Source: a virus | Taxonomy: Duplodnaviria; Caudoviricetes | Length of the DNA stretch: 64,000 bases | IMG/VR virus record: IMGVR_UViG_3300005937_000199 | Span: 8,950 to 72,949 of that record | Strand: one strand, 5' to 3' | Shown: positions 1 through 64,000 of the stretch, piece after piece | Numbering within the stretch: position 1 is the stretch's first letter | Layout of the letters: each line of letters starts with the position of its first letter | Translations under genes and position numbers: made by a program | Notes under the pieces: model-generated | What the model saw: only the letters and a program-made list of their open reading frames with translations | Database searches by the model: none | What the model was told of the DNA's origin: nothing

Positions 1-2
1 CG

Positions 3-176
3 GTTACCAACGCGCATGTCGAGCACATCGACCCAGTGATCAAGGCGTACAAGAAGAAACCGGCTGCCAAGAAGGCTGCCAAAACCCCGGCCAAGGCCAA
101 ACCCAAGGCGAAGAAGCCTGCACCCAAGCCCAAGCCAAAGGCTAAGGGCGTCATCCGAATCAAGGCGAGGAAGTAA
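3..176 (+). CDS. 3' end of a protein with a Lys/Ala/Pro-rich (histone H1-like) tail; truncated at window start
   Basis: Frame reads VTNAHVEHIDPVIKAYKKKPAAKKAAKTPAKAKPKAKKPAPKPKPKAKGVIRIKARK*, with TAA at 174-176. Confidence 0.7.
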   Translation, partial: VTNAHVEHIDPVIKAYKKKPAAKKAAKTPAKAKPKAKKPAPKPKPKAKGVIRIKARK

Positions 177-180
177 CAAC

Positions 181-468
181 ATGGCTTGCACCCTGATCAT
201 CCGTGGCGGCGAGATCGCGCTCCACCCCACGGAGAACTTCAACAAGATCCGGCACCGCGCCAACAAGGCGAAGGCGATGCTGATCAAGTTCCAGAACGGC
301 GTCATCGACGGCGAGTCCGAGGGCCAGAAGTTCGAGCCTGCCCACGTGCTCACCTTCAAGACTGACAACGGCACCGAGGAGGGCGGGCGCATCTCGGTGG
401 ACGTGGAGAACTACATCGGTGTGATGTCCGACGAGCCGAAGGACGTGGGCAGCGGCGGCGACGAGTAG
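181..468 (+). CDS. hypothetical protein (95 aa)
   Basis: GC3-biased ORF tightly packed with neighbours; AGGAAG upstream. Confidence 0.8.
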   Translation: MACTLIIRGGEIALHPTENFNKIRHRANKAKAMLIKFQNGVIDGESEGQKFEPAHVLTFKTDNGTEEGGRISVDVENYIGVMSDEPKDVGSGGDE

Positions 469-472
469 CAAC

Positions 473-796
473 ATGGCTGACAACAAGTACGGCCGGTTGT
501 TCACCACAGCCGATGTCGAGCGGATCGTGGAGTACGCTCACCGCACGCAGAGCGGCGATCTCGATGGCATCCTGGCTGATATGGACGACGACGGCGTGCG
601 CTTCAAGTGGGAGGCCGACGAGCCGCTGTTCGTCCTCCGGGGCCGGGACAACACCGCTGAGGGGGCGGTGCGGTTCTACCGTGACCACCAGCGGCCCAGG
701 GCACCGCAGAACCATACGGAGGGCATCGACAAGGCCGTCACTGCCTTCCGTACCTACCGAACTGACAACCCACAGATGATGAAGGACCCTGACTGA
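473..796 (+). CDS. hypothetical phage protein (EPLFVLRGRD motif)
   Basis: ORF in operon context with coding-like codon use. Confidence 0.8.
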   Translation: MADNKYGRLFTTADVERIVEYAHRTQSGDLDGILADMDDDGVRFKWEADEPLFVLRGRDNTAEGAVRFYRDHQRPRAPQNHTEGIDKAVTAFRTYRTDNPQMMKDPD

Positions 797-797
797 C

Positions 798-1010
798 ATG
801 TCGGATGTCACTGACGACACCACCATGAACGCGATGGCCATGGAACTGCACGGAGCGCTGATCCGGGCCGGAGCCGACCCCAAGGACCCGCCGCAGGGTG
901 GCCCGCCGTCTGCGCGGGCCTTCCAGGAGTACCAACAGCGTGGCGGGACCCAGTACACCGACGCCGACGAGTTCACGGCGGCGCTGATCGAACGGGTCAA
1001 GGCCATCTGA
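798..1010 (+). CDS. hypothetical protein (70 aa)
   Basis: Abuts neighbours with 1-nt gaps. Confidence 0.7.
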   Translation: MSDVTDDTTMNAMAMELHGALIRAGADPKDPPQGGPPSARAFQEYQQRGGTQYTDADEFTAALIERVKAI

Positions 1011-1011
1011 C

Positions 1012-1299
1012 ATGGCACAAGCAACCGATCCTCGTCTCGCGGAGCTTGAGCAGCGCCGCGAGGCGAATGTCGGCAAGCAGATTGACAATGCCAGTCTGTA
1101 CGCCGGATCACCGATGCACTACTACTGCCACTGCTGCGGTGCCCACACGGCTACGCTGCCGGAGGGCTGGTGGGAGAACCCGCCGCCGAAGTTCTGCGCC
1201 AACTGCAAGGATCTGATCAGCGACGGCGTGATCAGCCAGCCCGAGGCCAACTACGACGACTGGCTCAAGGAGCACGATCACCCTCCGGTGCCACGATGA
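1012..1299 (+). CDS. small Zn-finger-like protein
   Basis: CHCCG and CANC cysteine pairs. Confidence 0.75.
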   Translation: MAQATDPRLAELEQRREANVGKQIDNASLYAGSPMHYYCHCCGAHTATLPEGWWENPPPKFCANCKDLISDGVISQPEANYDDWLKEHDHPPVPR

Positions 1300-1706
1300 G
1301 CGACGACATCATCGTTCCCCGGCACCACTACGACGCCCTGATCAACGCCGCCAGCCAGCTTGTCACTGTCGCGAACAACGCGGTGGAGACGATCCTCAGC
1401 GAGACGCCGTACGAGTCGATGCTGCGGGGACCGGCCGAGGCGCTGAACGATGCGCTGAAGAACGTGCCGGGGGCTGACAAGTGGGATGGCAGTTGGAGTG
1501 AGGACGACGTGGAGTACGAGTCGTTCCGTCACCACTCCCAGCCGGAGCGCAGCGGTCCCAGCGTCGGCGTCAAGGCCACTCACCGGCCCACCGGCCTGTC
1601 AGTCGAGAGCTACATGAAGCCGAGTGCCGATGCCAACCAGGCGAGCGCTCTGCGGTCGCTCAAGGGCCGTGTGGAGCGCTACGTGGCTGAACACGGTACC
1701 TTGTAG
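1296..1706 (+). CDS. protein with a peptide-chain release factor domain-3-like C-terminus lacking GGQ
   Basis: ATGA overlap start at 1296. DDVEYESFR...VGVKATHRPTGLSVES...ANQASALRSLKGRV aligns by eye to RF1 DLRIDTFR...AIRITHLPTGIVVEC...KNKAKALSVLGARI. Confidence 0.65.
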   Translation: MSDDIIVPRHHYDALINAASQLVTVANNAVETILSETPYESMLRGPAEALNDALKNVPGADKWDGSWSEDDVEYESFRHHSQPERSGPSVGVKATHRPTGLSVESYMKPSADANQASALRSLKGRVERYVAEHGTL

Positions 1707-1748
1707 TACACTGGACACACCGTCCTCAGTGACGGTGTTGTCAACGGC

Positions 1749-2120
1749 ATGAGCGCCCCGGCCCACCATGGCTGGGGCGTTCGTGTTTGTGGGGCTGGTA
1801 CGCTACCTGCTGTGAGAGCGCCTAAGCAGAACTGCCCGCGCTGTGAGGCTGAGCAGAGCTTCCGGCCCCGGCATCGCGACACTAATGGCAAGCCTGGTGT
1901 CGTTGAGGTGTATATCAAGTGCACTGTCTGCCGCTGGGAGAAGGTGCTGCGTAAGAGTACGGCACAGATCGAGATCCTGGCCGACCGTGAGCGCAGGCTT
2001 GTCAACCAGGGCGCTAAAGAGGAGAAGCGCTACGGCGTCGTCAAGGGTTCGACAGCCAACTTGCTACGCAACGTTCGCAACGAGATGAAGCGGCTGCGCG
2101 TCGAGGCGGGGTTGGCATGA
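1749..2120 (+). CDS. Zn-ribbon hypothetical protein
   Basis: CPRC and CTVC pairs; TACACT -10-like box at 1708. Confidence 0.65.
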   Translation: MSAPAHHGWGVRVCGAGTLPAVRAPKQNCPRCEAEQSFRPRHRDTNGKPGVVEVYIKCTVCRWEKVLRKSTAQIEILADRERRLVNQGAKEEKRYGVVKGSTANLLRNVRNEMKRLRVEAGLA

Positions 2121-2395
2121 CCAAGACGCTGAGCGACCGCTTGACGGAGACTGAGCTTGTGATCGTCATGCACATCGCCAATGGCAAGTCGCTTGAGGAG
2201 ATAGCGTTGGTGATGCACCGCTCACGCTCGAACGTCAGCTACCACATCGGCCGCGCCCGCCAGCGCGCTCACGCCAACAATCTGCCTCATCTCGTAAGCA
2301 TTGCCATTGCGACCGGCGATCTGGTATGGGAGGATGAACGGGAGTGCCGAGTCCTCTCCTCCCTCAATGGCACTCAGCGGCCCCGCCTGGCTTAG
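2117..2395 (+). CDS. LuxR/GerE-family HTH DNA-binding protein
   Basis: LTETELVIVMHIANGKSLEEIALVMHRSRSNVSYHIGRARQR matches the LuxR C-terminal pattern. Confidence 0.85.
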   Translation: MTKTLSDRLTETELVIVMHIANGKSLEEIALVMHRSRSNVSYHIGRARQRAHANNLPHLVSIAIATGDLVWEDERECRVLSSLNGTQRPRLA

Positions 2396-2434
2396 CGCTT
2401 TCACCTACGGCACCAGGCGAGGCCGCGTCGTACT

Positions 2435-2452
2435 CTACCCGTTACCGGGTAG
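2435..2452. terminator. hairpin between convergent genes (putative terminator)
   Basis: CTACCCG-TTAC-CGGGTAG, 7-bp stem, no U-tract. Confidence 0.45.
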
Positions 2453-2462
2453 TCTCACCGGC

Positions 2463-3062
2463 CTATCTACGTGGCCTGTAGCCACAGACCGGCCAAGGAC
2501 TTGCGCCCTCGCGAGCGTACAGGATGGCAGCACGCTTGTCTTGTTCTGCTGGGCTGGCATTGGCGGGGTTTCCTGTACCGCCGACCGACTGCCAGGTTGA
2601 TTGGGTGAACTGGTAGGCCCCGTAGAAGCCGTTGCCAGTGTTCGTGCTGTAGTTGCCACCCGATTCACAAGCTCGGATGGATGCTAGGACACCTCCGGCA
2701 CCAGCCCTCAGGGTGCGCGTGCTCGAAGGCGGGACGTAGGGCCGACCGGCTCGCAGCATCGTGCTGCCGTGGTACCTCATCCCTCGCAGGATGCGCAGGG
2801 ACTTGGCAATGTGTCGGCACTTCGACTTCCGTGTCTCGCTCAGCCCCCACTTCCGGATATTCCGTCCCGGCGCTTGTTTGCCATGGAGCTTGGCGACAGC
2901 GTGATAGTTCGCGCTGTAGTTGGTGAGCAGCTTGTTAGCGCTGCACGTGTTGCGCTTCTGCTTGGCATCAGCCACACCAGGCGCAAGTGCCACTGCGACC
3001 GACATCGCAATAGCAGTTAGGGTTGTACGCATAACAGCTTCCCCTGACATCTCTCCTGCCAT
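2463..3062 (-). CDS. rpf: secreted resuscitation-promoting factor (Rpf)-family lytic transglycosylase; start may be 3032
   Basis: C-terminal ASIRACESGGNYSTNTGNGFYGAYQFTQSTWQSVGG...SPAEQDKRAAILYAREGASPWPVCG is the Rpf domain with its catalytic Glu; N-terminal signal peptide ending ADA-K. Confidence 0.92.
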   Translation of the reverse strand: MAGEMSGEAVMRTTLTAIAMSVAVALAPGVADAKQKRNTCSANKLLTNYSANYHAVAKLHGKQAPGRNIRKWGLSETRKSKCRHIAKSLRILRGMRYHGSTMLRAGRPYVPPSSTRTLRAGAGGVLASIRACESGGNYSTNTGNGFYGAYQFTQSTWQSVGGTGNPANASPAEQDKRAAILYAREGASPWPVCGYRPRR

Positions 3063-3167
3063 GTTGCTTCCTCAGCGGCAGGCCATGCCAAGGGCGATGA
3101 ACCTCCTCAGGCTCGTTGACCGGCGACTATGATACCGGTGGCCTGTTTTTGGCTCTAGAACGCGGAA

Positions 3168-3189
3168 GACCCCGGTGTCGGCCGGGGTC
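3168..3189 (-). terminator. GC-rich hairpin, likely terminator of the 3227-3460 gene
   Basis: GACCCCGG-TGTCGG-CCGGGGTC, 8-bp stem; followed on the minus strand by TTCCGCGTTCT. Confidence 0.55.
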
Positions 3190-3226
3190 CTCGCGTGGCT
3201 GGGGAGGCCAGTTCGCTTGCCGGACT

Positions 3227-3460
3227 CTAGCGAGCGCCGGTCAGATCGCCAAGCTCAGCCAGAGGGAGCGGCCGAGCGAGTAGGTCACGGATCTGTTCGA
3301 CGGTCAGTCCGGTCACCGCCGACACCTCGTTGATCGAGCAGCCATGGAACCGGACGGCCTGCACAATTCCGCGCTCCAGAGCCGAACGCTCGGTCTGCGC
3401 CCGGACTTCGGCGCGGATCAGCGTGTGGGACTGCGAGGTGAGGACATCCAAGACGGTCAT
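3227..3460 (-). CDS. small HTH DNA-binding protein
   Basis: Likely ATG at 3460; GCSINEVSAVTGLTVEQIRDLL is HTH-like; TAGGAT -10 box upstream. Confidence 0.65.
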   Translation of the reverse strand: MTVLDVLTSQSHTLIRAEVRAQTERSALERGIVQAVRFHGCSINEVSAVTGLTVEQIRDLLARPLPLAELGDLTGAR

Positions 3461-3525
3461 GGTGGTTGTCACTCTACATGATCCTAGCCTGTTTTGTCCA
3501 GATTCCGGGGCCACAAAAGCCTCCT

Positions 3526-3538
3526 AAGTTGGCAACTT
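3526..3538. promoter_or_regulatory. 13-bp palindrome AAGTTGGCAACTT in the divergent promoter region (candidate operator)
   Basis: Perfect inverted repeat around a central base, between TAGGAT -10 boxes on opposite strands (3480-3485 minus; 3578-3583 plus). Confidence 0.5.
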
Positions 3539-3589
3539 CTTCCAATAGCTACCCCGAATTCACCCCTGCGTAACACGTAGGATGGCCGG

Positions 3590-3919
3590 GTGATGGCCAC
3601 CGCCGAGGGTCACGAGGAGTCCATCGTTCTCAGCCGAGGCCGCTTGCGGTGCCCGCACTGTGAGCAGATCGGCAGGTACCCCGGCGATTTCAAGGCGCTT
3701 GACCTCAACGAGAAGTACAAAGACGATCTCAACCCGGTTTACAAGCACATGGGCTGCGGCCACGTGTTCTCGCCGGGTGACCCGTTGATCATCCAGCAGT
3801 ACATAACAGGTCAACTGGTACCGAGATCGGCGTATGAGGATCTTCAGCGCACGGTGGCCCGACTTGAGGCAATCGTCGGTGCGATACCGATCCAAGGAGA
3901 AGGGAGGACAGCAGCATGA
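3590..3919 (+). CDS. Zn-ribbon hypothetical protein; first gene of the structural operon
   Basis: CPHC and HMGC motifs; TAGGAT 7 nt upstream suggests a leaderless start. Confidence 0.75.
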   Translation: MMATAEGHEESIVLSRGRLRCPHCEQIGRYPGDFKALDLNEKYKDDLNPVYKHMGCGHVFSPGDPLIIQQYITGQLVPRSAYEDLQRTVARLEAIVGAIPIQGEGRTAA

Positions 3920-5289
3920 CGCTTGACACGAGCGAGCGTCACCCCATCTGCCTGATCCTGAACTTCGCGTCCACGGACGTGGAGGAAGGGAAGCTGGGCG
4001 ATGACACGGTGCTGTGGAAGGACCTGATGGCCGAGGGTATGGTTGCCCGCACGCCTGGCATGAAGGAGAAGGTCCCCTTCAAGGTCATCCACACCGGCCG
4101 CTCGTCGTCTCGTAATGGCAGCATCACTGTCAGCATGAGTGACCTGTGCGAAGCGTTCGACGCCAAGGCGTTCCAGGACGTGACGATTCCGGACGGGCAC
4201 CCCAAGCCCGACAAGGTGCTCCCTGACGGGCGTGTCATCAAGGGTGACAGCGCGCTCAACAACACAGGCTACGTCCGTGGCCTGCGCGTCGTCCAGAAGA
4301 CGGTCAAGGGTGGTCCGCAGGATGGCAAGGAGATTCACGTCCTCCAGGCCGGACTCGGATTCACGGAGCCGGAGGTCGCGGCCAAGGTGCGGCGGGGCAG
4401 CGTCCCCAATGTGTCAGCCGGTGTGTACTTCGACTTCGTGCGCAAGGCCGACGACCGCTACTTCCGGGCGGCGCTGAACCACGCGGCGCTTACCAAGCAG
4501 CCGTGGATGCAGGATCTCGAACCGTTCGAGCGCGTCTACTTCGCGGACGGCGAGGACGAGTACGTGGTCCAGGAGCTTCTTCTGGACGAAGACAAGCAGG
4601 ATGGCAACGACGCCAAGGTCATCTGGAACGATGCGGTTGCGGCCAACTCGATTCGCCAGCAGATCTCAGGCTTCCTCAACCCCCAGCCATCCCCGGAGGA
4701 GCAGGCCATCGGCGTGCCGGAACGCCCACGAGCCTTCTACTACGTCGAGGACGTGACCCACGACGAGCCGAATCTGGCCCGCGTGGAGGAGTCCTACCGG
4801 GGGAAGACCACCAACTTCGTTGTCCCCTACTCGGTGGACGACGATGGCAAGGTCACTGTCTCGCCGCAGGCCCACTGGCAAGAGGGCAAGCAGGCGATGA
4901 TCGCGGCCAGCGACCCCGATGACAACCTGGAGCGTTTCCAGGAGCGAAGCGTCGAGGCAACCCGAGAGCGGCTGGTCGTTGCTCTCGATGATCTGTTCGG
5001 TGAGGGCCACAAGCTCGTCGTCGGGCAGATGTCGATGGATGGGCGTGCGCTGATCCGCAACTCCACGACGGGTGCCGAGCACCTGGCGCGGTTCCGCGAG
5101 GTCGGTGCCCATGCCTACTTCACTGACACCGCTGACTGGACGACGGTGAAGCTGCCGTCCAGCAACAGGCCGGATGTCACTCCGGCTGCGCCGCCGCCCA
5201 CCACCGAGGTGACGTTCGATCTGAACACACCCGAGGGTCGGGTGGCCGCTGCACGCCAACGGCGAGCCAAGCTCGCCCCGAACCAGTAG
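3916..5289 (+). CDS. capsid maturation protease (Mu gpI-like)
   Basis: Position before scaffold and capsid; VPNVSAGV...LNHAALTKQPWMQDLEP resembles the Mu I protease HxALTNxP motif. Confidence 0.65.
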   Translation: MTLDTSERHPICLILNFASTDVEEGKLGDDTVLWKDLMAEGMVARTPGMKEKVPFKVIHTGRSSSRNGSITVSMSDLCEAFDAKAFQDVTIPDGHPKPDKVLPDGRVIKGDSALNNTGYVRGLRVVQKTVKGGPQDGKEIHVLQAGLGFTEPEVAAKVRRGSVPNVSAGVYFDFVRKADDRYFRAALNHAALTKQPWMQDLEPFERVYFADGEDEYVVQELLLDEDKQDGNDAKVIWNDAVAANSIRQQISGFLNPQPSPEEQAIGVPERPRAFYYVEDVTHDEPNLARVEESYRGKTTNFVVPYSVDDDGKVTVSPQAHWQEGKQAMIAASDPDDNLERFQERSVEATRERLVVALDDLFGEGHKLVVGQMSMDGRALIRNSTTGAEHLARFREVGAHAYFTDTADWTTVKLPSSNRPDVTPAAPPPTTEVTFDLNTPEGRVAAARQRRAKLAPNQ

Positions 5290-5306
5290 CAAGGAGGTGG
5301 ACATAA

Positions 5307-5885
5307 GTGGGAATCCTGGAGACGATTGACGCGCTGAACCTCACCGACGACGAGAAGTCTCGCCTGCGGAGGGAGTACGGCGAGGAGGTCGATCCCCTGC
5401 GGACGGAGGTCGGCACGCTGCGGACCAACGACCGGCGCGAGAAGGTCAGGACTGACATCCTGGCGCTCAGCGAGGCCGGTTTCAAGGACGCGCCAGCCGC
5501 CTTGGCATTCGTGCGACGGCTGTACCTGTCGCCCGATGCGGAGGAGCCGGGAGTGGTCCTGTTCGCGGATCACGAACTCGGCCTGACGGGCGAAGAGGCG
5601 ACCGGCGCGCACGCCCGCGAGGAGATGTCAGTCAAGGGGGCATTCGAGAAGTTCTTCTCGCTCCTCCCGCGCGACAAGGACGGCAAGCTCAAGGTCCAAC
5701 TGTCGGACCAGGGCACCGTCACCGACGACCACGGCCGTCCCAAGACCGGCGACGACGTGGCCGACGCCGAGGCCAACACCGCCGAGCACAAGTCGTCGCT
5801 CGGCAAGGCGATTGGCACCACCATCGGCCGTCCGTCGCGTGAGAAGCGCTACGGCGGTCGCTATTCCTCCGGGGGCGGTGAGTAG
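5307..5885 (+). CDS. probable capsid scaffolding protein
   Basis: Acidic and helical; between protease and decoration gene; AGGAGG RBS. Confidence 0.55.
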   Translation: MGILETIDALNLTDDEKSRLRREYGEEVDPLRTEVGTLRTNDRREKVRTDILALSEAGFKDAPAALAFVRRLYLSPDAEEPGVVLFADHELGLTGEEATGAHAREEMSVKGAFEKFFSLLPRDKDGKLKVQLSDQGTVTDDHGRPKTGDDVADAEANTAEHKSSLGKAIGTTIGRPSREKRYGGRYSSGGGE

Positions 5886-5888
5886 CAA

Positions 5889-6269
5889 GTGGCCTGGAAC
5901 ATTCGCACCGCTCGCGCCACCGGCAACGACCTGGAGATCCTGGTCAACCAGGTCAACGTCGATGTCGCGGCTTCCGTCGTGCTCGACGCCGGGGCTGTCA
6001 CCCCGGACGGCGTGACTGGTGAGCGCAAGCTCGTCGCCGGGACGCCGCTCAAGAAGGTCGGCAACCAGTACGTCCCGTGCGCCGCTGACGGTGCCGGGTG
6101 CCTTGGCATCCTGGCTCGTACCGAGGTGTTCCCGGACGGCACGGCGCAGTCCGACCTTCCGTCCGCGATGTGGCACCACGGCCAGTGGTTCCGCACCGAC
6201 CGCATCGTCAACTGGGCGACGGCGCAGGCCAACATCAAGGCCGCGCTGCCGACCTGCAAGTTCTCCTAG
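5889..6269 (+). CDS. capsid decoration protein (lambda gpD-like)
   Basis: 126 aa with AGTPLKKVGNQYVP...LGIL pattern, directly before the major capsid gene. Confidence 0.7.
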   Translation: MAWNIRTARATGNDLEILVNQVNVDVAASVVLDAGAVTPDGVTGERKLVAGTPLKKVGNQYVPCAADGAGCLGILARTEVFPDGTAQSDLPSAMWHHGQWFRTDRIVNWATAQANIKAALPTCKFS

Positions 6270-6288
6270 AAGGGAGGTGACAAGTTAG

Positions 6289-7350
6289 ATGGCAGTCATT
6301 GACGACATCATGGATCAGGCAACGCTGACGGACGCAATCGTCGGCCCGGTCGAGACGGAGATGGAGACGATGCCGTTCATCGGGGAGCAGATCGCCCCGA
6401 TGACCGAGACGGACTCGCAGTACGTCTCCATGACGGTGGAGGACTACTACGCCACCGGCATCGGCCAGTTCCGCGCGCCCGAAGCGTCGATCCCGCTGAT
6501 GGACATCACCGGCCGGGAGGAGCGCGAAGAGGTCATCGAGTTGGCATATCTCGATGAGGCCCATCGCATCTCTCCCCGTCGCTGGGAGATCCTGACGCAA
6601 GGCGGCGAGAAGCTGGCAGGCCGTGAGGCCCGCCGCCTGATCGAGATCGGCCAGATCCTCGAACGGCGCAACGAGCGCCTGACCGAGTGGATGCGCTGGC
6701 AGTCGTTCTCCGGCCAGATCACCATCGAATACCAACTCCGTGACACGGCGCTGGTCATCGACTACCCGTTCGCGGCCGGTCACAAGCCGACTGCTGCGGT
6801 GCCGTGGACCGATCTGGTCAACGCCGATCCGGTCAACGACCTGAAGGTGTGGCTGAAGCAGGTCAGCACCGACTCCGGCTCGCCTGGCAGGCGGGTGCAC
6901 ATCTCCGACGACGACATCGAACTGATCCTGACCAACCAGAAGCTCCCCGCGTACTTCAACGTGGAGCCGGGTCAGCCGTTCATGCCGACGCTCGAAGACG
7001 TGGGCAAGCTGCTGCCGCCCGGTACCGTGTTCGTGCCGACGAACCACGGCTACCGCACCGAGGACAAGGGCGCGTCGAAGCGCCCGCAGGACCACAACCG
7101 GTACCTGCCCATCGGCAAGGTGCTTGTCACCACCGACTACTCGATTCAGGGCTACGGCGTCATCGCTGAGACGCTGAACGGCCCGGTCGAGATCAAGTCC
7201 GGCCCGAACGACACGGTGTTCCTGCCGGGTCCGCAGTCGGAGATCATCCTGAAGGGCGAGGGCGTCTACACGCGCCTGCTCCGTCAGGCCAGCCGTCGCA
7301 TCGTGCGCCTCAAGGTCCCCGAGGCGTTCCTCTACGCGACCGTCCGCTAG
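6289..7350 (+). CDS. major capsid protein (gpE-like)
   Basis: 353 aa; GGAGGT RBS; RRNERLTEWMRWQSFSG and ADPVNDLKVW resemble major capsid E family; synteny. Confidence 0.85.
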   Translation: MAVIDDIMDQATLTDAIVGPVETEMETMPFIGEQIAPMTETDSQYVSMTVEDYYATGIGQFRAPEASIPLMDITGREEREEVIELAYLDEAHRISPRRWEILTQGGEKLAGREARRLIEIGQILERRNERLTEWMRWQSFSGQITIEYQLRDTALVIDYPFAAGHKPTAAVPWTDLVNADPVNDLKVWLKQVSTDSGSPGRRVHISDDDIELILTNQKLPAYFNVEPGQPFMPTLEDVGKLLPPGTVFVPTNHGYRTEDKGASKRPQDHNRYLPIGKVLVTTDYSIQGYGVIAETLNGPVEIKSGPNDTVFLPGPQSEIILKGEGVYTRLLRQASRRIVRLKVPEAFLYATVR

Positions 7351-7369
7351 GAAGGGGGTGACAACAAAC

Positions 7370-8083
7370 ATGTCAGATAGCAAGGGCTTCGAGGTGCTGG
7401 TGGACGAACTCACGATCCACAAGGCCGTGCGCCAACTCCAGCACCCGATCACCGGGGAGCCGATGGGCTTCCAGCAGGGCAACGGCGAGACGTGGTTCCT
7501 GGGCGAAGTCGTCCCGGCCGAAGCGATCAACCCGGAGTGGGTCGAGGCGCTGGAGTCCGGCGAGGGTGCGCTGTACGACTCCCTCAAGGACAAGCTCGCG
7601 CCGTCGTCCGAGGAACCGGCTGTCTCCGACGCCGTGCGAATGGGGATGCCATTCGAGGGCTACGAGGAGATGGACGAGGACGACATCCTGGCTGCCATGA
7701 ACGTGCTGCCTTCGGCGGCGGTCATGCGGATCAGGGAGTGGGAGTCCCGGCACCAGAACCGCGACGAGATCGTCAACTACAACGCGGGCTACCGCGTCTC
7801 TCCCAATGCCTACCAGGAGGGCAAGGTCCCTGGTGGCAGCGACGAGGCCGAGGGCGACGAGTCCAAGGCCGTGCGTGCGATCCGTACGCGCCAGGTCGTG
7901 GAAGGCGAGGCGACCGTTCCCGGCGAGGGCTTCACCGGCACGGGCGACCCCGCCGTCGCACCGGGCACGGCAGCCGCCGCCGAGGAGGACGACAAGCCGA
8001 AGTCAACGCGCCGCGCCGGTCGCAGGCCGCGCCCCGCGCCGAAGCAGCAGCCCGCCTCCTCCGAGGGCGGCGGCGGCTCGTAG
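7370..8083 (+). CDS. hypothetical protein (acidic, A/P/R-rich tail)
   Basis: ORF after the capsid gene with RBS. Confidence 0.75.
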   Translation: MSDSKGFEVLVDELTIHKAVRQLQHPITGEPMGFQQGNGETWFLGEVVPAEAINPEWVEALESGEGALYDSLKDKLAPSSEEPAVSDAVRMGMPFEGYEEMDEDDILAAMNVLPSAAVMRIREWESRHQNRDEIVNYNAGYRVSPNAYQEGKVPGGSDEAEGDESKAVRAIRTRQVVEGEATVPGEGFTGTGDPAVAPGTAAAAEEDDKPKSTRRAGRRPRPAPKQQPASSEGGGGS

Positions 8084-8111
8084 GGCGTTCTGCCAAGGGA
8101 GTTGACAAGCC

Positions 8112-8669
8112 ATGCCTGACGAACCCGAGTACACACCAGCGGACGAGATCGAAGCCGGAGCGCGGGACGAGCTTCCCGAGACGTTTGACGCTCTGGTTGA
8201 CTCGCCGCACTTCGGGCCGGAGGGCCTGGCGCGTCGCAAGTCCCTTGTCATGGCGCGCATTTGGGGCCGTGAACTGGACGAGACGGAGATCGAGGGCCTT
8301 GACGTGCGGGTGCAAGCCTATGCGTCGAAGCATCTCGCTCGCCAACTGATCGGACCAGGGATCGACTACTGGGCGGCGCAGGTGCTCTCCCAGTCCGCTG
8401 GCACGACCGAGCAGGTCAGCTATGACGCTCAGCGGATTCAAGCGCTCAAGGACGCTGACAAGCGCCTTGCTGCGGAGATCGCGGAGTTGCTTGGCGACGT
8501 GGAGGCCATCCTCCCGCCAGTCAAGTTGACACCGGGGGCTGCACCAATCGTCGGCCAGGCAGGCAAGCTGGGTACCGTGGGCGCTCTGGACGGGATGTAT
8601 ACGCCAGACCCATTCGACCTGCCGCCTGTCTACGCCCCGACCGAGACGGAGACGACGGGGACGGCGTAA
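8112..8669 (+). CDS. probable head-tail adaptor
   Basis: Size and synteny only. Confidence 0.45.
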   Translation: MPDEPEYTPADEIEAGARDELPETFDALVDSPHFGPEGLARRKSLVMARIWGRELDETEIEGLDVRVQAYASKHLARQLIGPGIDYWAAQVLSQSAGTTEQVSYDAQRIQALKDADKRLAAEIAELLGDVEAILPPVKLTPGAAPIVGQAGKLGTVGALDGMYTPDPFDLPPVYAPTETETTGTA

Positions 8670-9268
8670 TGCCAATCGTCTCTACAAACATCGACGCGGA
8701 GGCGATGCTCGATGACATCGAGATGGTCCTCCAAGACGGTCTGAACGAGGCTCTAGTAGTCGTGTATGCAAACCTCGAAGCTCGGGATCAAGCGCGTGCA
8801 GAACGCCGAGGGATCGAGTACGTGCCCCTGACGTACGCCGATGTTCCGAACGACCACTATCACGTGGGCAACTTCCCCCGCCAAGTGCTGAAGGACGTAC
8901 CAGCCGAGTTGTACCCCTACATCGTGCTTGCCGTCGAGGACATGGTGCCGGACGCCGAGAGTGCCAACCAGGACCACATGAGTGTGTTCAGGCAGCAACT
9001 CGCCGTCCACAGCCTGGCCAACGCGAGCGAGGAGGAGGGGTCGGAGGTCGTCTACCGGCGCGCTCTACGGATGGGAGTGGCGGTGCACACCGTCCTGATG
9101 AGCAATTCGGTGACAAGCCGAATGCTGTCAGGCGTGGTGAACCCTGCCCGGAACCAGGCATCGATCCCGTGGACCTATCGCGAAGGTGGGCGCAATGAGA
9201 ACCGCGCTTGGTATCAGGCGGTTGGCCTCAGCTACGCGATCAAGCTCTACACGAGTCGCTTCGGCTAG
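8669..9268 (+). CDS. probable tail terminator or head-tail joining protein
   Basis: LYPYIVLAVE motif; synteny before the major tail gene. Confidence 0.45.
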   Translation: MPIVSTNIDAEAMLDDIEMVLQDGLNEALVVVYANLEARDQARAERRGIEYVPLTYADVPNDHYHVGNFPRQVLKDVPAELYPYIVLAVEDMVPDAESANQDHMSVFRQQLAVHSLANASEEEGSEVVYRRALRMGVAVHTVLMSNSVTSRMLSGVVNPARNQASIPWTYREGGRNENRAWYQAVGLSYAIKLYTSRFG

Positions 9269-9282
9269 GAGGTGACAAGCAG

Positions 9283-9540
9283 ATGAGCGAATACGTCCTC
9301 AGAGGGTGCGTCCAGCGCGGTCAACGTGTTGGCAGCGTGCTGCTCGGAGAAGGACGCAAGCTAGTCCTCAACGGCGACCCAGTGGAGTTGTCCGACGAGG
9401 AGTACACCAACCTGTCTGCGAGATACCGGCTGGAGCAACAAGCGGCCACCAACTCCGGGCAACCTGACAAGTCGGATGACACTCCGGCTGAAGAACCCAT
9501 CGAAGACTCGATCACCCCTGAGAAGGGAGGTGACAAGTAA
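9283..9540 (+). CDS. small hypothetical protein
   Basis: GGAGGTGACAAG RBS then ATG at 9283. Confidence 0.7.
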   Translation: MSEYVLRGCVQRGQRVGSVLLGEGRKLVLNGDPVELSDEEYTNLSARYRLEQQAATNSGQPDKSDDTPAEEPIEDSITPEKGGDK

Positions 9541-10197
9541 GTGAGCAACTTCTTCCAGAGCCGTCACGGTCTGGACTACGAGCAGGGCTTCATGCAGGGC
9601 GCGGGGCGCATCCTGATCGCGCCTGGCGGCGCGTCAGCGACGTTCCCTGACGCCATCTCGGACATCGTGGACCTGGCAGCGGGAGCGACGATCTACGACG
9701 CGGTGGACCCGTGGGAAGAGGTCGGTTTCACCAAGACCGGCATCAACATCACGCGCAACAACGCCGAGGAGACGTTCACCGTCGATCAGTTGCGGTCGGC
9801 CATCAAGACCAGGCCGTCCAACTGGGAGATGTCGGTTGGCACCCAGCTTGCCGAAACGTCCCTGGAGACGTTCGCGCTGGCCTGGGAGCTTCCCGATCCC
9901 GTGGAGGTCACGGCGGCGGGCGCGGGCACCAAGGGACTCAAGAAGGTTGGCATGGGTGCGCCAACCTCGTACAGCGAGAAGATGCTGTGCGTGCTGTTCC
10001 TCTACCCCGACGACATCGTTCGTGCGTTCGTCTGGCGGCGCTGCCTGCACGCGGCGCAGGAGTCCGGCTTCACGCTCCAGAACACCGGCGAGCAGGTCAG
10101 CCTGCCGTGGCGTCTCAACTGCATGGCAGACGACGAGGCCCCGGACGGCGAGCAGTTCGGCGTGATCTACGAGGAGACACCGGCCACCGGCCCGTAG
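9541..10197 (+). CDS. major tail (tube) protein
   Basis: GAGRILIAP...WEEVGFTKTGINIT...FTVDQ...LAETSLETFALAW is a typical siphovirus tail-tube pattern. Confidence 0.8.
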   Translation: MSNFFQSRHGLDYEQGFMQGAGRILIAPGGASATFPDAISDIVDLAAGATIYDAVDPWEEVGFTKTGINITRNNAEETFTVDQLRSAIKTRPSNWEMSVGTQLAETSLETFALAWELPDPVEVTAAGAGTKGLKKVGMGAPTSYSEKMLCVLFLYPDDIVRAFVWRRCLHAAQESGFTLQNTGEQVSLPWRLNCMADDEAPDGEQFGVIYEETPATGP

Positions 10198-10340
10198 GCC
10201 AACCGGCATGACAGCGTAAGCCACAGGGCAACGCTGAACCACTCAAAGCAAAGGCAATCAGGTGGGCAACAACATGACAACCACACGGAGCGAGGGCGTC
10301 GGGCATGGTGCTCTCGCTCACGTGTGTCAGGGGAGCTGTC

Positions 10341-10829
10341 ATGACTGACTTCATCGAGTTCGAGGTCGATGAGGACGAAGTGATGCGCGGCTTCGACCTT
10401 CAGGAGAAGCTGGTACGAGCGTGGCTGAAGGACTTCATGGGCGACATGGCTGATCTCGGTACCGAGGTCTTGGAGCACTACGCCCCGGAGTGGACCGGCT
10501 ACACGCACCGCCATATCGATCACACATCCTTGCGCTGGCATCCGGGAGGAGCCGGTGGTGGCGGTACCTACGAGATTGTTGTTGGTGTGAAGGCCGGGAC
10601 CAGCTATCACCCGGTCTACCCGAACGTCGGCACCGGCTACTGGGGGCCAACACAGAACCTCATTCGCTCTCCCAAGGGCAACCTGATGTACTTCTACGCC
10701 TCACGCCTGGGGCACGTGATCAGCAAGTACGAAGTCGTCGGCCAGAAGCCGCAGTTCTACCTGTATGACACGTGGCGTGACATGGCGCGCATTCTCGATC
10801 TGCGTTTGTCAACCGAGTTCCTACTGTAA
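10341..10829 (+). CDS. HK97 gp10-like neck/tail-completion protein
   Basis: YAPEWTG and YPNVGTG resemble the gp10-like APVxTG and YVExGT motifs. Confidence 0.55.
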   Translation: MTDFIEFEVDEDEVMRGFDLQEKLVRAWLKDFMGDMADLGTEVLEHYAPEWTGYTHRHIDHTSLRWHPGGAGGGGTYEIVVGVKAGTSYHPVYPNVGTGYWGPTQNLIRSPKGNLMYFYASRLGHVISKYEVVGQKPQFYLYDTWRDMARILDLRLSTEFLL

Positions 10830-10852
10830 ACCGGATCATCAAAGGAGATCCC

Positions 10853-11629
10853 ATGGCAGCAACAACGGAACCCAAGAAGCCAGCAGCGAAGCGCAAGCCG
10901 CTTGCCAAGGATGGCCCGGAGGCCACTCAGGCGGCGAAGGACGCCGAGGCGCTGAACACGCTCGACGGCATGGGCGACACCGCGACCTGGCTCGACAAGC
11001 CGGTTGACGATCTCAGCGAGATCAAGCGCTGGATCATCGGCAAGCCGCCCGAGGAGGGTGGCAAGGACACCGAGTACGCGGTCTACATCCAGCAGCCGCT
11101 TGGCTGGATGGCGCGCAATCGCTTCTTCTCGCTGATCACAGCCGCCTTGTCAAAGGCGATCCGCGCCAGCGGCGGCGAGGTGGCCGGGATGGGCGACATC
11201 TTCGGCAACAACGCTGGCACGATCCGCGAGCGCGGTGCCAGGCTGATGGAGCGCGACTGGCAGGACGCCTCCACCTTCATGACACTGGCAGCCGAACTGT
11301 CAAGCTACGTGCCAGACCTGATGCTGGAGTTCTACTGCATCTGGCTCCAGGTGCCGCCCGGAGAGCGCCCCTGGGCCAAGCTGGTGTTCGAGCAGCCGCA
11401 CGATCCCGAGCGCAACCTGTGGGGGCCGACTGACAGCCAGCATCGCACGATCATCGGCACCTTCATCGACCAGAACTACGAGGGCCTGAGAGAGTTTTTT
11501 ACGACCGACCTGCCAGCAATCGCAAGGCGGGTCGTGGTCAACGAGAGGAATCGACAGGACCGCGAGTCCACATCGGACCAGTCGAAGCCGTCGAACTCGT
11601 CTGGTCCAGTGGTGGAGGTGACAAGCTAG
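10853..11629 (+). CDS. tail assembly chaperone (short form)
   Basis: Located between the tail tube and tape measure genes; contains a slippery T6 run. Confidence 0.75.
   Translation: MAATTEPKKPAAKRKPLAKDGPEATQAAKDAEALNTLDGMGDTATWLDKPVDDLSEIKRWIIGKPPEEGGKDTEYAVYIQQPLGWMARNRFFSLITAALSKAIRASGGEVAGMGDIFGNNAGTIRERGARLMERDWQDASTFMTLAAELSSYVPDLMLEFYCIWLQVPPGERPWAKLVFEQPHDPERNLWGPTDSQHRTIIGTFIDQNYEGLREFFTTDLPAIARRVVVNERNRQDRESTSDQSKPSNSSGPVVEVTS
11494..11500 (+). other. putative -1 programmed frameshift site G-TTT-TTT
   Basis: In-frame GAG TTT TTT ACG in a gene that otherwise favours TTC; the -1 frame is open from here to 12060. Confidence 0.75.
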
Positions 11630-12060
11630 AGGACATCCTCTGCTGGCGCGCGGAGCTATTTGATGCGATCTACGAAGCCATTGTCAAGCGGCGTGCCAGG
11701 GAGGCCGTCGAAGCGCAACGTGACCAGATGGTTGCTGCGCTGTACTCGAACCCGAACTGGGACGAGAGTGGTAATGACAGGCCGGGTCGCATCAAGGAAC
11801 TCAATCGTCACTTCAACAAGACGATTGAACTCATCTACGACCCTGATCTGGATGAGGGCGATGAGCCGGACTGGGACAACCCGTTCTGGCAAGCACATCT
11901 CCGTGGTATGGCTCGCACGCGCGTGCGACTCGGACTGGACAACCCTGACGCCACCGTCAAGGAGGTCATTGACGCCGACGAGGAGCAATCGCGTAGACTA
12001 CGGTTGCTGGAGAACCGCGCCAAGCGGCGTGAGGGACTAGATCAGGTCAACGGTCGTTAG
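11495..12060 (+). CDS. -1-frame extension of the tail assembly chaperone (gpGT-like long form)
   Basis: Stop-free -1 frame reading ...LEDILCWRAELFDAIYEAIVKRRAREAVEAQRDQMVAALYSNPNW... Confidence 0.7.
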
Positions 12061-12087
12061 CAAGCAACATGGCAGAGAGGAGGTGAG

Positions 12088-12324
12088 ATGGTAACCGCAC
12101 GAATGAAGGTGACACGGATCACCCCGATGGGCGATCCCGACAAGCCCTACCAGGTGGAAGTCGAGATGACTCCCGACTATGCCAACGGGGCGAACAAGGA
12201 GTGGTCGCTGGCCACGCCGTCCGGCATGTGTCGGCTGGTGATCGATCCGACCAAGACGGCAGCGTTGGATCAGCTTCCGCTTGGCAAGTCACTTGAATTC
12301 CAGATCGTCCCGAGGGACGACTAG
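12088..12324 (+). CDS. small hypothetical protein (N-x-E-W-x-x-ATPSG motif)
   Basis: GGAGGTG RBS; coding-like codon use. Confidence 0.75.
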   Translation: MVTARMKVTRITPMGDPDKPYQVEVEMTPDYANGANKEWSLATPSGMCRLVIDPTKTAALDQLPLGKSLEFQIVPRDD

Positions 12325-12379
12325 CGGCTAGGCTGAGGATAAGGGTGTCCGGACCCAGCCAGTTGCCACCTCAACTGTC

Positions 12380-15300
12380 ATGAACGAGATGGAATACATC
12401 CTCCGGATCGTCCTCCGCGCAAGGGACGAGCTTGCTGCTGGCTTGGCCAAGGCCCGCACGCAGATCCGTGGCTTCAAGAACGACATCGAGGGTATGGACA
12501 AGGCGACAGCCAACTTGAACAAGACCCTCCATGACTTTGACGGCAACATGGCCAACATCACCAAGAAGCTTGATGCTTGGCGCAGTACACTGAGGGGGAT
12601 TGATAAGGACGGCAAGGATCTTGCCAAGACGTTCGACGGGGTGGGGAAGGCTGCCGAAGCGTCCGCTCGCAAGACCGTCCAGGTCGCGCGTACGCAAGAG
12701 CAGCTTCAGAAGCAAGCACGTGCGCTTCGTGATGAGGTCCGGGAACTCCACAAGGCGCGGCAGCAGGAGGCAGTCGATGCCGACTTCGCTGCCACGAAGT
12801 ACAAGTCGCTAGCCAAGCAGCTTCAGGAAGTCTCTCTGAGGATGTCAGATGCGGCTCGTACCAAGTCGCCTGCCCATTACTGGGCGCAGGAGGCGACCGA
12901 AGCCGCAGAGCAGATCAAGGACGTGAACAAGGAGATCGAGTCCGATCTCCGGGATCACGAAGCTCGCAAGCGCAAGGTCAAGCAGGATGCTCTTGCTCAG
13001 GAGAAGAGGACTGCACGCGAGGTCGTGAGCTTCTGGCAGGAGCTTCACAAGGAACTTGTCAAGGATGAGGAGGCACACGCCGCTGCTGTCTCCAAGATTC
13101 ACCAGGACGAGGCCGACCAGGCAGTTCGCATCGAGCAGGCCCGTCATCAGCGCGAGGCCGAGATCCGCCGTACTGCTGATGCGGCTGATCGTCGCCTAGC
13201 GGAAGCCAAGCGCAAGCGTGAAGAGGAGAACGCCGCTCGTCAGGTCGAGCTTGCTCGAATGCAAGGTCGATTGGCAGCGATCACTGAGCGCGCCCGCGCA
13301 GGCAGGCGGACGGCTGATGACGCCACTGAGCTTCGCCAGCTTGCCAAGGACTATGACCGCCTCGCTCAATCGGTCAAGCACAACCATGAGGAGTTCCGTC
13401 GCTGGGCAGGTCAGGCTCAGCGGATTCGTACCTACTTGACTGCTCTCGGCCACGACGCCGACCGCAACACCTCTCGATTTGGTCGGTTCAGTGCAGCGCT
13501 AAGAGGGTCTGGCGACAACATCGCCACGCTGGATAACAGGCTGCGTGGTATTATTCTCCTCGGCGTTGCCGCCTTCCTAGAGCAGTTGATCACTGCTGTG
13601 GCGGGACTCGGTGGAGAGTTGGTCGCCCTCGCTGGGTCAGCGGCGCAGGCGGGTGGAGCGCTGGGTGGCATCTTGGCTGCTGGTGCTGCCCAGGCGCTCC
13701 CCGTTATTGGCCTGCTGGCCGGGGCGGTGTCTCGTGTCAACTCGGTGATGGAAGCCTTCCAGCAGAATCAGAAGCTTCAGCAGGCGCAGGCTACCGATGC
13801 CGAGAAGGGCCAGCAAAAGGCGATTGATCAAGCCAATGCACTTGCCAGTGCACACGATCAGGTCGCATCGGCCAACGAGCGGTTGACCGAGGCGCGCAAG
13901 GATCTGACGAAGGCGCAGAAGGATGGCCAGGAGCAGCTTGAGGATCTGACGCTCGCTGAGAAGGAAGCTGCACTGGCAGCTAGGGGTGCAGCGCTCAACG
14001 TCAAGGATGCGCAGGAGGCACTACGCCAGGCGGTGGCCGGTGGTGCCAGCGCGACCGAGGTCCAGCAGCGCCAGCTTGCTGTTGAGGAAGCCAAGCTTGC
14101 TGCTACTAAGGCTGGTCGCGATGCACGGCGAGCACGTGGTGAACGTGCTGCTGCCGGTGGCGATATTGGCAACCTAGAGGGTGTTCAGAACGCGGCCAAG
14201 GCGGTCAAGGACGCCGAGCGCGCTGCTGCTTCGGCCGGTCGAGGGCTAGAGCAGGCTGAGGACAAGGCGAACCGCGCTGCTGGCTCCACGATGACGGCGG
14301 CAGCCAACCTGAACTACCTGCTGTCGCAGATGTCCCCGGCCGAGCGCAAGCTCTACACCGCTCTCAACCGGATTTACAAGGACTACCAGAAGATCTTCAT
14401 CGGGGACCGTAAGAAGTCCGGCATCTACGGCACGATCATCTCGTCGTTCGCTGATGCTGTAAACCGAGTTGATCAGATCATGAAGATGCCGCGTGTCCGG
14501 CGCACGCTGCAATCGCTGTCGAACGAGATCGGTAGGCAGATCAGGAAGGTCACGTCGGCGCTCACCAGCGAGGGTGAGCTTGACCAGTTGATGCAGATCA
14601 CCAAGGACGCCCGCGAGAACCTTGGTCCGATCACCGACATGGCGATCAAGTTGGCAGATGCCTTTACCAACATCGCTGTCACTGCCAACCCAGCCTTCCA
14701 GGCACTCCTCGAATACCTTGGCCCCATCGTTGACAAGTTCCTTGCTCTTACCGAAGACTCGGACAAGATGGAGGACTTCTTCTCGACCGGCGAGGAGCAT
14801 CTTGAGGCGTGGCTTGATCTGCTCGGTGCCATCGGTGGCCTGTTCGCTGCGCTATTCGGTGCGTCGGCCGACACCGGCAAGAAGTCGGTTGAGGACCTGA
14901 CGAAGACGATCAAGGACTGGACTGACTGGATCGAGAGCCATCGTGATCGGGTCCAGAAGTTCTTCGAGGACGCCTACAAGGTTGTCAAGCTCATCGGCGG
15001 TGTCCTAGAGGAGCTTGCCGTCCAGCTTGCTGAGACGTTCAACCCTGAGCACCTGGAGAAGTTCGCCAAGTTCTTCGAGGACACGCTACTCCCAGCAGTC
15101 TTTGGCTTCATCCGGACGGTGGGCGATCTGACGGACATCGTTCTGACGTTCGTCAACACCGGTATCGGCTCATTTATCACCAAGGCTGGCATCTTCCTGG
15201 TGCTGTTCGGTGTGATGTCGTCTTCGATCCTCGGCGTCGTTGGCAACATCAAGAAGATGATCGGCATCTTCGGCAGCGCTGTCACCGCGCTTGGCAAGTT

Positions 15301-18300
15301 GGGTGGTGCTGCTGATGAGGTGGGCGATGCGCTAGGTGGCTTGGGCGACGAGGATGAGGATGACGACGGGCGTAAGCGTAAGCGCAAGCGTAAGGTTCGT
15401 CCTCGTGCAGCCCCACGGGCACCGACACCACCGCCGCCTACTCCTGCTCCTGGCGGTGGTGCGCCTAAGGCTGGTGGACTCGGTGGTCTGCTCCGTGGCT
15501 TCGGTGGCGGCGCTGCTGCTGGTGCCGGTGGTGCAGCGGGTGCTGCGGCTGCCCCGGCTGCGGCTGGTGCTGCCGTCCCGCTTGGTATTGCAGCAGCGGT
15601 TCTGTTGGCGGTGGCTGCGGTTGGCCTGCTGCTGGATCACTTTGGCAAGCTGGATGATGTCTGGAAGGGGATCAAGGACACCGCCAACGAGTTCATGGAG
15701 GACATCGAGCCTGCGGTCAAGACGTTGCAGGATGCGCTTGATGACCTGGGCATTCACTTCGGCAGCCTTGAGGATGTCATCGATGGAGTCTGGAAGGTCT
15801 TGGAGGGCCTGGCTGAGTTCATCTCCGTCTACCTGATCGAGACTATCAAGGGACTTGGCAAGGTCATTGGCGGTGTGGTGACCGGGCTGATCTACATCAT
15901 CTCTGGTGTCATCAACCTGATCCACGGCGTTGTCGATGTGCTGATCGGCTTCGGCCGCATCATCGTCGGCATCTTCACACTCGATTGGGACCAGATCAAG
16001 AAGGGCCTGAATCAGATCCTTGATGGCTTGGAGGAGATGGTCAAGGGTGCGATTCAGATCCTCGGTGGCATCATCATTGGCATCATCAAGATCTTCGAGG
16101 GTCTGTGGAAACTCTTCCTCACTCCGTTCAAGGCTGCTTGGGCGGCTGTCAAGAAGTGGTTCGGCATCGACTCGCCGTCGAAGAAGGCAATCGAGCTTGC
16201 AGAAGCGATCATCGATGGCATCAAGGAGGGCCTGAAGGCACTCGGTCGTGCGCTCACCTGGCCGTTCCGCAAGGCGTGGGGTCTGATCAAGGACATCTTT
16301 GGCGCTGAGAAGGTCGAGAAGTTCGGCAAGGACGTGATCGGCTTCCTGGCTGACGGCTTCCGTAAGGGCGTCGATGTTGTCAAGAAGGGTGCCACTTGGG
16401 TTTGGGGTCGCGTCAAGGAGGCGTTTGGCAAGGCGCTGGAGTTTGGCAAGAACATTGCTGGTGCGATTGTCGATGGCCTGAAGACGCTGCCTGATCTGCT
16501 CAAGGATGCAGTCGAAGCGGTCGGCAGCAAGTTCATCGATGTCGGCAAGAAGATCGGTGGCAAGATTGTCGAGGGTGTCAAGTCGGTTGTGAGTTTCATC
16601 AACCCGTTTGATGATGACGACGACAAGAAGAAGAAGCCTGCGCCGAAGCAGCAGCCGACACAGCGCCAGAACGCCACCCGCGCCAATGTCGATCAGGCTG
16701 TCATCCCGTTCGGGGCGAAGGATCTGGAGACGGCTCAGACGATGTGGTCTGAGTTCTGGAAGCAGATGCGCGCCTCGGCCAAGAGCGGCACCGACGCGAT
16801 CCAGCGTGAGTTCCGCCAGATGCGGATCTCCACAACGCAGTCGGCCGACCGGATGTACCGTGACATCCGTGCCAGCATCGCTGATATCCAGAACAGCTTC
16901 CGTACCCGCAGCACGTCGATCCTCAACAACTGGACTGACAAGTGGTACAACATCGACAAGGTTGCGCATGACGGCCTGAGCTACATCGCCCGCGAGACGA
17001 ACAAGGCGCTCAAGGGGCTTGATGAGAAGCAGGTCAGCTTCGGTCTGGCTGCGCCGAAGAAGGCTGATGATGGCAAGGCGGCTGGCGGATTCATCGGCAG
17101 GATGGGTCAGCGTGGTCGTGACCGTGGCTTCTACGCGCTCGGTGCTGGCGAAGCGGTGCTGAACTGGATGCACCAGCGTGTCGTGGAGCCTGCCATGAAT
17201 GCCTTCTACGGCTTCGGGCTGAACGAGATGTTCGGTCGCACTCGCGGCCATCACGCTGGCGGTCCTGGTCAGGGTGGCTTCGCTGCCGGTGGCATCGTGC
17301 CGATCCCCGGCTTCCCTGGCGAGTCGATCCATAGCAGCATCCTTGGTGATGTCCTCAAGCTCGTCAAGCAGTACAAGCTGACGATCTACGACGGCCTCGG
17401 TGGCTCGCCGCCGCACGCTGCCAACTCGGATCACAAGTGGGGTGGCGCGATTGACGCCGGTCCAGGTCCGGGTGGCTCGTGGGATCTGGTGGACAAGTTG
17501 GCAGCGTGGGCCGAGCCGACGCAAGGCAACCCGCGCTCGCCGTTCCGCTGGGTCGGCTACAACGGCGATCCGAACCATGGTCGCGGCAATCACATCCACT
17601 TGTCATGGATCAAGGGCAAGACGCTGGGTGCGGTTGGCGACATCGTTACGACGATCATGCGCCGGATTGTCACTGGTGACGATGGTTCGCTCAAGACCAT
17701 CATCCAGTCTGCGCTCGACAAGACCCGCAAGGTTGCTAACAAGTTCCTTGATTCAAAGGCGACGATCCCGGTCACCGAAGGCTACGAGGGCAAGAAGGTC
17801 AAGGGTGTCCTCACCGAAGCTCAGGTTCAGAGCACGATCCGCAAGGCTCTCAACATCCTTGACATCACGACCAGCGTTGCTCTGTGGGTAAAGGCGCTCA
17901 CTCGGCAGGCGCATCGTGAGTCCGGCTTTGATCCGAACGCTGTCAACAACTGGGATATCAACGCGCAGCGCGGCGATCCATCTAAGGGTCTGATCCAGAC
18001 CATCGGGGCGACGTTCTCGCGCTTCAAGTTCCCAGGCCACGACAACATCTTCAACCCGCTTGACAATGTTCTGGCGGCGATTCGCTACATCATCGCTACC
18101 TACGGCGGCGGTGACGCGGATCGTGGCGCTCAGGTGATTTGGGGTCGTGGTGGCGGTGCCTATCGTGAGGGCGGTGTTGTGCCTGGTGGCGATGGCCAGC
18201 CACGGCACATCATGGCTCACGCTGGCGAGTGGGTGCTGAACAAGATCCAGCAATCTCGCGTTGCCAACATGCTTGGCTTGTCGCGTGGCGGGCTTGGTTC

Positions 18301-20116
18301 GATGCTCGGCTTCTATGGCGGGCCATTCGGCTTCGCTGGCGGCGGTGAGGTCAAGAAGCGCATCACCAAGATCGTCAAGGGCGCTGAGGGCCTGCTCGGG
18401 ACTGACGAGTTCGTTGATGTCGAAGAGACGCTGAAGGATCTCGCCGTCATCATGAGGAAGGTCCGCAACCTCGGCAAGATCACCAAGAAGGTCAAGCCGG
18501 TTGCTGAAGTGCTGGATGTGGCGACTCGCGAGGGTGGTCTGCTCGACCAGTTGCGAAGCGGGATTGAGCGGCGTGTTGCACAAGCCAGCTTGAAGCTGCG
18601 TCAGCGTACGCTCGCCGTCGTCGGTGGCACTCGGCGTGCACCGCGTGTTGGCGAGCAGTTGTCCGGCGAGGCGCTGGCAGGCGAGGAGTTGAAGCTCGCG
18701 CAGGAGCAGCGTGCCGACCTGCTGACCGAACAGCGGCAGATTGCCAGGGAACTTGAAGCTGCACAGCGACGACTGAAGCGTAAGAAGCTGAGCCGGACAC
18801 AGCGCAATCTGATCCAGGCGCAGGTCAACAACCTGCAAACCAGGATGGATGAGTCGCAGGACGCTGTGCAGCAGAACGTCGAAGACATCTTTGCTGCACA
18901 GGAAGCTGTCACTGCGGCGGCTGCCGAAGCGCTCCAGAAGCGGATCGATGAGCAGACCAAGCTTGTTGATGACATCAGGAGCCGGTTTGCTCGACGTACT
19001 GCGGCCAACGAGATCTTCCGGCGCATGGCGTCGGCACTCGGCAACGCGGACTGGCTGAGGTCGATCAACGCTGAGCAGAGCAACATCCTCACGCAGCAGG
19101 CCAACGAGCTTGAGGGCCGCATCGCTGCTGCCCGTGGAGCCGGTGCCAACGAACTTGCTGATCAGCTTGAGCAGGATGTTGCTGATCTGCGTGCCCAGGT
19201 GTTCGAGTTGGCGCAGCAGGCGATCAAGGATGCAGTGGACGCTATCAACAACGCTGCTACTCGAAGACTAGGCCACCTCGATCTCTTCCAGCGCATGGCA
19301 GACGTGGTTGGCACCATCGGTGGCGCGGTTGGCTTCAGCCCGCTCGTGTCTGGTCTGATCGGGCAAGGCCCGCTCAACCGGCAGGGCATCCTCCAGCAGC
19401 GGGGTGCAGCACTCTCGCAGCAGTACGGTGGACTCGTTGGCCAGCTTGGCGCTGCACAGACGGCTGGCAATGTCGGCCTGGTGGCTGAACTTACCGACCA
19501 GCTTGCTGAGCTTGAAGTCGCGATGGCCGAGAACACGAAGGCGCAGCGTGATCTCAAGGAGTCGCAGGCGGCTGAGGCGTTCGACTACAACACGTCGATC
19601 ATCGATCTGAAGACGCAGTTGCTAGATGCCACTGATGCTGTCACTGGCCAGACATCGACGGCTGAGAAGCTAGCGCTGGTGCAGGAAAAGCAAGCGCTCC
19701 TGGTGGCCCGTGGCAACGAGCTTCAACAGTTCCTCAACGACGCCAAAGCACGCGGCGACGACAAGGCTGTGCAGGATCTCACCAAGCAGCTACTTGAAAA
19801 CCAGATTGCCACGGTCAACAACACGAAGGCGATCAACGAGGTCACCGGCCAGGGCCAGGCTCCGCAGTCGTTCTCCTCACCCATGTGGCAGTGGTTCCGG
19901 ACGGCGCTGTTCGGCGGGACGGGCAACATCCTCCCGCAGTACCAGTTGCCAAGCTCCTCGATGGCCTTCACGTCCGGCAACACTTCTACCGCCACCACCA
20001 GCAACGGTGGCAACACTTACAACACCACCATCGAAGTCAATGAGGCTGGTGGGCCTGTTGATCCCACCCAAATCGGAAGCGCGGTCGTGTTCGCTCAGTC
20101 AACGGCATCCAACTAG
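12380..20116 (+). CDS. tape measure protein with internal M15-like peptidase and SLT transglycosylase domains
   Basis: 2578 aa, helical, with TM segments. SDHKWGGAID...HIHLSW at about 17290-17610; RESGFDPNAVNNWDINAQRGDPSKGLIQTI...NPLDNVLAAIRY at about 17880-18100. Confidence 0.92.
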   Translation: MNEMEYILRIVLRARDELAAGLAKARTQIRGFKNDIEGMDKATANLNKTLHDFDGNMANITKKLDAWRSTLRGIDKDGKDLAKTFDGVGKAAEASARKTVQVARTQEQLQKQARALRDEVRELHKARQQEAVDADFAATKYKSLAKQLQEVSLRMSDAARTKSPAHYWAQEATEAAEQIKDVNKEIESDLRDHEARKRKVKQDALAQEKRTAREVVSFWQELHKELVKDEEAHAAAVSKIHQDEADQAVRIEQARHQREAEIRRTADAADRRLAEAKRKREEENAARQVELARMQGRLAAITERARAGRRTADDATELRQLAKDYDRLAQSVKHNHEEFRRWAGQAQRIRTYLTALGHDADRNTSRFGRFSAALRGSGDNIATLDNRLRGIILLGVAAFLEQLITAVAGLGGELVALAGSAAQAGGALGGILAAGAAQALPVIGLLAGAVSRVNSVMEAFQQNQKLQQAQATDAEKGQQKAIDQANALASAHDQVASANERLTEARKDLTKAQKDGQEQLEDLTLAEKEAALAARGAALNVKDAQEALRQAVAGGASATEVQQRQLAVEEAKLAATKAGRDARRARGERAAAGGDIGNLEGVQNAAKAVKDAERAAASAGRGLEQAEDKANRAAGSTMTAAANLNYLLSQMSPAERKLYTALNRIYKDYQKIFIGDRKKSGIYGTIISSFADAVNRVDQIMKMPRVRRTLQSLSNEIGRQIRKVTSALTSEGELDQLMQITKDARENLGPITDMAIKLADAFTNIAVTANPAFQALLEYLGPIVDKFLALTEDSDKMEDFFSTGEEHLEAWLDLLGAIGGLFAALFGASADTGKKSVEDLTKTIKDWTDWIESHRDRVQKFFEDAYKVVKLIGGVLEELAVQLAETFNPEHLEKFAKFFEDTLLPAVFGFIRTVGDLTDIVLTFVNTGIGSFITKAGIFLVLFGVMSSSILGVVGNIKKMIGIFGSAVTALGKLGGAADEVGDALGGLGDEDEDDDGRKRKRKRKVRPRAAPRAPTPPPPTPAPGGGAPKAGGLGGLLRGFGGGAAAGAGGAAGAAAAPAAAGAAVPLGIAAAVLLAVAAVGLLLDHFGKLDDVWKGIKDTANEFMEDIEPAVKTLQDALDDLGIHFGSLEDVIDGVWKVLEGLAEFISVYLIETIKGLGKVIGGVVTGLIYIISGVINLIHGVVDVLIGFGRIIVGIFTLDWDQIKKGLNQILDGLEEMVKGAIQILGGIIIGIIKIFEGLWKLFLTPFKAAWAAVKKWFGIDSPSKKAIELAEAIIDGIKEGLKALGRALTWPFRKAWGLIKDIFGAEKVEKFGKDVIGFLADGFRKGVDVVKKGATWVWGRVKEAFGKALEFGKNIAGAIVDGLKTLPDLLKDAVEAVGSKFIDVGKKIGGKIVEGVKSVVSFINPFDDDDDKKKKPAPKQQPTQRQNATRANVDQAVIPFGAKDLETAQTMWSEFWKQMRASAKSGTDAIQREFRQMRISTTQSADRMYRDIRASIADIQNSFRTRSTSILNNWTDKWYNIDKVAHDGLSYIARETNKALKGLDEKQVSFGLAAPKKADDGKAAGGFIGRMGQRGRDRGFYALGAGEAVLNWMHQRVVEPAMNAFYGFGLNEMFGRTRGHHAGGPGQGGFAAGGIVPIPGFPGESIHSSILGDVLKLVKQYKLTIYDGLGGSPPHAANSDHKWGGAIDAGPGPGGSWDLVDKLAAWAEPTQGNPRSPFRWVGYNGDPNHGRGNHIHLSWIKGKTLGAVGDIVTTIMRRIVTGDDGSLKTIIQSALDKTRKVANKFLDSKATIPVTEGYEGKKVKGVLTEAQVQSTIRKALNILDITTSVALWVKALTRQAHRESGFDPNAVNNWDINAQRGDPSKGLIQTIGATFSRFKFPGHDNIFNPLDNVLAAIRYIIATYGGGDADRGAQVIWGRGGGAYREGGVVPGGDGQPRHIMAHAGEWVLNKIQQSRVANMLGLSRGGLGSMLGFYGGPFGFAGGGEVKKRITKIVKGAEGLLGTDEFVDVEETLKDLAVIMRKVRNLGKITKKVKPVAEVLDVATREGGLLDQLRSGIERRVAQASLKLRQRTLAVVGGTRRAPRVGEQLSGEALAGEELKLAQEQRADLLTEQRQIARELEAAQRRLKRKKLSRTQRNLIQAQVNNLQTRMDESQDAVQQNVEDIFAAQEAVTAAAAEALQKRIDEQTKLVDDIRSRFARRTAANEIFRRMASALGNADWLRSINAEQSNILTQQANELEGRIAAARGAGANELADQLEQDVADLRAQVFELAQQAIKDAVDAINNAATRRLGHLDLFQRMADVVGTIGGAVGFSPLVSGLIGQGPLNRQGILQQRGAALSQQYGGLVGQLGAAQTAGNVGLVAELTDQLAELEVAMAENTKAQRDLKESQAAEAFDYNTSIIDLKTQLLDATDAVTGQTSTAEKLALVQEKQALLVARGNELQQFLNDAKARGDDKAVQDLTKQLLENQIATVNNTKAINEVTGQGQAPQSFSSPMWQWFRTALFGGTGNILPQYQLPSSSMAFTSGNTSTATTSNGGNTYNTTIEVNEAGGPVDPTQIGSAVVFAQSTASN

Positions 20117-20128
20117 GAGACAAGGAGC

Positions 20129-21241
20129 ATGTCAAGGGATTGTTACGAAACCACGGTCGCGTTGCCGGACGCGACTGGCGTGCTGAAGGCGCTTGCAGGC
20201 GTCAAGGTGTCCGTGGTGCCACGCGCCGCCCAGGACGTGCCGAACTCTCTGGTCGATGTGTTCGTGAGCGATACCGGCGCGACTCGCGGCCCCGACCCGA
20301 AGTGCGGAGCTACTGGTACCAACCCGATGACCACTTCGGCCTCGGGCGCAATCCGCTTTTGGGCGGAAGGCCCGTATGAGTACGATCTGGTGTTCGAGGA
20401 CACACAGGCTCCGGCGCGTATTGCCGACCGGGTGGGCTGGAACGCTGTCCCGGCCAAGGCGGGGTCGATTCCGACAAGCTTCTTGGCAGAGGATGCCGGG
20501 ATCACGCAGAAGATGCTCGGCCCGGTCGTCGTCCGCCAGCAGGTTCCCATCGGCTGCGTGATCGAGTGGTGGCGTCCGGCAGCATCCGGCGCAGCAGTGC
20601 CCTATCCGGATGGCTTCGAGGTCGCTGACGGTCACGCTGTCACTCAGCACGACTTCCCTGGCATCACGGGTGGCATTGCGGTGCCGAATCTCCAGAACGT
20701 CTTCATCCTCGGTGCCAGTACCAATAAGGCTGATGGTGCTGGCGCAGCGCAGACCAACGCAGCGACCGATGGCCCTGGCATCCGTGGTCCGGGTGGCTCG
20801 AATGCGGGCAGGAATCTTGCTCACGGTCACACGACTCCGCAGGCCGATCACTGGCATTACTTCGACGTGCCGAACCACTACCACCTCGCGGGTGCTCTCA
20901 CCACTGCCGACCACTTGCACAGTGGCGGCTCGTTGTACGTCAACGGGCACAATCGCTACGCCAATGCACAGTGGGGTGGCAGCAACGAGGCACACGCGCT
21001 GGCCAATTCCATCTCCGGCATCGGCGGCGGTACCACGGGTGCCGCAGATCGCACCCTGACGGTCGGTGGCAACACGGACTGGGTGTCTGGTGCCAACCGC
21101 TCGACTACGCTCTGGTTGAGCAGCAGTTCTGGCATTGGCAACGTGGCTTCCAATGGCACCACGTGGACGGCCGACCCCGGCACCGACTTCCGACCGCAGT
21201 TCTACGGCCTGCTCCGGCTGATCAAGGTAAGGAGGGCATGA
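20129..21241 (+). CDS. tail fibre protein with collar domain and HxH metal-binding repeats
   Basis: VPIGCVIEW...PDGFEVADG...VPNLQNVFILGA collar motif; HGH, HWH, HYH and HLH motifs. Confidence 0.75.
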   Translation: MSRDCYETTVALPDATGVLKALAGVKVSVVPRAAQDVPNSLVDVFVSDTGATRGPDPKCGATGTNPMTTSASGAIRFWAEGPYEYDLVFEDTQAPARIADRVGWNAVPAKAGSIPTSFLAEDAGITQKMLGPVVVRQQVPIGCVIEWWRPAASGAAVPYPDGFEVADGHAVTQHDFPGITGGIAVPNLQNVFILGASTNKADGAGAAQTNAATDGPGIRGPGGSNAGRNLAHGHTTPQADHWHYFDVPNHYHLAGALTTADHLHSGGSLYVNGHNRYANAQWGGSNEAHALANSISGIGGGTTGAADRTLTVGGNTDWVSGANRSTTLWLSSSSGIGNVASNGTTWTADPGTDFRPQFYGLLRLIKVRRA

Positions 21242-21495
21242 TGGAGAGCGAAGACATGAGTCAGTACCTCACCGAAGACCCGGACTTCGAGCTACCGCCT
21301 CCGGTGGAACTGCCTGTTGAGCCGGTTGTCAAGTTCAACCCGGTGCCACCGCCAGTGGAGAGCATCGGTAAGGGCGACCACTTCGAGGCCGAGACGGCGA
21401 TGATCGCCTACAAGGCTGGCAAGCCGCTTCAGGACGGAGAGCCGACCCCGCCGCCACCCCCGCCGCCGCCACACCCTGAGCAACTGCCCTCCTAG
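21238..21495 (+). CDS. small Pro-rich hypothetical protein
   Basis: AAGGAGG RBS; overlaps the stop of the upstream gene. Confidence 0.65.
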   Translation: MMESEDMSQYLTEDPDFELPPPVELPVEPVVKFNPVPPPVESIGKGDHFEAETAMIAYKAGKPLQDGEPTPPPPPPPPHPEQLPS

Positions 21496-21501
21496 ACGAT
21501 C

Positions 21502-24500
21502 ATGCCCGCCGCCCCAACCATCACATCGCTGCAAACGGTGCTCGCCGGTCTAGCCGGTGGTAGCCCGTCTGGCAGTCTCACTGGCACCAAGAAGTCCGGC
21601 CCGACCGGCATCGAGTCGATCATCGAGTACCGGAGCAAGTCGCCGGTCTATCTCAATGTGGCCGATTGGGTGGACACGTTCCTCGTGATCACCATCAACG
21701 GACTTGACAGTGCTGACCTGCGCGCCTCGGCTACGCCGAACCCTGGCGAGCATGGTGAGACGCCGAACGATGCGCTGTGGGGCGGGCGGACACTCGTGCT
21801 GGTGGGCAAGCAGTTCGCACACACGATCTGGAAGCTGCGCGATATGCAGCAGGGGCTTCGCGCATCCTTCCTGGAGATCAAGACCGAGTACCCGCTGATC
21901 TTCCACGCCGCCGACCCGGCCAACGATCTGATGATCATGTGCAGGCTGGCTGACAAGATCAACATCCCGGATCAGCAGACGACGCGCAACGAGTACCAAC
22001 GCGACTTCCAGATCCCGTTGCGCGCCAGCAACCCGCGCTTCCTCAGCGTGATCCGCCAAATCGCGGCGATGACGGACCTGTCGTCGGTGGTCATGTTCAC
22101 GACCGACAATGTGCCGACCGTCGAGAACTTCACGCTGCCTGCTGGATTGCTATCAAGCTACACAGCACAAGGTGACGGCTTCACGCAGGGCAGCGACTAC
22201 CTGATCCAAGCTGACACGTTGCGCAACATGATCACCAACCCGCGTGGTGATGGTGCTTCGGGTCCGCTGCAAGCCGTGAGCGGCAACTACGACTGGGATG
22301 TCGGTCCTGGTACTGGTGTCGGCAACATCACCGTGCAAGCTGCTGGTGGGCCGTACATCCTGACTGTCAACTCACCTGCCTATGAGATGACAGTGGCGGG
22401 CAGCGCATCGCGCGTCCAGGGTGAGATCGAATTCCAGACGGTCGGTGGCGCGCTCGGTTCGCCGGTTAGCGGCGGTGAGAAGCTGCGCATCACCGGCTGG
22501 ATCACCTTCCCCACGACGCCTGCACCGGAAGTTGCAGTTGGCGTGGCAGTGCGTTGGTGGATCTATCCGCAGGTTGCGGGGCCGGTTCGTGTGCTGGCAC
22601 CAGTTCCATTGACAGACGCAGGCTACGTGCTCCCTGCTCAGGCGTGGAGTAATTCCGGTTGGTATCGCATCGACACGACGATCACGGTCCCCTCGCAGGC
22701 AGGCGTCAACGCCTTCCCAGCACCACTGATCTACTTCCAGTGCCCGAATGGCAACAAGATCGCTACCACCTTCAAGGTGCGCGTCTCCGAGCCGATGCTC
22801 GATCTCGACCGTGGTCCGACGCGCGGTGCGTCGTACGGCGATGGCACATTCGTTGGTTGGATGTATGAAGGTCAGGCCAAAAATTCGATCTCGCGCCGTC
22901 GTATGACGGTTGCCAACATGCTGTCCAACACCAGGGCGTACTTGCTCAACCCGCCTGACATCGGTGTTGCTCAGGTCAGCTTCGGCGGCATTCAGGACTG
23001 GGGCCGAATTCAGGACGCCACACCGGCCAATATGAACAACTACGTTGCTCATGACACCTGGTGGTATCTGGAGAGCAACGGGGCCGGACAAGCGGGTGCA
23101 GCGGTGCCCGTTCCGCCAGCCGATGAACTGCGCAAGCCGATGACGTTCAACAGCGGCTCGGTGCGTGTGGCTGAGAAGACTCCATACAGCTTCAGCTTCT
23201 ATGTGCGCGCCGCAACGGTGCCACGGCGGATCTACGTCCGCTTCGTGTTCGGTGGCACCGGCAACGGCGTCGTTCTGCCAGATGCCGTGCGACTTGTTAC
23301 TTCGGTTCCGGCTCAGGTACATGGTGCTGATGGCAAGGATGCAGTCGGTGAGTGGCGACGTTTTTGGGCTGATGTGACCACGCCTGCTGGGGCGGTCGAG
23401 GCGTTCGCGCAGATCTACTTCAGCACCGACGATGTGAATCCCATCCCGGCTGGTGAACGGCACTACGTCAGTGCAGTGATGTTCCGTGGTGGCGCAGGCC
23501 CTCGTCCCTATATCGATGGCTCCGGCACTGTCATGGGTACGCGACCGACGCCCGATTACACCTGGGCTGGTACTGCCTGGGCCAGTCCGACGCTCGGGCC
23601 ATGGGGCACGCGCAACCTGCTCGCTGACAGCGATAACAACAAGCCTGATACAACGACCTACACGCCCGTGTCCAGCACGCTGGTGAAGGTGTCCTCTGGC
23701 GGTGCTGGTGGTGCGGGCGGTGCGTTCGTGCGTGCGACCTATGACGCGACATCGGGTGGCACTTCGATGGGCCTCTCGAACAACGCCTTCGTTGCCGAGC
23801 GCGTTCAGCACACTGTCATGGCGCATGTCAAGATCCCGCAGGGGAAGATCGGTGGGCGCAAGGTCGCACTCGATGTCTGGTGGTACCAGGACACGGTGAC
23901 GCCAGCTACCAAGCTGGGTGCTGCAACGTCACCGGACTTCTTCATCAGCAACGACTGGACGCAGATCAAGATGGAGAACGTGATCGTGCCTGACAAGGCG
24001 ACGATTGCGGCGCTGCGAGTCGTGTTGCGGGACCCGATGCCTGGCGACCAGCTTGATATCGACCGGATGGCGGTGATCAACCTGCCGACCGCTGCCAGTT
24101 GGTTTGGCATGAACGCCGAGTTCACCCGACCAGCCGATCCAGCTTCCTCATACGGCGAGGCGTTCCGCTACAACTACACGGTCGCTCAGACCTCGCGCAA
24201 CTTCACGGAGTGCCAACAGACGGTCAAGTTGTTGCTGCCGCTGACGAACACGGGTGTCGATGACATGGTGCACCTGACGGTCGCCTACGTCGATGATGAC
24301 AACCAGATTTACGTCACGCTGGAGAATCCGAACGTGCTGGCGATCATCCGGCGCGATCTCGGTGTGGTCACTACCTTGGCGACGATGACGGTTGCCGACC
24401 AACTGAACAACGCTCCGTACTACGTCCGCGCTCGGCTCTCCGATGGCGTGGTCTTCGCTGAGTCGGCCACCTACGATCTGGACGCGCCGCCTGCTGGCAG

Positions 24501-25578
24501 CGTGGCTCCTAACGCGCTCAAGGTCACGCTGGCTGACAACGACACCTTGAAGTACCAGGACGTGCTGTTGCCGATGCGGGTCGGCATTCAGGCGGTCGGT
24601 GGCAACTGGATTGTCGATGAGTGGCGCTACTACAGCCTGACCGAGCCACAGGGCTGGAACGTCTATCGCGGTAAGGGCACGATCACGGTCAAGGGCAGCA
24701 GGCTCGCGCCGCTCAACAAGGACGAGAAGCTGCTGACGCGCGCTGGACTGACCTACAAGGTTGCCGATGCGAAGATCTCGGCCAAGCTGCGCTACGAGAC
24801 GCAGCCGACAGCAGCCGAAGGCAGCTTCGATGGCGGTGTTGCTGCCAAGGTGCTTGACAAGGACAACTTCATCGCAGCGACGATTCTCGGCAAGGCGGTC
24901 GGCACGGCTGGCCTGGTGTCGATGAATCTCTACAAGGTTGACAACGGTGTCCGTAGCAATCTCGATATCGGCCAACTCGGTTCCTTCGCCGTGGCGACCG
25001 ACAACTGGGTTCGCATCGTCATGGTCGGCAACAGCATCACGGCTGAGCGTTGGACGACTGATCCGGCCTTGGGCGGTGCCCCGTATGACACGGTGACCAA
25101 CGTGCTGGCCGGAGCCGACGCGGCGAAGTTCGGCGCTGGCGTCAAGGGTGAGTTCGGGATCTACTGGCCCAACCCCCAGCCGGTCGGTGTGTGCTCGATA
25201 GACGACTTCTCGTTCACACTTGCCAACTTTGATGACATCGCCTACTCGATTCGCAACAACGGCAACTTCGAGGCACAAACGACGATCAGTCTGACCGGGC
25301 CGATGACCAACCCGCGTGTCACCAATGAGGCGAACAACACATCGTTCCTGATCAACGGGACGATCCCGACTGGCGAGGTGTGGGTGCTGGAGAACGACGG
25401 TCCCAGCAAGCGCATGTACCGCAAGAGCGACGGTGCCAACCGCTTCTCGTACCTCGATGCGACTTCGATGTGGATCATGCTGGAGCCGAACGGCGTGCCC
25501 AACAACATCCGGCTTACGGCAACTGCCCTGGCGGCTGGCTGGGATATGGGTGTCCAGTGGCGTCACACGTACATGTAA
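21502..25578 (+). CDS. distal tail protein (Dit) with a large insertion of carbohydrate-binding-like domains
   Basis: Dit-like N-terminus (INGLDS...WGGRTLVL) and C-terminus (NNGNFEAQTTISLTGPMTNPRV...WIMLEP...WRHTYM) flank about 900 aa of beta-rich sequence. Confidence 0.7.
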   Translation: MPAAPTITSLQTVLAGLAGGSPSGSLTGTKKSGPTGIESIIEYRSKSPVYLNVADWVDTFLVITINGLDSADLRASATPNPGEHGETPNDALWGGRTLVLVGKQFAHTIWKLRDMQQGLRASFLEIKTEYPLIFHAADPANDLMIMCRLADKINIPDQQTTRNEYQRDFQIPLRASNPRFLSVIRQIAAMTDLSSVVMFTTDNVPTVENFTLPAGLLSSYTAQGDGFTQGSDYLIQADTLRNMITNPRGDGASGPLQAVSGNYDWDVGPGTGVGNITVQAAGGPYILTVNSPAYEMTVAGSASRVQGEIEFQTVGGALGSPVSGGEKLRITGWITFPTTPAPEVAVGVAVRWWIYPQVAGPVRVLAPVPLTDAGYVLPAQAWSNSGWYRIDTTITVPSQAGVNAFPAPLIYFQCPNGNKIATTFKVRVSEPMLDLDRGPTRGASYGDGTFVGWMYEGQAKNSISRRRMTVANMLSNTRAYLLNPPDIGVAQVSFGGIQDWGRIQDATPANMNNYVAHDTWWYLESNGAGQAGAAVPVPPADELRKPMTFNSGSVRVAEKTPYSFSFYVRAATVPRRIYVRFVFGGTGNGVVLPDAVRLVTSVPAQVHGADGKDAVGEWRRFWADVTTPAGAVEAFAQIYFSTDDVNPIPAGERHYVSAVMFRGGAGPRPYIDGSGTVMGTRPTPDYTWAGTAWASPTLGPWGTRNLLADSDNNKPDTTTYTPVSSTLVKVSSGGAGGAGGAFVRATYDATSGGTSMGLSNNAFVAERVQHTVMAHVKIPQGKIGGRKVALDVWWYQDTVTPATKLGAATSPDFFISNDWTQIKMENVIVPDKATIAALRVVLRDPMPGDQLDIDRMAVINLPTAASWFGMNAEFTRPADPASSYGEAFRYNYTVAQTSRNFTECQQTVKLLLPLTNTGVDDMVHLTVAYVDDDNQIYVTLENPNVLAIIRRDLGVVTTLATMTVADQLNNAPYYVRARLSDGVVFAESATYDLDAPPAGSVAPNALKVTLADNDTLKYQDVLLPMRVGIQAVGGNWIVDEWRYYSLTEPQGWNVYRGKGTITVKGSRLAPLNKDEKLLTRAGLTYKVADAKISAKLRYETQPTAAEGSFDGGVAAKVLDKDNFIAATILGKAVGTAGLVSMNLYKVDNGVRSNLDIGQLGSFAVATDNWVRIVMVGNSITAERWTTDPALGGAPYDTVTNVLAGADAAKFGAGVKGEFGIYWPNPQPVGVCSIDDFSFTLANFDDIAYSIRNNGNFEAQTTISLTGPMTNPRVTNEANNTSFLINGTIPTGEVWVLENDGPSKRMYRKSDGANRFSYLDATSMWIMLEPNGVPNNIRLTATALAAGWDMGVQWRHTYM

Positions 25579-25584
25579 ATCGAG

Positions 25585-26796
25585 ATGACAAAATGGCGCT
25601 TCAACTTGCGGTACTCCAAAGACCTGTCGCTGATCGGGGAGTTGACCGCTGCCCGCAACAAGTCGCTGAACCTGTCGCATAACTCGCCTGGCTCTGCCAA
25701 CTGGGATTACTCGATGAGCGGCCAGTACAGCAACCTGATCACGCCGTACTCGACAGCGATCAGCGCCGAGCGCTACAACTGGCGGGCGACCAAGGTGCTC
25801 AACGACGCAGGTACCAAGGGTCAGGTGTGGGACTGGATCTGGTCCGGCTTTGTCATGCCGATTGACGAGGACTGGACCAACGACACGATGAAGATCTCGT
25901 GCATGGGCTGGGCGCAGCGCATGGCAATGAGGATGATCCGGCGTGACAAGACGTGGACCGGCGTCGATGATGCGACGATCTTCCAGGACACGCTGGCCGA
26001 GATGAACCTGGCCAACATCCCCTACCAGGACGGCTCGACCTATCCGGTGCCCACGGTGATTGGATCGAATCCTGCTACGCCAACATGGATGGCATGGGGC
26101 GGGACGATGCCGAACGAGGGTGCGGGCGGCGCGACAGCCTACCTCGCACGCACAGCCGCACAGATCAACGCGCCGATTACGGTGACGAAGCAGCGCTTCC
26201 AGATGGTGATGCCGATCTGGAACGAGCTATCAGACCTTGAGTCCGGCTGCGACTGGTGGGTTGATCCACGTACCAGGTTGCTTTACATCTATCGCAAGAA
26301 GTGCACGGTGCGCAACCACGTCGTGGCGTTCAAGTGGGGGCCAAACAACCTCGGCCAGTTCACGCGCAACATCGCCGCCGATCAGAAGACCAACTGCCAC
26401 ATCACCACAGGTCAGCAGGGCCTCGCTCCCGGCATCGCGGACAACACGGCCGACCAGGCGGTCAACGGCCTGATCGACGGCCTGACGCAGTTGTCGGATG
26501 TCAACAACACTAGCATCTTGATTGCCAACTCTGGTGCGGAGATCATCCTCCGTGCCAACGGCAAGATCACGTACGGCATCACGCCGTTCGCCTACGTGGG
26601 CGACATCAACCGCGTGCCGAACTCGGTGCCTGAGCCGTTCGTGGACTACGATCCGGTATGGGACGAACTCAAGTTGACTGCCATCCACCCGTATCGTGGC
26701 TCGATCAACCTTCAGACCGTACGCTGCTACGGCTGCCAGGTCAACATCGATGAGGAGAACAACGAGCAGTTGTCCTCGCTTCAGGTGGCACCATGA
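25585..26796 (+). CDS. minor tail / baseplate hub protein
   Basis: Follows Dit; LSLIGELT...LNLSHNSPGSANW pattern typical of actinophage hub proteins. Confidence 0.65.
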   Translation: MTKWRFNLRYSKDLSLIGELTAARNKSLNLSHNSPGSANWDYSMSGQYSNLITPYSTAISAERYNWRATKVLNDAGTKGQVWDWIWSGFVMPIDEDWTNDTMKISCMGWAQRMAMRMIRRDKTWTGVDDATIFQDTLAEMNLANIPYQDGSTYPVPTVIGSNPATPTWMAWGGTMPNEGAGGATAYLARTAAQINAPITVTKQRFQMVMPIWNELSDLESGCDWWVDPRTRLLYIYRKKCTVRNHVVAFKWGPNNLGQFTRNIAADQKTNCHITTGQQGLAPGIADNTADQAVNGLIDGLTQLSDVNNTSILIANSGAEIILRANGKITYGITPFAYVGDINRVPNSVPEPFVDYDPVWDELKLTAIHPYRGSINLQTVRCYGCQVNIDEENNEQLSSLQVAP

Positions 26797-29700
26797 CGCT
26801 GACCCCCGATCAGCAGAGCATCGATAAGCGCCCGCCTGGCATTGGCACTGCGTTCCGCAACTTCGACTACGAGGAGGACATCCGTCGCCTCAAGCGCATG
26901 TCGGGTGCGGGTGGTAGCGGCGGTACGGCGATCCAGGCGGCGTTCTGGAGCGCTACGGGTACGAATATCACTACTGCTGGAACTGCCTTTACTAACGTGC
27001 CGATTGCCAATGGCACATCTGATCCGGCTGGTGCCTTCACGTGGAACGCTGACGGCTCGATCACGATCAAGGATGCAGGCTGGTACTACGTCGATGCCAA
27101 CGTCTTCGGCTCGGCTGCCAATGTGACTTATCACATCACGCTGGGCGGTTCTCCCAATGTTGCCAATGGAGTTGCTGAAGCTTATGGCAACTTTGGTCCG
27201 AATGGCGGCATCGTTGATGTTAGTGGTGTTTACAACTTCGCGGCCAACGCCAGGGTCTACGTCACCGCTGCCAGTAACCCTGCCAGTCAGACCGTCAACA
27301 TCCGTGAGTTCGCGATCTTCCGCATCGGTACGGGTCCGACTGGTCCGATTGGGCCGCAGGGCATCCAGGGTGCGACGGGAGCCACCGGCGCTCAGGGTGC
27401 TCAGGGAGCAACAGGTCCAGTAGGCCCCACAGGTGCGACCGGAGCGCCAGGTCCAGTCGGCTCTGATCTCTACCTCTACTCCGACCCGGACTACTCCGAG
27501 GGCGCACAGGTGTCGGTGGCAAACAACCAGACTGCTATTCTGCCGATCCCGGCGAGCAATCTGACGATCAGCACGACCATCGACGGCAGCAATCCGGACT
27601 TCACGCGCAACGCCAACGGCACGATCACGATCAAGGCGGCGGGCACCTACACCTTCAGTGTCAACGGCGGCGGCACTCCAGGTACGGTTGGCAAGCCTGT
27701 TGACATTCGCATCTGTGGCGGGCCAACGCTCCCCAATCAGTACAAATACTTCGCCTGGCAGGATTCGCAGAGCGCCGACACCGGCCCGGTGTTCATCGAG
27801 GTGACCGGCGTCCGCACGTGCGCTGTCGGTGACATCATCGCCGTCTACGGTGGCCACACCTCTGGCGCAGCGCTGCTGATGAATGTCAGTCGCATTGCTG
27901 TTGTCCGCAACGGCTCGGGTCCGAAGGGCAATCAGGGTATCCAAGGCCCGACAGGTCCGACCGGTCCTGTTGGTCCACCTGGCAGCGGCCTGCGCTTCCA
28001 GTACACGATGCTGGACCCGATGGACCCGCCTGAGTCGGATGGTACGGTCACGGTCAGCGATCTCGATGCAACGCAGATTGTCAACATCGGGATCTACTAT
28101 CGTGACGCGAGCGGCCAGGATATCTCGTCGTTCCTGGCAACGCTGCGTGAACCGCACGAGTTGATCCTGTCGCGGCGTGGCAGTGAGGAGGACTGGACGC
28201 GCTGGCGGTTCACGGGCGGCTACGAGGAAGTTCAATCAGGTGGGTACTTCCAATACGACAACGTTGAACCGATTGCGGCCGGTGGGATCGCTGCTGGCCC
28301 TGGTCCAGTCTGGCTGACAATCGTCCCAGTTGGCGACTCAGGTGAGGATGGTGCGCAGGGACCGCCTGGTGTCTCCAACGCCGTCTACGGGAGCTACTGG
28401 CGCTACACCACAAGCGGTGGCGGTGCGGCAACATCAGGCCGCATGGAACTCAACGCTGCAACCTGGGATACGGTTTGGCAGATCAGCCTCAACGAGATCG
28501 CGATGCCAGGTGGCACGGCAGCGGCGTACTTCGCCAAGATCAAGGCCGGAGACGAGTTCTACATCCAGGATCGCACTGACGCGACCAAGTGGGGACGCTA
28601 CACAATCGACATGGTTGGCACTGACCATGGCGACTACTGGACCTTCGAGATGACCTATCTCGATGGCCATGGCACCTTGCCTGCCAACAACACCGACACC
28701 AGCGTCTCGTTGATCGTGGAGGGTGGAACCCAGCCAGCAATCACCGACACGGCGTGGAAGCAGCCGGTCAAGGCAGCAACCGACGCGAACATGGTGCTCT
28801 CCGGCGAGCAGGCGGTCGATGTCGTGATTGACTGCGTGGCTGGTGACCGCGTGCTGGTCAAGGACCAGGATGATTCCACGGAGAATGGTATCTACCTTGT
28901 CAGTACCGGCCCATGGTCGCGTGCACCTGATGCCGATACGCACAACAAGCTGGCGAGTGCTGTTGTGCACGTCGAGCAGGGCGGCTCGAACTTCGACAAG
29001 ACCTTCCGCTGTAGTCTGAATAACGATCCTGATGCAGTGCTCGGTGACTACCTGATTGACTGGATCTATTGGCCGACCGACTTCGGGATCGGTGCGTCTG
29101 ACGGGATCATGCCGGGCGATGCCAGCTTCAGTGACATCTCGTGGTACAACGAGGCTACTCCTGGTGATGGCGTCAACTTCAACAACTCCCGTGCCCGCCA
29201 TTTGGCTACGCCGACGGCTGACGATGATGGTGCCACCAAGGCTTACGTTGACTCGAAGGTCGGCAGCGGCGGCGGTGGAGGCGGTGGCCACACGATCCAG
29301 GACGAGTCTATCTCGCTGACTCAGCGCACACGCCTGAACTTCGTCGGTGAAGGCGTCACGGTGCGCGAGGGCGCGACCGGCTCTGATAGCACTGTAGTTG
29401 ATATTCCGGCGTTCAAGGCGGCGATCTGTCAGATCAACTTCACCAGCGGCATCGCGATGACAGCGGCGACGTGGAAGACGTTGGCTCCAGTGAGCCTCTA
29501 CGCGAGTGATCCGCCTACGGCCTTCACGCTTGCCGCAGACGGCGGCATCATTATCAACGAGACTGGCTATTATGCTGCTAGCGTGACTGCCTACATGGGT
29601 GGATCATCGTCTGGTGCGTGCTATCTGACGATTGGTGCCACGCCTAATGCCGAAGGCTCTTATGCCGAGCAGGATGGTACGAATGCCGGTCAGTTGGCAT

Positions 29701-32700
29701 CGTGCACGGCTTCCGCGCTCTACCTGGTAGCAGGCAGCAAGCTATACGCCTGCGGTTATAGTGCTGTGGCGGCTACCTGGCAGCTTCGCCAGTTCCAGAT
29801 CGCACGTGTCGGTGGTCCGCAAGGCGCGAAGGGCGATCCAGGTGGCAATGCGACTGCCACGCTCGATCCCTGGCATCAGATTGGTGCGGCGGGTGAGCCA
29901 GCCTTCACGAACTCGTGGGTCGCCACTGACTCGAACGTCTACTACCGCAAGGACCCGTTCGGCCGGGTCTACTTGCGCGGTTCGCTCAGTGGTGGCGCGA
30001 GTGGCACTTCTGCATTCACGCTGCCGGTTGGCTATCGGCCGCTTCTGGTTGGTCTTACGCGCGTCCGCACCATTGCTATTGACAATCAAATTGGTGGTGC
30101 TGGCAAGTGGGAGGGGCAGATCAACGTCAACACTGACGGCACAGTTCTCATCTACTCGACCAACACTCCAGCCAACGCCGTCGTCTCGCTCGATCAGGTG
30201 GAGTTTGACAGTGGCACTGTCACTTCCTACATGGTTGGCCCACAGGGGGCCAAGGGCGATAAGGGCGATCCTGGCGACAAGGCGAGCCTGACGCTCGACC
30301 AGTGGCATGTGATTGGCGCAGCCGGTGAACCAGCCTTCCTGAATGGCTGGGCTGCCTACGGTGGCGGCTACTCGATTCCTGCCTTCAAGAAGGACCCGTT
30401 TGGACGTGTGCAGCTTCGTGGGCTGATGAAGAACGGCACGATCACCGCCCCGATGTTCATCCTGCCTGTCGGCTACCGGCCGACCACGGTGCACGGCTAC
30501 TCGACACCGGCCAACAACGGTTCTGCTTACGTCCTCAATGACATCCGTGTTGCCAACGACGGCTCGGTCAGCCAGGTTGGCGGTGGCAACGGGTATGTCT
30601 GGCTGGATGGCATCGAATTCGATACGGATCAGCAGACAGTCGCATTGGCAGGGGCCAAGGGCGACAAGGGTGATGCTGGTACTCCTGGCCAGGTGGAGAT
30701 CTATGCCACTGCGATTGCTGGTACAGGGGTTTCAGTCGCCAGCGGCGGAAGCGGACTGTTGCCGCTTGGTGTTCCACCTGACATCAGCAAGAGCAATGGT
30801 ATCAATCCGGACTTCGTGCGCAACGCGGACGGTTCGCTGACAATCGTCTCGGCAGGCGTCTATACGATCAACGGCACGATAGCTCCTGGTGCTGCTTTGG
30901 CAGCCGGTTGCCAGGTTGAAGCACGGATTTGTGCGAAGGCAGGCGCAACCCCCGGTGTAGGCGACTTCATCACGGTCGAGAATAGCTTTACGGGTGCTGG
31001 TGGCCAGTACCCGTGGGTGACGGCTACGGTAACACGCAAGTTTGCAGCAGGTGATGTGGTCGCGGTCTACGGACTCATGGTTGGCGCGACAGTCACTCTC
31101 AATTGCCAGTTGTTCGGTATCACCCGAGTTGGTAGTGGCCCGAAGGGCGATACCGGCCCACAGGGTCCTGTTGGCCTCGGCACGATAGAGGCGTGGCATC
31201 TCGTTGGCGGCGCAGGCGAGGTGCCCTTCGCAACCGGCTGGAGCCACTACGGGTCGGGCTACACAAACGGCGGCTTCCGCAAGTACCCGGACGGCAAGGT
31301 CAAGCTTCGTGGTCTGGTGTCCACCTCGGCGGGCGCAGGCAGCACGATCTTCACGCTGCCTGTTACTCATCGTGTTGCTGCTGGTGGGTCAGTGAGCATC
31401 TTCATCTGCGAATCGTCGCTCGCTGCTAGCGGACAGGTTCGTATCGATGTCAACACCGCTACCGGCGTAGTGTCATATGGCACCAGCCCAGCAGCAGGCA
31501 ACTGGGTATCGCTTGATGGGATCGAGTTCGACACCGATACAGTATCTACCTACTTGACAGGCCCGCAAGGGCCGAAGGGCGATAAGGGCGACACAGGTGG
31601 CAACGCAACTGCTACTTTGGACCCATGGCACGTTGTCGGTGCAGCAAGCGAGCCTCCGTTCCAGAATTCGTGGACCACGCCAGGCGGGCAAGCGGGCCTG
31701 ATGTTCCGCAAGGACCCGTTTGGGGTCGTCCACATCTTCGGTGTGGCGACTGGTGGCGCAACCGGCAGTGTGGCCTTCACGCTCCCGGTCGGCTACCGCC
31801 CGCTGGTTGGCTCCAACACCACCGTCTATGACGTGCTGCTTGACAGTGGTGTTGCTGGTGGCTATGTCGGTATTGACAAGTCAACAGGTAATGTCACTCT
31901 GAACAGGGGTTCGTCTGTCTCGATCTACGTTGACCTCTCGTTCGACACCGGCACTGTTACCAACTATATGGTCGGGCCACAAGGTCCGGCTGGTGGCAAT
32001 GCGACTGCTAACTTGGACACGTGGCATCAGGTTGGCACGGCTGGTGAGCCTGCTTACCAGAACTCGTGGGTTACCTATCCAGGATGGACGGGGGCGTCAT
32101 TCCGCAAGGACCCCTTTGGCCGTGTGCATCTACGCGGTTTGATCCGCAATGGCACGGTTGGTCAACCGATATTTACACTCCCAGTTGGCTGTCGTCCACC
32201 GTCAGGGTTGATCATCGATGCCCAGGCGGGCGAGCCGAATGGCAATGCACGGATGACAATCGCCGCAGACGGTACGGTGTCTTGTGCTTCGCTCGGCACA
32301 GGCGCAGACGGGCAGTTCCTCTCGCTGTGGGGGATCAGTTTTGACACCGATACTGTCACTTCCTATATGGTCGGCCCGCAAGGTCCGGCTGGTGCCAAGG
32401 GCGATCCTGGTGGCAATACGACTGTTGCTCTGGAGGCTTGGCATACGGTCGGTGGAGCGGGCGAGCCTTCGTTCCAGAACTCGTGGGTCAACTACGCGAG
32501 CGGCTACTCGTCTGTTGCCTTCCGCAAAGACCCACTTGGCAAGGTGATCTTGCGTGGTGCGATCAAGAGCGGCACTGTCCCCGGCACAGTCTTCACACTG
32601 CCAACCGGGTTTAGACCACCTGGCCAGATCTCGTTCCCGCTTGCAACCGATGGCTCCTTCGGGACGCTTGGCGGTGTCTACGTCTCGAACGCTGGCGATG

Positions 32701-34088
32701 TTGTCATCTACCGAGGCAGTAACGCCTACGTCTCACTTGATGGGATCGAGTTCGACACCGACTTGGTGTCAAGCTACATGGTTGGTCCGCCAGGGCCAAC
32801 CGGCGCGATAGGCCCGCAGGGGCCAGCGGGCAACAGCGCTACGGTGCCGATGGACACCTGGCATGTCGTCGGCTCGGGTGGCAGCGAGCCTGCCTTCACA
32901 AACGGGTTCAGCGCATGGTCCGGCTACAACGTCCGCTTCCGCAAGTTCCCTGACGGCCGAGTCCAGATTGCTGGTGTGATCGGTACTCCAGCGTCCGGTG
33001 GCATGGCTGCCTTCACCCTGCCTGTGGGCTATCGCCCGGTTGGCAACGAGCGTGGCTTCGTCTGCAAGAACTCGTCAGCGACATCGCTCGTCTACGTCAA
33101 CACTGATGGCACTGTCAATGTTCCTGTCAATGTTGGCTACACCTATCTCGATCCAGTCATCTTCGACACCGAGAGTGTGCTTGCACTGCCGACCGGCCCG
33201 AAGGGTGATCCGGGTGGCAACGCAGCGCTCCCCATCGAAGACTGGCACGTGCTTGGTGGGGCTGGCGAACCGGCGTTCCTGAATGGCTGGACGAGCTATG
33301 GCGGCAACTATCCGGCCGGGTTCCGCAAGCTGCCGGATGGCACCGTTCAGATGCGCGGCCTGATCAAGCCAGGGACTATCAATCAACCTGCCTTCACACT
33401 ACCTGCTGCGTATTGGCCGGGACCGGGAGTAAATGAGCGCTTCTTCACACTGGCTGCGCACACCGGCTCGGCGTGGACATCTGCTCAGGTTGATTGCATC
33501 GCTGGCAACGGCAACATTCAGATCACGGCAACCGCTGCCACGATCACAGCAAGTGGCTGGATTGCGCTCGACGGGATCGAGTTCCCAACCGCCCAAGCGA
33601 CCTTCCCGACCGGGCCGCAAGGACCCAAGGGTGACAAGGGAGATGTCAGTCTTGATGCGTCGGGCTTCTCGATGCGCAGCGCGGCGACGGTCAGCAACCT
33701 CTGGCAGAACACCACCTTCGTGAAGATGCAGTTCGACACGATGGAGTATGACTACTCGCTTGGCGGCGCTAGCCTGGTGAATGACAACTTTGTTGTCGTC
33801 GAACCTGGTGTCTATCAGATTGCTGTCAGCACCCTGCCGGTGCAGAACATCGGGGATGGCGCAGGGGTTGCCATGGGTGTGTTCGTGGATGGTGTCGAGC
33901 ACACACGCCTCGGCCAGTGGATCTTGGGCGCGACCAACAACCCAAGCTTTACAGCATCGGGTATCATCCGTCTGTTGAATGGTCAGACGGTCGATGTTCG
34001 TGTTTACCTATCTGCTGGTGGCCCCATCAGCCAGAGTGGTAACCCATCGTGTGTGTATTGGCGAATGCAGAAGATCCGAAACGCATAG
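26793..34088 (+). CDS. giant modular tail fibre (collagen linkers, C1q-like domains, 8 repeated modules)
   Basis: 2431 aa with many GPQGxKGD triplets and a VAGDRVLVKDQ...NGIY fibre domain. Confidence 0.85.
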   Translation: MTLTPDQQSIDKRPPGIGTAFRNFDYEEDIRRLKRMSGAGGSGGTAIQAAFWSATGTNITTAGTAFTNVPIANGTSDPAGAFTWNADGSITIKDAGWYYVDANVFGSAANVTYHITLGGSPNVANGVAEAYGNFGPNGGIVDVSGVYNFAANARVYVTAASNPASQTVNIREFAIFRIGTGPTGPIGPQGIQGATGATGAQGAQGATGPVGPTGATGAPGPVGSDLYLYSDPDYSEGAQVSVANNQTAILPIPASNLTISTTIDGSNPDFTRNANGTITIKAAGTYTFSVNGGGTPGTVGKPVDIRICGGPTLPNQYKYFAWQDSQSADTGPVFIEVTGVRTCAVGDIIAVYGGHTSGAALLMNVSRIAVVRNGSGPKGNQGIQGPTGPTGPVGPPGSGLRFQYTMLDPMDPPESDGTVTVSDLDATQIVNIGIYYRDASGQDISSFLATLREPHELILSRRGSEEDWTRWRFTGGYEEVQSGGYFQYDNVEPIAAGGIAAGPGPVWLTIVPVGDSGEDGAQGPPGVSNAVYGSYWRYTTSGGGAATSGRMELNAATWDTVWQISLNEIAMPGGTAAAYFAKIKAGDEFYIQDRTDATKWGRYTIDMVGTDHGDYWTFEMTYLDGHGTLPANNTDTSVSLIVEGGTQPAITDTAWKQPVKAATDANMVLSGEQAVDVVIDCVAGDRVLVKDQDDSTENGIYLVSTGPWSRAPDADTHNKLASAVVHVEQGGSNFDKTFRCSLNNDPDAVLGDYLIDWIYWPTDFGIGASDGIMPGDASFSDISWYNEATPGDGVNFNNSRARHLATPTADDDGATKAYVDSKVGSGGGGGGGHTIQDESISLTQRTRLNFVGEGVTVREGATGSDSTVVDIPAFKAAICQINFTSGIAMTAATWKTLAPVSLYASDPPTAFTLAADGGIIINETGYYAASVTAYMGGSSSGACYLTIGATPNAEGSYAEQDGTNAGQLASCTASALYLVAGSKLYACGYSAVAATWQLRQFQIARVGGPQGAKGDPGGNATATLDPWHQIGAAGEPAFTNSWVATDSNVYYRKDPFGRVYLRGSLSGGASGTSAFTLPVGYRPLLVGLTRVRTIAIDNQIGGAGKWEGQINVNTDGTVLIYSTNTPANAVVSLDQVEFDSGTVTSYMVGPQGAKGDKGDPGDKASLTLDQWHVIGAAGEPAFLNGWAAYGGGYSIPAFKKDPFGRVQLRGLMKNGTITAPMFILPVGYRPTTVHGYSTPANNGSAYVLNDIRVANDGSVSQVGGGNGYVWLDGIEFDTDQQTVALAGAKGDKGDAGTPGQVEIYATAIAGTGVSVASGGSGLLPLGVPPDISKSNGINPDFVRNADGSLTIVSAGVYTINGTIAPGAALAAGCQVEARICAKAGATPGVGDFITVENSFTGAGGQYPWVTATVTRKFAAGDVVAVYGLMVGATVTLNCQLFGITRVGSGPKGDTGPQGPVGLGTIEAWHLVGGAGEVPFATGWSHYGSGYTNGGFRKYPDGKVKLRGLVSTSAGAGSTIFTLPVTHRVAAGGSVSIFICESSLAASGQVRIDVNTATGVVSYGTSPAAGNWVSLDGIEFDTDTVSTYLTGPQGPKGDKGDTGGNATATLDPWHVVGAASEPPFQNSWTTPGGQAGLMFRKDPFGVVHIFGVATGGATGSVAFTLPVGYRPLVGSNTTVYDVLLDSGVAGGYVGIDKSTGNVTLNRGSSVSIYVDLSFDTGTVTNYMVGPQGPAGGNATANLDTWHQVGTAGEPAYQNSWVTYPGWTGASFRKDPFGRVHLRGLIRNGTVGQPIFTLPVGCRPPSGLIIDAQAGEPNGNARMTIAADGTVSCASLGTGADGQFLSLWGISFDTDTVTSYMVGPQGPAGAKGDPGGNTTVALEAWHTVGGAGEPSFQNSWVNYASGYSSVAFRKDPLGKVILRGAIKSGTVPGTVFTLPTGFRPPGQISFPLATDGSFGTLGGVYVSNAGDVVIYRGSNAYVSLDGIEFDTDLVSSYMVGPPGPTGAIGPQGPAGNSATVPMDTWHVVGSGGSEPAFTNGFSAWSGYNVRFRKFPDGRVQIAGVIGTPASGGMAAFTLPVGYRPVGNERGFVCKNSSATSLVYVNTDGTVNVPVNVGYTYLDPVIFDTESVLALPTGPKGDPGGNAALPIEDWHVLGGAGEPAFLNGWTSYGGNYPAGFRKLPDGTVQMRGLIKPGTINQPAFTLPAAYWPGPGVNERFFTLAAHTGSAWTSAQVDCIAGNGNIQITATAATITASGWIALDGIEFPTAQATFPTGPQGPKGDKGDVSLDASGFSMRSAATVSNLWQNTTFVKMQFDTMEYDYSLGGASLVNDNFVVVEPGVYQIAVSTLPVQNIGDGAGVAMGVFVDGVEHTRLGQWILGATNNPSFTASGIIRLLNGQTVDVRVYLSAGGPISQSGNPSCVYWRMQKIRNA
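29850..33640 (+). repeat. eight diverged ~130-145-codon modules inside the tail fibre
   Basis: WHxxGxxGEPxFxNxW...FRKDPFGRVxLRG...FTLPxGxRP...LDGIEFDT; the W-H codons start at about 29871, 30303, 31194, 31626, 32022, 32439, 32859 and 33243. Confidence 0.9.
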
Positions 34089-34099
34089 CGAGGTGAGGG

Positions 34100-34813
34100 A
34101 TGGCAACTAAAGTGGTGTGTGACGGCTGCGGCGAGGTGGTCGATACCAAGCAGCCTTACTACCAAGCGGTGGTGACCCAGGTCCAGGTCAACGAGGACGG
34201 CGCACTGGTGACGGTCGTGGCTGCGACGGGCCTTGACTATCACCTCGAACATCTGCCGCACACCAGCACGCCGGACTCGGTTGCTGTCCTGACTTCGCTC
34301 GACCCAGCGTCGGCCGAGGAAGCAGCAGGCGAGAAGGTCACCCTGCATGTCATGGGCCAGCGCTTCATCGACACGGCGTCCATCGTCTTCGACGGCTTCG
34401 GCCAGCCGACGACCTACGTCTCGTCAAGCGAGTTGACATGCGAGGTTCCGCTCGACGCGGTGGGTTCGTTTGAGGTCTTCGTGCGCCAGATGGGCATCGA
34501 CACCAACAAGCTGATGTTCACGGTGCTCGAAGTGGGCGGCGAGCTACCTCCGGAGCCGGACCCACTGACGCTCACCTCCATCAACCCGACAAGCGGCAAC
34601 CGCCAGACGCAGACCGCTGTCACGGCTGTTGGCACCGGCTTCATCGACGGGGCGTCGGTCATCGTCGCTGGCATGGCAGTGTCAACCATCTTCACAAGCG
34701 ACACGGAACTCGGCTTCACCATCAACGGACCAGAACTGGGTCCGGGCTACAAGGACGTGCTCGTGCGCCAGGGCGGTGTGGACACCCAAGTCCTCGAATT
34801 CCGCGTGACGTAG
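34100..34813 (+). CDS. protein with two IPT/TIG (Ig-like) domains
   Basis: LTSLDPAS...VTLHVMGQRF...YVSSSELT and LTSINPTSG...VTAVGTGF...FTSDTELG; N-terminal CDGC. Confidence 0.75.
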   Translation: MATKVVCDGCGEVVDTKQPYYQAVVTQVQVNEDGALVTVVAATGLDYHLEHLPHTSTPDSVAVLTSLDPASAEEAAGEKVTLHVMGQRFIDTASIVFDGFGQPTTYVSSSELTCEVPLDAVGSFEVFVRQMGIDTNKLMFTVLEVGGELPPEPDPLTLTSINPTSGNRQTQTAVTAVGTGFIDGASVIVAGMAVSTIFTSDTELGFTINGPELGPGYKDVLVRQGGVDTQVLEFRVT

Positions 34814-34817
34814 GCTG

Positions 34818-35087
34818 ATGGCCGATCCCATGCCGACAGCGCCGAAGCCGACCGATCACCGACTGCACCACCGGCCGGTGTTGTTGGCTGCTGTGATCGG
34901 TGGCGGCGTGTGCATGTTGGCAGTGGTGATCGGCCTCACAATCCTGGGCCTACATAGTGAGGGGACAAACGACGTTGCCATGACCGGCCTGGCTGCCATC
35001 GGATCAACACTGGCAGGTGGCTTTGCATCATGGCTTGGCTACAACCGCCGTGGCTACGATCACGGCAACGGCAATGGTCGAGAATAA
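34818..35087 (+). CDS. small two-TM protein, holin candidate
   Basis: Two hydrophobic segments; located at the end of the tail operon. Confidence 0.5.
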   Translation: MADPMPTAPKPTDHRLHHRPVLLAAVIGGGVCMLAVVIGLTILGLHSEGTNDVAMTGLAAIGSTLAGGFASWLGYNRRGYDHGNGNGRE

Positions 35088-35092
35088 CAACG

Positions 35093-35326
35093 ATGTGGTT
35101 GCTCGCTCTTACGGAAGCCTCGGTGTGGGGGATCGCGGCTGCTGTCAGCACACTGATCGGTGTCGGCTTGAGCATCGCTGCCTACCGCAGCAAGCGCGAG
35201 GCGGATACCAACAAGGTCAACGAGGAGCAGCACAAGCAACTGCTGGAGGCGCGGGCTGAGTCCGAGCGGCTGTCGGCCGAACTCCACCAGTACAAGCTGA
35301 GGTATGGCGATGAAGTTCCCGAATAA
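35093..35326 (+). CDS. single-TM protein with coiled-coil tail
   Basis: [21 protein letters not shown] followed by a heptad-like charged tail. Confidence 0.6.
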
Positions 35327-35717
35327 AACGGCAGTGTTGATGACAACTTCACTGGTGTTCGCTGCTGGTGGAGGGTTCGCGGCCAGCGTGGCACTGTCAC
35401 AGGGTGATCCTGTCAAGGAAGTCACCATCGATGTCGGCAAGGGCGAGCAGGGCGATCCTGGTCCGCCTGGACCGGCCGGACCCGCAGGGCCAGCAGGACC
35501 CGCAGGCCCGAAGGGCGACAAGGGCGATCAGGGCGAGCAGGGGCTTCGTGGTCTGGTCGGTCCCGCAGGTCCAGCAGGACCCCAGGGTGAGCGCGGCCCT
35601 CAAGGTCCACCCGGTGGCGTGACGTGCCCAACCGGCTTCGTGCCTGGCATCCTGAAGATCAACCACCCTGGTGGGCAGGCCACGATATACACCTGCATGA
35701 CACCAGGCTCCAACTAG
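35304..35717 (+). CDS. exported or membrane-anchored collagen-like protein
   Basis: N-terminal hydrophobic segment, about 19 Gly-X-Y triplets, and a C-terminal two-Cys domain. Confidence 0.8.
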
Positions 35718-35802
35718 CTATGACAACAAGACTTCCACGGCGGAGGCAGGCGAGGCTTCCCGAGAACCCTGCCCGCGCCGTCCGGGTGGGCCAGCCCCCA
35801 GC

Positions 35803-35846
35803 GCCCCCTGGCTCGCCACAGGGTGGCGCGGGGGCCAGGGCTTTAC
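35803..35846 (+). terminator. likely intrinsic terminator of the late operon
   Basis: CCCTGG...CGCCAC-AGG-GTGGCG...CCAGGG hairpin followed by CTTTACT. Confidence 0.6.
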
Positions 35847-36208
35847 TAGAGTGTTCAGGTTCCCAACACAAGGAGGTTCGCCCTTGCCCCAGTGGCAGAC
35901 AGGCTCGTCACACATCGACATGCGCTAGCCGCACGATGGCGGCGACGGCACAGGTATCCCCCTCGCCTGAGGCACGGAGCCTGTTCAACAACATGGCTGC
36001 CAACGCGCAGCCTCTTGGAGCGGATGTGAATACGCTCCACATCGACGTTGGCAATTTGCTTGTCGTAGGGTGTCAACGTGTACGTCAGGGCCTCGATGCC
36101 GGGGCCTCGACGGAGATAGAGGAACTGCTGGGCGAGAAGTGGATTGCACCCGCTCCTAACGGCGGCTGGTTCCTCGGGTAGCTCATCGTCGTCGGCCGGG
36201 GGATGCCT

Positions 36209-36421
36209 TCAGTGTCCCTCGGTCGATTGACCGCGCCCGCACCGGCCGCAGTACGTGATCTCCATCAGGTCGAAGCAGGCCGGACACACACCGTCCTGCC
36301 AGGCGATCCATAGTGCTCGCCGCGCCGGAGGGCTGAGTGACCGCTTCGTCGCCAAATGCCAAGCAGCCTTGCTTCTACGTCGCACTCGTGTCAATCGAGT
36401 TGTTGGCACGACGCGGTACAT
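36209..36421 (-). CDS. small Zn-finger-like protein
   Basis: GAGGAGG RBS before ATG at 36421; CPAC and CGRC pairs. Confidence 0.7.
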   Translation of the reverse strand: MYRVVPTTRLTRVRRRSKAAWHLATKRSLSPPARRALWIAWQDGVCPACFDLMEITYCGRCGRGQSTEGH

Positions 36422-36440
36422 CTTGATCCTCCTCGGCAGT

Positions 36441-36466
36441 GGGATCATAGCCTGGTGTGTTAGACT
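36441..36466. promoter_or_regulatory. back-to-back -10 boxes (minus TATGAT; plus extended TG-T-TAGACT)
   Basis: TAGACT at 36461-36466 lies 7 nt before GTG 36474 (leaderless helicase); GCTATGATCCC on the minus strand at 36441-36451. Confidence 0.6.
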
Positions 36467-36473
36467 CTTCGCC

Positions 36474-37976
36474 GTGAACATCCCTGTCATCATCGACAAC
36501 TGTGTGCGGGTGGACGGCAACTACCTCGGTAACGATCTCGTGGAGCAGATCCTTGACGAGTTGACGCTGCTGAACCCCGCCTGGGTCGATGCGCGGCAGA
36601 ATGGTAGGGATGAGGAGGACATCGCGAAGTGGATCATACTTGCTGAGCTTGGTGATGAGGAGTCCGGCGACACGCTGGTCATGCCGCGAGGCTACGCCTA
36701 CGAGTTCAAGCTGCTGCTGCGCGAGCATGGGCACCGTGTCCAGTGGCTTGACAGACGACAATGGCAGCGCGGAGCGGAGTTCGGTCACCCGCCTGACTTC
36801 CGCGATCACCAGGTCATCGCGGTGCGCAAGCTGCGTCACCATCAGCAGGGGATCTATGAGGCACCGACTGGATCTGGCAAGACTGTTGCTATCTGTGGCC
36901 TGATCCAACTGCTCCACCCTGAGCGGTCTATCATCTTGGTTGACAAGATCGAGCTACTGCATCAGTGGCGCAAGGAGATGCTGGAGCACACCGGCATCCC
37001 GGAGCGTCTGCTCGGTCAGATCGGCCAGGGTAAGTGGATCGAGCGGCGCGTCACCGTTGCGACCGTTCAGACGCTCAGGAAGGCGCTCAGAGAGGGCCGG
37101 ATTGATCGTGAGTGGTTCCGCCAGTGGGACCTGATGGATCTGGACGAGTGCCATCACGTGACCGCAGAGACAATCATGGAGCTTGTCAGTCTCTTCTGGT
37201 CGCGGATTCGGCTCGGCAATTCCGCCACGCCGGATCGGCAGGATGCGAAGTTTGACATTGCACTTGATGTGATAGGAGATGTCGTACACAGTGAAGCCGA
37301 AGACGAGCTACGAGAGGCGGGACTCATCGTTGCCCCCACGGTCTACAAGATTCCAACCAACTTCACATTCCAGTACACCCGCGCCCACCAGTCGGGGCCG
37401 AACGGGCAGTGCGAGATCGAGAAGTGCAAGATCAAGCGGCAGCACAGCCACCGCAACAACTACCACAAGCTTCGAGCGGCGCTGGTTGCTGATCCAGTCC
37501 GCAATGGTCTTGTCGCAAGTGCGCTCCTTGCGCAGATCGAGGAGGGACCGCACGTCCACCTCGTGATCTCTGACGAGGTGCGTCACCTGGAGAACCTGAT
37601 GATGGCGTACACGCACGCCGCCAAGCGGTTGAAGGTCAAGCTTCCACCAACCTACCTGCTAACTGGCAAGACGCCGAAGGCACGGCGGGTCAAGATCATT
37701 AGTGAGGTCAACTCGCTTGATGATGTGGTGCTGTTCAGCACGGTGGCCAAGGAGGGCCTGGACGTGCCGATGATCGACCGCATCTACTTGCCCTTCCCCG
37801 GCAACAACCCGGCTGCTACAGAACAGAAGGTCGGCCGGGGCACACGCGGGCGCGACGGCAAGGGCGAGGTACTGGTGCTCGACTTCGTGGATGTCAATGT
37901 CAAGCTGCTGCGCAGGCACTTCAAGACGCGGCGGACGAAGGTGTACGACAAGCTCGGTCTGAAGGTCGTGCTCTGA
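36474..37976 (+). CDS. SF2 (DEAD/DEAH-box) helicase
   Basis: APTGSGKT, DECHH, SATP, VAKEGLDVP and QKVGRGTR motifs. Confidence 0.93.
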   Translation: MNIPVIIDNCVRVDGNYLGNDLVEQILDELTLLNPAWVDARQNGRDEEDIAKWIILAELGDEESGDTLVMPRGYAYEFKLLLREHGHRVQWLDRRQWQRGAEFGHPPDFRDHQVIAVRKLRHHQQGIYEAPTGSGKTVAICGLIQLLHPERSIILVDKIELLHQWRKEMLEHTGIPERLLGQIGQGKWIERRVTVATVQTLRKALREGRIDREWFRQWDLMDLDECHHVTAETIMELVSLFWSRIRLGNSATPDRQDAKFDIALDVIGDVVHSEAEDELREAGLIVAPTVYKIPTNFTFQYTRAHQSGPNGQCEIEKCKIKRQHSHRNNYHKLRAALVADPVRNGLVASALLAQIEEGPHVHLVISDEVRHLENLMMAYTHAAKRLKVKLPPTYLLTGKTPKARRVKIISEVNSLDDVVLFSTVAKEGLDVPMIDRIYLPFPGNNPAATEQKVGRGTRGRDGKGEVLVLDFVDVNVKLLRRHFKTRRTKVYDKLGLKVVL

Positions 37977-38161
37977 TGCCGTTCTACGCCGTCGTCTGGT
38001 GCAGTGATTGCAATGGAGTTGACTTCGAGGGCTGCTTCGACGGCGACGTGGAGCGCCACGGCCCGTTCGATACTTCAGCCGCCGCCGATGAAGTTGGCAA
38101 GTCGGTTGCTGATATGTGCCCAGGGATCTGGAAGTACGAGGTCGAGGAGAAGCCGGAGTGA
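37976..38161 (+). CDS. small hypothetical protein
   Basis: TGATG-coupled start; coding-like codon use. Confidence 0.65.
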   Translation: MPFYAVVWCSDCNGVDFEGCFDGDVERHGPFDTSAAADEVGKSVADMCPGIWKYEVEEKPE

Positions 38162-38163
38162 CA

Positions 38164-38280
38164 ATGGCCCTGACAACTGATGACTTCGCATTGATCCTGA
38201 TCATCTGGTTCCTCGTCATCGTCCTGGTTCTCTGGTGTCTCGGCCGCGTCCCCAAGGAGGATGATGATGATCGCCGCTGA
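38164..38280 (+). CDS. 38-aa single-TM microprotein
   Basis: MALTTDDFALILIIWFLVIVLVLWCLGRVPKEDDDDRR; fills the gap between coupled genes. Confidence 0.6.
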   Translation: MALTTDDFALILIIWFLVIVLVLWCLGRVPKEDDDDRR

Positions 38281-38362
38281 GCAGATCACCGACTTCTGGA
38301 TTCTCTTCTTCGTCCTCTGCGCCGCCGTCCTGATCGGAATCGCGATCTACTACCAACGCTGA
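38267..38362 (+). CDS. 31-aa single-TM microprotein
   Basis: AAGGAGG RBS; MIAAEQITDFWILFFVLCAAVLIGIAIYYQR; TGATG overlap with the RNase H gene. Confidence 0.6.
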   Translation: MIAAEQITDFWILFFVLCAAVLIGIAIYYQR

Positions 38363-38916
38363 TGCAATACAGAACAACATCCGGGCATCATGTCAAGAAG
38401 GTTGGTTTCGCCACGCTGCACATCGATGGCGGCTGTCGGCCGACCAACCCTGGACCGGCGGGGATGGCTGCCGTGGTCAACTTCCCAGCCTACGGCCTGC
38501 ACTACGAACTCGCCCGCCCGCTCGGGATCAAGACCAACAACCAGGCCGAGTACATCGCGCTGATCGTCGGCGTCAAGTACGCCCACACGCTCGGTGCCAA
38601 TGGACTGGACATCTTCACGGACTCGAAGCTGGTGCTGAACCAGATGAAGGATCTCTGGTACATCCGGGAGCGGCGGTTGTACGACCTACGCCACGAGGCA
38701 CGCGGCTGGCTCGACGCGATGTTCGAGAAGAACTGGGAACTGACCTGGATACCGCGCGAGCAGAACACCGAGGCCGATGCACTGTGCACGGAAGCGATCC
38801 TCTGCAACAACCCGTGGATTCCGAACTTCAAGGACCCCTTCCGGCCACCACACAAGCGCTGGTTTCCGCACAACCGGAGTGTGATGATCGAGGTCTGCCT
38901 GCCACATGCCAGGTAG
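38362..38916 (+). CDS. rnhA: ribonuclease HI-family protein
   Basis: IDGGCRPTNPGPAG, TNNQAEYIAL, FTDSKLV and WIPREQNTEADAL motifs. Confidence 0.92.
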   Translation: MQYRTTSGHHVKKVGFATLHIDGGCRPTNPGPAGMAAVVNFPAYGLHYELARPLGIKTNNQAEYIALIVGVKYAHTLGANGLDIFTDSKLVLNQMKDLWYIRERRLYDLRHEARGWLDAMFEKNWELTWIPREQNTEADALCTEAILCNNPWIPNFKDPFRPPHKRWFPHNRSVMIEVCLPHAR

Positions 38917-39136
38917 ATTGTCGAATCGCTCCGTAAGGACTACTGGAATTCCTTCGGCTCCTATAGTCCCAATAGGAAGATATAAAGAAGGTTGATATAA
39001 GATACCGACATCCCCTCCCAGCCGCCCTTGACCCTACCATGCCATCCAAACTGGCATTCAAGGACTCTGAGAGAAGTACCATCCACCACAGAAAACCCTA
39101 CTCGCCCCGTCAAACTTCAGAACCAGAGCCAAATCC
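38917..39136. other. AT-rich non-coding region, candidate replication origin or promoter
   Basis: Most AT-rich stretch in the window; GATATAA twice; CCTAT...ATAGG inverted repeat. Confidence 0.45.
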
Positions 39137-39814
39137 ATGCCTCATATGATCTCGACCAAGCGTGAGGATCGTCCGCCGACGCGCGAGCCGGGACGCTTCT
39201 ACATCGATGAACTCGCGAAGCTCCTGAACCGCCGCCCGGACACGATCCGGCGATGGGAGGGAACAGAGACAAATCCTGGTAGGCTGCCCGCACACCTCAT
39301 CCCCCGGCGTGGGACCCGCGACTGGCGCTACTGGACTGACAGCCAGGTGTATGGAGCGCGTGGAATCATCGCTTGGAAGGAACGCGAAGACATGCGACCT
39401 GGCAACTTCTTCACCGACGCTTCACAGGAGGAGAACCATATCCGTCGCCTGCGCGTGCCGAAGCTGATCGATGAGGAGTTGCTGGAGGAGATCCACAAGT
39501 ACGCCTACGTGATCTCACGTGGTCCGAACAAGGGCAAGTGGGCACGGTCGCGGGATTGGATCATCAAGACGTACTACCCACAGAGTAGGTATCTGACGGT
39601 CGAGAACTTCCTGCGTGCAGTGCAACGCTACTTCGCGGAGCGCGGCTGGCCGTTCCCACCACCGTCAGACCGTGCCGTCAAGGCGTCGAACAAGAAGCGT
39701 GTCAAGACTCGCAAGGCCAACGAGCGTGCTGCCAAGCGGGCTGCTAGGGACCCGGAGATTCGTGCCATCGAGCGCGAGGCTGATCGACTGATCCGCATCA
39801 CTAACAATAGGTAA
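39137..39814 (+). CDS. MerR/excisionase-like HTH DNA-binding protein
   Basis: FYIDELAKLLNRRPDTIRRWE...RGTRDWRYWT. Confidence 0.7.
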   Translation: MPHMISTKREDRPPTREPGRFYIDELAKLLNRRPDTIRRWEGTETNPGRLPAHLIPRRGTRDWRYWTDSQVYGARGIIAWKEREDMRPGNFFTDASQEENHIRRLRVPKLIDEELLEEIHKYAYVISRGPNKGKWARSRDWIIKTYYPQSRYLTVENFLRAVQRYFAERGWPFPPPSDRAVKASNKKRVKTRKANERAAKRAARDPEIRAIEREADRLIRITNNR

Positions 39815-39822
39815 GGGGATAT

Positions 39823-40410
39823 ATGCCAGTTCGCAAGCCACCCGCTCGCAAAGCGCGGGGCAATCACACTGCTGTCACGGTCAAGCCTCCGGCTCGCCGT
39901 CCGGCGCGGCGCACAAGCCCGCGCGTTGAGGGAGACGAACCTGCTTCGACGGCCGGAGCCGTGCGCGAGCGCGTTACGCGCAACGTCACCGCTACTGCCA
40001 AGGTGGTTGATGGTGAAGTCTTGATCATCGGCCAGATCGCGGAGAAGGTGCCCGTCGCCCAGTTCGCCAACGTGGAGATCCTGTCCGGCTTCCAGTGGAA
40101 GCTCGGCGGCATCAACATGGAGGATCTGATCGATGTCGAGTGGGGTGACATCGACGGCGACGAGGACTCGGACACCTACGGTGAGTCCACGTTCGACTAC
40201 AGCGCCATGACACCGCGACAACAAGTTGCTTACGACCGCATCATGGGCGCGCGGAGGGCAACCATGAAGGTGCTGGAGCACGGCACCGCAGAGGACCGTG
40301 AGACGGTCGAGCGCAGCGTCAGAATGCACAACGAGCGGTTGGCCGAGGAAGAGGCTGCCGAGGCGAAGGCAGAGAACGCCAAGCGCCAGCGCAGACGCGC
40401 GTCGAGCTAG
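39823..40410 (+). CDS. hypothetical protein
   Basis: GGGGA RBS; operon context. Confidence 0.75.
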   Translation: MPVRKPPARKARGNHTAVTVKPPARRPARRTSPRVEGDEPASTAGAVRERVTRNVTATAKVVDGEVLIIGQIAEKVPVAQFANVEILSGFQWKLGGINMEDLIDVEWGDIDGDEDSDTYGESTFDYSAMTPRQQVAYDRIMGARRATMKVLEHGTAEDRETVERSVRMHNERLAEEEAAEAKAENAKRQRRRASS

Positions 40411-40412
40411 CT

Positions 40413-41705
40413 GTGGCAGATGTGGAAACAACGTTGGTATGGTCGGCCATCCAGAATGGCGACTTTGCCGATGTCATCACCCGTGGAGTCGAGTCCGATC
40501 ACTTCGTTGACGACGACGTTGCCACAGTCTACGAGTGGGCGCAGGACTTCTTTGTGGCGCACAAGCGCCAGCCCACAGCAGAGGCGATGTCAATCGAGTT
40601 TCCACACTTCAAGGCGCGACTGAGCAAGGAGCCGACGAGCTACCACCTAGATCGCTTCATCCGGCAGGTCAAGCAACGCGAGGCTGAGGAGGGCCTGCGC
40701 GACTTCTTCGACATGCTCGAAGACCCGAACGAGATCGATGACATCGAGATGCACGCGCTCGAATTTGCACATCGACTTGTTGAAGTCGTACCGGTGCCGC
40801 AGGCGATGTTCTTGGGCAAGGGCGCGACCGGCCGCAAGGAGGTCTACGACTACCGCAAGGAACACGGCATCCAGCATGGCCTGATGATGGGGATACCGAC
40901 GTTCGATCACCTGATGCTCGGGATGCAGCCGCACGAGTTGACGGTCTACGCCGGTCCTCCTGGCAGTGGCAAGACGACTGGTATGCAGTACACGTCGCTG
41001 CACGTCTACACGAACCACGGGATCAATGTGCTGTTCGTGTCACTGGAGGTCGAGGGCGAGCAGATCCTCCGCAAGTTCGACACCATGCTCAGTGGCATCA
41101 GCTACCGGGCGCTGAAGGCGATGGATCTCGATGTCGGCTCCGAGCGGCGCTGGACCGAGATCCTGGAGCGCTGCGAGCGCGAGAGCATGGAACGCGACAT
41201 CGTGATCCGGGACGACATTCGCAACTGCACTGTTGACAAGGTGATTGCTGAATCGATTCGGTTCAAGCCGGGGCTGGTCGCGGTGGATTACCTGGAGGAG
41301 ATGCGCTCGCGCAAAGGGCTGGCCGACTGGGAGAGCGTGCGTGACAACGCGCGTGGACTCAAACAGCAGGCGCGGGTAACGAAGACGCCGTACATCACCG
41401 GCACACAGATCAACCGCGACGGCGACACCGCTCACCAGTCGATTCACAAGATCGCGGATACGCTGATCCAACTGGTGCCGGACGAGGACGACGAGAAGGT
41501 GATGCTGTATCGTCTCCTCAAATATCGCGACGGACCATCACGCAAGGAGGCGTTGATGCGCTGGGATCTGGATCGGATGGACATCGGTGAGATCGCTCAC
41601 CGCAAGGAGTACCCCGCCCTCAAGGGACGGACAAATGGCAATCAGCCTGCCAGGCCACCGAGAAGGCCACGGCCGACGAGCCTGAGGAGTCTCCGTGTCC
41701 GCTGA
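40413..41705 (+). CDS. dnaB: DnaB-like replicative helicase
   Basis: AGPPGSGKTT, FVSLE, VAVDYL, QINR and KYRDG motifs. Confidence 0.9.
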   Translation: MADVETTLVWSAIQNGDFADVITRGVESDHFVDDDVATVYEWAQDFFVAHKRQPTAEAMSIEFPHFKARLSKEPTSYHLDRFIRQVKQREAEEGLRDFFDMLEDPNEIDDIEMHALEFAHRLVEVVPVPQAMFLGKGATGRKEVYDYRKEHGIQHGLMMGIPTFDHLMLGMQPHELTVYAGPPGSGKTTGMQYTSLHVYTNHGINVLFVSLEVEGEQILRKFDTMLSGISYRALKAMDLDVGSERRWTEILERCERESMERDIVIRDDIRNCTVDKVIAESIRFKPGLVAVDYLEEMRSRKGLADWESVRDNARGLKQQARVTKTPYITGTQINRDGDTAHQSIHKIADTLIQLVPDEDDEKVMLYRLLKYRDGPSRKEALMRWDLDRMDIGEIAHRKEYPALKGRTNGNQPARPPRRPRPTSLRSLRVR

Positions 41706-41943
41706 GATGCCGGAGAGTGCAGCCCGCTTGCTATCGGCTCTGGTGGACATCGAGGACCGCGCCATTGAAGTCGCTCGCGCGGGTGGGTGCCGCTGCCACC
41801 GGCCCGTGGAGGGCGTGGATCGCGAGTATCCGTACGCGAGGTTTGATCGCGCCCGCTCTGTGGGTAGACCGTTCGATCAGATCGAGTGGGAGTTGATCCA
41901 TGAGCCGGGATGCCCGATGGATGGTCAGACGGGGACCGGCTGA
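41695..41943 (+). CDS. hypothetical protein
   Basis: GAGGAG RBS; overlaps neighbours. Confidence 0.6.
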   Translation: MSAEMPESAARLLSALVDIEDRAIEVARAGGCRCHRPVEGVDREYPYARFDRARSVGRPFDQIEWELIHEPGCPMDGQTGTG

Positions 41944-42461
41944 TGGCCGCGCAACCAGGTACTTGGAGGAGAGAGTTCGGCAACTTCTATGTCGAGCCTG
42001 ACGGTTCGTTCGTAGAGCGAGAGTTCCAGATCGCAAAGCACGACGGGGATCGTATCTGGCAGCTTGTCATCAAGCGTGCACGGACGCCGCGACGAGCCAA
42101 GGCCCTAGGTGCCGAACGTCGGCTCACGGAGGAGCGGCTTTGCGACTGGAATGATCGCCGTGTCGATGTGATGCTGGCGCTGGTTGATCGCAAGATCGAG
42201 GACTGGCCATTCATCGCTGACATGTTGGTTGCCACTGGCTCCAAGAACATCGTGGAGTTCAACCGGCACCACGACAACTTTTGGGGCGATTGCACGTGTG
42301 CTCGGTGCTACAAGATCGGGCAGAACTGGCTTGGCGAGACGTTGATGCTGGTGCGCAGGCGGCTCGTGGAAGGCAAGTCCTACCCGTTCGTGCATACCGA
42401 GGAGGACATGCACCTGATCGCCGCCTCCCAGCCTCCGCACCGCCGTGCCTCGCGACCTTAG
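41943..42461 (+). CDS. NADAR (YbiA-like) family protein
   Basis: FGNFY...VEREFQIAK...AKALG...W...RVDVM...LVATG...IVE...DNFWG...GQNWLGETLMLVR. Confidence 0.88.
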   Translation: MAAQPGTWRREFGNFYVEPDGSFVEREFQIAKHDGDRIWQLVIKRARTPRRAKALGAERRLTEERLCDWNDRRVDVMLALVDRKIEDWPFIADMLVATGSKNIVEFNRHHDNFWGDCTCARCYKIGQNWLGETLMLVRRRLVEGKSYPFVHTEEDMHLIAASQPPHRRASRP

Positions 42462-43611
42462 TAGGACTGTCAAGCGACTTGGCGAACGTCCGGCGTGGCT
42501 GGATCAGGTACCGGCGCGCGAGATGCTGGAGGAGCTAGGCGTCGAGAACATCACCGACGCCTCGTTTGACGAGCTTCTGTTCTCGTGCCCGTTCGATGGC
42601 CACGCGCACGGTGACGAACGCCCGAGCGCGTACATGAACACCGGGGCCAAGGTCGCGCACATGGCGACCGTGTGGGTCTGCCACGGTTGTGGGCGCAGTG
42701 GCAATGCGATTGGCTTCGTTGCCGAATACTCTGGCATCACGCGCCAGCGCGCGAAGATCGAACTGCGCGAGCGCTTTGCTCCCGGCTGGCACAAGCCACG
42801 CGGCGGTTCGATGCGCGCGGAGTACGAGCTACGGCAGATGCAGCGCATAGAGCTAGAGCGCGATGCCTACCCGGAGATCCCGACGCTCGACTGGGAGATG
42901 TACGCGCAGCGCTACGAGGTGGACTGGCCCAGCTTCGAGGACGTGGAGTCGCCCGAGGTCCAGTACATGTTCGAGCGTGGCTTCACAGCAAGGGACTTGT
43001 CAGAGTGGCGGATCGGCTGGGATGAGGATTCCGACCGCATCACGATCCCCGTCTGCACGCCGGACGGTGAGCTTGTCGGGATGAAGGGGCGCGCGTGGGA
43101 CAAGGGCGTACGGATGAAGTACCGCGTGCTCGGAGACACCGAGAAGACGATCCGGCGCAACGGGGTTGTCTATGGGTTCGAGCCGTACTTGAAGAGTCAG
43201 GTAGTATTCGGTCTGCACATGTGGGGTCCACAACAGACCTACGTGTGGGATGAGGGCGAGATCAACGTGATGTCCTGGCGCAAGTTCGGAATCCCAGCGT
43301 TCTCCACCGGCTCGGCGTCGATGTCTGACGCCCAGGCGAAGGTCATTCGCGAGTTCTGCGACGAGGTGGTTGTGTTCGTGGATGACAACAAGGCTGGTGA
43401 ACATGGGACGTGGGGCTACACCGACAAGGACGGCGAGTACCACCCCGGCGCGGTCGCCAGACTGTCCCCGCACATGGCCGTGCGAATCGCAGACACGCAC
43501 GTCGCGGACGCGAACGACATGCTCGTGGCAGGCAAGCTCTGGCTAGCCCGCCGCCTCATCTACAGCGCCAAACCAGCGTGGCGGGGGCAGGTTCCGGGGG
43601 GCCTGCTATGA
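42445..43611 (+). CDS. dnaG: DNA primase (Zn-binding domain + TOPRIM)
   Basis: CPFDGH...DERPS...CHGCG zinc site; EGEINVMS; VFVDDNKAG; DANDML. Confidence 0.9.
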   Translation: MPRDLSRTVKRLGERPAWLDQVPAREMLEELGVENITDASFDELLFSCPFDGHAHGDERPSAYMNTGAKVAHMATVWVCHGCGRSGNAIGFVAEYSGITRQRAKIELRERFAPGWHKPRGGSMRAEYELRQMQRIELERDAYPEIPTLDWEMYAQRYEVDWPSFEDVESPEVQYMFERGFTARDLSEWRIGWDEDSDRITIPVCTPDGELVGMKGRAWDKGVRMKYRVLGDTEKTIRRNGVVYGFEPYLKSQVVFGLHMWGPQQTYVWDEGEINVMSWRKFGIPAFSTGSASMSDAQAKVIREFCDEVVVFVDDNKAGEHGTWGYTDKDGEYHPGAVARLSPHMAVRIADTHVADANDMLVAGKLWLARRLIYSAKPAWRGQVPGGLL

Positions 43612-43615
43612 TCCC
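43602..43615 (+). promoter_or_regulatory. extended -10 promoter TG-C-TATGAT
   Basis: CTGCTATGATCCC, identical to 55352-55364, upstream of the SSB gene. Confidence 0.6.
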
Positions 43616-43679
43616 GCCACACCACAGGGCCAGTGCCCGAGCGATCTAAGAGCGAACCGAATCCATACAAAGGAGCGAA

Positions 43680-44666
43680 GTGCCAGCACCACCGAGACGC
43701 CCCCGGCCAGCGGGCGTGAGGCCGAAGCGAGCGGCAACGTCGAGCAACGCAGGACTTGGCAATGTGGATGCCATCCTGGAGCGACAAGCCGAGAAGCGCG
43801 CGGCCGGACGAACGAACTGGGTGAAGGTGTCGGACGACGAGGAGTATCCGACCGTCATCCGGGCGTACGACGTGAGCGAAGGGATGTTCCGTGACGGGTA
43901 CATCCACCAGGTCGAGTTCGAGATCGACGTGGAAGATCGCAAGCGACGTGGCAAGACCAAGACCATCACGATCCGGCGCGACCGGATGTGCTTGGATCAG
44001 GACGAAGAGGGCGAGCCGTGCCCTGGCTGCCGGGATGAACTGGAGCGCCGCTTCAAGTTCTGGCTGCCGGTCATCGAACGTGACGCCCCGATTGTCACTG
44101 ACGCAGGGAAGATCACGGGCTACCAGGATCGCGTTGCGCTCCTGTCAGGTGGCTCGCGCCTGGTCGCGGTGCTGAACCGCATCCAGAAGAAGAAGGGACT
44201 TGTCAACCAGGATGTCGAGCTTACGAAGTCCGGCGAGGGCTTCAACGTCCAGTACGCAGGCGATGCGCTGTCGCGTACACCGTTGTCCGACGATGACAAG
44301 AAGATGATCAAGGACTTCGATGCCGAGAAGAAGCTGGATCGGTACACCGAGGTCTTCGACTTCGATCACTTCTTCGATCCACCTGGCAAGTCCGAGGACG
44401 ACGAGGACGACGATGACAAGGACGTTGGCGAGCGCTCCCGTCGTCGTGGATCGGCGTTCGGCCCCCGCCCCGGCCGGGGTCGCCCTTCCCAGCGTGACGA
44501 TGATGACGACGATGGCGATGATCGCCCGCGCCGTCAGCGCCGCTCAGGCCGTTCGTCAGCCGGTGGCCGTAAGCCAGGCCGCTTGGCAGGACTGAGTGCC
44601 CAAGACGACGGGGATGAACCCCGTTCCTCGCGGCGTCGGCCCCCACGCCGTCGGCCGCCCCGATAA
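43680..44666 (+). CDS. single-stranded DNA-binding protein (T4 gp32-like)
   Basis: CLDQDEEGEPCPGC zinc motif; DVELTKSGEGFNVQY; charged tail; lies within the replication cluster. Confidence 0.7.
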   Translation: MPAPPRRPRPAGVRPKRAATSSNAGLGNVDAILERQAEKRAAGRTNWVKVSDDEEYPTVIRAYDVSEGMFRDGYIHQVEFEIDVEDRKRRGKTKTITIRRDRMCLDQDEEGEPCPGCRDELERRFKFWLPVIERDAPIVTDAGKITGYQDRVALLSGGSRLVAVLNRIQKKKGLVNQDVELTKSGEGFNVQYAGDALSRTPLSDDDKKMIKDFDAEKKLDRYTEVFDFDHFFDPPGKSEDDEDDDDKDVGERSRRRGSAFGPRPGRGRPSQRDDDDDDGDDRPRRQRRSGRSSAGGRKPGRLAGLSAQDDGDEPRSSRRRPPRRRPPR

Positions 44667-44699
44667 CCAACCGATCCATCGAAGGAGGATCAAAGTAGC

Positions 44700-45155
44700 A
44701 TGGACGTTTACATCTACCAGGAGCAGACCCGCAAGGTCCGTGGCGAGGACACGATCTTGCTGGCCCCCATCGGAGTGCTGGAAGGCTTCGATGACGAGGA
44801 CGCGGCGCTGGAGGCGCTGATCGAGGCCGAGCCGTCGTACCTCGGCGTGGAGCTTGTCATCTTCACGCAGGAGCCGCAGTACATCACCGCCGCCGAGCCG
44901 CCGCCCACGAAGTACGTCTTCCAGCGGCGCAACGGCAGCGGCGCGGTCGTGGAGGAGGAGCCGGAGGCCGAGCCGGAGGAGGAGCCGGAACCGGAACCGG
45001 TCGCCGTCGCGACCAAGCGCCGACCGGCTGCCAAGAAGCCTGCCGCTTCCAAGAAGCCCCCGGCCAAGAAGCGCCCCGCCACCCGTGCGGGAACGCGGGC
45101 CGGTGCCGGTGGGCGGAAGTCGCCCTTCACCGCCAACGCCAAGTCAGCCGAGTAG
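44700..45155 (+). CDS. hypothetical protein with acidic linker and PAAKK-rich tail
   Basis: AAGGAGG RBS; EEEPEAEPEEEPEPEP followed by KRRPAAKKPAASKKPPAKKRP. Confidence 0.75.
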   Translation: MDVYIYQEQTRKVRGEDTILLAPIGVLEGFDDEDAALEALIEAEPSYLGVELVIFTQEPQYITAAEPPPTKYVFQRRNGSGAVVEEEPEAEPEEEPEPEPVAVATKRRPAAKKPAASKKPPAKKRPATRAGTRAGAGGRKSPFTANAKSAE

Positions 45156-45157
45156 TC

Positions 45158-45952
45158 GTGGAGGGTGATCCGTTTCTGATCGCCCTTCACAGTGTCAAGG
45201 GGGCTGGCAAGGACACAACGTACGGCTTCATTCAGGAGTGGTGCGAACGGTCCAAGCCAGCCCTCTCGGCTGTCAAGAGGGGGTTCGCAGACAAGGCCAA
45301 GTGGGCTTATGCCCGCCAGTTCTTCCCGACGATCTCGGAGGAGGACGCCATCAAGTGGGTTGATGCTCTCAAGGACACCGACGCCAAGATCATCTTCCCC
45401 AGCTTCGATCCAGTGCCGAGCGGTGGCAGGTCGGATGGCATCTGGAAGGACACTGTAGCCCCGTTCAGGCTGCACATGGCGCGCTTTGCTACGGAGAGCG
45501 CCCGCGAGATCTACGGCTATGACCACTGGGTTGACCAGGTGCTCCCACTGGAGGCCAATGACAGGAACCCGGAGGGCTGGCGCGGTAACTTCCTGGTGCC
45601 GCCGCGTAGTGAAGCTGACTTCCCGTACAGCTTTGCACACTACGCTGTCATCACCGACATGCGCTTCGAGAACGAGGTCGAGCGTGTGCTGGCGCTTCGT
45701 GGACTACGGGTGAAGATCCGCCGTCGCGATGCTGAGAAGGCTGTGATCGCAGAGGCCGAGCGCGAGGGCCGCAAGGTTCACGATAGTGAGCTTGGCCTGC
45801 CGGACGAGATGTTCGATGTCGTCATCGGCAACAGTGACAACAACCTTGTCGAAGCTCGCCGCAAGACGTGGCACATGCTGCACGAGATCGAGTACAACGG
45901 CATCGAGTCGATCCGGCGAGGACGACCACTGCCCTGGAAGATCGGATACTGA
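45158..45952 (+). CDS. deoxynucleoside monophosphate kinase
   Basis: IALHSVKGAGKDT, FADKAK and VITDMRFENE motifs. Confidence 0.82.
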   Translation: MEGDPFLIALHSVKGAGKDTTYGFIQEWCERSKPALSAVKRGFADKAKWAYARQFFPTISEEDAIKWVDALKDTDAKIIFPSFDPVPSGGRSDGIWKDTVAPFRLHMARFATESAREIYGYDHWVDQVLPLEANDRNPEGWRGNFLVPPRSEADFPYSFAHYAVITDMRFENEVERVLALRGLRVKIRRRDAEKAVIAEAEREGRKVHDSELGLPDEMFDVVIGNSDNNLVEARRKTWHMLHEIEYNGIESIRRGRPLPWKIGY

Positions 45953-47007
45953 TGCGCCACACCTTCGGGGCCGAGGTACTGGCCGATCACATCACCCCAG
46001 TCGGCGTGCGCTGTACCACGCTGATTGCCACTCTGCCACGAGCCTACCTGGCAGAACTCAACACGCACCGGCTGCTCTCGCGCGACGGCTATGAGCAGGA
46101 GTTGTCGCGCAACTCGGCGTCCAGCAGGGCAATACCAACCGAGAAGAACATCGCCAACGTGCGCGAGTTCCCGTACGTTCCTGAGTCGTTCAACATGCGC
46201 GTCAAGGGCATGGGCGTCGGCGCGGAGATGGAAGCGGAATTGGCAAACCGCTGCCACAAGGTCTGGATGCGCGGGATGTACCACGCGACGACGACGGCCG
46301 ACATGCTCAACGAGCTTGGCCTTGACAAGTCGCGTGCCAACCGCGTGATCGAGCCGTTCATGTGGCACACCGTCATCATCACGGCGACGGAGTGGGACAA
46401 CTTCCTGGCGCTGCGCTGCCCGGACGGCGACCACTGGGACCCGGAGTTCCCTGCTCAGCCTGAGATGCAGATGTTCGCGATCTGTGTCCGTGACGCCATC
46501 AACGGCAGCACTCCCAAGCTGCTTGAAGAAGGCTCGTGGGCGATGCCGTACTTCGACTGGGACGAGGAGTCGGAGCTTCTGCGCGGCCTGCTCGGTGGCC
46601 TGCAAGTCCCGATCAACGAGGTCATCAATGGCGCGCTGCTTGTCAGTGCCCGCCGTGTTGCCCGCGTCAGCTTTGAGCGGCAGGATGACATCGAGGACAT
46701 CATGGCGTCCTACGAGAAGGGCATCACGCTCGCTCAGATGGCCCACTACAGCCCGATGGAGCACCAGGTCCGGCCGATCACGTACACCGACCTGAAGAAC
46801 GGCGCGATCAACTCGAAGATCCACGTGCCAATGGACTTGTTCCGGGACCAGCGTGTGATCAACTTCAAGAAGATCCCGCTGGAACGGCTCTGGTGCGGCA
46901 ACCTGCGTGGCGTCGTCCAGTTCCGCAAGCTCCTGCCGTACGAGGACAACGCGGGCGTGAAGCGTGCCATGGAGGCTGCCAAGGCATACGACCAGGAGAC
47001 GCGATGA
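45952..47007 (+). CDS. thyX: FAD-dependent thymidylate synthase (phage ThyX type)
   Basis: AELNTHR...SRNSASSRAIP, NRVIEPF, AQPEM and HYSPMEHQ motifs. Confidence 0.82.
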   Translation: MRHTFGAEVLADHITPVGVRCTTLIATLPRAYLAELNTHRLLSRDGYEQELSRNSASSRAIPTEKNIANVREFPYVPESFNMRVKGMGVGAEMEAELANRCHKVWMRGMYHATTTADMLNELGLDKSRANRVIEPFMWHTVIITATEWDNFLALRCPDGDHWDPEFPAQPEMQMFAICVRDAINGSTPKLLEEGSWAMPYFDWDEESELLRGLLGGLQVPINEVINGALLVSARRVARVSFERQDDIEDIMASYEKGITLAQMAHYSPMEHQVRPITYTDLKNGAINSKIHVPMDLFRDQRVINFKKIPLERLWCGNLRGVVQFRKLLPYEDNAGVKRAMEAAKAYDQETR

Positions 47008-47300
47008 TCGTTCTCACTGAAGCGGAGGTGTTGCGCCACCACAGCGGCATTGATTGGGCCGAGCAGTTGCTCAAGCGTGACAAGCGACGTGGCGTTATGG
47101 CTCTCTGTGCGGTTGTCAAGTGGTTCCAGGACAACGATGGCAAGTCGGATGACTTCGGCCGCACCTTCGTTGAGTCCGATGCCACCGAAGCGCTGACACG
47201 GCTCGGCGTCGAGCAAGTCTCCTGTCCAGCCGGTTGCAAGGGCGGCTGCGACCAGTGTGATGGCTACGGCTGGGTCTGGCGGATTCCGAACAACCTCTAG
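47004..47300 (+). CDS. hypothetical protein with C-terminal Cys cluster
   Basis: ATGA overlap; CPAGCKGGCDQC. Confidence 0.7.
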   Translation: MIVLTEAEVLRHHSGIDWAEQLLKRDKRRGVMALCAVVKWFQDNDGKSDDFGRTFVESDATEALTRLGVEQVSCPAGCKGGCDQCDGYGWVWRIPNNL

Positions 47301-47309
47301 GGAGCGAAG

Positions 47310-47675
47310 ATGCGAGTCGTGATCGTTGACTGTCGCCAGAACCGGCCTTACGAGGATGGTACCAACCTGGATGTTCCTGAGGAGGGCAGGGAGGCATTGA
47401 TGTCCGCTATTGAGCACGCCGACGTGCTGGTGGAGATCAGCCAGGATGGCATGTGGGTGAAGGAGGGTGTCGAACATGGCGTCGTCACGCTCGTCACCGT
47501 CAAGTCCGAGGCGCAGATGTCAATGGACAAGGCATTGCGTGAGAAGGCCGCTCGCACCAAGCCCAACGACGATCTGGAGAAGGGCACGCACCCCGTCAAC
47601 GAGAAGTTCGCGCACGTGTGGGACGGCTCCGTGGAGTCCGGCAAGCCGGTCGAGGGCGGTCTGAAGGGCTACTGA
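47310..47675 (+). CDS. hypothetical protein
   Basis: GGGAG RBS; coding-like codon use. Confidence 0.7.
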   Translation: MRVVIVDCRQNRPYEDGTNLDVPEEGREALMSAIEHADVLVEISQDGMWVKEGVEHGVVTLVTVKSEAQMSMDKALREKAARTKPNDDLEKGTHPVNEKFAHVWDGSVESGKPVEGGLKGY

Positions 47676-47706
47676 TAGACTGCCCGCAGCATGGCCTGGG
47701 GAGATC

Positions 47707-50700
47707 ATGGTCCAGTTCGCCGGACACCTTCACGTACACGACGCCTATTCGCTGCTCGACGGTAACGCCGACCGCAACCAACTGACAACCGAGGCGGCAC
47801 GCAAGGGCCAGGACTTCCTGGGCCTTACCAACCACGGTGTCTTGGGCGGGGCGTTGGAGCACGTGGACGCCTGTCGGCACCCTGAGCAGTACGAGGACCC
47901 TACCAATCCGGGTGGCAAACGGTCGAAGGACGAACGCCTGATGCCGATCCTGGGGATCGAGGCGTACTGGCGTCCTGATCGCTTCATGGACCTGAGCGAC
48001 CAGGCACTCTACGGTAGGAACGGGCACAACTGGGCGCAGCACCTCTGTCTGCACGCTGGCAACCTGCGTGGCTGGCGGACACTGCTGCGTCTGAGTGCTA
48101 AGTCGTGGGTCAAGAAGGAGAACGGCGGCGGCTTCTACGGCAAGCCGTGCATGGACATGAACATGCTGGAGGAGGATCACGAGGGCATCGTGATCTCCAC
48201 CGCCTGTATCAACTCGCCTGTTGCTCACCTGATCCTGGCCGGGGACGAGCGCGGCGCAAAGCGCTGGTGCAAGGGCATCCTGGAGATGGGGATACCGCTC
48301 TGGTTCGAGTTGATGCCGCACAACCTGGAAGCGCAGCGCATCTATAACATCGGACTTGTCAACATCGCACATGACCTGGGCCAGCCACTCGTGGCCTCCG
48401 GCGATGTCCACACTCCGTACTACGACTGGAAGGACACACAGTCGATTGTCAGGATGATCTCGTACCGGCAGACGATCTCCGATCAGGAGCGCAAGAAGGA
48501 CGCTGGTGAGGACGTTTACACCGAAGAGATCGACTCCGTGTTCCTGTCCAGCGGGCGCGAGATGATGGACATGTTCGAGGAGTACCAACCTCAGTTGCCA
48601 TTGTCGGTTGTCAAGGAGGCGATGGCGAACACGAAGGAGTTCTTCCAGAGCTTCAAGCCGTGGCAGTTCAGCAAGAACCTCAAGCTGCCGCATGTCGAGG
48701 TGGACTCCAAGACGCTGCTGTGGCAATGGGTGCAGGAGGGCTTCGAGCGGATCAAGAAGGACTATCCGGCCGAGCACTGGAAGAAGTTCCCGTACGAGGA
48801 GTACGAGAAGCGATGCCAAGAAGAGTGGCAAGTCCTGGTGGAGAAGGACGTGCTCGACTACTTCTACATCGTGGCCGACTTCATCCGGTGGGCGCGCTCC
48901 GATGAGCCGCTTCCAGTTCGGATCGGCAAGAAGCTTTACAAGGGCAAGGGCAAGAAGCGCCCGATCCGCTGCAATCTGCGCGGCTCCGCTGCTGGCTGCC
49001 TGATCTCCTACCTGATTGGCATCTCGATTGTCGATCCCATCGGGCATGAGCTACTGTTCGAGCGCTTCCTGAACGCCGACCGCGAAGGGATGCCGGATAT
49101 CGACATCGATCTCGAATCCGGCGAGTATGGCAGGGATCTTGGCAAGGAATACTTCCGCGTCGTCTACGGGCGCAATCACGTGGCCGATGTGATCGCCTAC
49201 CAGACCTTCGGCCCGCGCGCTGTGCTGGCAGCGGTGCTGGAGACGCAGGAGGTTGACTACAAGCGGATCAAGGATGCGACCGAGAGCATTGGGGACACCG
49301 AGCGCGGGCTGGAGAAGATCGCCGCTAAGAACCAGATTGTCAATGGCATCAAGCGTGACTTCGCCTACGCCTGGGAGCAGTGCCTCCGGCTAGAGGGGCA
49401 GATCAAGAACGACTCACGCCACGCATCGGCCATCATCCTCACTGACAAGCCGATTACTGATACTGGCATGGCGCTCCAGACGGCGAGCGACCACGAGACG
49501 GTGGTCACGGCTTGGGCCGACCGGGTGGAGTTCCCCATCGTCTCCAGCTACGGCTGGCAGAAGTTCGACCTGCTGGGCGTGGACTCGCTCAACAAGCAGG
49601 CGCTAGCAGTCGAGTTGGTTGAGCGCTACTACGGCGTCAAGGTTGATCTCGACCGGCTCCCAGTCTTCCGTGACCCGAAGGCTGTCGATCTCAAGGTCAT
49701 GAAGGCGTTCAAGACGAAGAAGACCTGGGACCTGTTCCAGTTCTCCGGCGACGGTATGTCGGCTGCGCTGTTCGAGATCTCGCCGGATGACGTGGACGAG
49801 CTATCGCTTGCCAATGCGCTTTACAGACCTGGTGCAGCCTCGCAGATCGAGGAGTACGTCGCGCGCAAGAAGGGCAAGAAGAAGTGGAAGCTCTGGCATC
49901 AGGCGTTGAAGCCCTACCTCGGTAGCACGTTCGGCATCATCGCCTTCCAGGAACAGGTGATGCAAACCTGCAAGGCAATCGGTGGCTTCACCGGGCCGCA
50001 GGCGGACTTCATGCGCAAGGCGATATCCAAGCTCTACCGGCTCGGCAAGGAAGAGGCGCAGGCCGAGATGCGGCCGTACTGGGAGATCTGGCTCCCTGGT
50101 TGCACCAAGCTTGGTATTCCACGCAAGGTGATCGATGAGGTGTGGGCGCTGATCCTTGAGTTCGGCGGCTACAGCTTCAACAAGGCACACTCCACTTGCT
50201 ACGCGCTCCAGGCGTATCAGGACATGTGGCTCAAGGTCTACTACCCACTGGCCTTCTACGCTGCCGCGTTCACGATCACGAAGAAGCAGAAGAAGGAGGA
50301 TCAGGCAACCTACTTGAAGAACGGTCTGCGCGAGGCGCGCTCCTTCGGGATCGAAGCGCTGCCGCCGTCCGTCAACCACAGCGAGGTTGGCTGGTCCATC
50401 GAGAATCGCAACATTCGCTTCGGCCTGGCGAGCGTCAACGAGATGGGATACGCCGCCGCCAATGCCATCGTTGCCAACCGGCCGTACAAGAACTTCAAGG
50501 ACTTCACGCAGCGGGTGCCGGAGGGCACGAACAAGACTCACCACCTGGCGCTCGTCCGCTGCGGTGCGTTCGATGAGACGGATGAGCGGCCCTATCTGCT
50601 CGGCAACACGCCCCAGCACGAGGGTAACCAGTTGAAGTTTGACATCGAGCTTGACTGTGGCGACACCACGAAGAAGACTGTCAAGCTGACTGATCGTCAG

Positions 50701-51447
50701 ATCGAGAACCTGAACCTGTACTCCGATGAGAAGATCATGCAGGAGCTACAGTGGAAGGGCGAGGAGCAGACGCGCAACGTCAAGTGCCGCAAGCATCCGG
50801 ACGCCAAAGTCGTCAACGTCATCGAGCGGCATGATGTCTACTCGGTTGCTGAGTGGATGCGCGACCGACCGGGTCGAGAGCCGGAGGAGTGGACGCCTGC
50901 CACTGCCGGTGAGATCGCCAAGGCTGAGCGAGATACCATCAACATTGGCATGACTGCCAGCGGCTCGATTGCCACCCGCTACTTCGACTTCATCGATGCC
51001 AGGATCATGACCGCCGCTGAGGTGGATGACCTACCGCGCAAGCCGAAGCGCAAGAAGGTCAAGGGCCGCTATTACCACACCGGTAGCTGCCGCTGCGAAG
51101 AGTGTGAGGCGGCAGAGGTGACGCTCGGTGGGGAGATCACGCGCTTCAAGCCGATCCGCAACCGCAACGGCGATATGATGGCCTTTGGTGATCTCGTGTT
51201 CGGCTCGGATCAGTACAGCTTGACGTTCTTCTCGGACGCCTACAGGGACTATGCCAAGTTGGTGAAAACTCCGACTGCGTTCCTCGTCTCCGGGTGCAAG
51301 AACGACCGTGGCGAGATCACCGTGTTCGAGGTCGTGGATGTTGTGGCACTTGCTGAAGAACAGGGCTGGGAGCCGCCGCCGCTAACCAATGGTAAGCGTA
51401 ATGGCAACCGGCATGTTAGCCTACGAGGACTAGCAAAGGCGGCGTGA
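47707..51447 (+). CDS. dnaE: DNA polymerase III alpha subunit (family C)
   Basis: PHP domain HLHVHDAYSLLDG; RGSAAG; LLFERFLN; MPDIDID; KFDLLG; YSFNKAHS; C-terminal OB fold. Confidence 0.96.
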   Translation: MVQFAGHLHVHDAYSLLDGNADRNQLTTEAARKGQDFLGLTNHGVLGGALEHVDACRHPEQYEDPTNPGGKRSKDERLMPILGIEAYWRPDRFMDLSDQALYGRNGHNWAQHLCLHAGNLRGWRTLLRLSAKSWVKKENGGGFYGKPCMDMNMLEEDHEGIVISTACINSPVAHLILAGDERGAKRWCKGILEMGIPLWFELMPHNLEAQRIYNIGLVNIAHDLGQPLVASGDVHTPYYDWKDTQSIVRMISYRQTISDQERKKDAGEDVYTEEIDSVFLSSGREMMDMFEEYQPQLPLSVVKEAMANTKEFFQSFKPWQFSKNLKLPHVEVDSKTLLWQWVQEGFERIKKDYPAEHWKKFPYEEYEKRCQEEWQVLVEKDVLDYFYIVADFIRWARSDEPLPVRIGKKLYKGKGKKRPIRCNLRGSAAGCLISYLIGISIVDPIGHELLFERFLNADREGMPDIDIDLESGEYGRDLGKEYFRVVYGRNHVADVIAYQTFGPRAVLAAVLETQEVDYKRIKDATESIGDTERGLEKIAAKNQIVNGIKRDFAYAWEQCLRLEGQIKNDSRHASAIILTDKPITDTGMALQTASDHETVVTAWADRVEFPIVSSYGWQKFDLLGVDSLNKQALAVELVERYYGVKVDLDRLPVFRDPKAVDLKVMKAFKTKKTWDLFQFSGDGMSAALFEISPDDVDELSLANALYRPGAASQIEEYVARKKGKKKWKLWHQALKPYLGSTFGIIAFQEQVMQTCKAIGGFTGPQADFMRKAISKLYRLGKEEAQAEMRPYWEIWLPGCTKLGIPRKVIDEVWALILEFGGYSFNKAHSTCYALQAYQDMWLKVYYPLAFYAAAFTITKKQKKEDQATYLKNGLREARSFGIEALPPSVNHSEVGWSIENRNIRFGLASVNEMGYAAANAIVANRPYKNFKDFTQRVPEGTNKTHHLALVRCGAFDETDERPYLLGNTPQHEGNQLKFDIELDCGDTTKKTVKLTDRQIENLNLYSDEKIMQELQWKGEEQTRNVKCRKHPDAKVVNVIERHDVYSVAEWMRDRPGREPEEWTPATAGEIAKAERDTINIGMTASGSIATRYFDFIDARIMTAAEVDDLPRKPKRKKVKGRYYHTGSCRCEECEAAEVTLGGEITRFKPIRNRNGDMMAFGDLVFGSDQYSLTFFSDAYRDYAKLVKTPTAFLVSGCKNDRGEITVFEVVDVVALAEEQGWEPPPLTNGKRNGNRHVSLRGLAKAA

Positions 51448-52721
51448 TGCCAGTTAGCAGTGAAGGACGAGCAGCCTTCATCGAGTGGGTGACGAGCCAG
51501 AAGGAGTGGGAGACGAAGGTCTTCACTGGCAACACGCAGAACATCGGTGATGGTCCGGCGCGTGTTCCGTTCCTCAACCCGACGCTCACGCGAGCGACCT
51601 GGGGCGGCGTGCCGGTCGGCCACATCTGCCGTTGGCACGGTGAAGAGGGCAGTGGCAAGTCGCTTACTGATCTCGGCATCATGTGGGTGGCGCAGAACTA
51701 CCCGATGGTCATCACCGAGGAGTTCGAGCGCGAGATCTACTTCTACGAAGCGCGCCGCAACCGGCTCAAAGCGATGCTGCTGAAGACGCGCCTCGCGAAC
51801 CTCCTGGCCAAGTTCCCTGATGGCATGTCGGTGTGCATCTACGACACCGAGCAGCGCTTCACCTGGGACCTGGCCGAGCAGATGGGGATTGATATCCGTC
51901 ATGATGACAGGCTGATCGTCATGGAGGAGAACATCATCGAGAACATCGCCTACCAGATGCAGGAGGCGGTGGCTGCATACCACATTGTCATCGTGGACTC
52001 GGTGAGCAACGCGGAGAGCTACGCCGAGGCGAACCTGACGCCTGGTGAGTACGAGCGCGGGACGGCAGCAGCGGCGTGGAAGCGCCTGCGCTCAGTCCGG
52101 CGACGGCTTGACCGCACAGAGAACACGATCATCCTCGTGGACCAGGTGCGCGCCGCGCTGGGCAAGACGGTCTGGAAGGCTGGCAAGCAGGAGCAGGCAC
52201 CGCCGCAGCCGCCGCAGATCCGCTTCCTCAAGCACAATGCCTCGCTGGCCATCGCCTACAGCCAAGGCAAGAAGCTTTACATGATGGACGACTACGCGCT
52301 GACCGACGACTACAAGAAGGCCAGCAACGACTTCATGGCGCTCGGATCAGATGGCAAGGAGGTTGCCGGTCTGGAGATGCGTTGCAAGGTCGAGAAGAAC
52401 TCGACCGGCGCTCCCTTCCGCCAGGCAGCGATGCGGTTCTGCTTCCCAGTCACCGACGTGCGAACCGGCGAGTTGATCCAGGATGTGGGATTCGACTTGT
52501 CATTCGAGTTGCTGATGTCGGCCGAGCACTACCACATCGTGGAGTCTGGTGGCGGCGGCATGTACTACCCACTGGACGAGAACTTCCGGCGCATCGCGAA
52601 GCCGAAGGGCCGGGGCAAGGGCCACATCGGCTGGAAGGGCGAGCCTGCCGCCCGCGCCGCCATTGAGGAGAACGACGAACTCAGGGAACGGATACTCAGT
52701 CGCCTGATGATGGACAGATGA
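51444..52721 (+). CDS. recA: RecA-like recombinase
   Basis: GGVPVGHI...GEEGSGKS, YDTEQ, IVDSV, LVDQVR and KVEKN motifs. Confidence 0.85.
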   Translation: MMPVSSEGRAAFIEWVTSQKEWETKVFTGNTQNIGDGPARVPFLNPTLTRATWGGVPVGHICRWHGEEGSGKSLTDLGIMWVAQNYPMVITEEFEREIYFYEARRNRLKAMLLKTRLANLLAKFPDGMSVCIYDTEQRFTWDLAEQMGIDIRHDDRLIVMEENIIENIAYQMQEAVAAYHIVIVDSVSNAESYAEANLTPGEYERGTAAAAWKRLRSVRRRLDRTENTIILVDQVRAALGKTVWKAGKQEQAPPQPPQIRFLKHNASLAIAYSQGKKLYMMDDYALTDDYKKASNDFMALGSDGKEVAGLEMRCKVEKNSTGAPFRQAAMRFCFPVTDVRTGELIQDVGFDLSFELLMSAEHYHIVESGGGGMYYPLDENFRRIAKPKGRGKGHIGWKGEPAARAAIEENDELRERILSRLMMDR

Positions 52722-52722
52722 C

Positions 52723-53277
52723 ATGCCAGATGATGAAGAACCAGACTACGAAGAGATCTGGCGGTGGATAGTTGCCTCCGCAGAACAACACGTCGAAGCC
52801 CAAAGGCGCTGGCAAGCTAGCTGGCTTGAAGGCGACTTCCGGTTCGACGCCGATCTCGCCTACGCCGCGCAAAGGCGCGCTGCGCGGGCTTGGCAACGCA
52901 GCACCCTCCAGCAAATCGATCTCGCCCTCGCCATCAACGACGGAGACATCGCCTCCTACATCGAGCGCTGGTACCCGGAGCCAACGCCCAACGGTGCGTC
53001 GATCACCTTCATCCACGCCGATGAGGTCGAAGTCACTGGCAGGCTTGTCATCGATGAGGTCGCCATCCCCGAAGGATGGCAACCAGGTCGTCAATACTCC
53101 GGAGAGTCCCGCGCGACACTACGAGCCTGGTACACAGGCGACGAGTACACTGCAACCGTTTGGGAATCAGAGGACTGCCGTGCCGCTCGGAGCAAACGTG
53201 CGCGTGGCAAGGCTCTGGTCAAGCAAGTTTCCCGTTGGCTCCGTCGTGCGTGTCGAATGGGACCACGAGGGGTATAA
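52723..53277 (+). CDS. hypothetical protein
   Basis: ORF immediately after recA. Confidence 0.55.
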   Translation: MPDDEEPDYEEIWRWIVASAEQHVEAQRRWQASWLEGDFRFDADLAYAAQRRAARAWQRSTLQQIDLALAINDGDIASYIERWYPEPTPNGASITFIHADEVEVTGRLVIDEVAIPEGWQPGRQYSGESRATLRAWYTGDEYTATVWESEDCRAARSKRARGKALVKQVSRWLRRACRMGPRGV

Positions 53278-53425
53278 GCCGGAGTTCAACCAGCGGCTTG
53301 CCTACCGGGGTACTGTGATGGAGTACGAGAAGGACGGATGGATGCGCTTGTTCGACTACGACACCGGCTACTGGTTCGTGGCTCCGTGCGCGCGGCTGGC
53401 CCTGAGCTTCAAGGGTGGGTCGTGA
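53204..53425 (+). CDS. small SH3-like hypothetical protein; start uncertain
   Basis: KFPVGSVVRVEW...YRGTVMEYE; GTGA overlap with the next gene. Confidence 0.5.
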   Translation: MARLWSSKFPVGSVVRVEWDHEGYKPEFNQRLAYRGTVMEYEKDGWMRLFDYDTGYWFVAPCARLALSFKGGS

Positions 53426-53697
53426 CAGGTGGGGTTTCAATCGCTGAGTTGCACTGCCCTACGTGTGGGGCGGTCTTTGCCTGCTTCGTTGCTAGATGCA
53501 CGCACGCTCTTGAATCCGACTTTGATGTTGACGCGCTTCATGCTGACATCAAGTGCGGGCCAACGCTCGGCCACCGGCCCTACCTCACGTGCCCACGAGG
53601 GCACATGTGGACGATCAAGACAATCTGGCGGGCACTCGGTTACCCCGATCAAGTGCTCCTTGGCGAATACCTTGGAGTAGATGAACAATGGGCTTGA
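53422..53697 (+). CDS. Zn-ribbon hypothetical protein
   Basis: CPTCG and CPRGH motifs. Confidence 0.65.
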   Translation: MTGGVSIAELHCPTCGAVFACFVARCTHALESDFDVDALHADIKCGPTLGHRPYLTCPRGHMWTIKTIWRALGYPDQVLLGEYLGVDEQWA

Positions 53698-54200
53698 CAC
53701 CGGAACAGGATCGGGCTGCCTGGTACGTTGCCGGTGTCTTCGACGGTGAGGGATCGGTGCACTACAAGGAGGGCAAGTTCGGCTTCACGTCGAAGTACGT
53801 AAGGATTGACAACACAGATGTCAGCATCATCGACTCTGTGTGCATCGCGCTCGATCTCCTGGGTATCCCGTATACCAAGCGTGGCCCGACCTACCTCAAG
53901 AACGACCGCTGGCTCCCGGTCTACAGCCTCAACATCGCCAACTACGATGGCATTGCTCTTTTTGCACAGTTAGTCCCAGTGCAGAGCGAGGCGAAGCGCG
54001 AGAAGCTTGATCACATCGCTGGTGCGGAGCGTCGTCGGCTTGTCGTCAGGACTGATGAGGAGTGGATTGCGCTCTACCACAAGCATTCCAATCTGGCTGC
54101 TATAGCTCGGGAAGTCGAGTGCAATGTCAAGACGGTTCGTACGAACATGGATCGCCTGGGAATGCCCCGGCGCGGGCGGGGGTGGCGAGCGTGGGTTTGA
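53688..54200 (+). mobile_element. free-standing LAGLIDADG homing endonuclease gene with C-terminal HTH
   Basis: WYVAGVFDGEGSV motif; VRIDNTD; AAIAREVECNVKTV HTH; flanked by RTGGGYTTGAC repeats. Confidence 0.85.
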
Positions 54201-55315
54201 CGCGGGCCGAGTTCTGGTCGAGAATCGGGTTGGCACGGGAGATCGACCCGCTGACGACGGCGGCGTACAAGTTCGGTGCGCTCAAGCGGCAGCTACAGGG
54301 CGACAAGGGCGAGGACCACCGCGATCCCTGGCACCTGAGCTTCCACGGCTCCCAGTTCCCTGGTGACAACCCGAACGCCTGCGGCCGACAGTCGCTCTAT
54401 CGGATGATGGACTTCACGCGGCCGGTGATGAAGCGCTGGCTCGAACAGGTGGCTGAGTCCGGCAAGGCCATCGAGAACAGTCTGGTTGCCAAGTGGTGGT
54501 ACGCTGGCTACCTCGTCAGTCCGCCCTCGTTCCTGCCAGGGATGCTCCAGGAGCAGTACGAGGACGAGGATCACTGGCTGACCTGCACGGTGGATTCCAT
54601 CGTCTGCTGGCCGCGCGAGATCGAGCCGCTGGTCTGTGAGGTCAAGAGCAAGGAGGCTGCTGTCATCCGGGCGATGCAGCGGCTCATCCGTGGTCCAGAC
54701 CGCAAACACGTGTGGCAGATCAAAACTGAGATCGCGATGGCCCACGAGGCGGGACCGATTACCAAGCTGCGTTGCATCAACACCGGGCGATTCGCGATCC
54801 GCGTAGGGTTCGAGATCGAGGATGGCGTGATGGTCGGCGGCGAGGATGTGTGTCCGCTGCACGGTGGCGACCGCTGCCTCCAACAAGTCACCTTGCAAGC
54901 TCCGACGCGCGGTTACCTCTACTACGTGAGCCGTGACAACCCTGAGGACACCTTCGAGTTCATGTTCGAGTACGACCCGAACTGGCTCCGAGTCGGGCGC
55001 TCGAAGCTGAAGCGCTGGCGTGAATCATTCCTTGATGACACGCTGCCTGCTACTAACTTCAGCGACAAACGGTTCTCGCATCCATTCGGTTGGCAGTGGA
55101 CGAAGGATCAGTTCCCATGCAAATACTGTGACTTCGGCCAGATCTGCCGTGATGACCACCGGCTTGCTGTCGAGCGCGGTAGTGTCATTGCGCTGACGGA
55201 GAGCGCCGGGATTGAGGACACGCGCGAGATACGTGAGGCGTACGACCCGCTCGATACGCGAGAAGCGGTGAGCGAGTTCTGGAGCCGTCGCAACGGCTCA
55301 CGAATGGCTGCGTAG
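54191..55315 (+). CDS. Cas4/RecB-like PD-(D/E)XK exonuclease
   Basis: CGRQSLY, TVD...EVKS, WQIK and CKYCDFGQIC (Fe-S cysteines). Confidence 0.8.
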   Translation: MGLTRAEFWSRIGLAREIDPLTTAAYKFGALKRQLQGDKGEDHRDPWHLSFHGSQFPGDNPNACGRQSLYRMMDFTRPVMKRWLEQVAESGKAIENSLVAKWWYAGYLVSPPSFLPGMLQEQYEDEDHWLTCTVDSIVCWPREIEPLVCEVKSKEAAVIRAMQRLIRGPDRKHVWQIKTEIAMAHEAGPITKLRCINTGRFAIRVGFEIEDGVMVGGEDVCPLHGGDRCLQQVTLQAPTRGYLYYVSRDNPEDTFEFMFEYDPNWLRVGRSKLKRWRESFLDDTLPATNFSDKRFSHPFGWQWTKDQFPCKYCDFGQICRDDHRLAVERGSVIALTESAGIEDTREIREAYDPLDTREAVSEFWSRRNGSRMAA

Positions 55316-55350
55316 AGCCAACCACAGCGAATCAGCGGGTTCTTGGCGAA

Positions 55351-55364
55351 GCTGCTATGATCCC
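55351..55364 (+). promoter_or_regulatory. extended -10 promoter TG-C-TATGAT
   Basis: CTGCTATGATCCC in the intergenic region before 55495. Confidence 0.6.
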
Positions 55365-55494
55365 AGCGGGGTCGAGTGCTGGTGCCGCCCTCGGGATTCC
55401 CGGCTCACCCGCATTGAGCGTCTGGTTCCCCTGACGGCTTCCCGGCTCGGCCCCACTGTCAACCGCACTGTCACACAAACAACGAGGAGGCCAA

Positions 55495-56619
55495 GTGCCG
55501 ACACGTGCTAAGCGCCCCGCGCGCCAGCAACCGAGGGACGAAGGACTCAAGCTGGACGAGGCCCACGCCCTCGCAGTTCTCGACAAGGCCGTCGAGTACG
55601 AGGTCATCGAGGAAGACGCCGTTCCCGATGACAAGCGGAAGCGCATCAGCGCTGCCACGCAGCAGATCGACATGCTGATCGAGGCGTGGACCAAGGGCGG
55701 GATCAACCCCTACTCGGACGACTCCGAGAAGGCCGAGATGGGCAAGGCCATCCAGGACATCCTGGACCTGGCCGGGGTCGAGATCGATGAGGAGGGTGAG
55801 GTCACCTTCGGCCCGCTCCCCGAACTGGAGGAGGGCGAGCCGGATGCCAGCGGGGGTGGCGAGGGCGAAGCCGCCGTGGACATCGAGGACATCATCGAGG
55901 GCTACGCCGAACTGACCGCCGCCAGCCGGTGCAAGGCCATCGACGCGCTCGAACTCGACATGAACGATGACGACGACTACAACAAGGCCGTTGCCATCTA
56001 CGAGTGGGAGGAGGCGCAGGAGAAGCCGTCGTCCCGCGTGCTCAACTTCCTGGACGAGATCCTGCCCCAGCAGGGCGAGGAAGGGGCCGAGGGCGGCGAC
56101 GAGAGCGCCGAGGAGGCCGGGGACGGCGACGGCGAGGAGCAGCCGTGGGAGCAGCCCTGGACGAAGAAGGACGGGGCACCTGCCGACTACGAGAAGATGA
56201 CGGCGGTCAACGTCAAGGAGTACCTTGACAAGATGCTTGCCAGGGACGAGTTGTCGGTCGAGATGCTGGACTACGTGGCCGACTACGAGGAGCAGCGCAA
56301 GCAGCAGACGCGCTCGCGCATCATGGACCACATCAACAAGCTCCGTGGCGAGATCGGCGGCGAGGCCCCGGCCGAGGAGGAGGCCCCGCGTTCGGCTCGC
56401 CCGACCGCCACGCAGCGCTCGCGCAGCGGCGGACGGCTCAGCGGCCTGAGCCAGCAGGAGGAGGAGCCGGAGCCGAGTGCCAACGGGACTGGCGTCTTCA
56501 TCGTCAGCGGCGGCGACGAGGACTCCGAGGTCACGGCGTACGGCTACTTCCAGGCGTCCGGCACGGTGGCCGACCTGCTGATGCAGGGCTACACCGAGGT
56601 CACGGTCACGGCTGGCTGA
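55495..56619 (+). CDS. highly acidic hypothetical protein
   Basis: GAGGAGG RBS; very strong GC3 bias suggests high expression. Confidence 0.85.
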   Translation: MPTRAKRPARQQPRDEGLKLDEAHALAVLDKAVEYEVIEEDAVPDDKRKRISAATQQIDMLIEAWTKGGINPYSDDSEKAEMGKAIQDILDLAGVEIDEEGEVTFGPLPELEEGEPDASGGGEGEAAVDIEDIIEGYAELTAASRCKAIDALELDMNDDDDYNKAVAIYEWEEAQEKPSSRVLNFLDEILPQQGEEGAEGGDESAEEAGDGDGEEQPWEQPWTKKDGAPADYEKMTAVNVKEYLDKMLARDELSVEMLDYVADYEEQRKQQTRSRIMDHINKLRGEIGGEAPAEEEAPRSARPTATQRSRSGGRLSGLSQQEEEPEPSANGTGVFIVSGGDEDSEVTAYGYFQASGTVADLLMQGYTEVTVTAG

Positions 56620-57293
56620 TGGCCCCTCCGAGGCGTCCCGCTGGGAAGGCCCCTGCTCGCTCTGCGCGGGCGGGGGCTGCCTCGTCTCAGGGTCGGGATG
56701 AACTGGACGAGGCGGCGCTGCTGAAGGCAGTGCCAGGTGGTCTGGCCACGGCATTCGTCAATGCCAGGCTGCATGACAAGGCCCTTCAGGTTGCAGGGCT
56801 GGGCGAGCCGGGAGACTGGGACGGCGACATGCCGGAGCTTCCCGAGGACATCGCCAAGGAGGATCACGACTCCCTCAGCAACCTGCTCGCTGCCTTCGCC
56901 TCGTGCCTCAGTACGGCCACTTGGTACGCCACGAAGGCACGCATCGAGAAGGTCTTCTACGACCAGATCGTGGAGTACGTCGAGTCGGTTGCCATTCTGG
57001 AGTCGCAGGAGAGCAACGAGCAGAAGCGCAAGGCGGACGCAGCTACCAATGAGGCTGTTGTGTCAGCCAAGGCGCTGGCTGCCGTGGCGCAGGCGGCGAT
57101 GTACCGCTTCCAGTCGATGGCCAGCGACCTGAAGCTCAAGCACGCCACCGTCAGCCGTGTCGGCGGCTTCGTCGGGGACGACACAGAGGCCGAGGATCAG
57201 CTTGGTGCTCCGCGTGCCTCAACCCGTGGCTCGTCGGCCGGTAGCTCGGCTGGCAGCGAGCGCAGGCGTCGGCCGCAGCGAGGGCGACGTTGA
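56619..57293 (+). CDS. hypothetical protein
   Basis: TGATG-coupled start; helical core. Confidence 0.8.
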   Translation: MAPPRRPAGKAPARSARAGAASSQGRDELDEAALLKAVPGGLATAFVNARLHDKALQVAGLGEPGDWDGDMPELPEDIAKEDHDSLSNLLAAFASCLSTATWYATKARIEKVFYDQIVEYVESVAILESQESNEQKRKADAATNEAVVSAKALAAVAQAAMYRFQSMASDLKLKHATVSRVGGFVGDDTEAEDQLGAPRASTRGSSAGSSAGSERRRRPQRGRR

Positions 57294-57296
57294 CCC

Positions 57297-57578
57297 ATGA
57301 TCGGCTACCAGGAGCTAGACGACGCTCGTAGTGAGGTGATGCGGCTCAGCCGCCGTCGCTACTCCCAGTACAAGGCGCTTGACACCACTGGCCCGTCTGT
57401 AGAGGCGGGCCTTTTGGTCGTTGAGTTCGAGGTTGCTGGGGCCAGAGAGTTCGCACAAGAGGTCATGCAAGCCAACCTGCTACGAATCCACGAGTCGAGA
57501 GGGAGCTATCGCGCCAGCTTGTTCGCGGCCTGCTACATGAGCGGGATGACCACCGGGGCGATGGCGGTGATGGAATGA
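57297..57578 (+). CDS. hypothetical protein
   Basis: Operon context. Confidence 0.65.
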   Translation: MIGYQELDDARSEVMRLSRRRYSQYKALDTTGPSVEAGLLVVEFEVAGAREFAQEVMQANLLRIHESRGSYRASLFAACYMSGMTTGAMAVME

Positions 57579-57841
57579 CCTGCCCACCTGTTCAAACCGC
57601 AAACAGCATCTACAGCAACATGGACAATGAGCTTGATGATGATGTTGCTGAGTTCCTGAAGGCTCATCCGAATCGGTTCTGCGCTCACCATGCTGCTTGG
57701 GACTTCTCAGGCAATATCTGGTGGGATGGCACGCAGTGGTGGGAGGAGGTCTGGCAGTACAAGGTGGTCGTGGCCACATGCTCCAGCCCTGAATTGCTGA
57801 CGCTGATCCACCACGTCAACGACGAGTTCGGCTGGAAGTGA
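57575..57841 (+). CDS. Trp-rich hypothetical protein
   Basis: ATGA overlap; HAAWDFSGNIWWDGTQWWEEVW. Confidence 0.7.
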   Translation: MTCPPVQTANSIYSNMDNELDDDVAEFLKAHPNRFCAHHAAWDFSGNIWWDGTQWWEEVWQYKVVVATCSSPELLTLIHHVNDEFGWK

Positions 57842-57842
57842 T

Positions 57843-58328
57843 ATGCGCGCGGTTGGCATTGACATCGCCAAGGTGGAGTACAGTGCCGCCGCGCTCGCAG
57901 TGGATGGCAGGCCAGTTGCCGTAGCGACGTGGCGCAACAAGCGCAAGCAGGAGAGCGAGGCGGTTCAACTCGAACTCTTCTACAACTGGCTTGTCATGTA
58001 TATGGGCCTGTTCAAGCCCGACATCGTGGCGGTCGAGGAACTTGCAGTGTTCATGAACAAGAAGGTGATCAGGACGCTCAGTCGGCGTGAGGGCGTGGCT
58101 ATCCTGGCTGCCAAGCGCCACGGTGGCATCGTCCTCTCTCCCAGTGTAGGATCTTCCCGTAATGTGACGTTGGGGATTCCAGCTAACAGTAGCAAGGAAG
58201 TTGCCTGGGAGGCGGTTCGCGTGATGTATCCAGACTTCAAGTTTGCTAATTCCAACCAAGGTGGCATGGATCAGGGCGATGCACTCGTGCACGCACTGGC
58301 TGCGCCCGTTCTGCTTGAACGGCGGTGA
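57843..58328 (+). CDS. RuvC-like Holliday junction resolvase
   Basis: AVGIDIA, DIVAVEE and DQGDAL acidic motifs. Confidence 0.8.
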   Translation: MRAVGIDIAKVEYSAAALAVDGRPVAVATWRNKRKQESEAVQLELFYNWLVMYMGLFKPDIVAVEELAVFMNKKVIRTLSRREGVAILAAKRHGGIVLSPSVGSSRNVTLGIPANSSKEVAWEAVRVMYPDFKFANSNQGGMDQGDALVHALAAPVLLERR

Positions 58329-59014
58329 GTCTCACCCGTCGCGAGCAGTTTGAGATTGCTCAGCGACTTCGTACAGACGGCGGTGGTGGCGAGGGCCTGA
58401 CGCTCGCTGCCATTGCCAGGGAGATGGGTGTTTCTGTCTCGTATGTCGGGGCGTTGCTGACTGACCCGACCGGCGAGAAGGAACGCGCTCGCAAACGCAA
58501 GTACCTGAAGCGTTGCAAGGAGCCTGGCTGTGGCAAGCTCTGCCATGGCAAATACTGCAAGGACCACGGTAGCAAGGCGCATGGCTTGAAGCGCCGGAAG
58601 TGGTCCGAGGAGATGATCATTGAGGCGATTCAGGAGTGGGAGATCATCCATGGCATCCCACCTACCAGTAACGAGTGGGCGACTCGTGGCAATCTGCCGG
58701 AGTGGGTTCCTACCACCGGGGTTGTCTATCGGGTGTTCGGCAAGCATGGTTGGAACAAGGCGATGGAGGCAGCCGGGTTTACACCACGCCCTGCTCAGTT
58801 CCCTGAGTGGCACGTTCAGTTGGAGGCCGGTAGACAGCATCGGACGATGGGTCCAGAGGTCCGTGAGCGCATGTCTGAGGAGCGCAAAGCGCTCTACGCA
58901 GAGAATCCTGACCATCCAATGTTCAGTGGCTTGAAGGAAGGCTGGGATCTACGCTTCCACCAGCGCGAGCGCCGTGGCAGGCAACTAGACGCCAGGCAGG
59001 TTCCACGGAAGTAG
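58325..59014 (+). CDS. HTH / Zn-finger / homing-endonuclease-associated-repeat protein
   Basis: LTLAAIAREMGVSVSYV HTH; CKEPGC...CHGKYCKDH; WSEEMIIEAI...HGIPPT...FG...WNKAMEAAG repeat unit. Confidence 0.65.
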   Translation: MSLTRREQFEIAQRLRTDGGGGEGLTLAAIAREMGVSVSYVGALLTDPTGEKERARKRKYLKRCKEPGCGKLCHGKYCKDHGSKAHGLKRRKWSEEMIIEAIQEWEIIHGIPPTSNEWATRGNLPEWVPTTGVVYRVFGKHGWNKAMEAAGFTPRPAQFPEWHVQLEAGRQHRTMGPEVRERMSEERKALYAENPDHPMFSGLKEGWDLRFHQRERRGRQLDARQVPRK

Positions 59015-59029
59015 GTACAATGCAGCAGC

Positions 59030-59851
59030 ATGGCAGCGGATCTGGCACCGCAAGACCCTGACAGGGTGGAGAGCATCGGCCTGACGCCGACGCAGATCAA
59101 CGCGCTGGAGAACCTGCACCGCCTAGGCGCGCGGCCCCGTGCCAGCGCCGACGAGAAGTACGACTCAGACCCGCAGGTCCGCGCCCTCCAGATGGTCTAC
59201 GAGGGCAAGTTCGGTGGCGGTCCTCGTAGCCGCGACCGGCAGGAGCGGATCTCAGTTGGGTTGACACAGCACGTCCGCAACAACCTCTCCAAGAAGGTGC
59301 TGCGAGCGCTGGAGCGGGCGCTCAAGCCGGACGCCGGAGAGCGCGTCAATCTCGACGCTATCAAGCTGATTACCACGATTGAGAATCAGGAGGCCAGACT
59401 CCAACTCAGTGAGGATCAGCTTGATCTCGATAACAAGTCGAAGGACGAACTGCTGGCGGTCCTCTTCCAGCTTGTTCAAGACGCACAGACAGGAGCAGTG
59501 ATCGATGCCGCCTTCCGTGACATCCCGGTCGCGAAGCCCCCGTCGGAGGAACGTCTCCTTGCGCTCGATTCACGAGCACGTGAAGCCTCGGCCCAACGGG
59601 ATGAGGCCCGTAGACGCCGAGCGAATCACGGCGGACGACCTGCATCCGTTGTTGCGAGCCGCGAACGCGACCGAGATACATCCAGTGCTGCTGCAAATGG
59701 GGTTGACACTGGAAGTTCTGGATCGAATGGACGAGACGACGCTGAGGGAGATCGTTCGGAGCGTCCAGGTTCTATCTCGGAAGCTACGCTACGACGGGCC
59801 GCAGAACGACGACGAGCTTCACGAGTGGGTAAAGCAGAATCTCCACGTTGA
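59030..59851 (+). CDS. probable terminase small subunit
   Basis: Directly upstream of and overlapping the large subunit gene; TACAAT -10 box at 59016. Confidence 0.5.
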   Translation: MAADLAPQDPDRVESIGLTPTQINALENLHRLGARPRASADEKYDSDPQVRALQMVYEGKFGGGPRSRDRQERISVGLTQHVRNNLSKKVLRALERALKPDAGERVNLDAIKLITTIENQEARLQLSEDQLDLDNKSKDELLAVLFQLVQDAQTGAVIDAAFRDIPVAKPPSEERLLALDSRAREASAQRDEARRRRANHGGRPASVVASRERDRDTSSAAANGVDTGSSGSNGRDDAEGDRSERPGSISEATLRRAAERRRASRVGKAESPR

Positions 59852-61631
59852 CATCCCACGTGTCGCGGTCTGCCCGGACCACGTAGCACCCTTCACCTTC
59901 CTCGCTGATCTCTACTTCGAGCGCACGTCAGCCGCGCTCGCGCTTGCCAATCGTGGTGGCAGCAAGACGTTCATCGTCGCCTGCCTGCACTTCCTCAACT
60001 CAACCTACAAACCCGGTTGCGAGTCGATGTCGTTCGGCGCGACTGAGGGTCAGGGCCAGCGCTGCTATCAGCACATCGAGGACTGGTGCTACAAGCGCGA
60101 CGAGGAGACAGGCCGACGTACAAACGTCGTCAAGGACTTCATTCAGGACAAGCCGCTGAAGTCCCACACGCTGTGGAAGACCGGCTCGCGTGTGGAGGTC
60201 GTTGCCGGTTCTGAGAACGCCGTCTCAGGCCCGCACCCTGCCAAGGCACATGCCGACGAGATCGACATGATGGAGGAGCCGGTCTGGAACCAGTCCCGTG
60301 GTATGGCAGTGTCGCTCCCGGCCAAGGGTCCACTGCCAACCTTCATGGCACACTTCCATGGCGTGATTCCTCCGCAGGACATCGCCACCAGCACCAGGAA
60401 CTCGACCAAGGGCCGGATGCAGACGATCCTGGACGAGATCTTCGATGATATCAAGGCGGGTGACATTCCGCAGTTTGATGTCTACGTGTGGTGCATTTGG
60501 GAGACGGTCGCTGAGGTCCCCAACTGCCAGTGCGCGCCGGAGGCCGAGCGCAGGGCACGGCTCGAACAGCTTGGACTCGACCCCGATAGCAAGTGTGAGT
60601 GTCATCGTGTGGCCAAGGGCCTGTGGGGCATGGATGCTCCGGCAAGCCACTTGGTAGGGGAGCGCCGCCGACTGATCCACGTCTGCGCCATCTACGACGC
60701 CAGCGACCCCACGAATGTCAAGCCGATTGACGGTAAGGCGTTCCACTCACGGGGCTGGAAGCCGTACGTCGATCTGCTCCGAACCTTCAAGCGCAACACG
60801 CCTGGCACTTGGGTGCTTCAGCATGAGTGCCGGGAGGGGCGGGACGAGAACGTCTACATCCCGAACTGGTCACTCGGTGAGTACGGGATCAGGCACTACG
60901 AGCCGCACCCACTCTACGGTCCCATCTACATGGGCGTGGACTGGGGCACTGACCACCCGGCTTGTGTTCTGTGGTTCCAGTATTTGACATGTGAGGTGCC
61001 AGCGCTCGACTTCGAGTACCAGCAGATCTGGCTCCAACCGGGCGGATACGTGCTGTTCAAGGAGATTTACGTTGCTGGAATCTCGACCGAAACTCTTGCC
61101 CAGCGAGTTGTCAACCAAGAGCAGATCTTCCGCGATACCTACGGTCCTGCTTGGATGGTCAAGGGCCGTTTCTGCGACCCCGCAGGGGCCGGAGATCGGC
61201 TCACCTTCGCCAATTACGGGCTGAAGTCGTCCTGGCCCTACAAGACGCGCAACAAGGCGCGTATGATTGAGACGGTTCAGAACCTCGTGATCGATGACAT
61301 GTTCGCGGTCGATGTCGAGTGCGAGATGTTCTGCGAAGAAGTTGAGATCTGGCAGAAGAACCCCAAGACCGACAAGGAACTTGACAAGTTCAACCACGCA
61401 ATGGCTGCCTGGCGCTACGGCATCAGCAATGCCGAGGTGTTGGAGTCGGCCAAGCGTAAGAAGCTGGGTGGCAATCAGCCTACCGTCCAGAGCGGCAGAA
61501 GAGATCGCAAGTTGATTGTCGTATCAGCAACCCAGCGTGCCCCAGTTGCCGAGTACCAGCGCAACTACGGAAGCGTTGCGTTCAGTGGGGGCACTCAAGT
61601 CCATATGGACCCGAGGTTCATGATCAGATGA
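59697..61631 (+). CDS. terL: terminase large subunit; start uncertain (59697 or 59727)
   Basis: ANRGGSKT Walker A, AHADEID Walker B, ATST motif III; nuclease MGVDWG and FCDPAG; followed by the portal gene. Confidence 0.9.
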   Translation: MGLTLEVLDRMDETTLREIVRSVQVLSRKLRYDGPQNDDELHEWVKQNLHVDIPRVAVCPDHVAPFTFLADLYFERTSAALALANRGGSKTFIVACLHFLNSTYKPGCESMSFGATEGQGQRCYQHIEDWCYKRDEETGRRTNVVKDFIQDKPLKSHTLWKTGSRVEVVAGSENAVSGPHPAKAHADEIDMMEEPVWNQSRGMAVSLPAKGPLPTFMAHFHGVIPPQDIATSTRNSTKGRMQTILDEIFDDIKAGDIPQFDVYVWCIWETVAEVPNCQCAPEAERRARLEQLGLDPDSKCECHRVAKGLWGMDAPASHLVGERRRLIHVCAIYDASDPTNVKPIDGKAFHSRGWKPYVDLLRTFKRNTPGTWVLQHECREGRDENVYIPNWSLGEYGIRHYEPHPLYGPIYMGVDWGTDHPACVLWFQYLTCEVPALDFEYQQIWLQPGGYVLFKEIYVAGISTETLAQRVVNQEQIFRDTYGPAWMVKGRFCDPAGAGDRLTFANYGLKSSWPYKTRNKARMIETVQNLVIDDMFAVDVECEMFCEEVEIWQKNPKTDKELDKFNHAMAAWRYGISNAEVLESAKRKKLGGNQPTVQSGRRDRKLIVVSATQRAPVAEYQRNYGSVAFSGGTQVHMDPRFMIR

Positions 61632-61648
61632 CAATGAGGTAGACACCT

Positions 61649-64000
61649 ATGCCGACAACTGCAACCAAGCGAGGATCAGGAGGAGTCTCAGGTCCTTCGT
61701 CAGCCGACATGGCAAGTTCCAAGATCGAGACTACGGTCGCTGATCCCAAGGAACTGGAGAAGATGAAGAAAAGTGTGCTCGGGCCGGAACAGGCTCCTGC
61801 GCTCTCTGAGATGACGCCAGATCAGAACGCCTGGACTCAGTTCCGGGACCAGCTTGGCCCGCCGTTTGACAGCGAGCGTGTCACGATGACCCAGTGCCGT
61901 CAGATCCGTAAGGACCCGATGGTCGCGTTCGGTCTGCACTACCTCAAGGTGCCGCTGGCGAGAGCCGAGTGGCACATCGACGCCCACGACAAGAACGGCC
62001 CGAACCCGCAGATCGCCGCCTTCGTGGACGCCTGCCTGCGCAAGATCTACGCCAGGTTCATCCTGCAAAGGAGCTTGGCAAAGGACTTTGGCTACCAGGG
62101 GATCACCAAGCGCTTCATTTGGGAGAATCCCGGTGGCTTCTACATCGACCCGGAGGCGACCGACCCGACCAAGCAGTTGAAGCCTGCTTGGGATGAGGGC
62201 GAGGTGCTGCCGATCATCTGGAAGCAGCCGGTGGCGCTGCGGCCGGAGACGACGCTGCCGACGTTCGATGAGAAGACCGGTGAGTTCACCGGCATCGCCT
62301 ACACGGCCCCGCAGGGTGTCGGTCGGCGCAAGTCGAGCGGTGGCAAGCAGGGTGGCAAGGCCCAAGGCGTGCAGGAGTACGACATCTACCACTCGTACTG
62401 GGCTGCCAACATGAAGGACGACGAGCACGGCTCAATGTACGGCTACCCGCTCGTTGGCTTCGCCCGCGACTACTGGTGGGCGTACCGCTTCCTGTTCATG
62501 ATGTCCAACCGGGCTTACGAACGGCTGGCCATCCCGCCCGTCCTCGCCTACCACCCGGAGGGCAGCACCCTTGTCGATACCGAGACGCAGGAGATGCGTC
62601 CGAACTGGGAGATTGCCCTGGAGGCTGCGGAGCGACTGCGTAGTAATGCGGTTGCTGCCGTTCCCAGCACCATGGCGACCGCAGGACTCGATGCCTCTGC
62701 CACTCAACGAGAGTGGGACTTCAAGTTCATGGAGACGCCGTACGAGGCGCTGACGGTCTTCAACGAGCGCTTCAACTACCTGAACGTGATGAAGCTGCGC
62801 TCGGTGTGGGTGCCCGAGCTTGCCTTCATCGGTAACGGCGTCGGTGGCAACTCGGCTGGCAACATCGCAGAGCAGATGGCCGAGATGCTGGTCGAGTCGC
62901 AGGCGCTCGACATGGACGAGATCGATGAGGACATCAATCGGCTGTGGATTCCCCAGCTACTCGTCCTCAACTTCCCGGACTTCATCAACAACGGCGGCGT
63001 GGCCAAGAAGGTGTCGCACGGCTTCCGCAAGGAGGACGTGGAGTTCTACAAGCAGATCATCCAGCTACTCGGTCAGACGAATCCCAACCTGCTTGCGCAG
63101 GTCGATCTGGTCGAGATCTTCCGCCGCATCGGGACGCCGCTGAAGTCGCCGGACGCACTGGAAGCGGAGCGCAACCGACTTGCCACTCAGTTGGCAGCGG
63201 GCGCGGCCCCTGGTGTCGAACCGGCGCGCGGTGGCCTCGGCATCGTTCGCAACCCGGCTGCCAATGCGGGTGTCACCAACGGTGGCTCCTCCCCCAACCC
63301 CACGCCGTTCCTCAACGGCAACTCGGCGCTCGGCTTCGAGCAGCCGCAGATGGTCTATGTGTACGGCGGCGAGACGTACTCGGTCGCGGCGCAGTTCGCG
63401 GACGGCGACACCGACGAGTTCCTTGCCAACCTGCCTACCAGCAAGCACTACCAGGACAAGGCGATCCGAGCGCTGATGCTGCAACTGCGGCGGCTGTGGC
63501 TCGGCTACTACCGCAACCTCTTCCCGGAGTTCGCTGCTCACGTCGGCAGCGCTAAACTCGAACTGGCCGATCTCGAACTGAGCGACGAGGAGGTCTACGA
63601 TGGGCCGCTGCTGTCCATCATGTTCGCCAACGGCAATAGCCGCCAGGACAAGGCTCGCCGTGTCACTGCCAAGGTGGCTGACAAGACGGCTCGCTTGCTC
63701 CTGCGTACGTGGGGTCAGTCATCTGAGACGCTGGATGAGCTACGAGATCGCTCCAAGGCAATTCTGAAGAAGGTGCTCGACCGCCAGGTCTTCCTGGACC
63801 TGCACAAGACCAACCTCAAGGCCGACATGGATGCCAAGGCCGATGACATCGAGGACTTCCTCAACAACCAGGTTGGCAGGCTGATCCGGCTCACCCATCG
63901 GACGGTGCGCGACGAGCTTCGCGCCTTCCTGACGGATCAGATCAGGGAGGGCAAGACGGCTGACGAGATCGCGGACGAGATCCGTGCCCACTTCACTGGC
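61649..64000 (+). CDS. portal protein (Mu gp29/DUF935-like) fused to a MuF-like domain; truncated at window end
   Basis: GAGGT RBS; frame open to the window end. GSMYGYPLV...AYERLAIPPVLAYHP portal motif; ends ...TVRDELRAFLTDQIREGKTADEIADEIRAHFTG, a MuF-like pattern. Confidence 0.82.
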   Translation, partial: MPTTATKRGSGGVSGPSSADMASSKIETTVADPKELEKMKKSVLGPEQAPALSEMTPDQNAWTQFRDQLGPPFDSERVTMTQCRQIRKDPMVAFGLHYLKVPLARAEWHIDAHDKNGPNPQIAAFVDACLRKIYARFILQRSLAKDFGYQGITKRFIWENPGGFYIDPEATDPTKQLKPAWDEGEVLPIIWKQPVALRPETTLPTFDEKTGEFTGIAYTAPQGVGRRKSSGGKQGGKAQGVQEYDIYHSYWAANMKDDEHGSMYGYPLVGFARDYWWAYRFLFMMSNRAYERLAIPPVLAYHPEGSTLVDTETQEMRPNWEIALEAAERLRSNAVAAVPSTMATAGLDASATQREWDFKFMETPYEALTVFNERFNYLNVMKLRSVWVPELAFIGNGVGGNSAGNIAEQMAEMLVESQALDMDEIDEDINRLWIPQLLVLNFPDFINNGGVAKKVSHGFRKEDVEFYKQIIQLLGQTNPNLLAQVDLVEIFRRIGTPLKSPDALEAERNRLATQLAAGAAPGVEPARGGLGIVRNPAANAGVTNGGSSPNPTPFLNGNSALGFEQPQMVYVYGGETYSVAAQFADGDTDEFLANLPTSKHYQDKAIRALMLQLRRLWLGYYRNLFPEFAAHVGSAKLELADLELSDEEVYDGPLLSIMFANGNSRQDKARRVTAKVADKTARLLLRTWGQSSETLDELRDRSKAILKKVLDRQVFLDLHKTNLKADMDAKADDIEDFLNNQVGRLIRLTHRTVRDELRAFLTDQIREGKTADEIADEIRAHFTG

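Follow-up and report, generated by a model that had tools for sequence, protein, structure and literature searches.

Dispersed repeated sites are known from phage genomes, as in the stoperators and the Cluster O repeats, but they are rare and mostly without an explained function. Among operators, those of Arc, Mnt and MetJ and those of AbrB (TGGNA-N5-TGGNA) take up one symmetric dimer per subsite, cooperatively, with subsite centres about one helical turn apart (11-12 bp in tetrameric ribbon-helix-helix operators); two-fold symmetric protein modules recognise short palindromes whose centre is unspecified. Phages are known to use chemical self marks, namely base modifications. Cluster O mycobacteriophages carry about 34 copies of a 17-bp dyad-symmetric repeat, TGTTCGGNNNCCGAACA, with 14 invariant bases; about two-thirds of the copies are intergenic or near gene starts, and binding by a dimeric protein was predicted by the authors (PMC4351075). 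Cluster A stoperators are asymmetric sites of 13-14 bp that are bound by a monomeric repressor and terminate transcription elongation (PMC9283540).

Here we describe a dispersed bipartite site, TGNCA-N7-TGNCA, in the genome of an uncultured soil phage (G000) and in a 79%-identical relative (G001); all phage genomes compared are metagenomic assemblies. Coordinates are those of the 64,000-nucleotide stretch that was analysed, referred to as the window. Like the Cluster O repeats, the sites belong to an actinobacteriophage, measure 17 bp, are dyad-symmetric, occur in tens of copies genome-wide, are partly genic and are not tied to promoters. Unlike TGTTCGGNNNCCGAACA, with its invariant 7-bp arms, they consist of two 5-bp palindromes around a free 7-bp spacer (8 specified bases), and they further differ in lying for about three-quarters at synonymous genic positions, in a large halo of partial sites and in turnover between relatives. 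Corndog shows no TGNCA-N7 excess. The initial annotation of the window had drawn an analogy with stoperators, of which one part holds: many sites are dispersed genome-wide, including inside genes, and would act collectively. The asymmetric 13-14 bp consensus and the single orientation have no counterpart here, where sites are symmetric, orientation-independent and of low information; the analogy is only loose because stoperators are asymmetric, oriented and high-information. The likeness to Arc, Mnt, MetJ and AbrB operators is one of geometry only, with short subsites about one turn apart: ribbon-helix-helix and AbrB operators are single and stand at the regulator's own promoter, whereas there are about 70 sites per genome here and no such domain in the scanned proteins. 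No report of TTGNCAA or TGNCA-N7-TGNCA as a phage motif was found in the literature.

Results

The palindrome that had originally drawn attention to this DNA was the heptamer TTGNCAA.

1082 to 63429, no strand: TTGNCAA, 67 copies, the 7-mer in which the TGNCA core most often occurs

Its excess is real, with 67 copies in the 64-kb window (66 had been listed, the one at 53806 having been overlooked) versus 8.4 +/- 2.8 in dinucleotide-preserving shuffles (maximum 19). Among all 64 XYZ-N-Z'Y'X' palindromes it is the most over-represented (69 versus 9.2 zero-order in the 72,949-bp genome), and the reported extension to STTGNCAAS is seen in 42 of the 67 copies. The T-ending codons were rightly described as uncommon (CTT 14%, GTT 17%, ATT 14% and TTT 9% of the codons for their amino acids); they are used chiefly before G, and a single codon frame, NTT-GNC-AAN, holds 53-54 copies genome-wide, nearly all within the window. 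In the codon-preserving shuffles that had been proposed as a check, the 60 copies found in genes lay outside every distribution, expectations being 13 for a plain synonymous shuffle, 26 and 34 when the next base or next two bases were kept, 35.5 with the amino-acid pair kept and 43 with the tripeptide context.

Codon context cuts the raw 8-fold excess to about 1.7-fold, with a residual z of 5-10 in every context-preserving shuffle, and about half of the TTGNCAA excess is ordinary, arising from one codon frame and the T-before-G codon context. The heptamer does not hold up as a functional unit: it behaves like any xTGNCAy word, with an equal 1.5-2x residual and an equal partner rate (20% with a perfect TGNCA at +/-12 nt and 33% with a 3-of-4 partner, other TGNCA units being alike). 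TTGNCAA is prominent because of codon structure, and is the most frequent coding form of one TGNCA, made of a T-ending Leu, Val, Ile or Phe codon followed by GNC and by a Lys or Asn codon. The underlying signal is TGNCA and above all TGNCA-N7-TGNCA, not TTGNCAA.

TGNCA was more frequent than in synonymous shuffles that keep context, in each of the two free codon phases and in both genomes (z 6-17), with 456 versus 286 and 127 versus 81 in G000, and 748 versus 461 and 223 versus 120 in G001; six other 2-N-2 palindromes showed no excess over these shuffles in both phases in the two genomes. The enrichment noted at 32041-33600 was recovered (24 versus 5.4 zero-order), as was the dependence of T-ending codons on context: T was preferred over C in 46-63% of cases before GNC-A versus 26-40% before GNC followed by C, G or T. 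This preference appeared in three independent codon classes in both genomes (odds ratios 2.1-2.8, p <= 2e-6), codon pairs whose C form is an avoided hexamer being handled as a separate class in the T-versus-C test. For TG-Nk-CA the sole enriched spacer was k=1, and for CA-Nk-TG it was k=7. At the in-phase spacers k=4, 7 and 10 there was no TG..CA enrichment, which excludes a regional codon-style artefact. Local AT-richness is likewise rejected, since the T...A coupling is present only where the middle codon ends in C and within-gene shuffles agree. The proposal of the initial annotation that the signal acts on DNA rather than protein, is dyad-symmetric and is genome-wide is supported.

TGNCA units were paired at exactly one spacing, 12 nt.

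65 to 63848, no strand: TGNCA-N7-TGNCA, 62 perfect 17-bp copies, starting at 65, 794, 1475, 3045, 4116, 4233, 6278, 7359, 8091, 9465, 10325, 10766, 11286, 11298, 11682, 12364, 15280, 16066, 16378, 19627, 20659, 21570, 23814, 24093, 24843, 25221, 27269, 27689, 28670, 29120, 29843, 30206, 30539, 32342, 33113, 33632, 34618, 38159, 39040, 41636, 42218, 43757, 45193, 45424, 46323, 46965, 48814, 49128, 53807, 55457, 56226, 56762, 59031, 59945, 60334, 60985, 61867, 62341, 62845, 63259, 63667 and 63832

The 62 copies in the window compare with 6.5 at in-phase control spacers (N4, N10, N13 and N16, 4-9 each), and a further 184 near-sites match 7 of the 8 bases (75 at control spacers), which gives about 1 perfect site and 2.5 near-sites per kb. 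The autocorrelation of TGNCA has one spike, at 12 nt (56 versus 7.9 and 65 versus 9.2 in the two genomes). In a raw scan of spacers 0-30, N7 pairs numbered 73 in G000 and 77 in G001, with at most 17 and 28, respectively, at any other spacer; the Poisson probabilities relative to in-phase spacers are 1e-46 and 5e-26, and codon-context shuffles yielded 5.7 and 8.3 pairs versus the 48 and 59 observed. When all trinucleotide pairs were scanned without bias at spacers 0-20, CAA-N5-TTG came first for the two genomes combined.

The enrichment is graded, reaching 8.5x and 7.1x when all four dinucleotides are present, 1.4-3.7x for three of four and 1.2-1.3x for a lone TGNCA, and lying below 1 for most combinations of only one or two scattered elements. 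The site reads identically on both strands, and on the coding strand near-sites without the left end are as frequent as those without the right. The central base of the unit is free, the T 5' of TG is dispensable in paired sites, and the first unit tends weakly to be followed by A and the second to be preceded by T; logos extended to 14 nt beyond the site revealed no further conserved position. Eight specified bases represent low information for a specific regulator. TGNCA showed no excess at 24 nt, and longer 12-nt arrays amount to a few triples.

The bipartite site is written mostly via silent codon choices, chiefly at third codon positions. Sites are Poisson-spread across whole genomes (gap coefficient of variation 0.89-1.0, like random placement), regular spacing was not seen, and both gene orientations are represented, including the plus and minus gene blocks of G001. 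About three-quarters lie inside genes; 17 of the 73 are within or overlap non-coding DNA, which makes up 9% of the genome. Three examples are as follows.

6278 to 6294, no strand: bipartite site at the major capsid gene, spanning the ribosome-binding region and start codon
11286 to 11314, no strand: triple TGNCA with a 12-nt period, TGGCA-N7-TGTCA-N7-TGCCA
49128 to 49144, no strand: bipartite site in the DnaE-type polymerase gene, TGGCAGGGATCTTGGCA, identical in G001 and including TTGGCAA at 49139

At the capsid gene, which matches Pfam Phage_cap_E, the context is GGGAGG-TGACA-AGTTAGA-TGGCA, the right-hand TG coming from the ATG at 6289.

When G000 and G001 were aligned, 15 of 39 perfect sites were also perfect in G001, versus a neutral expectation of about 4. 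Conservation at synonymous sites, another check suggested at the outset, pointed in the same direction: third-position T and C within xTGNCAx were kept in 75% and 82% of cases, versus 49-59% at comparable positions outside. Divergence at the specified bases was 18%, versus 21-25% in shifted controls. Per-site conservation is only modest; many weak sites would give this picture, and so would mutation or repair with a sequence bias. An N7 excess was again seen in close relatives, represented by fragments, and in relatives with 60-65% TerL identity (12 versus 1-3, 7 versus 1-2), and bipartite sites are rare in two low-GC relatives and in two unrelated actinophages. Among sequenced phages, megablast gave no match, and the DnaE protein is less than 30% identical to those of known phages.

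Similarity of one Rpf domain tentatively places the host in the Solirubrobacterales/Thermoleophilia; tRNA genes, sought as a host clue, were not found in the phage. Five genomes of this lineage (2.7-3.6 Mb each) contain 2-18 bipartite sites and 21-194 copies of TTGNCAA per genome, and the phage carries the site at hundreds of times the density seen in candidate host DNA. In these five genomes N7 is similar to N4 and N10, with neither an excess nor a sign that the host avoids the site. The initial annotation had named two outcomes that would count against it, namely counts within the shuffle distribution, or the same enrichment in the host or in unrelated phages; the excess lies outside the shuffles and is not shared by the five candidate host-lineage genomes or two unrelated actinophages, so that neither outcome was observed.

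The same genome avoids other palindromes, TCGNCGA, CCGNCGG and about eleven hexamers being at or near zero.

33796 to 33802, no strand: the sole TCGNCGA of the 72.9-kb genome (TCGTCGA; genome 42745-42751)

Context-preserving codon shuffles predict 55-70 copies of TCGNCGA versus the 1 found. The near-absence of all these palindromes is restriction avoidance, separate from the TGNCA signal: TGNCA and TGNCA-N7-TGNCA are enriched instead, and vary among relatives independently of the avoided set. The analysis hence separates the bipartite signal from an unusually heavy, lineage-variable purge of restriction sites in these genomes.

Discussion

We propose, with about even confidence, that the 17-bp TGNCA-N7-TGNCA elements are dispersed sites bound cooperatively by an oligomeric protein with two-fold symmetry. 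One symmetric module would occupy each 5-bp palindrome, its axis on the unspecified central base pair, and two modules would be in contact across 12 bp, or about one helical turn. Such an arrangement would correspond to a dimer of dimers, as in Arc/Mnt-type ribbon-helix-helix and AbrB-type regulators, and a pair of helix-turn-helix (HTH) modules is equally possible. Since the sites are weakly conserved singly, evenly distributed and found very rarely in the DNA of candidate hosts, their function is probably collective and specific to phage DNA, for example coating, compaction, silencing, protection or self-marking; control of individual promoters is unlikely.

The putative binder is more likely to be phage-encoded than host-encoded. 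Four HTH genes had been put forward as candidates, and Pfam recognised one solid HTH among them.

2117 to 2395, plus strand: 92-aa LuxR/GerE and sigma-70 region-4 type HTH protein, candidate binder (Pfam GerE 8.9e-08, Sigma70_r4_2 1.3e-07; PHROG 'sigma factor' 1.5e-05)

No ribbon-helix-helix or AbrB domain turned up when about 20 small proteins of the window were scanned against Pfam and PHROG, six-frame searches of the two genomes were negative for RHH_1 and HU/IHF, and neither an immunity repressor nor an integrase was recognised in the window. In phages whose genes are almost all orphans, the 17-bp duplex offers a precise target for fishing out a putative reader protein.

A more speculative possibility is that a clade of uncultured soil actinophages of about 110 kb, probably living on Thermoleophilia, tags its whole genome, and that a phage protein reads the tag to tell phage from host DNA. 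Reading of such a tag might serve protection, compaction, silencing, or replication and packaging. If this were true, the sequence-based mark would represent a novel means of viral self-marking. Degeneracy and placement at synonymous positions can leave a dispersed site nearly unseen even though it is statistically overwhelming and, as a property of the genome, maintained throughout a phage clade; the combination of context-preserving codon shuffles and spacer scans is transferable to other viral genomes.

Two other readings of the sites appear unlikely, to a similar degree. TGNCA could be the target of a sequence-specific DNA-modifying enzyme, the phage being selected for many modifiable sites. 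A 5-bp palindrome centred on N is typical of Type II recognition sites, and the TGNCA core is such a short palindrome. TGNCA has moreover been reported as methylated, without a known methyltransferase, in marine metagenomes (PMC8919816). However, six-frame searches of G000 and of its complete relative G001 found no PF01555 (N6/N4) or PF00145 (C5) methyltransferase, an enriched modification site has no obvious benefit, and cooperative pairing at 12 nt is unexpected for a Type II methyltransferase.

The second is that a host protein reads the sites, either an HU/IHF-like bender of CA/TG steps or sigma region 4 of RNA polymerase. Kinks in HU/IHF complexes are spaced by 9 bp, as are the CA and TG steps within CA-N7-TG, and the phage has no HU gene. 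In actinobacteria the -35 hexamer is TTGNCA, which for Corynebacterium is documented as the -35 consensus of sigma-A (PMC3890552). Nevertheless, candidate hosts are almost without bipartite sites and lack an N7 preference, so that a host protein would be without targets of its own. The dispensable 5' T, the free central base and the absence of extra conserved positions in the logos also speak against this reading; for a sigma-A promoter in particular, about three-quarters of the sites lie inside genes, and no additional conserved position appears in logos reaching 12-14 nt past the motifs, which cover the -10 window only partly.

That the pattern is a by-product without site function, generated by codon frame, T-before-G context and heavy restriction-site avoidance, is very improbable. 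Codon frame and context do lift the TTGNCAA expectation from 8-13 to 34-43; GNC-GNC codon pairs that would form GTCGAC, GACGTC, GCCGGC or GGCGCC always have T in the first codon, giving TGNC, and there is almost no TCGNCGA, which is TTGNCAA in its C form. Yet the dependence on a following A persists in codon classes unable to form avoided hexamers, and single-transition neighbours are flat (TTGNCGA 38 versus 35, TCGNCAA 55 versus 66). Relatives L043 to L045 retain TCGNCGA and have N7 pairs all the same; with these traits uncoupled and one-step derivatives not enriched, TTGNCAA as a C-to-T 'graveyard' of TCGNCGA is rejected. The residual z of 5-10 persists in every context-preserving shuffle, no avoidance rule accounts for a spike at exactly 12 nt, and the N7 spike largely refutes the by-product reading.

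The least probable reading, an element acting in RNA (UGNCA-N7-UGNCA) as a small hairpin or protein target, might draw on the facts that nearly all sites are transcribed, that two self-complementary pentamers could pair and that a few sites overlap ribosome-binding regions and start codons, but central bases are complementary no more often than expected (19/73 versus 18.5 in G000, 20/77 versus 19.4 in G001), which eliminates a hairpin in RNA or single-stranded DNA, flanking positions do not extend the stem, near-sites are strand-symmetric, and a single-stranded target would leave the palindromic nature of the unit unexplained.

Apart from the bipartite sites, two longer TTGNCAA palindromes are present as the initial annotation described them, one of them next to a second candidate regulator.

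3227 to 3514, minus strand: 95-aa protein, candidate regulator adjoining the 13-bp palindrome (Pfam DprA_WH 0.0034, Sigma70_r4 0.0051)
3526 to 3538, no strand: 13-bp palindrome AAGTTGGCAACTT, between the divergent genes 3227-3514 (minus) and 3590-3919 (plus)
61377 to 61391, no strand: 15-bp palindrome GAACTTGACAAGTTC, in the large terminase gene; G001 does not differ over the 13 central bases compared

The winged-helix/HTH matches of the 3227-3514 protein are sub-threshold, under the Pfam curated cut-offs. The adjoining 13-bp palindrome has no TGNCA partner at +/-12 nt and may therefore be a separate operator; its core is retained in G001 as AGGTTGGCAACTT.

Genome, relatives and probable host

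The 72,949-bp IMG/VR viral record from which the window is taken (bases 8950-72949; genome G000 in what follows) is classed by IMG/VR as linear and about 65% complete. Its GC content is 61.6%, and the + strand carries nearly all genes. Among the genes that could be recognised are those for the major capsid protein, a tail component, a Mu-type portal, a DEAD-box helicase, DnaB, a primase of DnaG-like type, a DnaE-type polymerase III alpha subunit and a RecA-like protein. Among sequenced phages, best protein identities are 28–30%, and none is closer. The single complete relative in IMG/VR (G001; 112,874 bp, with terminal repeats) is collinear with G000 at about 79% nucleotide identity, and a search with the large terminase yielded about 100 or more metagenomic relatives, on contigs of 105–124 kb. 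Genes mentioned by position are, in window coordinates:

2463-3062, - strand, Rpf-type transglycosylase
35304-35717, + strand, small protein with collagen repeats
38362-38916, + strand, RNase H/RVT_3-type protein, directly upstream of the replication genes
45868-47007, + strand, 379-aa protein whose sole match is weak and ThyX-like
59505-61631, large terminase (TerL)

Several terminase homologues of the family are 880–980 aa long and carry intein-type Pfam matches (PF14528, PF14890). Since the Rpf domain of the phage is up to 86% identical to sequences from Solirubrobacteraceae and Thermoleophilaceae metagenome-assembled genomes, the phage probably infects a soil bacterium of the Thermoleophilia, which we take as a lead only. 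In the neighbourhood of the gene at 45868-47007, relatives carry genes for a dCTP deaminase and a dNMP kinase; the phage may have an unusual nucleotide metabolism, and hence a modified base.

The over-represented unit is TGNCA

The initial annotation described TTGNCAA as an over-represented palindrome, and its particulars were borne out when re-checked in the sequence: the window holds 67 copies, as compared to 8.4 ± 2.8 expected from dinucleotide shuffles, and the motif ranks first in over-representation among the 64 palindromes of the same shape. One reading frame, NTT/GNC/AAN, holds 53–54 of the copies, and codon context follows a genome-wide rule, T-ending codons being used at 20–45% before G and 2–15% before A or T. 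Within genes, the expected number of copies rises from 13 in a synonymous shuffle to 26 and 34 when the next base or next two bases are kept, 35.5 when the amino-acid pair is kept and 43 when tripeptide context is kept, versus 60 observed. The codon-shuffle check proposed earlier thus leaves TTGNCAA above every null, but reduces the true residual excess to approximately 1.7-fold (z 4–5 after context-preserving shuffles). A second frame is also enriched (5 versus 1.3 and 16 versus 3.4), and in the main gene block of G001 TTGNCAA ranks first of 4096 3-N-3 words (87 versus 37, z 9.9).

The status of TTGNCAA as a special motif did not hold up, since its 1.76-fold enrichment is not exceptional among the sixteen xTGNCAy words, all of which are at or above expectation and which are jointly enriched about 1.5-fold. 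Four-fold codons end in T in 48–49% of cases before GNC-A, 24–33% before GNC-[CGT] and 16–24% before GNG, with both genomes alike. Preference for T before GNC-A was seen in three separate codon classes (odds ratios 2.1–2.8), with separate treatment of the codon pairs whose C form gives an avoided hexamer. In both codon phases open to silent choice, TGNCA exceeds expectation (z 5.8–17), and in the same test six other 2-N-2 palindromes showed no enrichment. The signal thus acts at the level of DNA and not of translation, in agreement with the earlier proposal of selection on DNA rather than protein.

TGNCA units form a 17-bp bipartite site

A single spacer is enriched in each order of the two dinucleotides, namely k=1 for TG-Nk-CA and k=7 for CA-Nk-TG (1.4-fold, z 10–12). 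Autocorrelation of TGNCA shows a single spike, at 12 nt (56 versus 7.9 and 65 versus 9.2), and raw counts of TGNCA-Nk-TGNCA at k=7 reach 73 in G000 and 77 in G001, with maxima of 17 and 28, respectively, at other spacers within 0–30. In the window, 62 perfect TGNCA-N7-TGNCA sites compare with 6.5 at in-phase control spacers, and 184 seven-of-eight sites with 75. Enrichment is graded, from 8.5- and 7.1-fold for all four dinucleotides to 1.4–3.7-fold for three of four and 1.2–1.3-fold for lone TGNCA, while combinations with just one or two scattered elements are mostly below 1. An unbiased scan of trinucleotide pairs, both genomes combined, placed CAA-N5-TTG, the inner portion of the site, at the top. 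Symmetrising the logo added only two weak preferences, A following the first unit and T preceding the second; the spacer is free. A perfect partner accompanies approximately 20% of TGNCA units, and a three-of-four partner a further 24–33%, whether the unit is TTGNCAA or another form. These analyses show a selected, dyad-symmetric, bipartite pattern in double-stranded DNA, with cooperative half-sites.

A 6-nt period, TGNCA-N1-TGNCA (for example at 1082-1094), occurs in 17 copies versus about 4–9 at other in-phase spacers; its excess is far weaker in G001 than in G000.

Distribution and evolution of the sites

In both genomes the bipartite sites are placed like random points along the length, and they are present in + and - gene blocks. 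Non-coding DNA (9% of the total) contains or overlaps 17 of the 73 sites, and a small number, such as that at 6278, extend across a ribosome-binding site and start codon. Four exact copies of the 12-mer GGAGGTGACAAG, in which a Shine-Dalgarno sequence runs into TGACAAG, lie near structural genes, at window positions:

6273, GGAGGTGACAAG
9268, GGAGGTGACAAG
9526, GGAGGTGACAAG
11614, GGAGGTGACAAG

At 6278, TGACA from this 12-mer forms the left unit of a bipartite site, the right TG of which comes from the ATG of the capsid gene.

Between G000 and G001, 15 of 39 aligned perfect sites remain perfect (neutral expectation about 4), and divergence is 18% at the specified bases versus 21–25% at shifted controls; single sites are therefore weakly constrained, and it is their density that is maintained. 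Third-position T and C are retained at 75% and 82% within xTGNCAx, compared to 49–59% elsewhere. The N7 excess extends to fragments of close relatives and to two relatives with 60–65% TerL identity, and is absent from two low-GC relatives. Among loci found through the terminase, L045 and L046 are positive, whereas L047 and L048, at similar TerL distance, are negative.

Candidate readers and alternative explanations

The explanation that we prefer, to which we give about an even chance, is that of dispersed sites for a two-fold symmetric DNA-binding protein. A two-fold symmetric module would be suited to reading a 5-bp palindrome whose centre is free, and two modules 12 bp apart, on the same helix face, could correspond to a tetrameric Arc/Mnt-type or AbrB-type arrangement; paired HTH modules would also be compatible with this geometry. 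Since the sites are numerous, evenly spread and turning over, they probably have a collective role on phage DNA, and not one in promoter control. A promoter was rejected, as most sites are within genes and the T upstream of TG is dispensable, and logos covering 12–14 nt beyond the motifs revealed no further conserved position. The sole solid DNA-binding candidate, as judged from its sequence, is a 92-aa LuxR/sigma-region-4-like protein at 2117 (2117-2395); the small proteins encoded at 3227-3514 and 39137-39814 are also candidate readers. No reader emerged from the analysis, and a six-frame search for RHH_1 (ribbon-helix-helix), HU/IHF, N6/N4 methyltransferase and C5 methyltransferase domains found none of these.

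That TGNCA is the target of a DNA modification is unlikely; the motif has been reported as an orphan methylated one, and the searches for N6/N4 and C5 methyltransferases were negative. We are equally doubtful of a host protein, HU/IHF or sigma region 4 for instance, as the reader. Five Solirubrobacterales/Thermoleophilia genomes, taken as tentative hosts, contain 2–18 bipartite sites per 2.7–3.6 Mb, with no N7 preference, 21–194 copies of TTGNCAA per 2.7–3.6 Mb and 4,265–12,319 of TCGNCGA; the scarcity of bipartite sites in these genomes makes a phage-encoded reader more likely. In the unrelated actinophages Sujidade and Corndog, N7 pairs number 0 and 3 per 50 kb, and the site is thus not generic to actinophages. 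None of these seven genomes shares the enrichment, which counts against the concern, raised with the initial annotation, that the host genome or unrelated phages might do so. The Solirubrobacteraceae genome G003 has at least 10 copies of a 14–16 bp palindrome, (T)TGACAACGTTGTCA(A), which resembles a family of host operators and supplies most of the 27 copies of TTGNCAA in that genome.

It is very improbable that the excess is a pure by-product, even with codon context accounting for a share of the TTGNCAA copies; regional codon style is excluded because TG..CA is flat at in-phase spacers 4, 7 and 10. A hairpin was rejected, its two central bases pairing at chance frequency, and an RNA element is hardly credible.

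The nearest described case to the dispersed protein sites that we favour is a 17-bp dyad repeat of Cluster O mycobacteriophages (~34 copies, function unknown), for which a dimeric binder has been predicted. Invariant bases number 14 in the Cluster O repeat, most copies of which are intergenic, whereas TGNCA-N7-TGNCA has 8 specified bases, is written mostly at silent positions and is accompanied by a large number of partial sites. The symmetry of the latter also sets it apart from stoperators, which are asymmetric and monomer-bound.

Avoidance of other palindromes

Ten hexamers (GCCGGC, GGATCC, GACGTC, GTCGAC, CTCGAG, CTGCAG, CCGCGG, CAGCTG, GCATGC and CGATCG) are absent from the genome, versus 10–64 copies expected from context-preserving codon shuffles; GGCGCC and TCGNCGA (33796-33802) occur once each and CCGNCGG six times. 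This very strong avoidance is limited to palindromic forms, the hybrids TCGNCGG and CCGNCGA being at expectation, and the purged set varies among relatives, with 111 copies of CGATCG in G001 and 56 of GCCGGC in L046. The purge is a signature of restriction avoidance, independent of the enriched site. Derivation of the site from the avoided TCGNCGA was rejected, as one-step derivatives are not enriched and relatives that retain TCGNCGA still carry the pairs.
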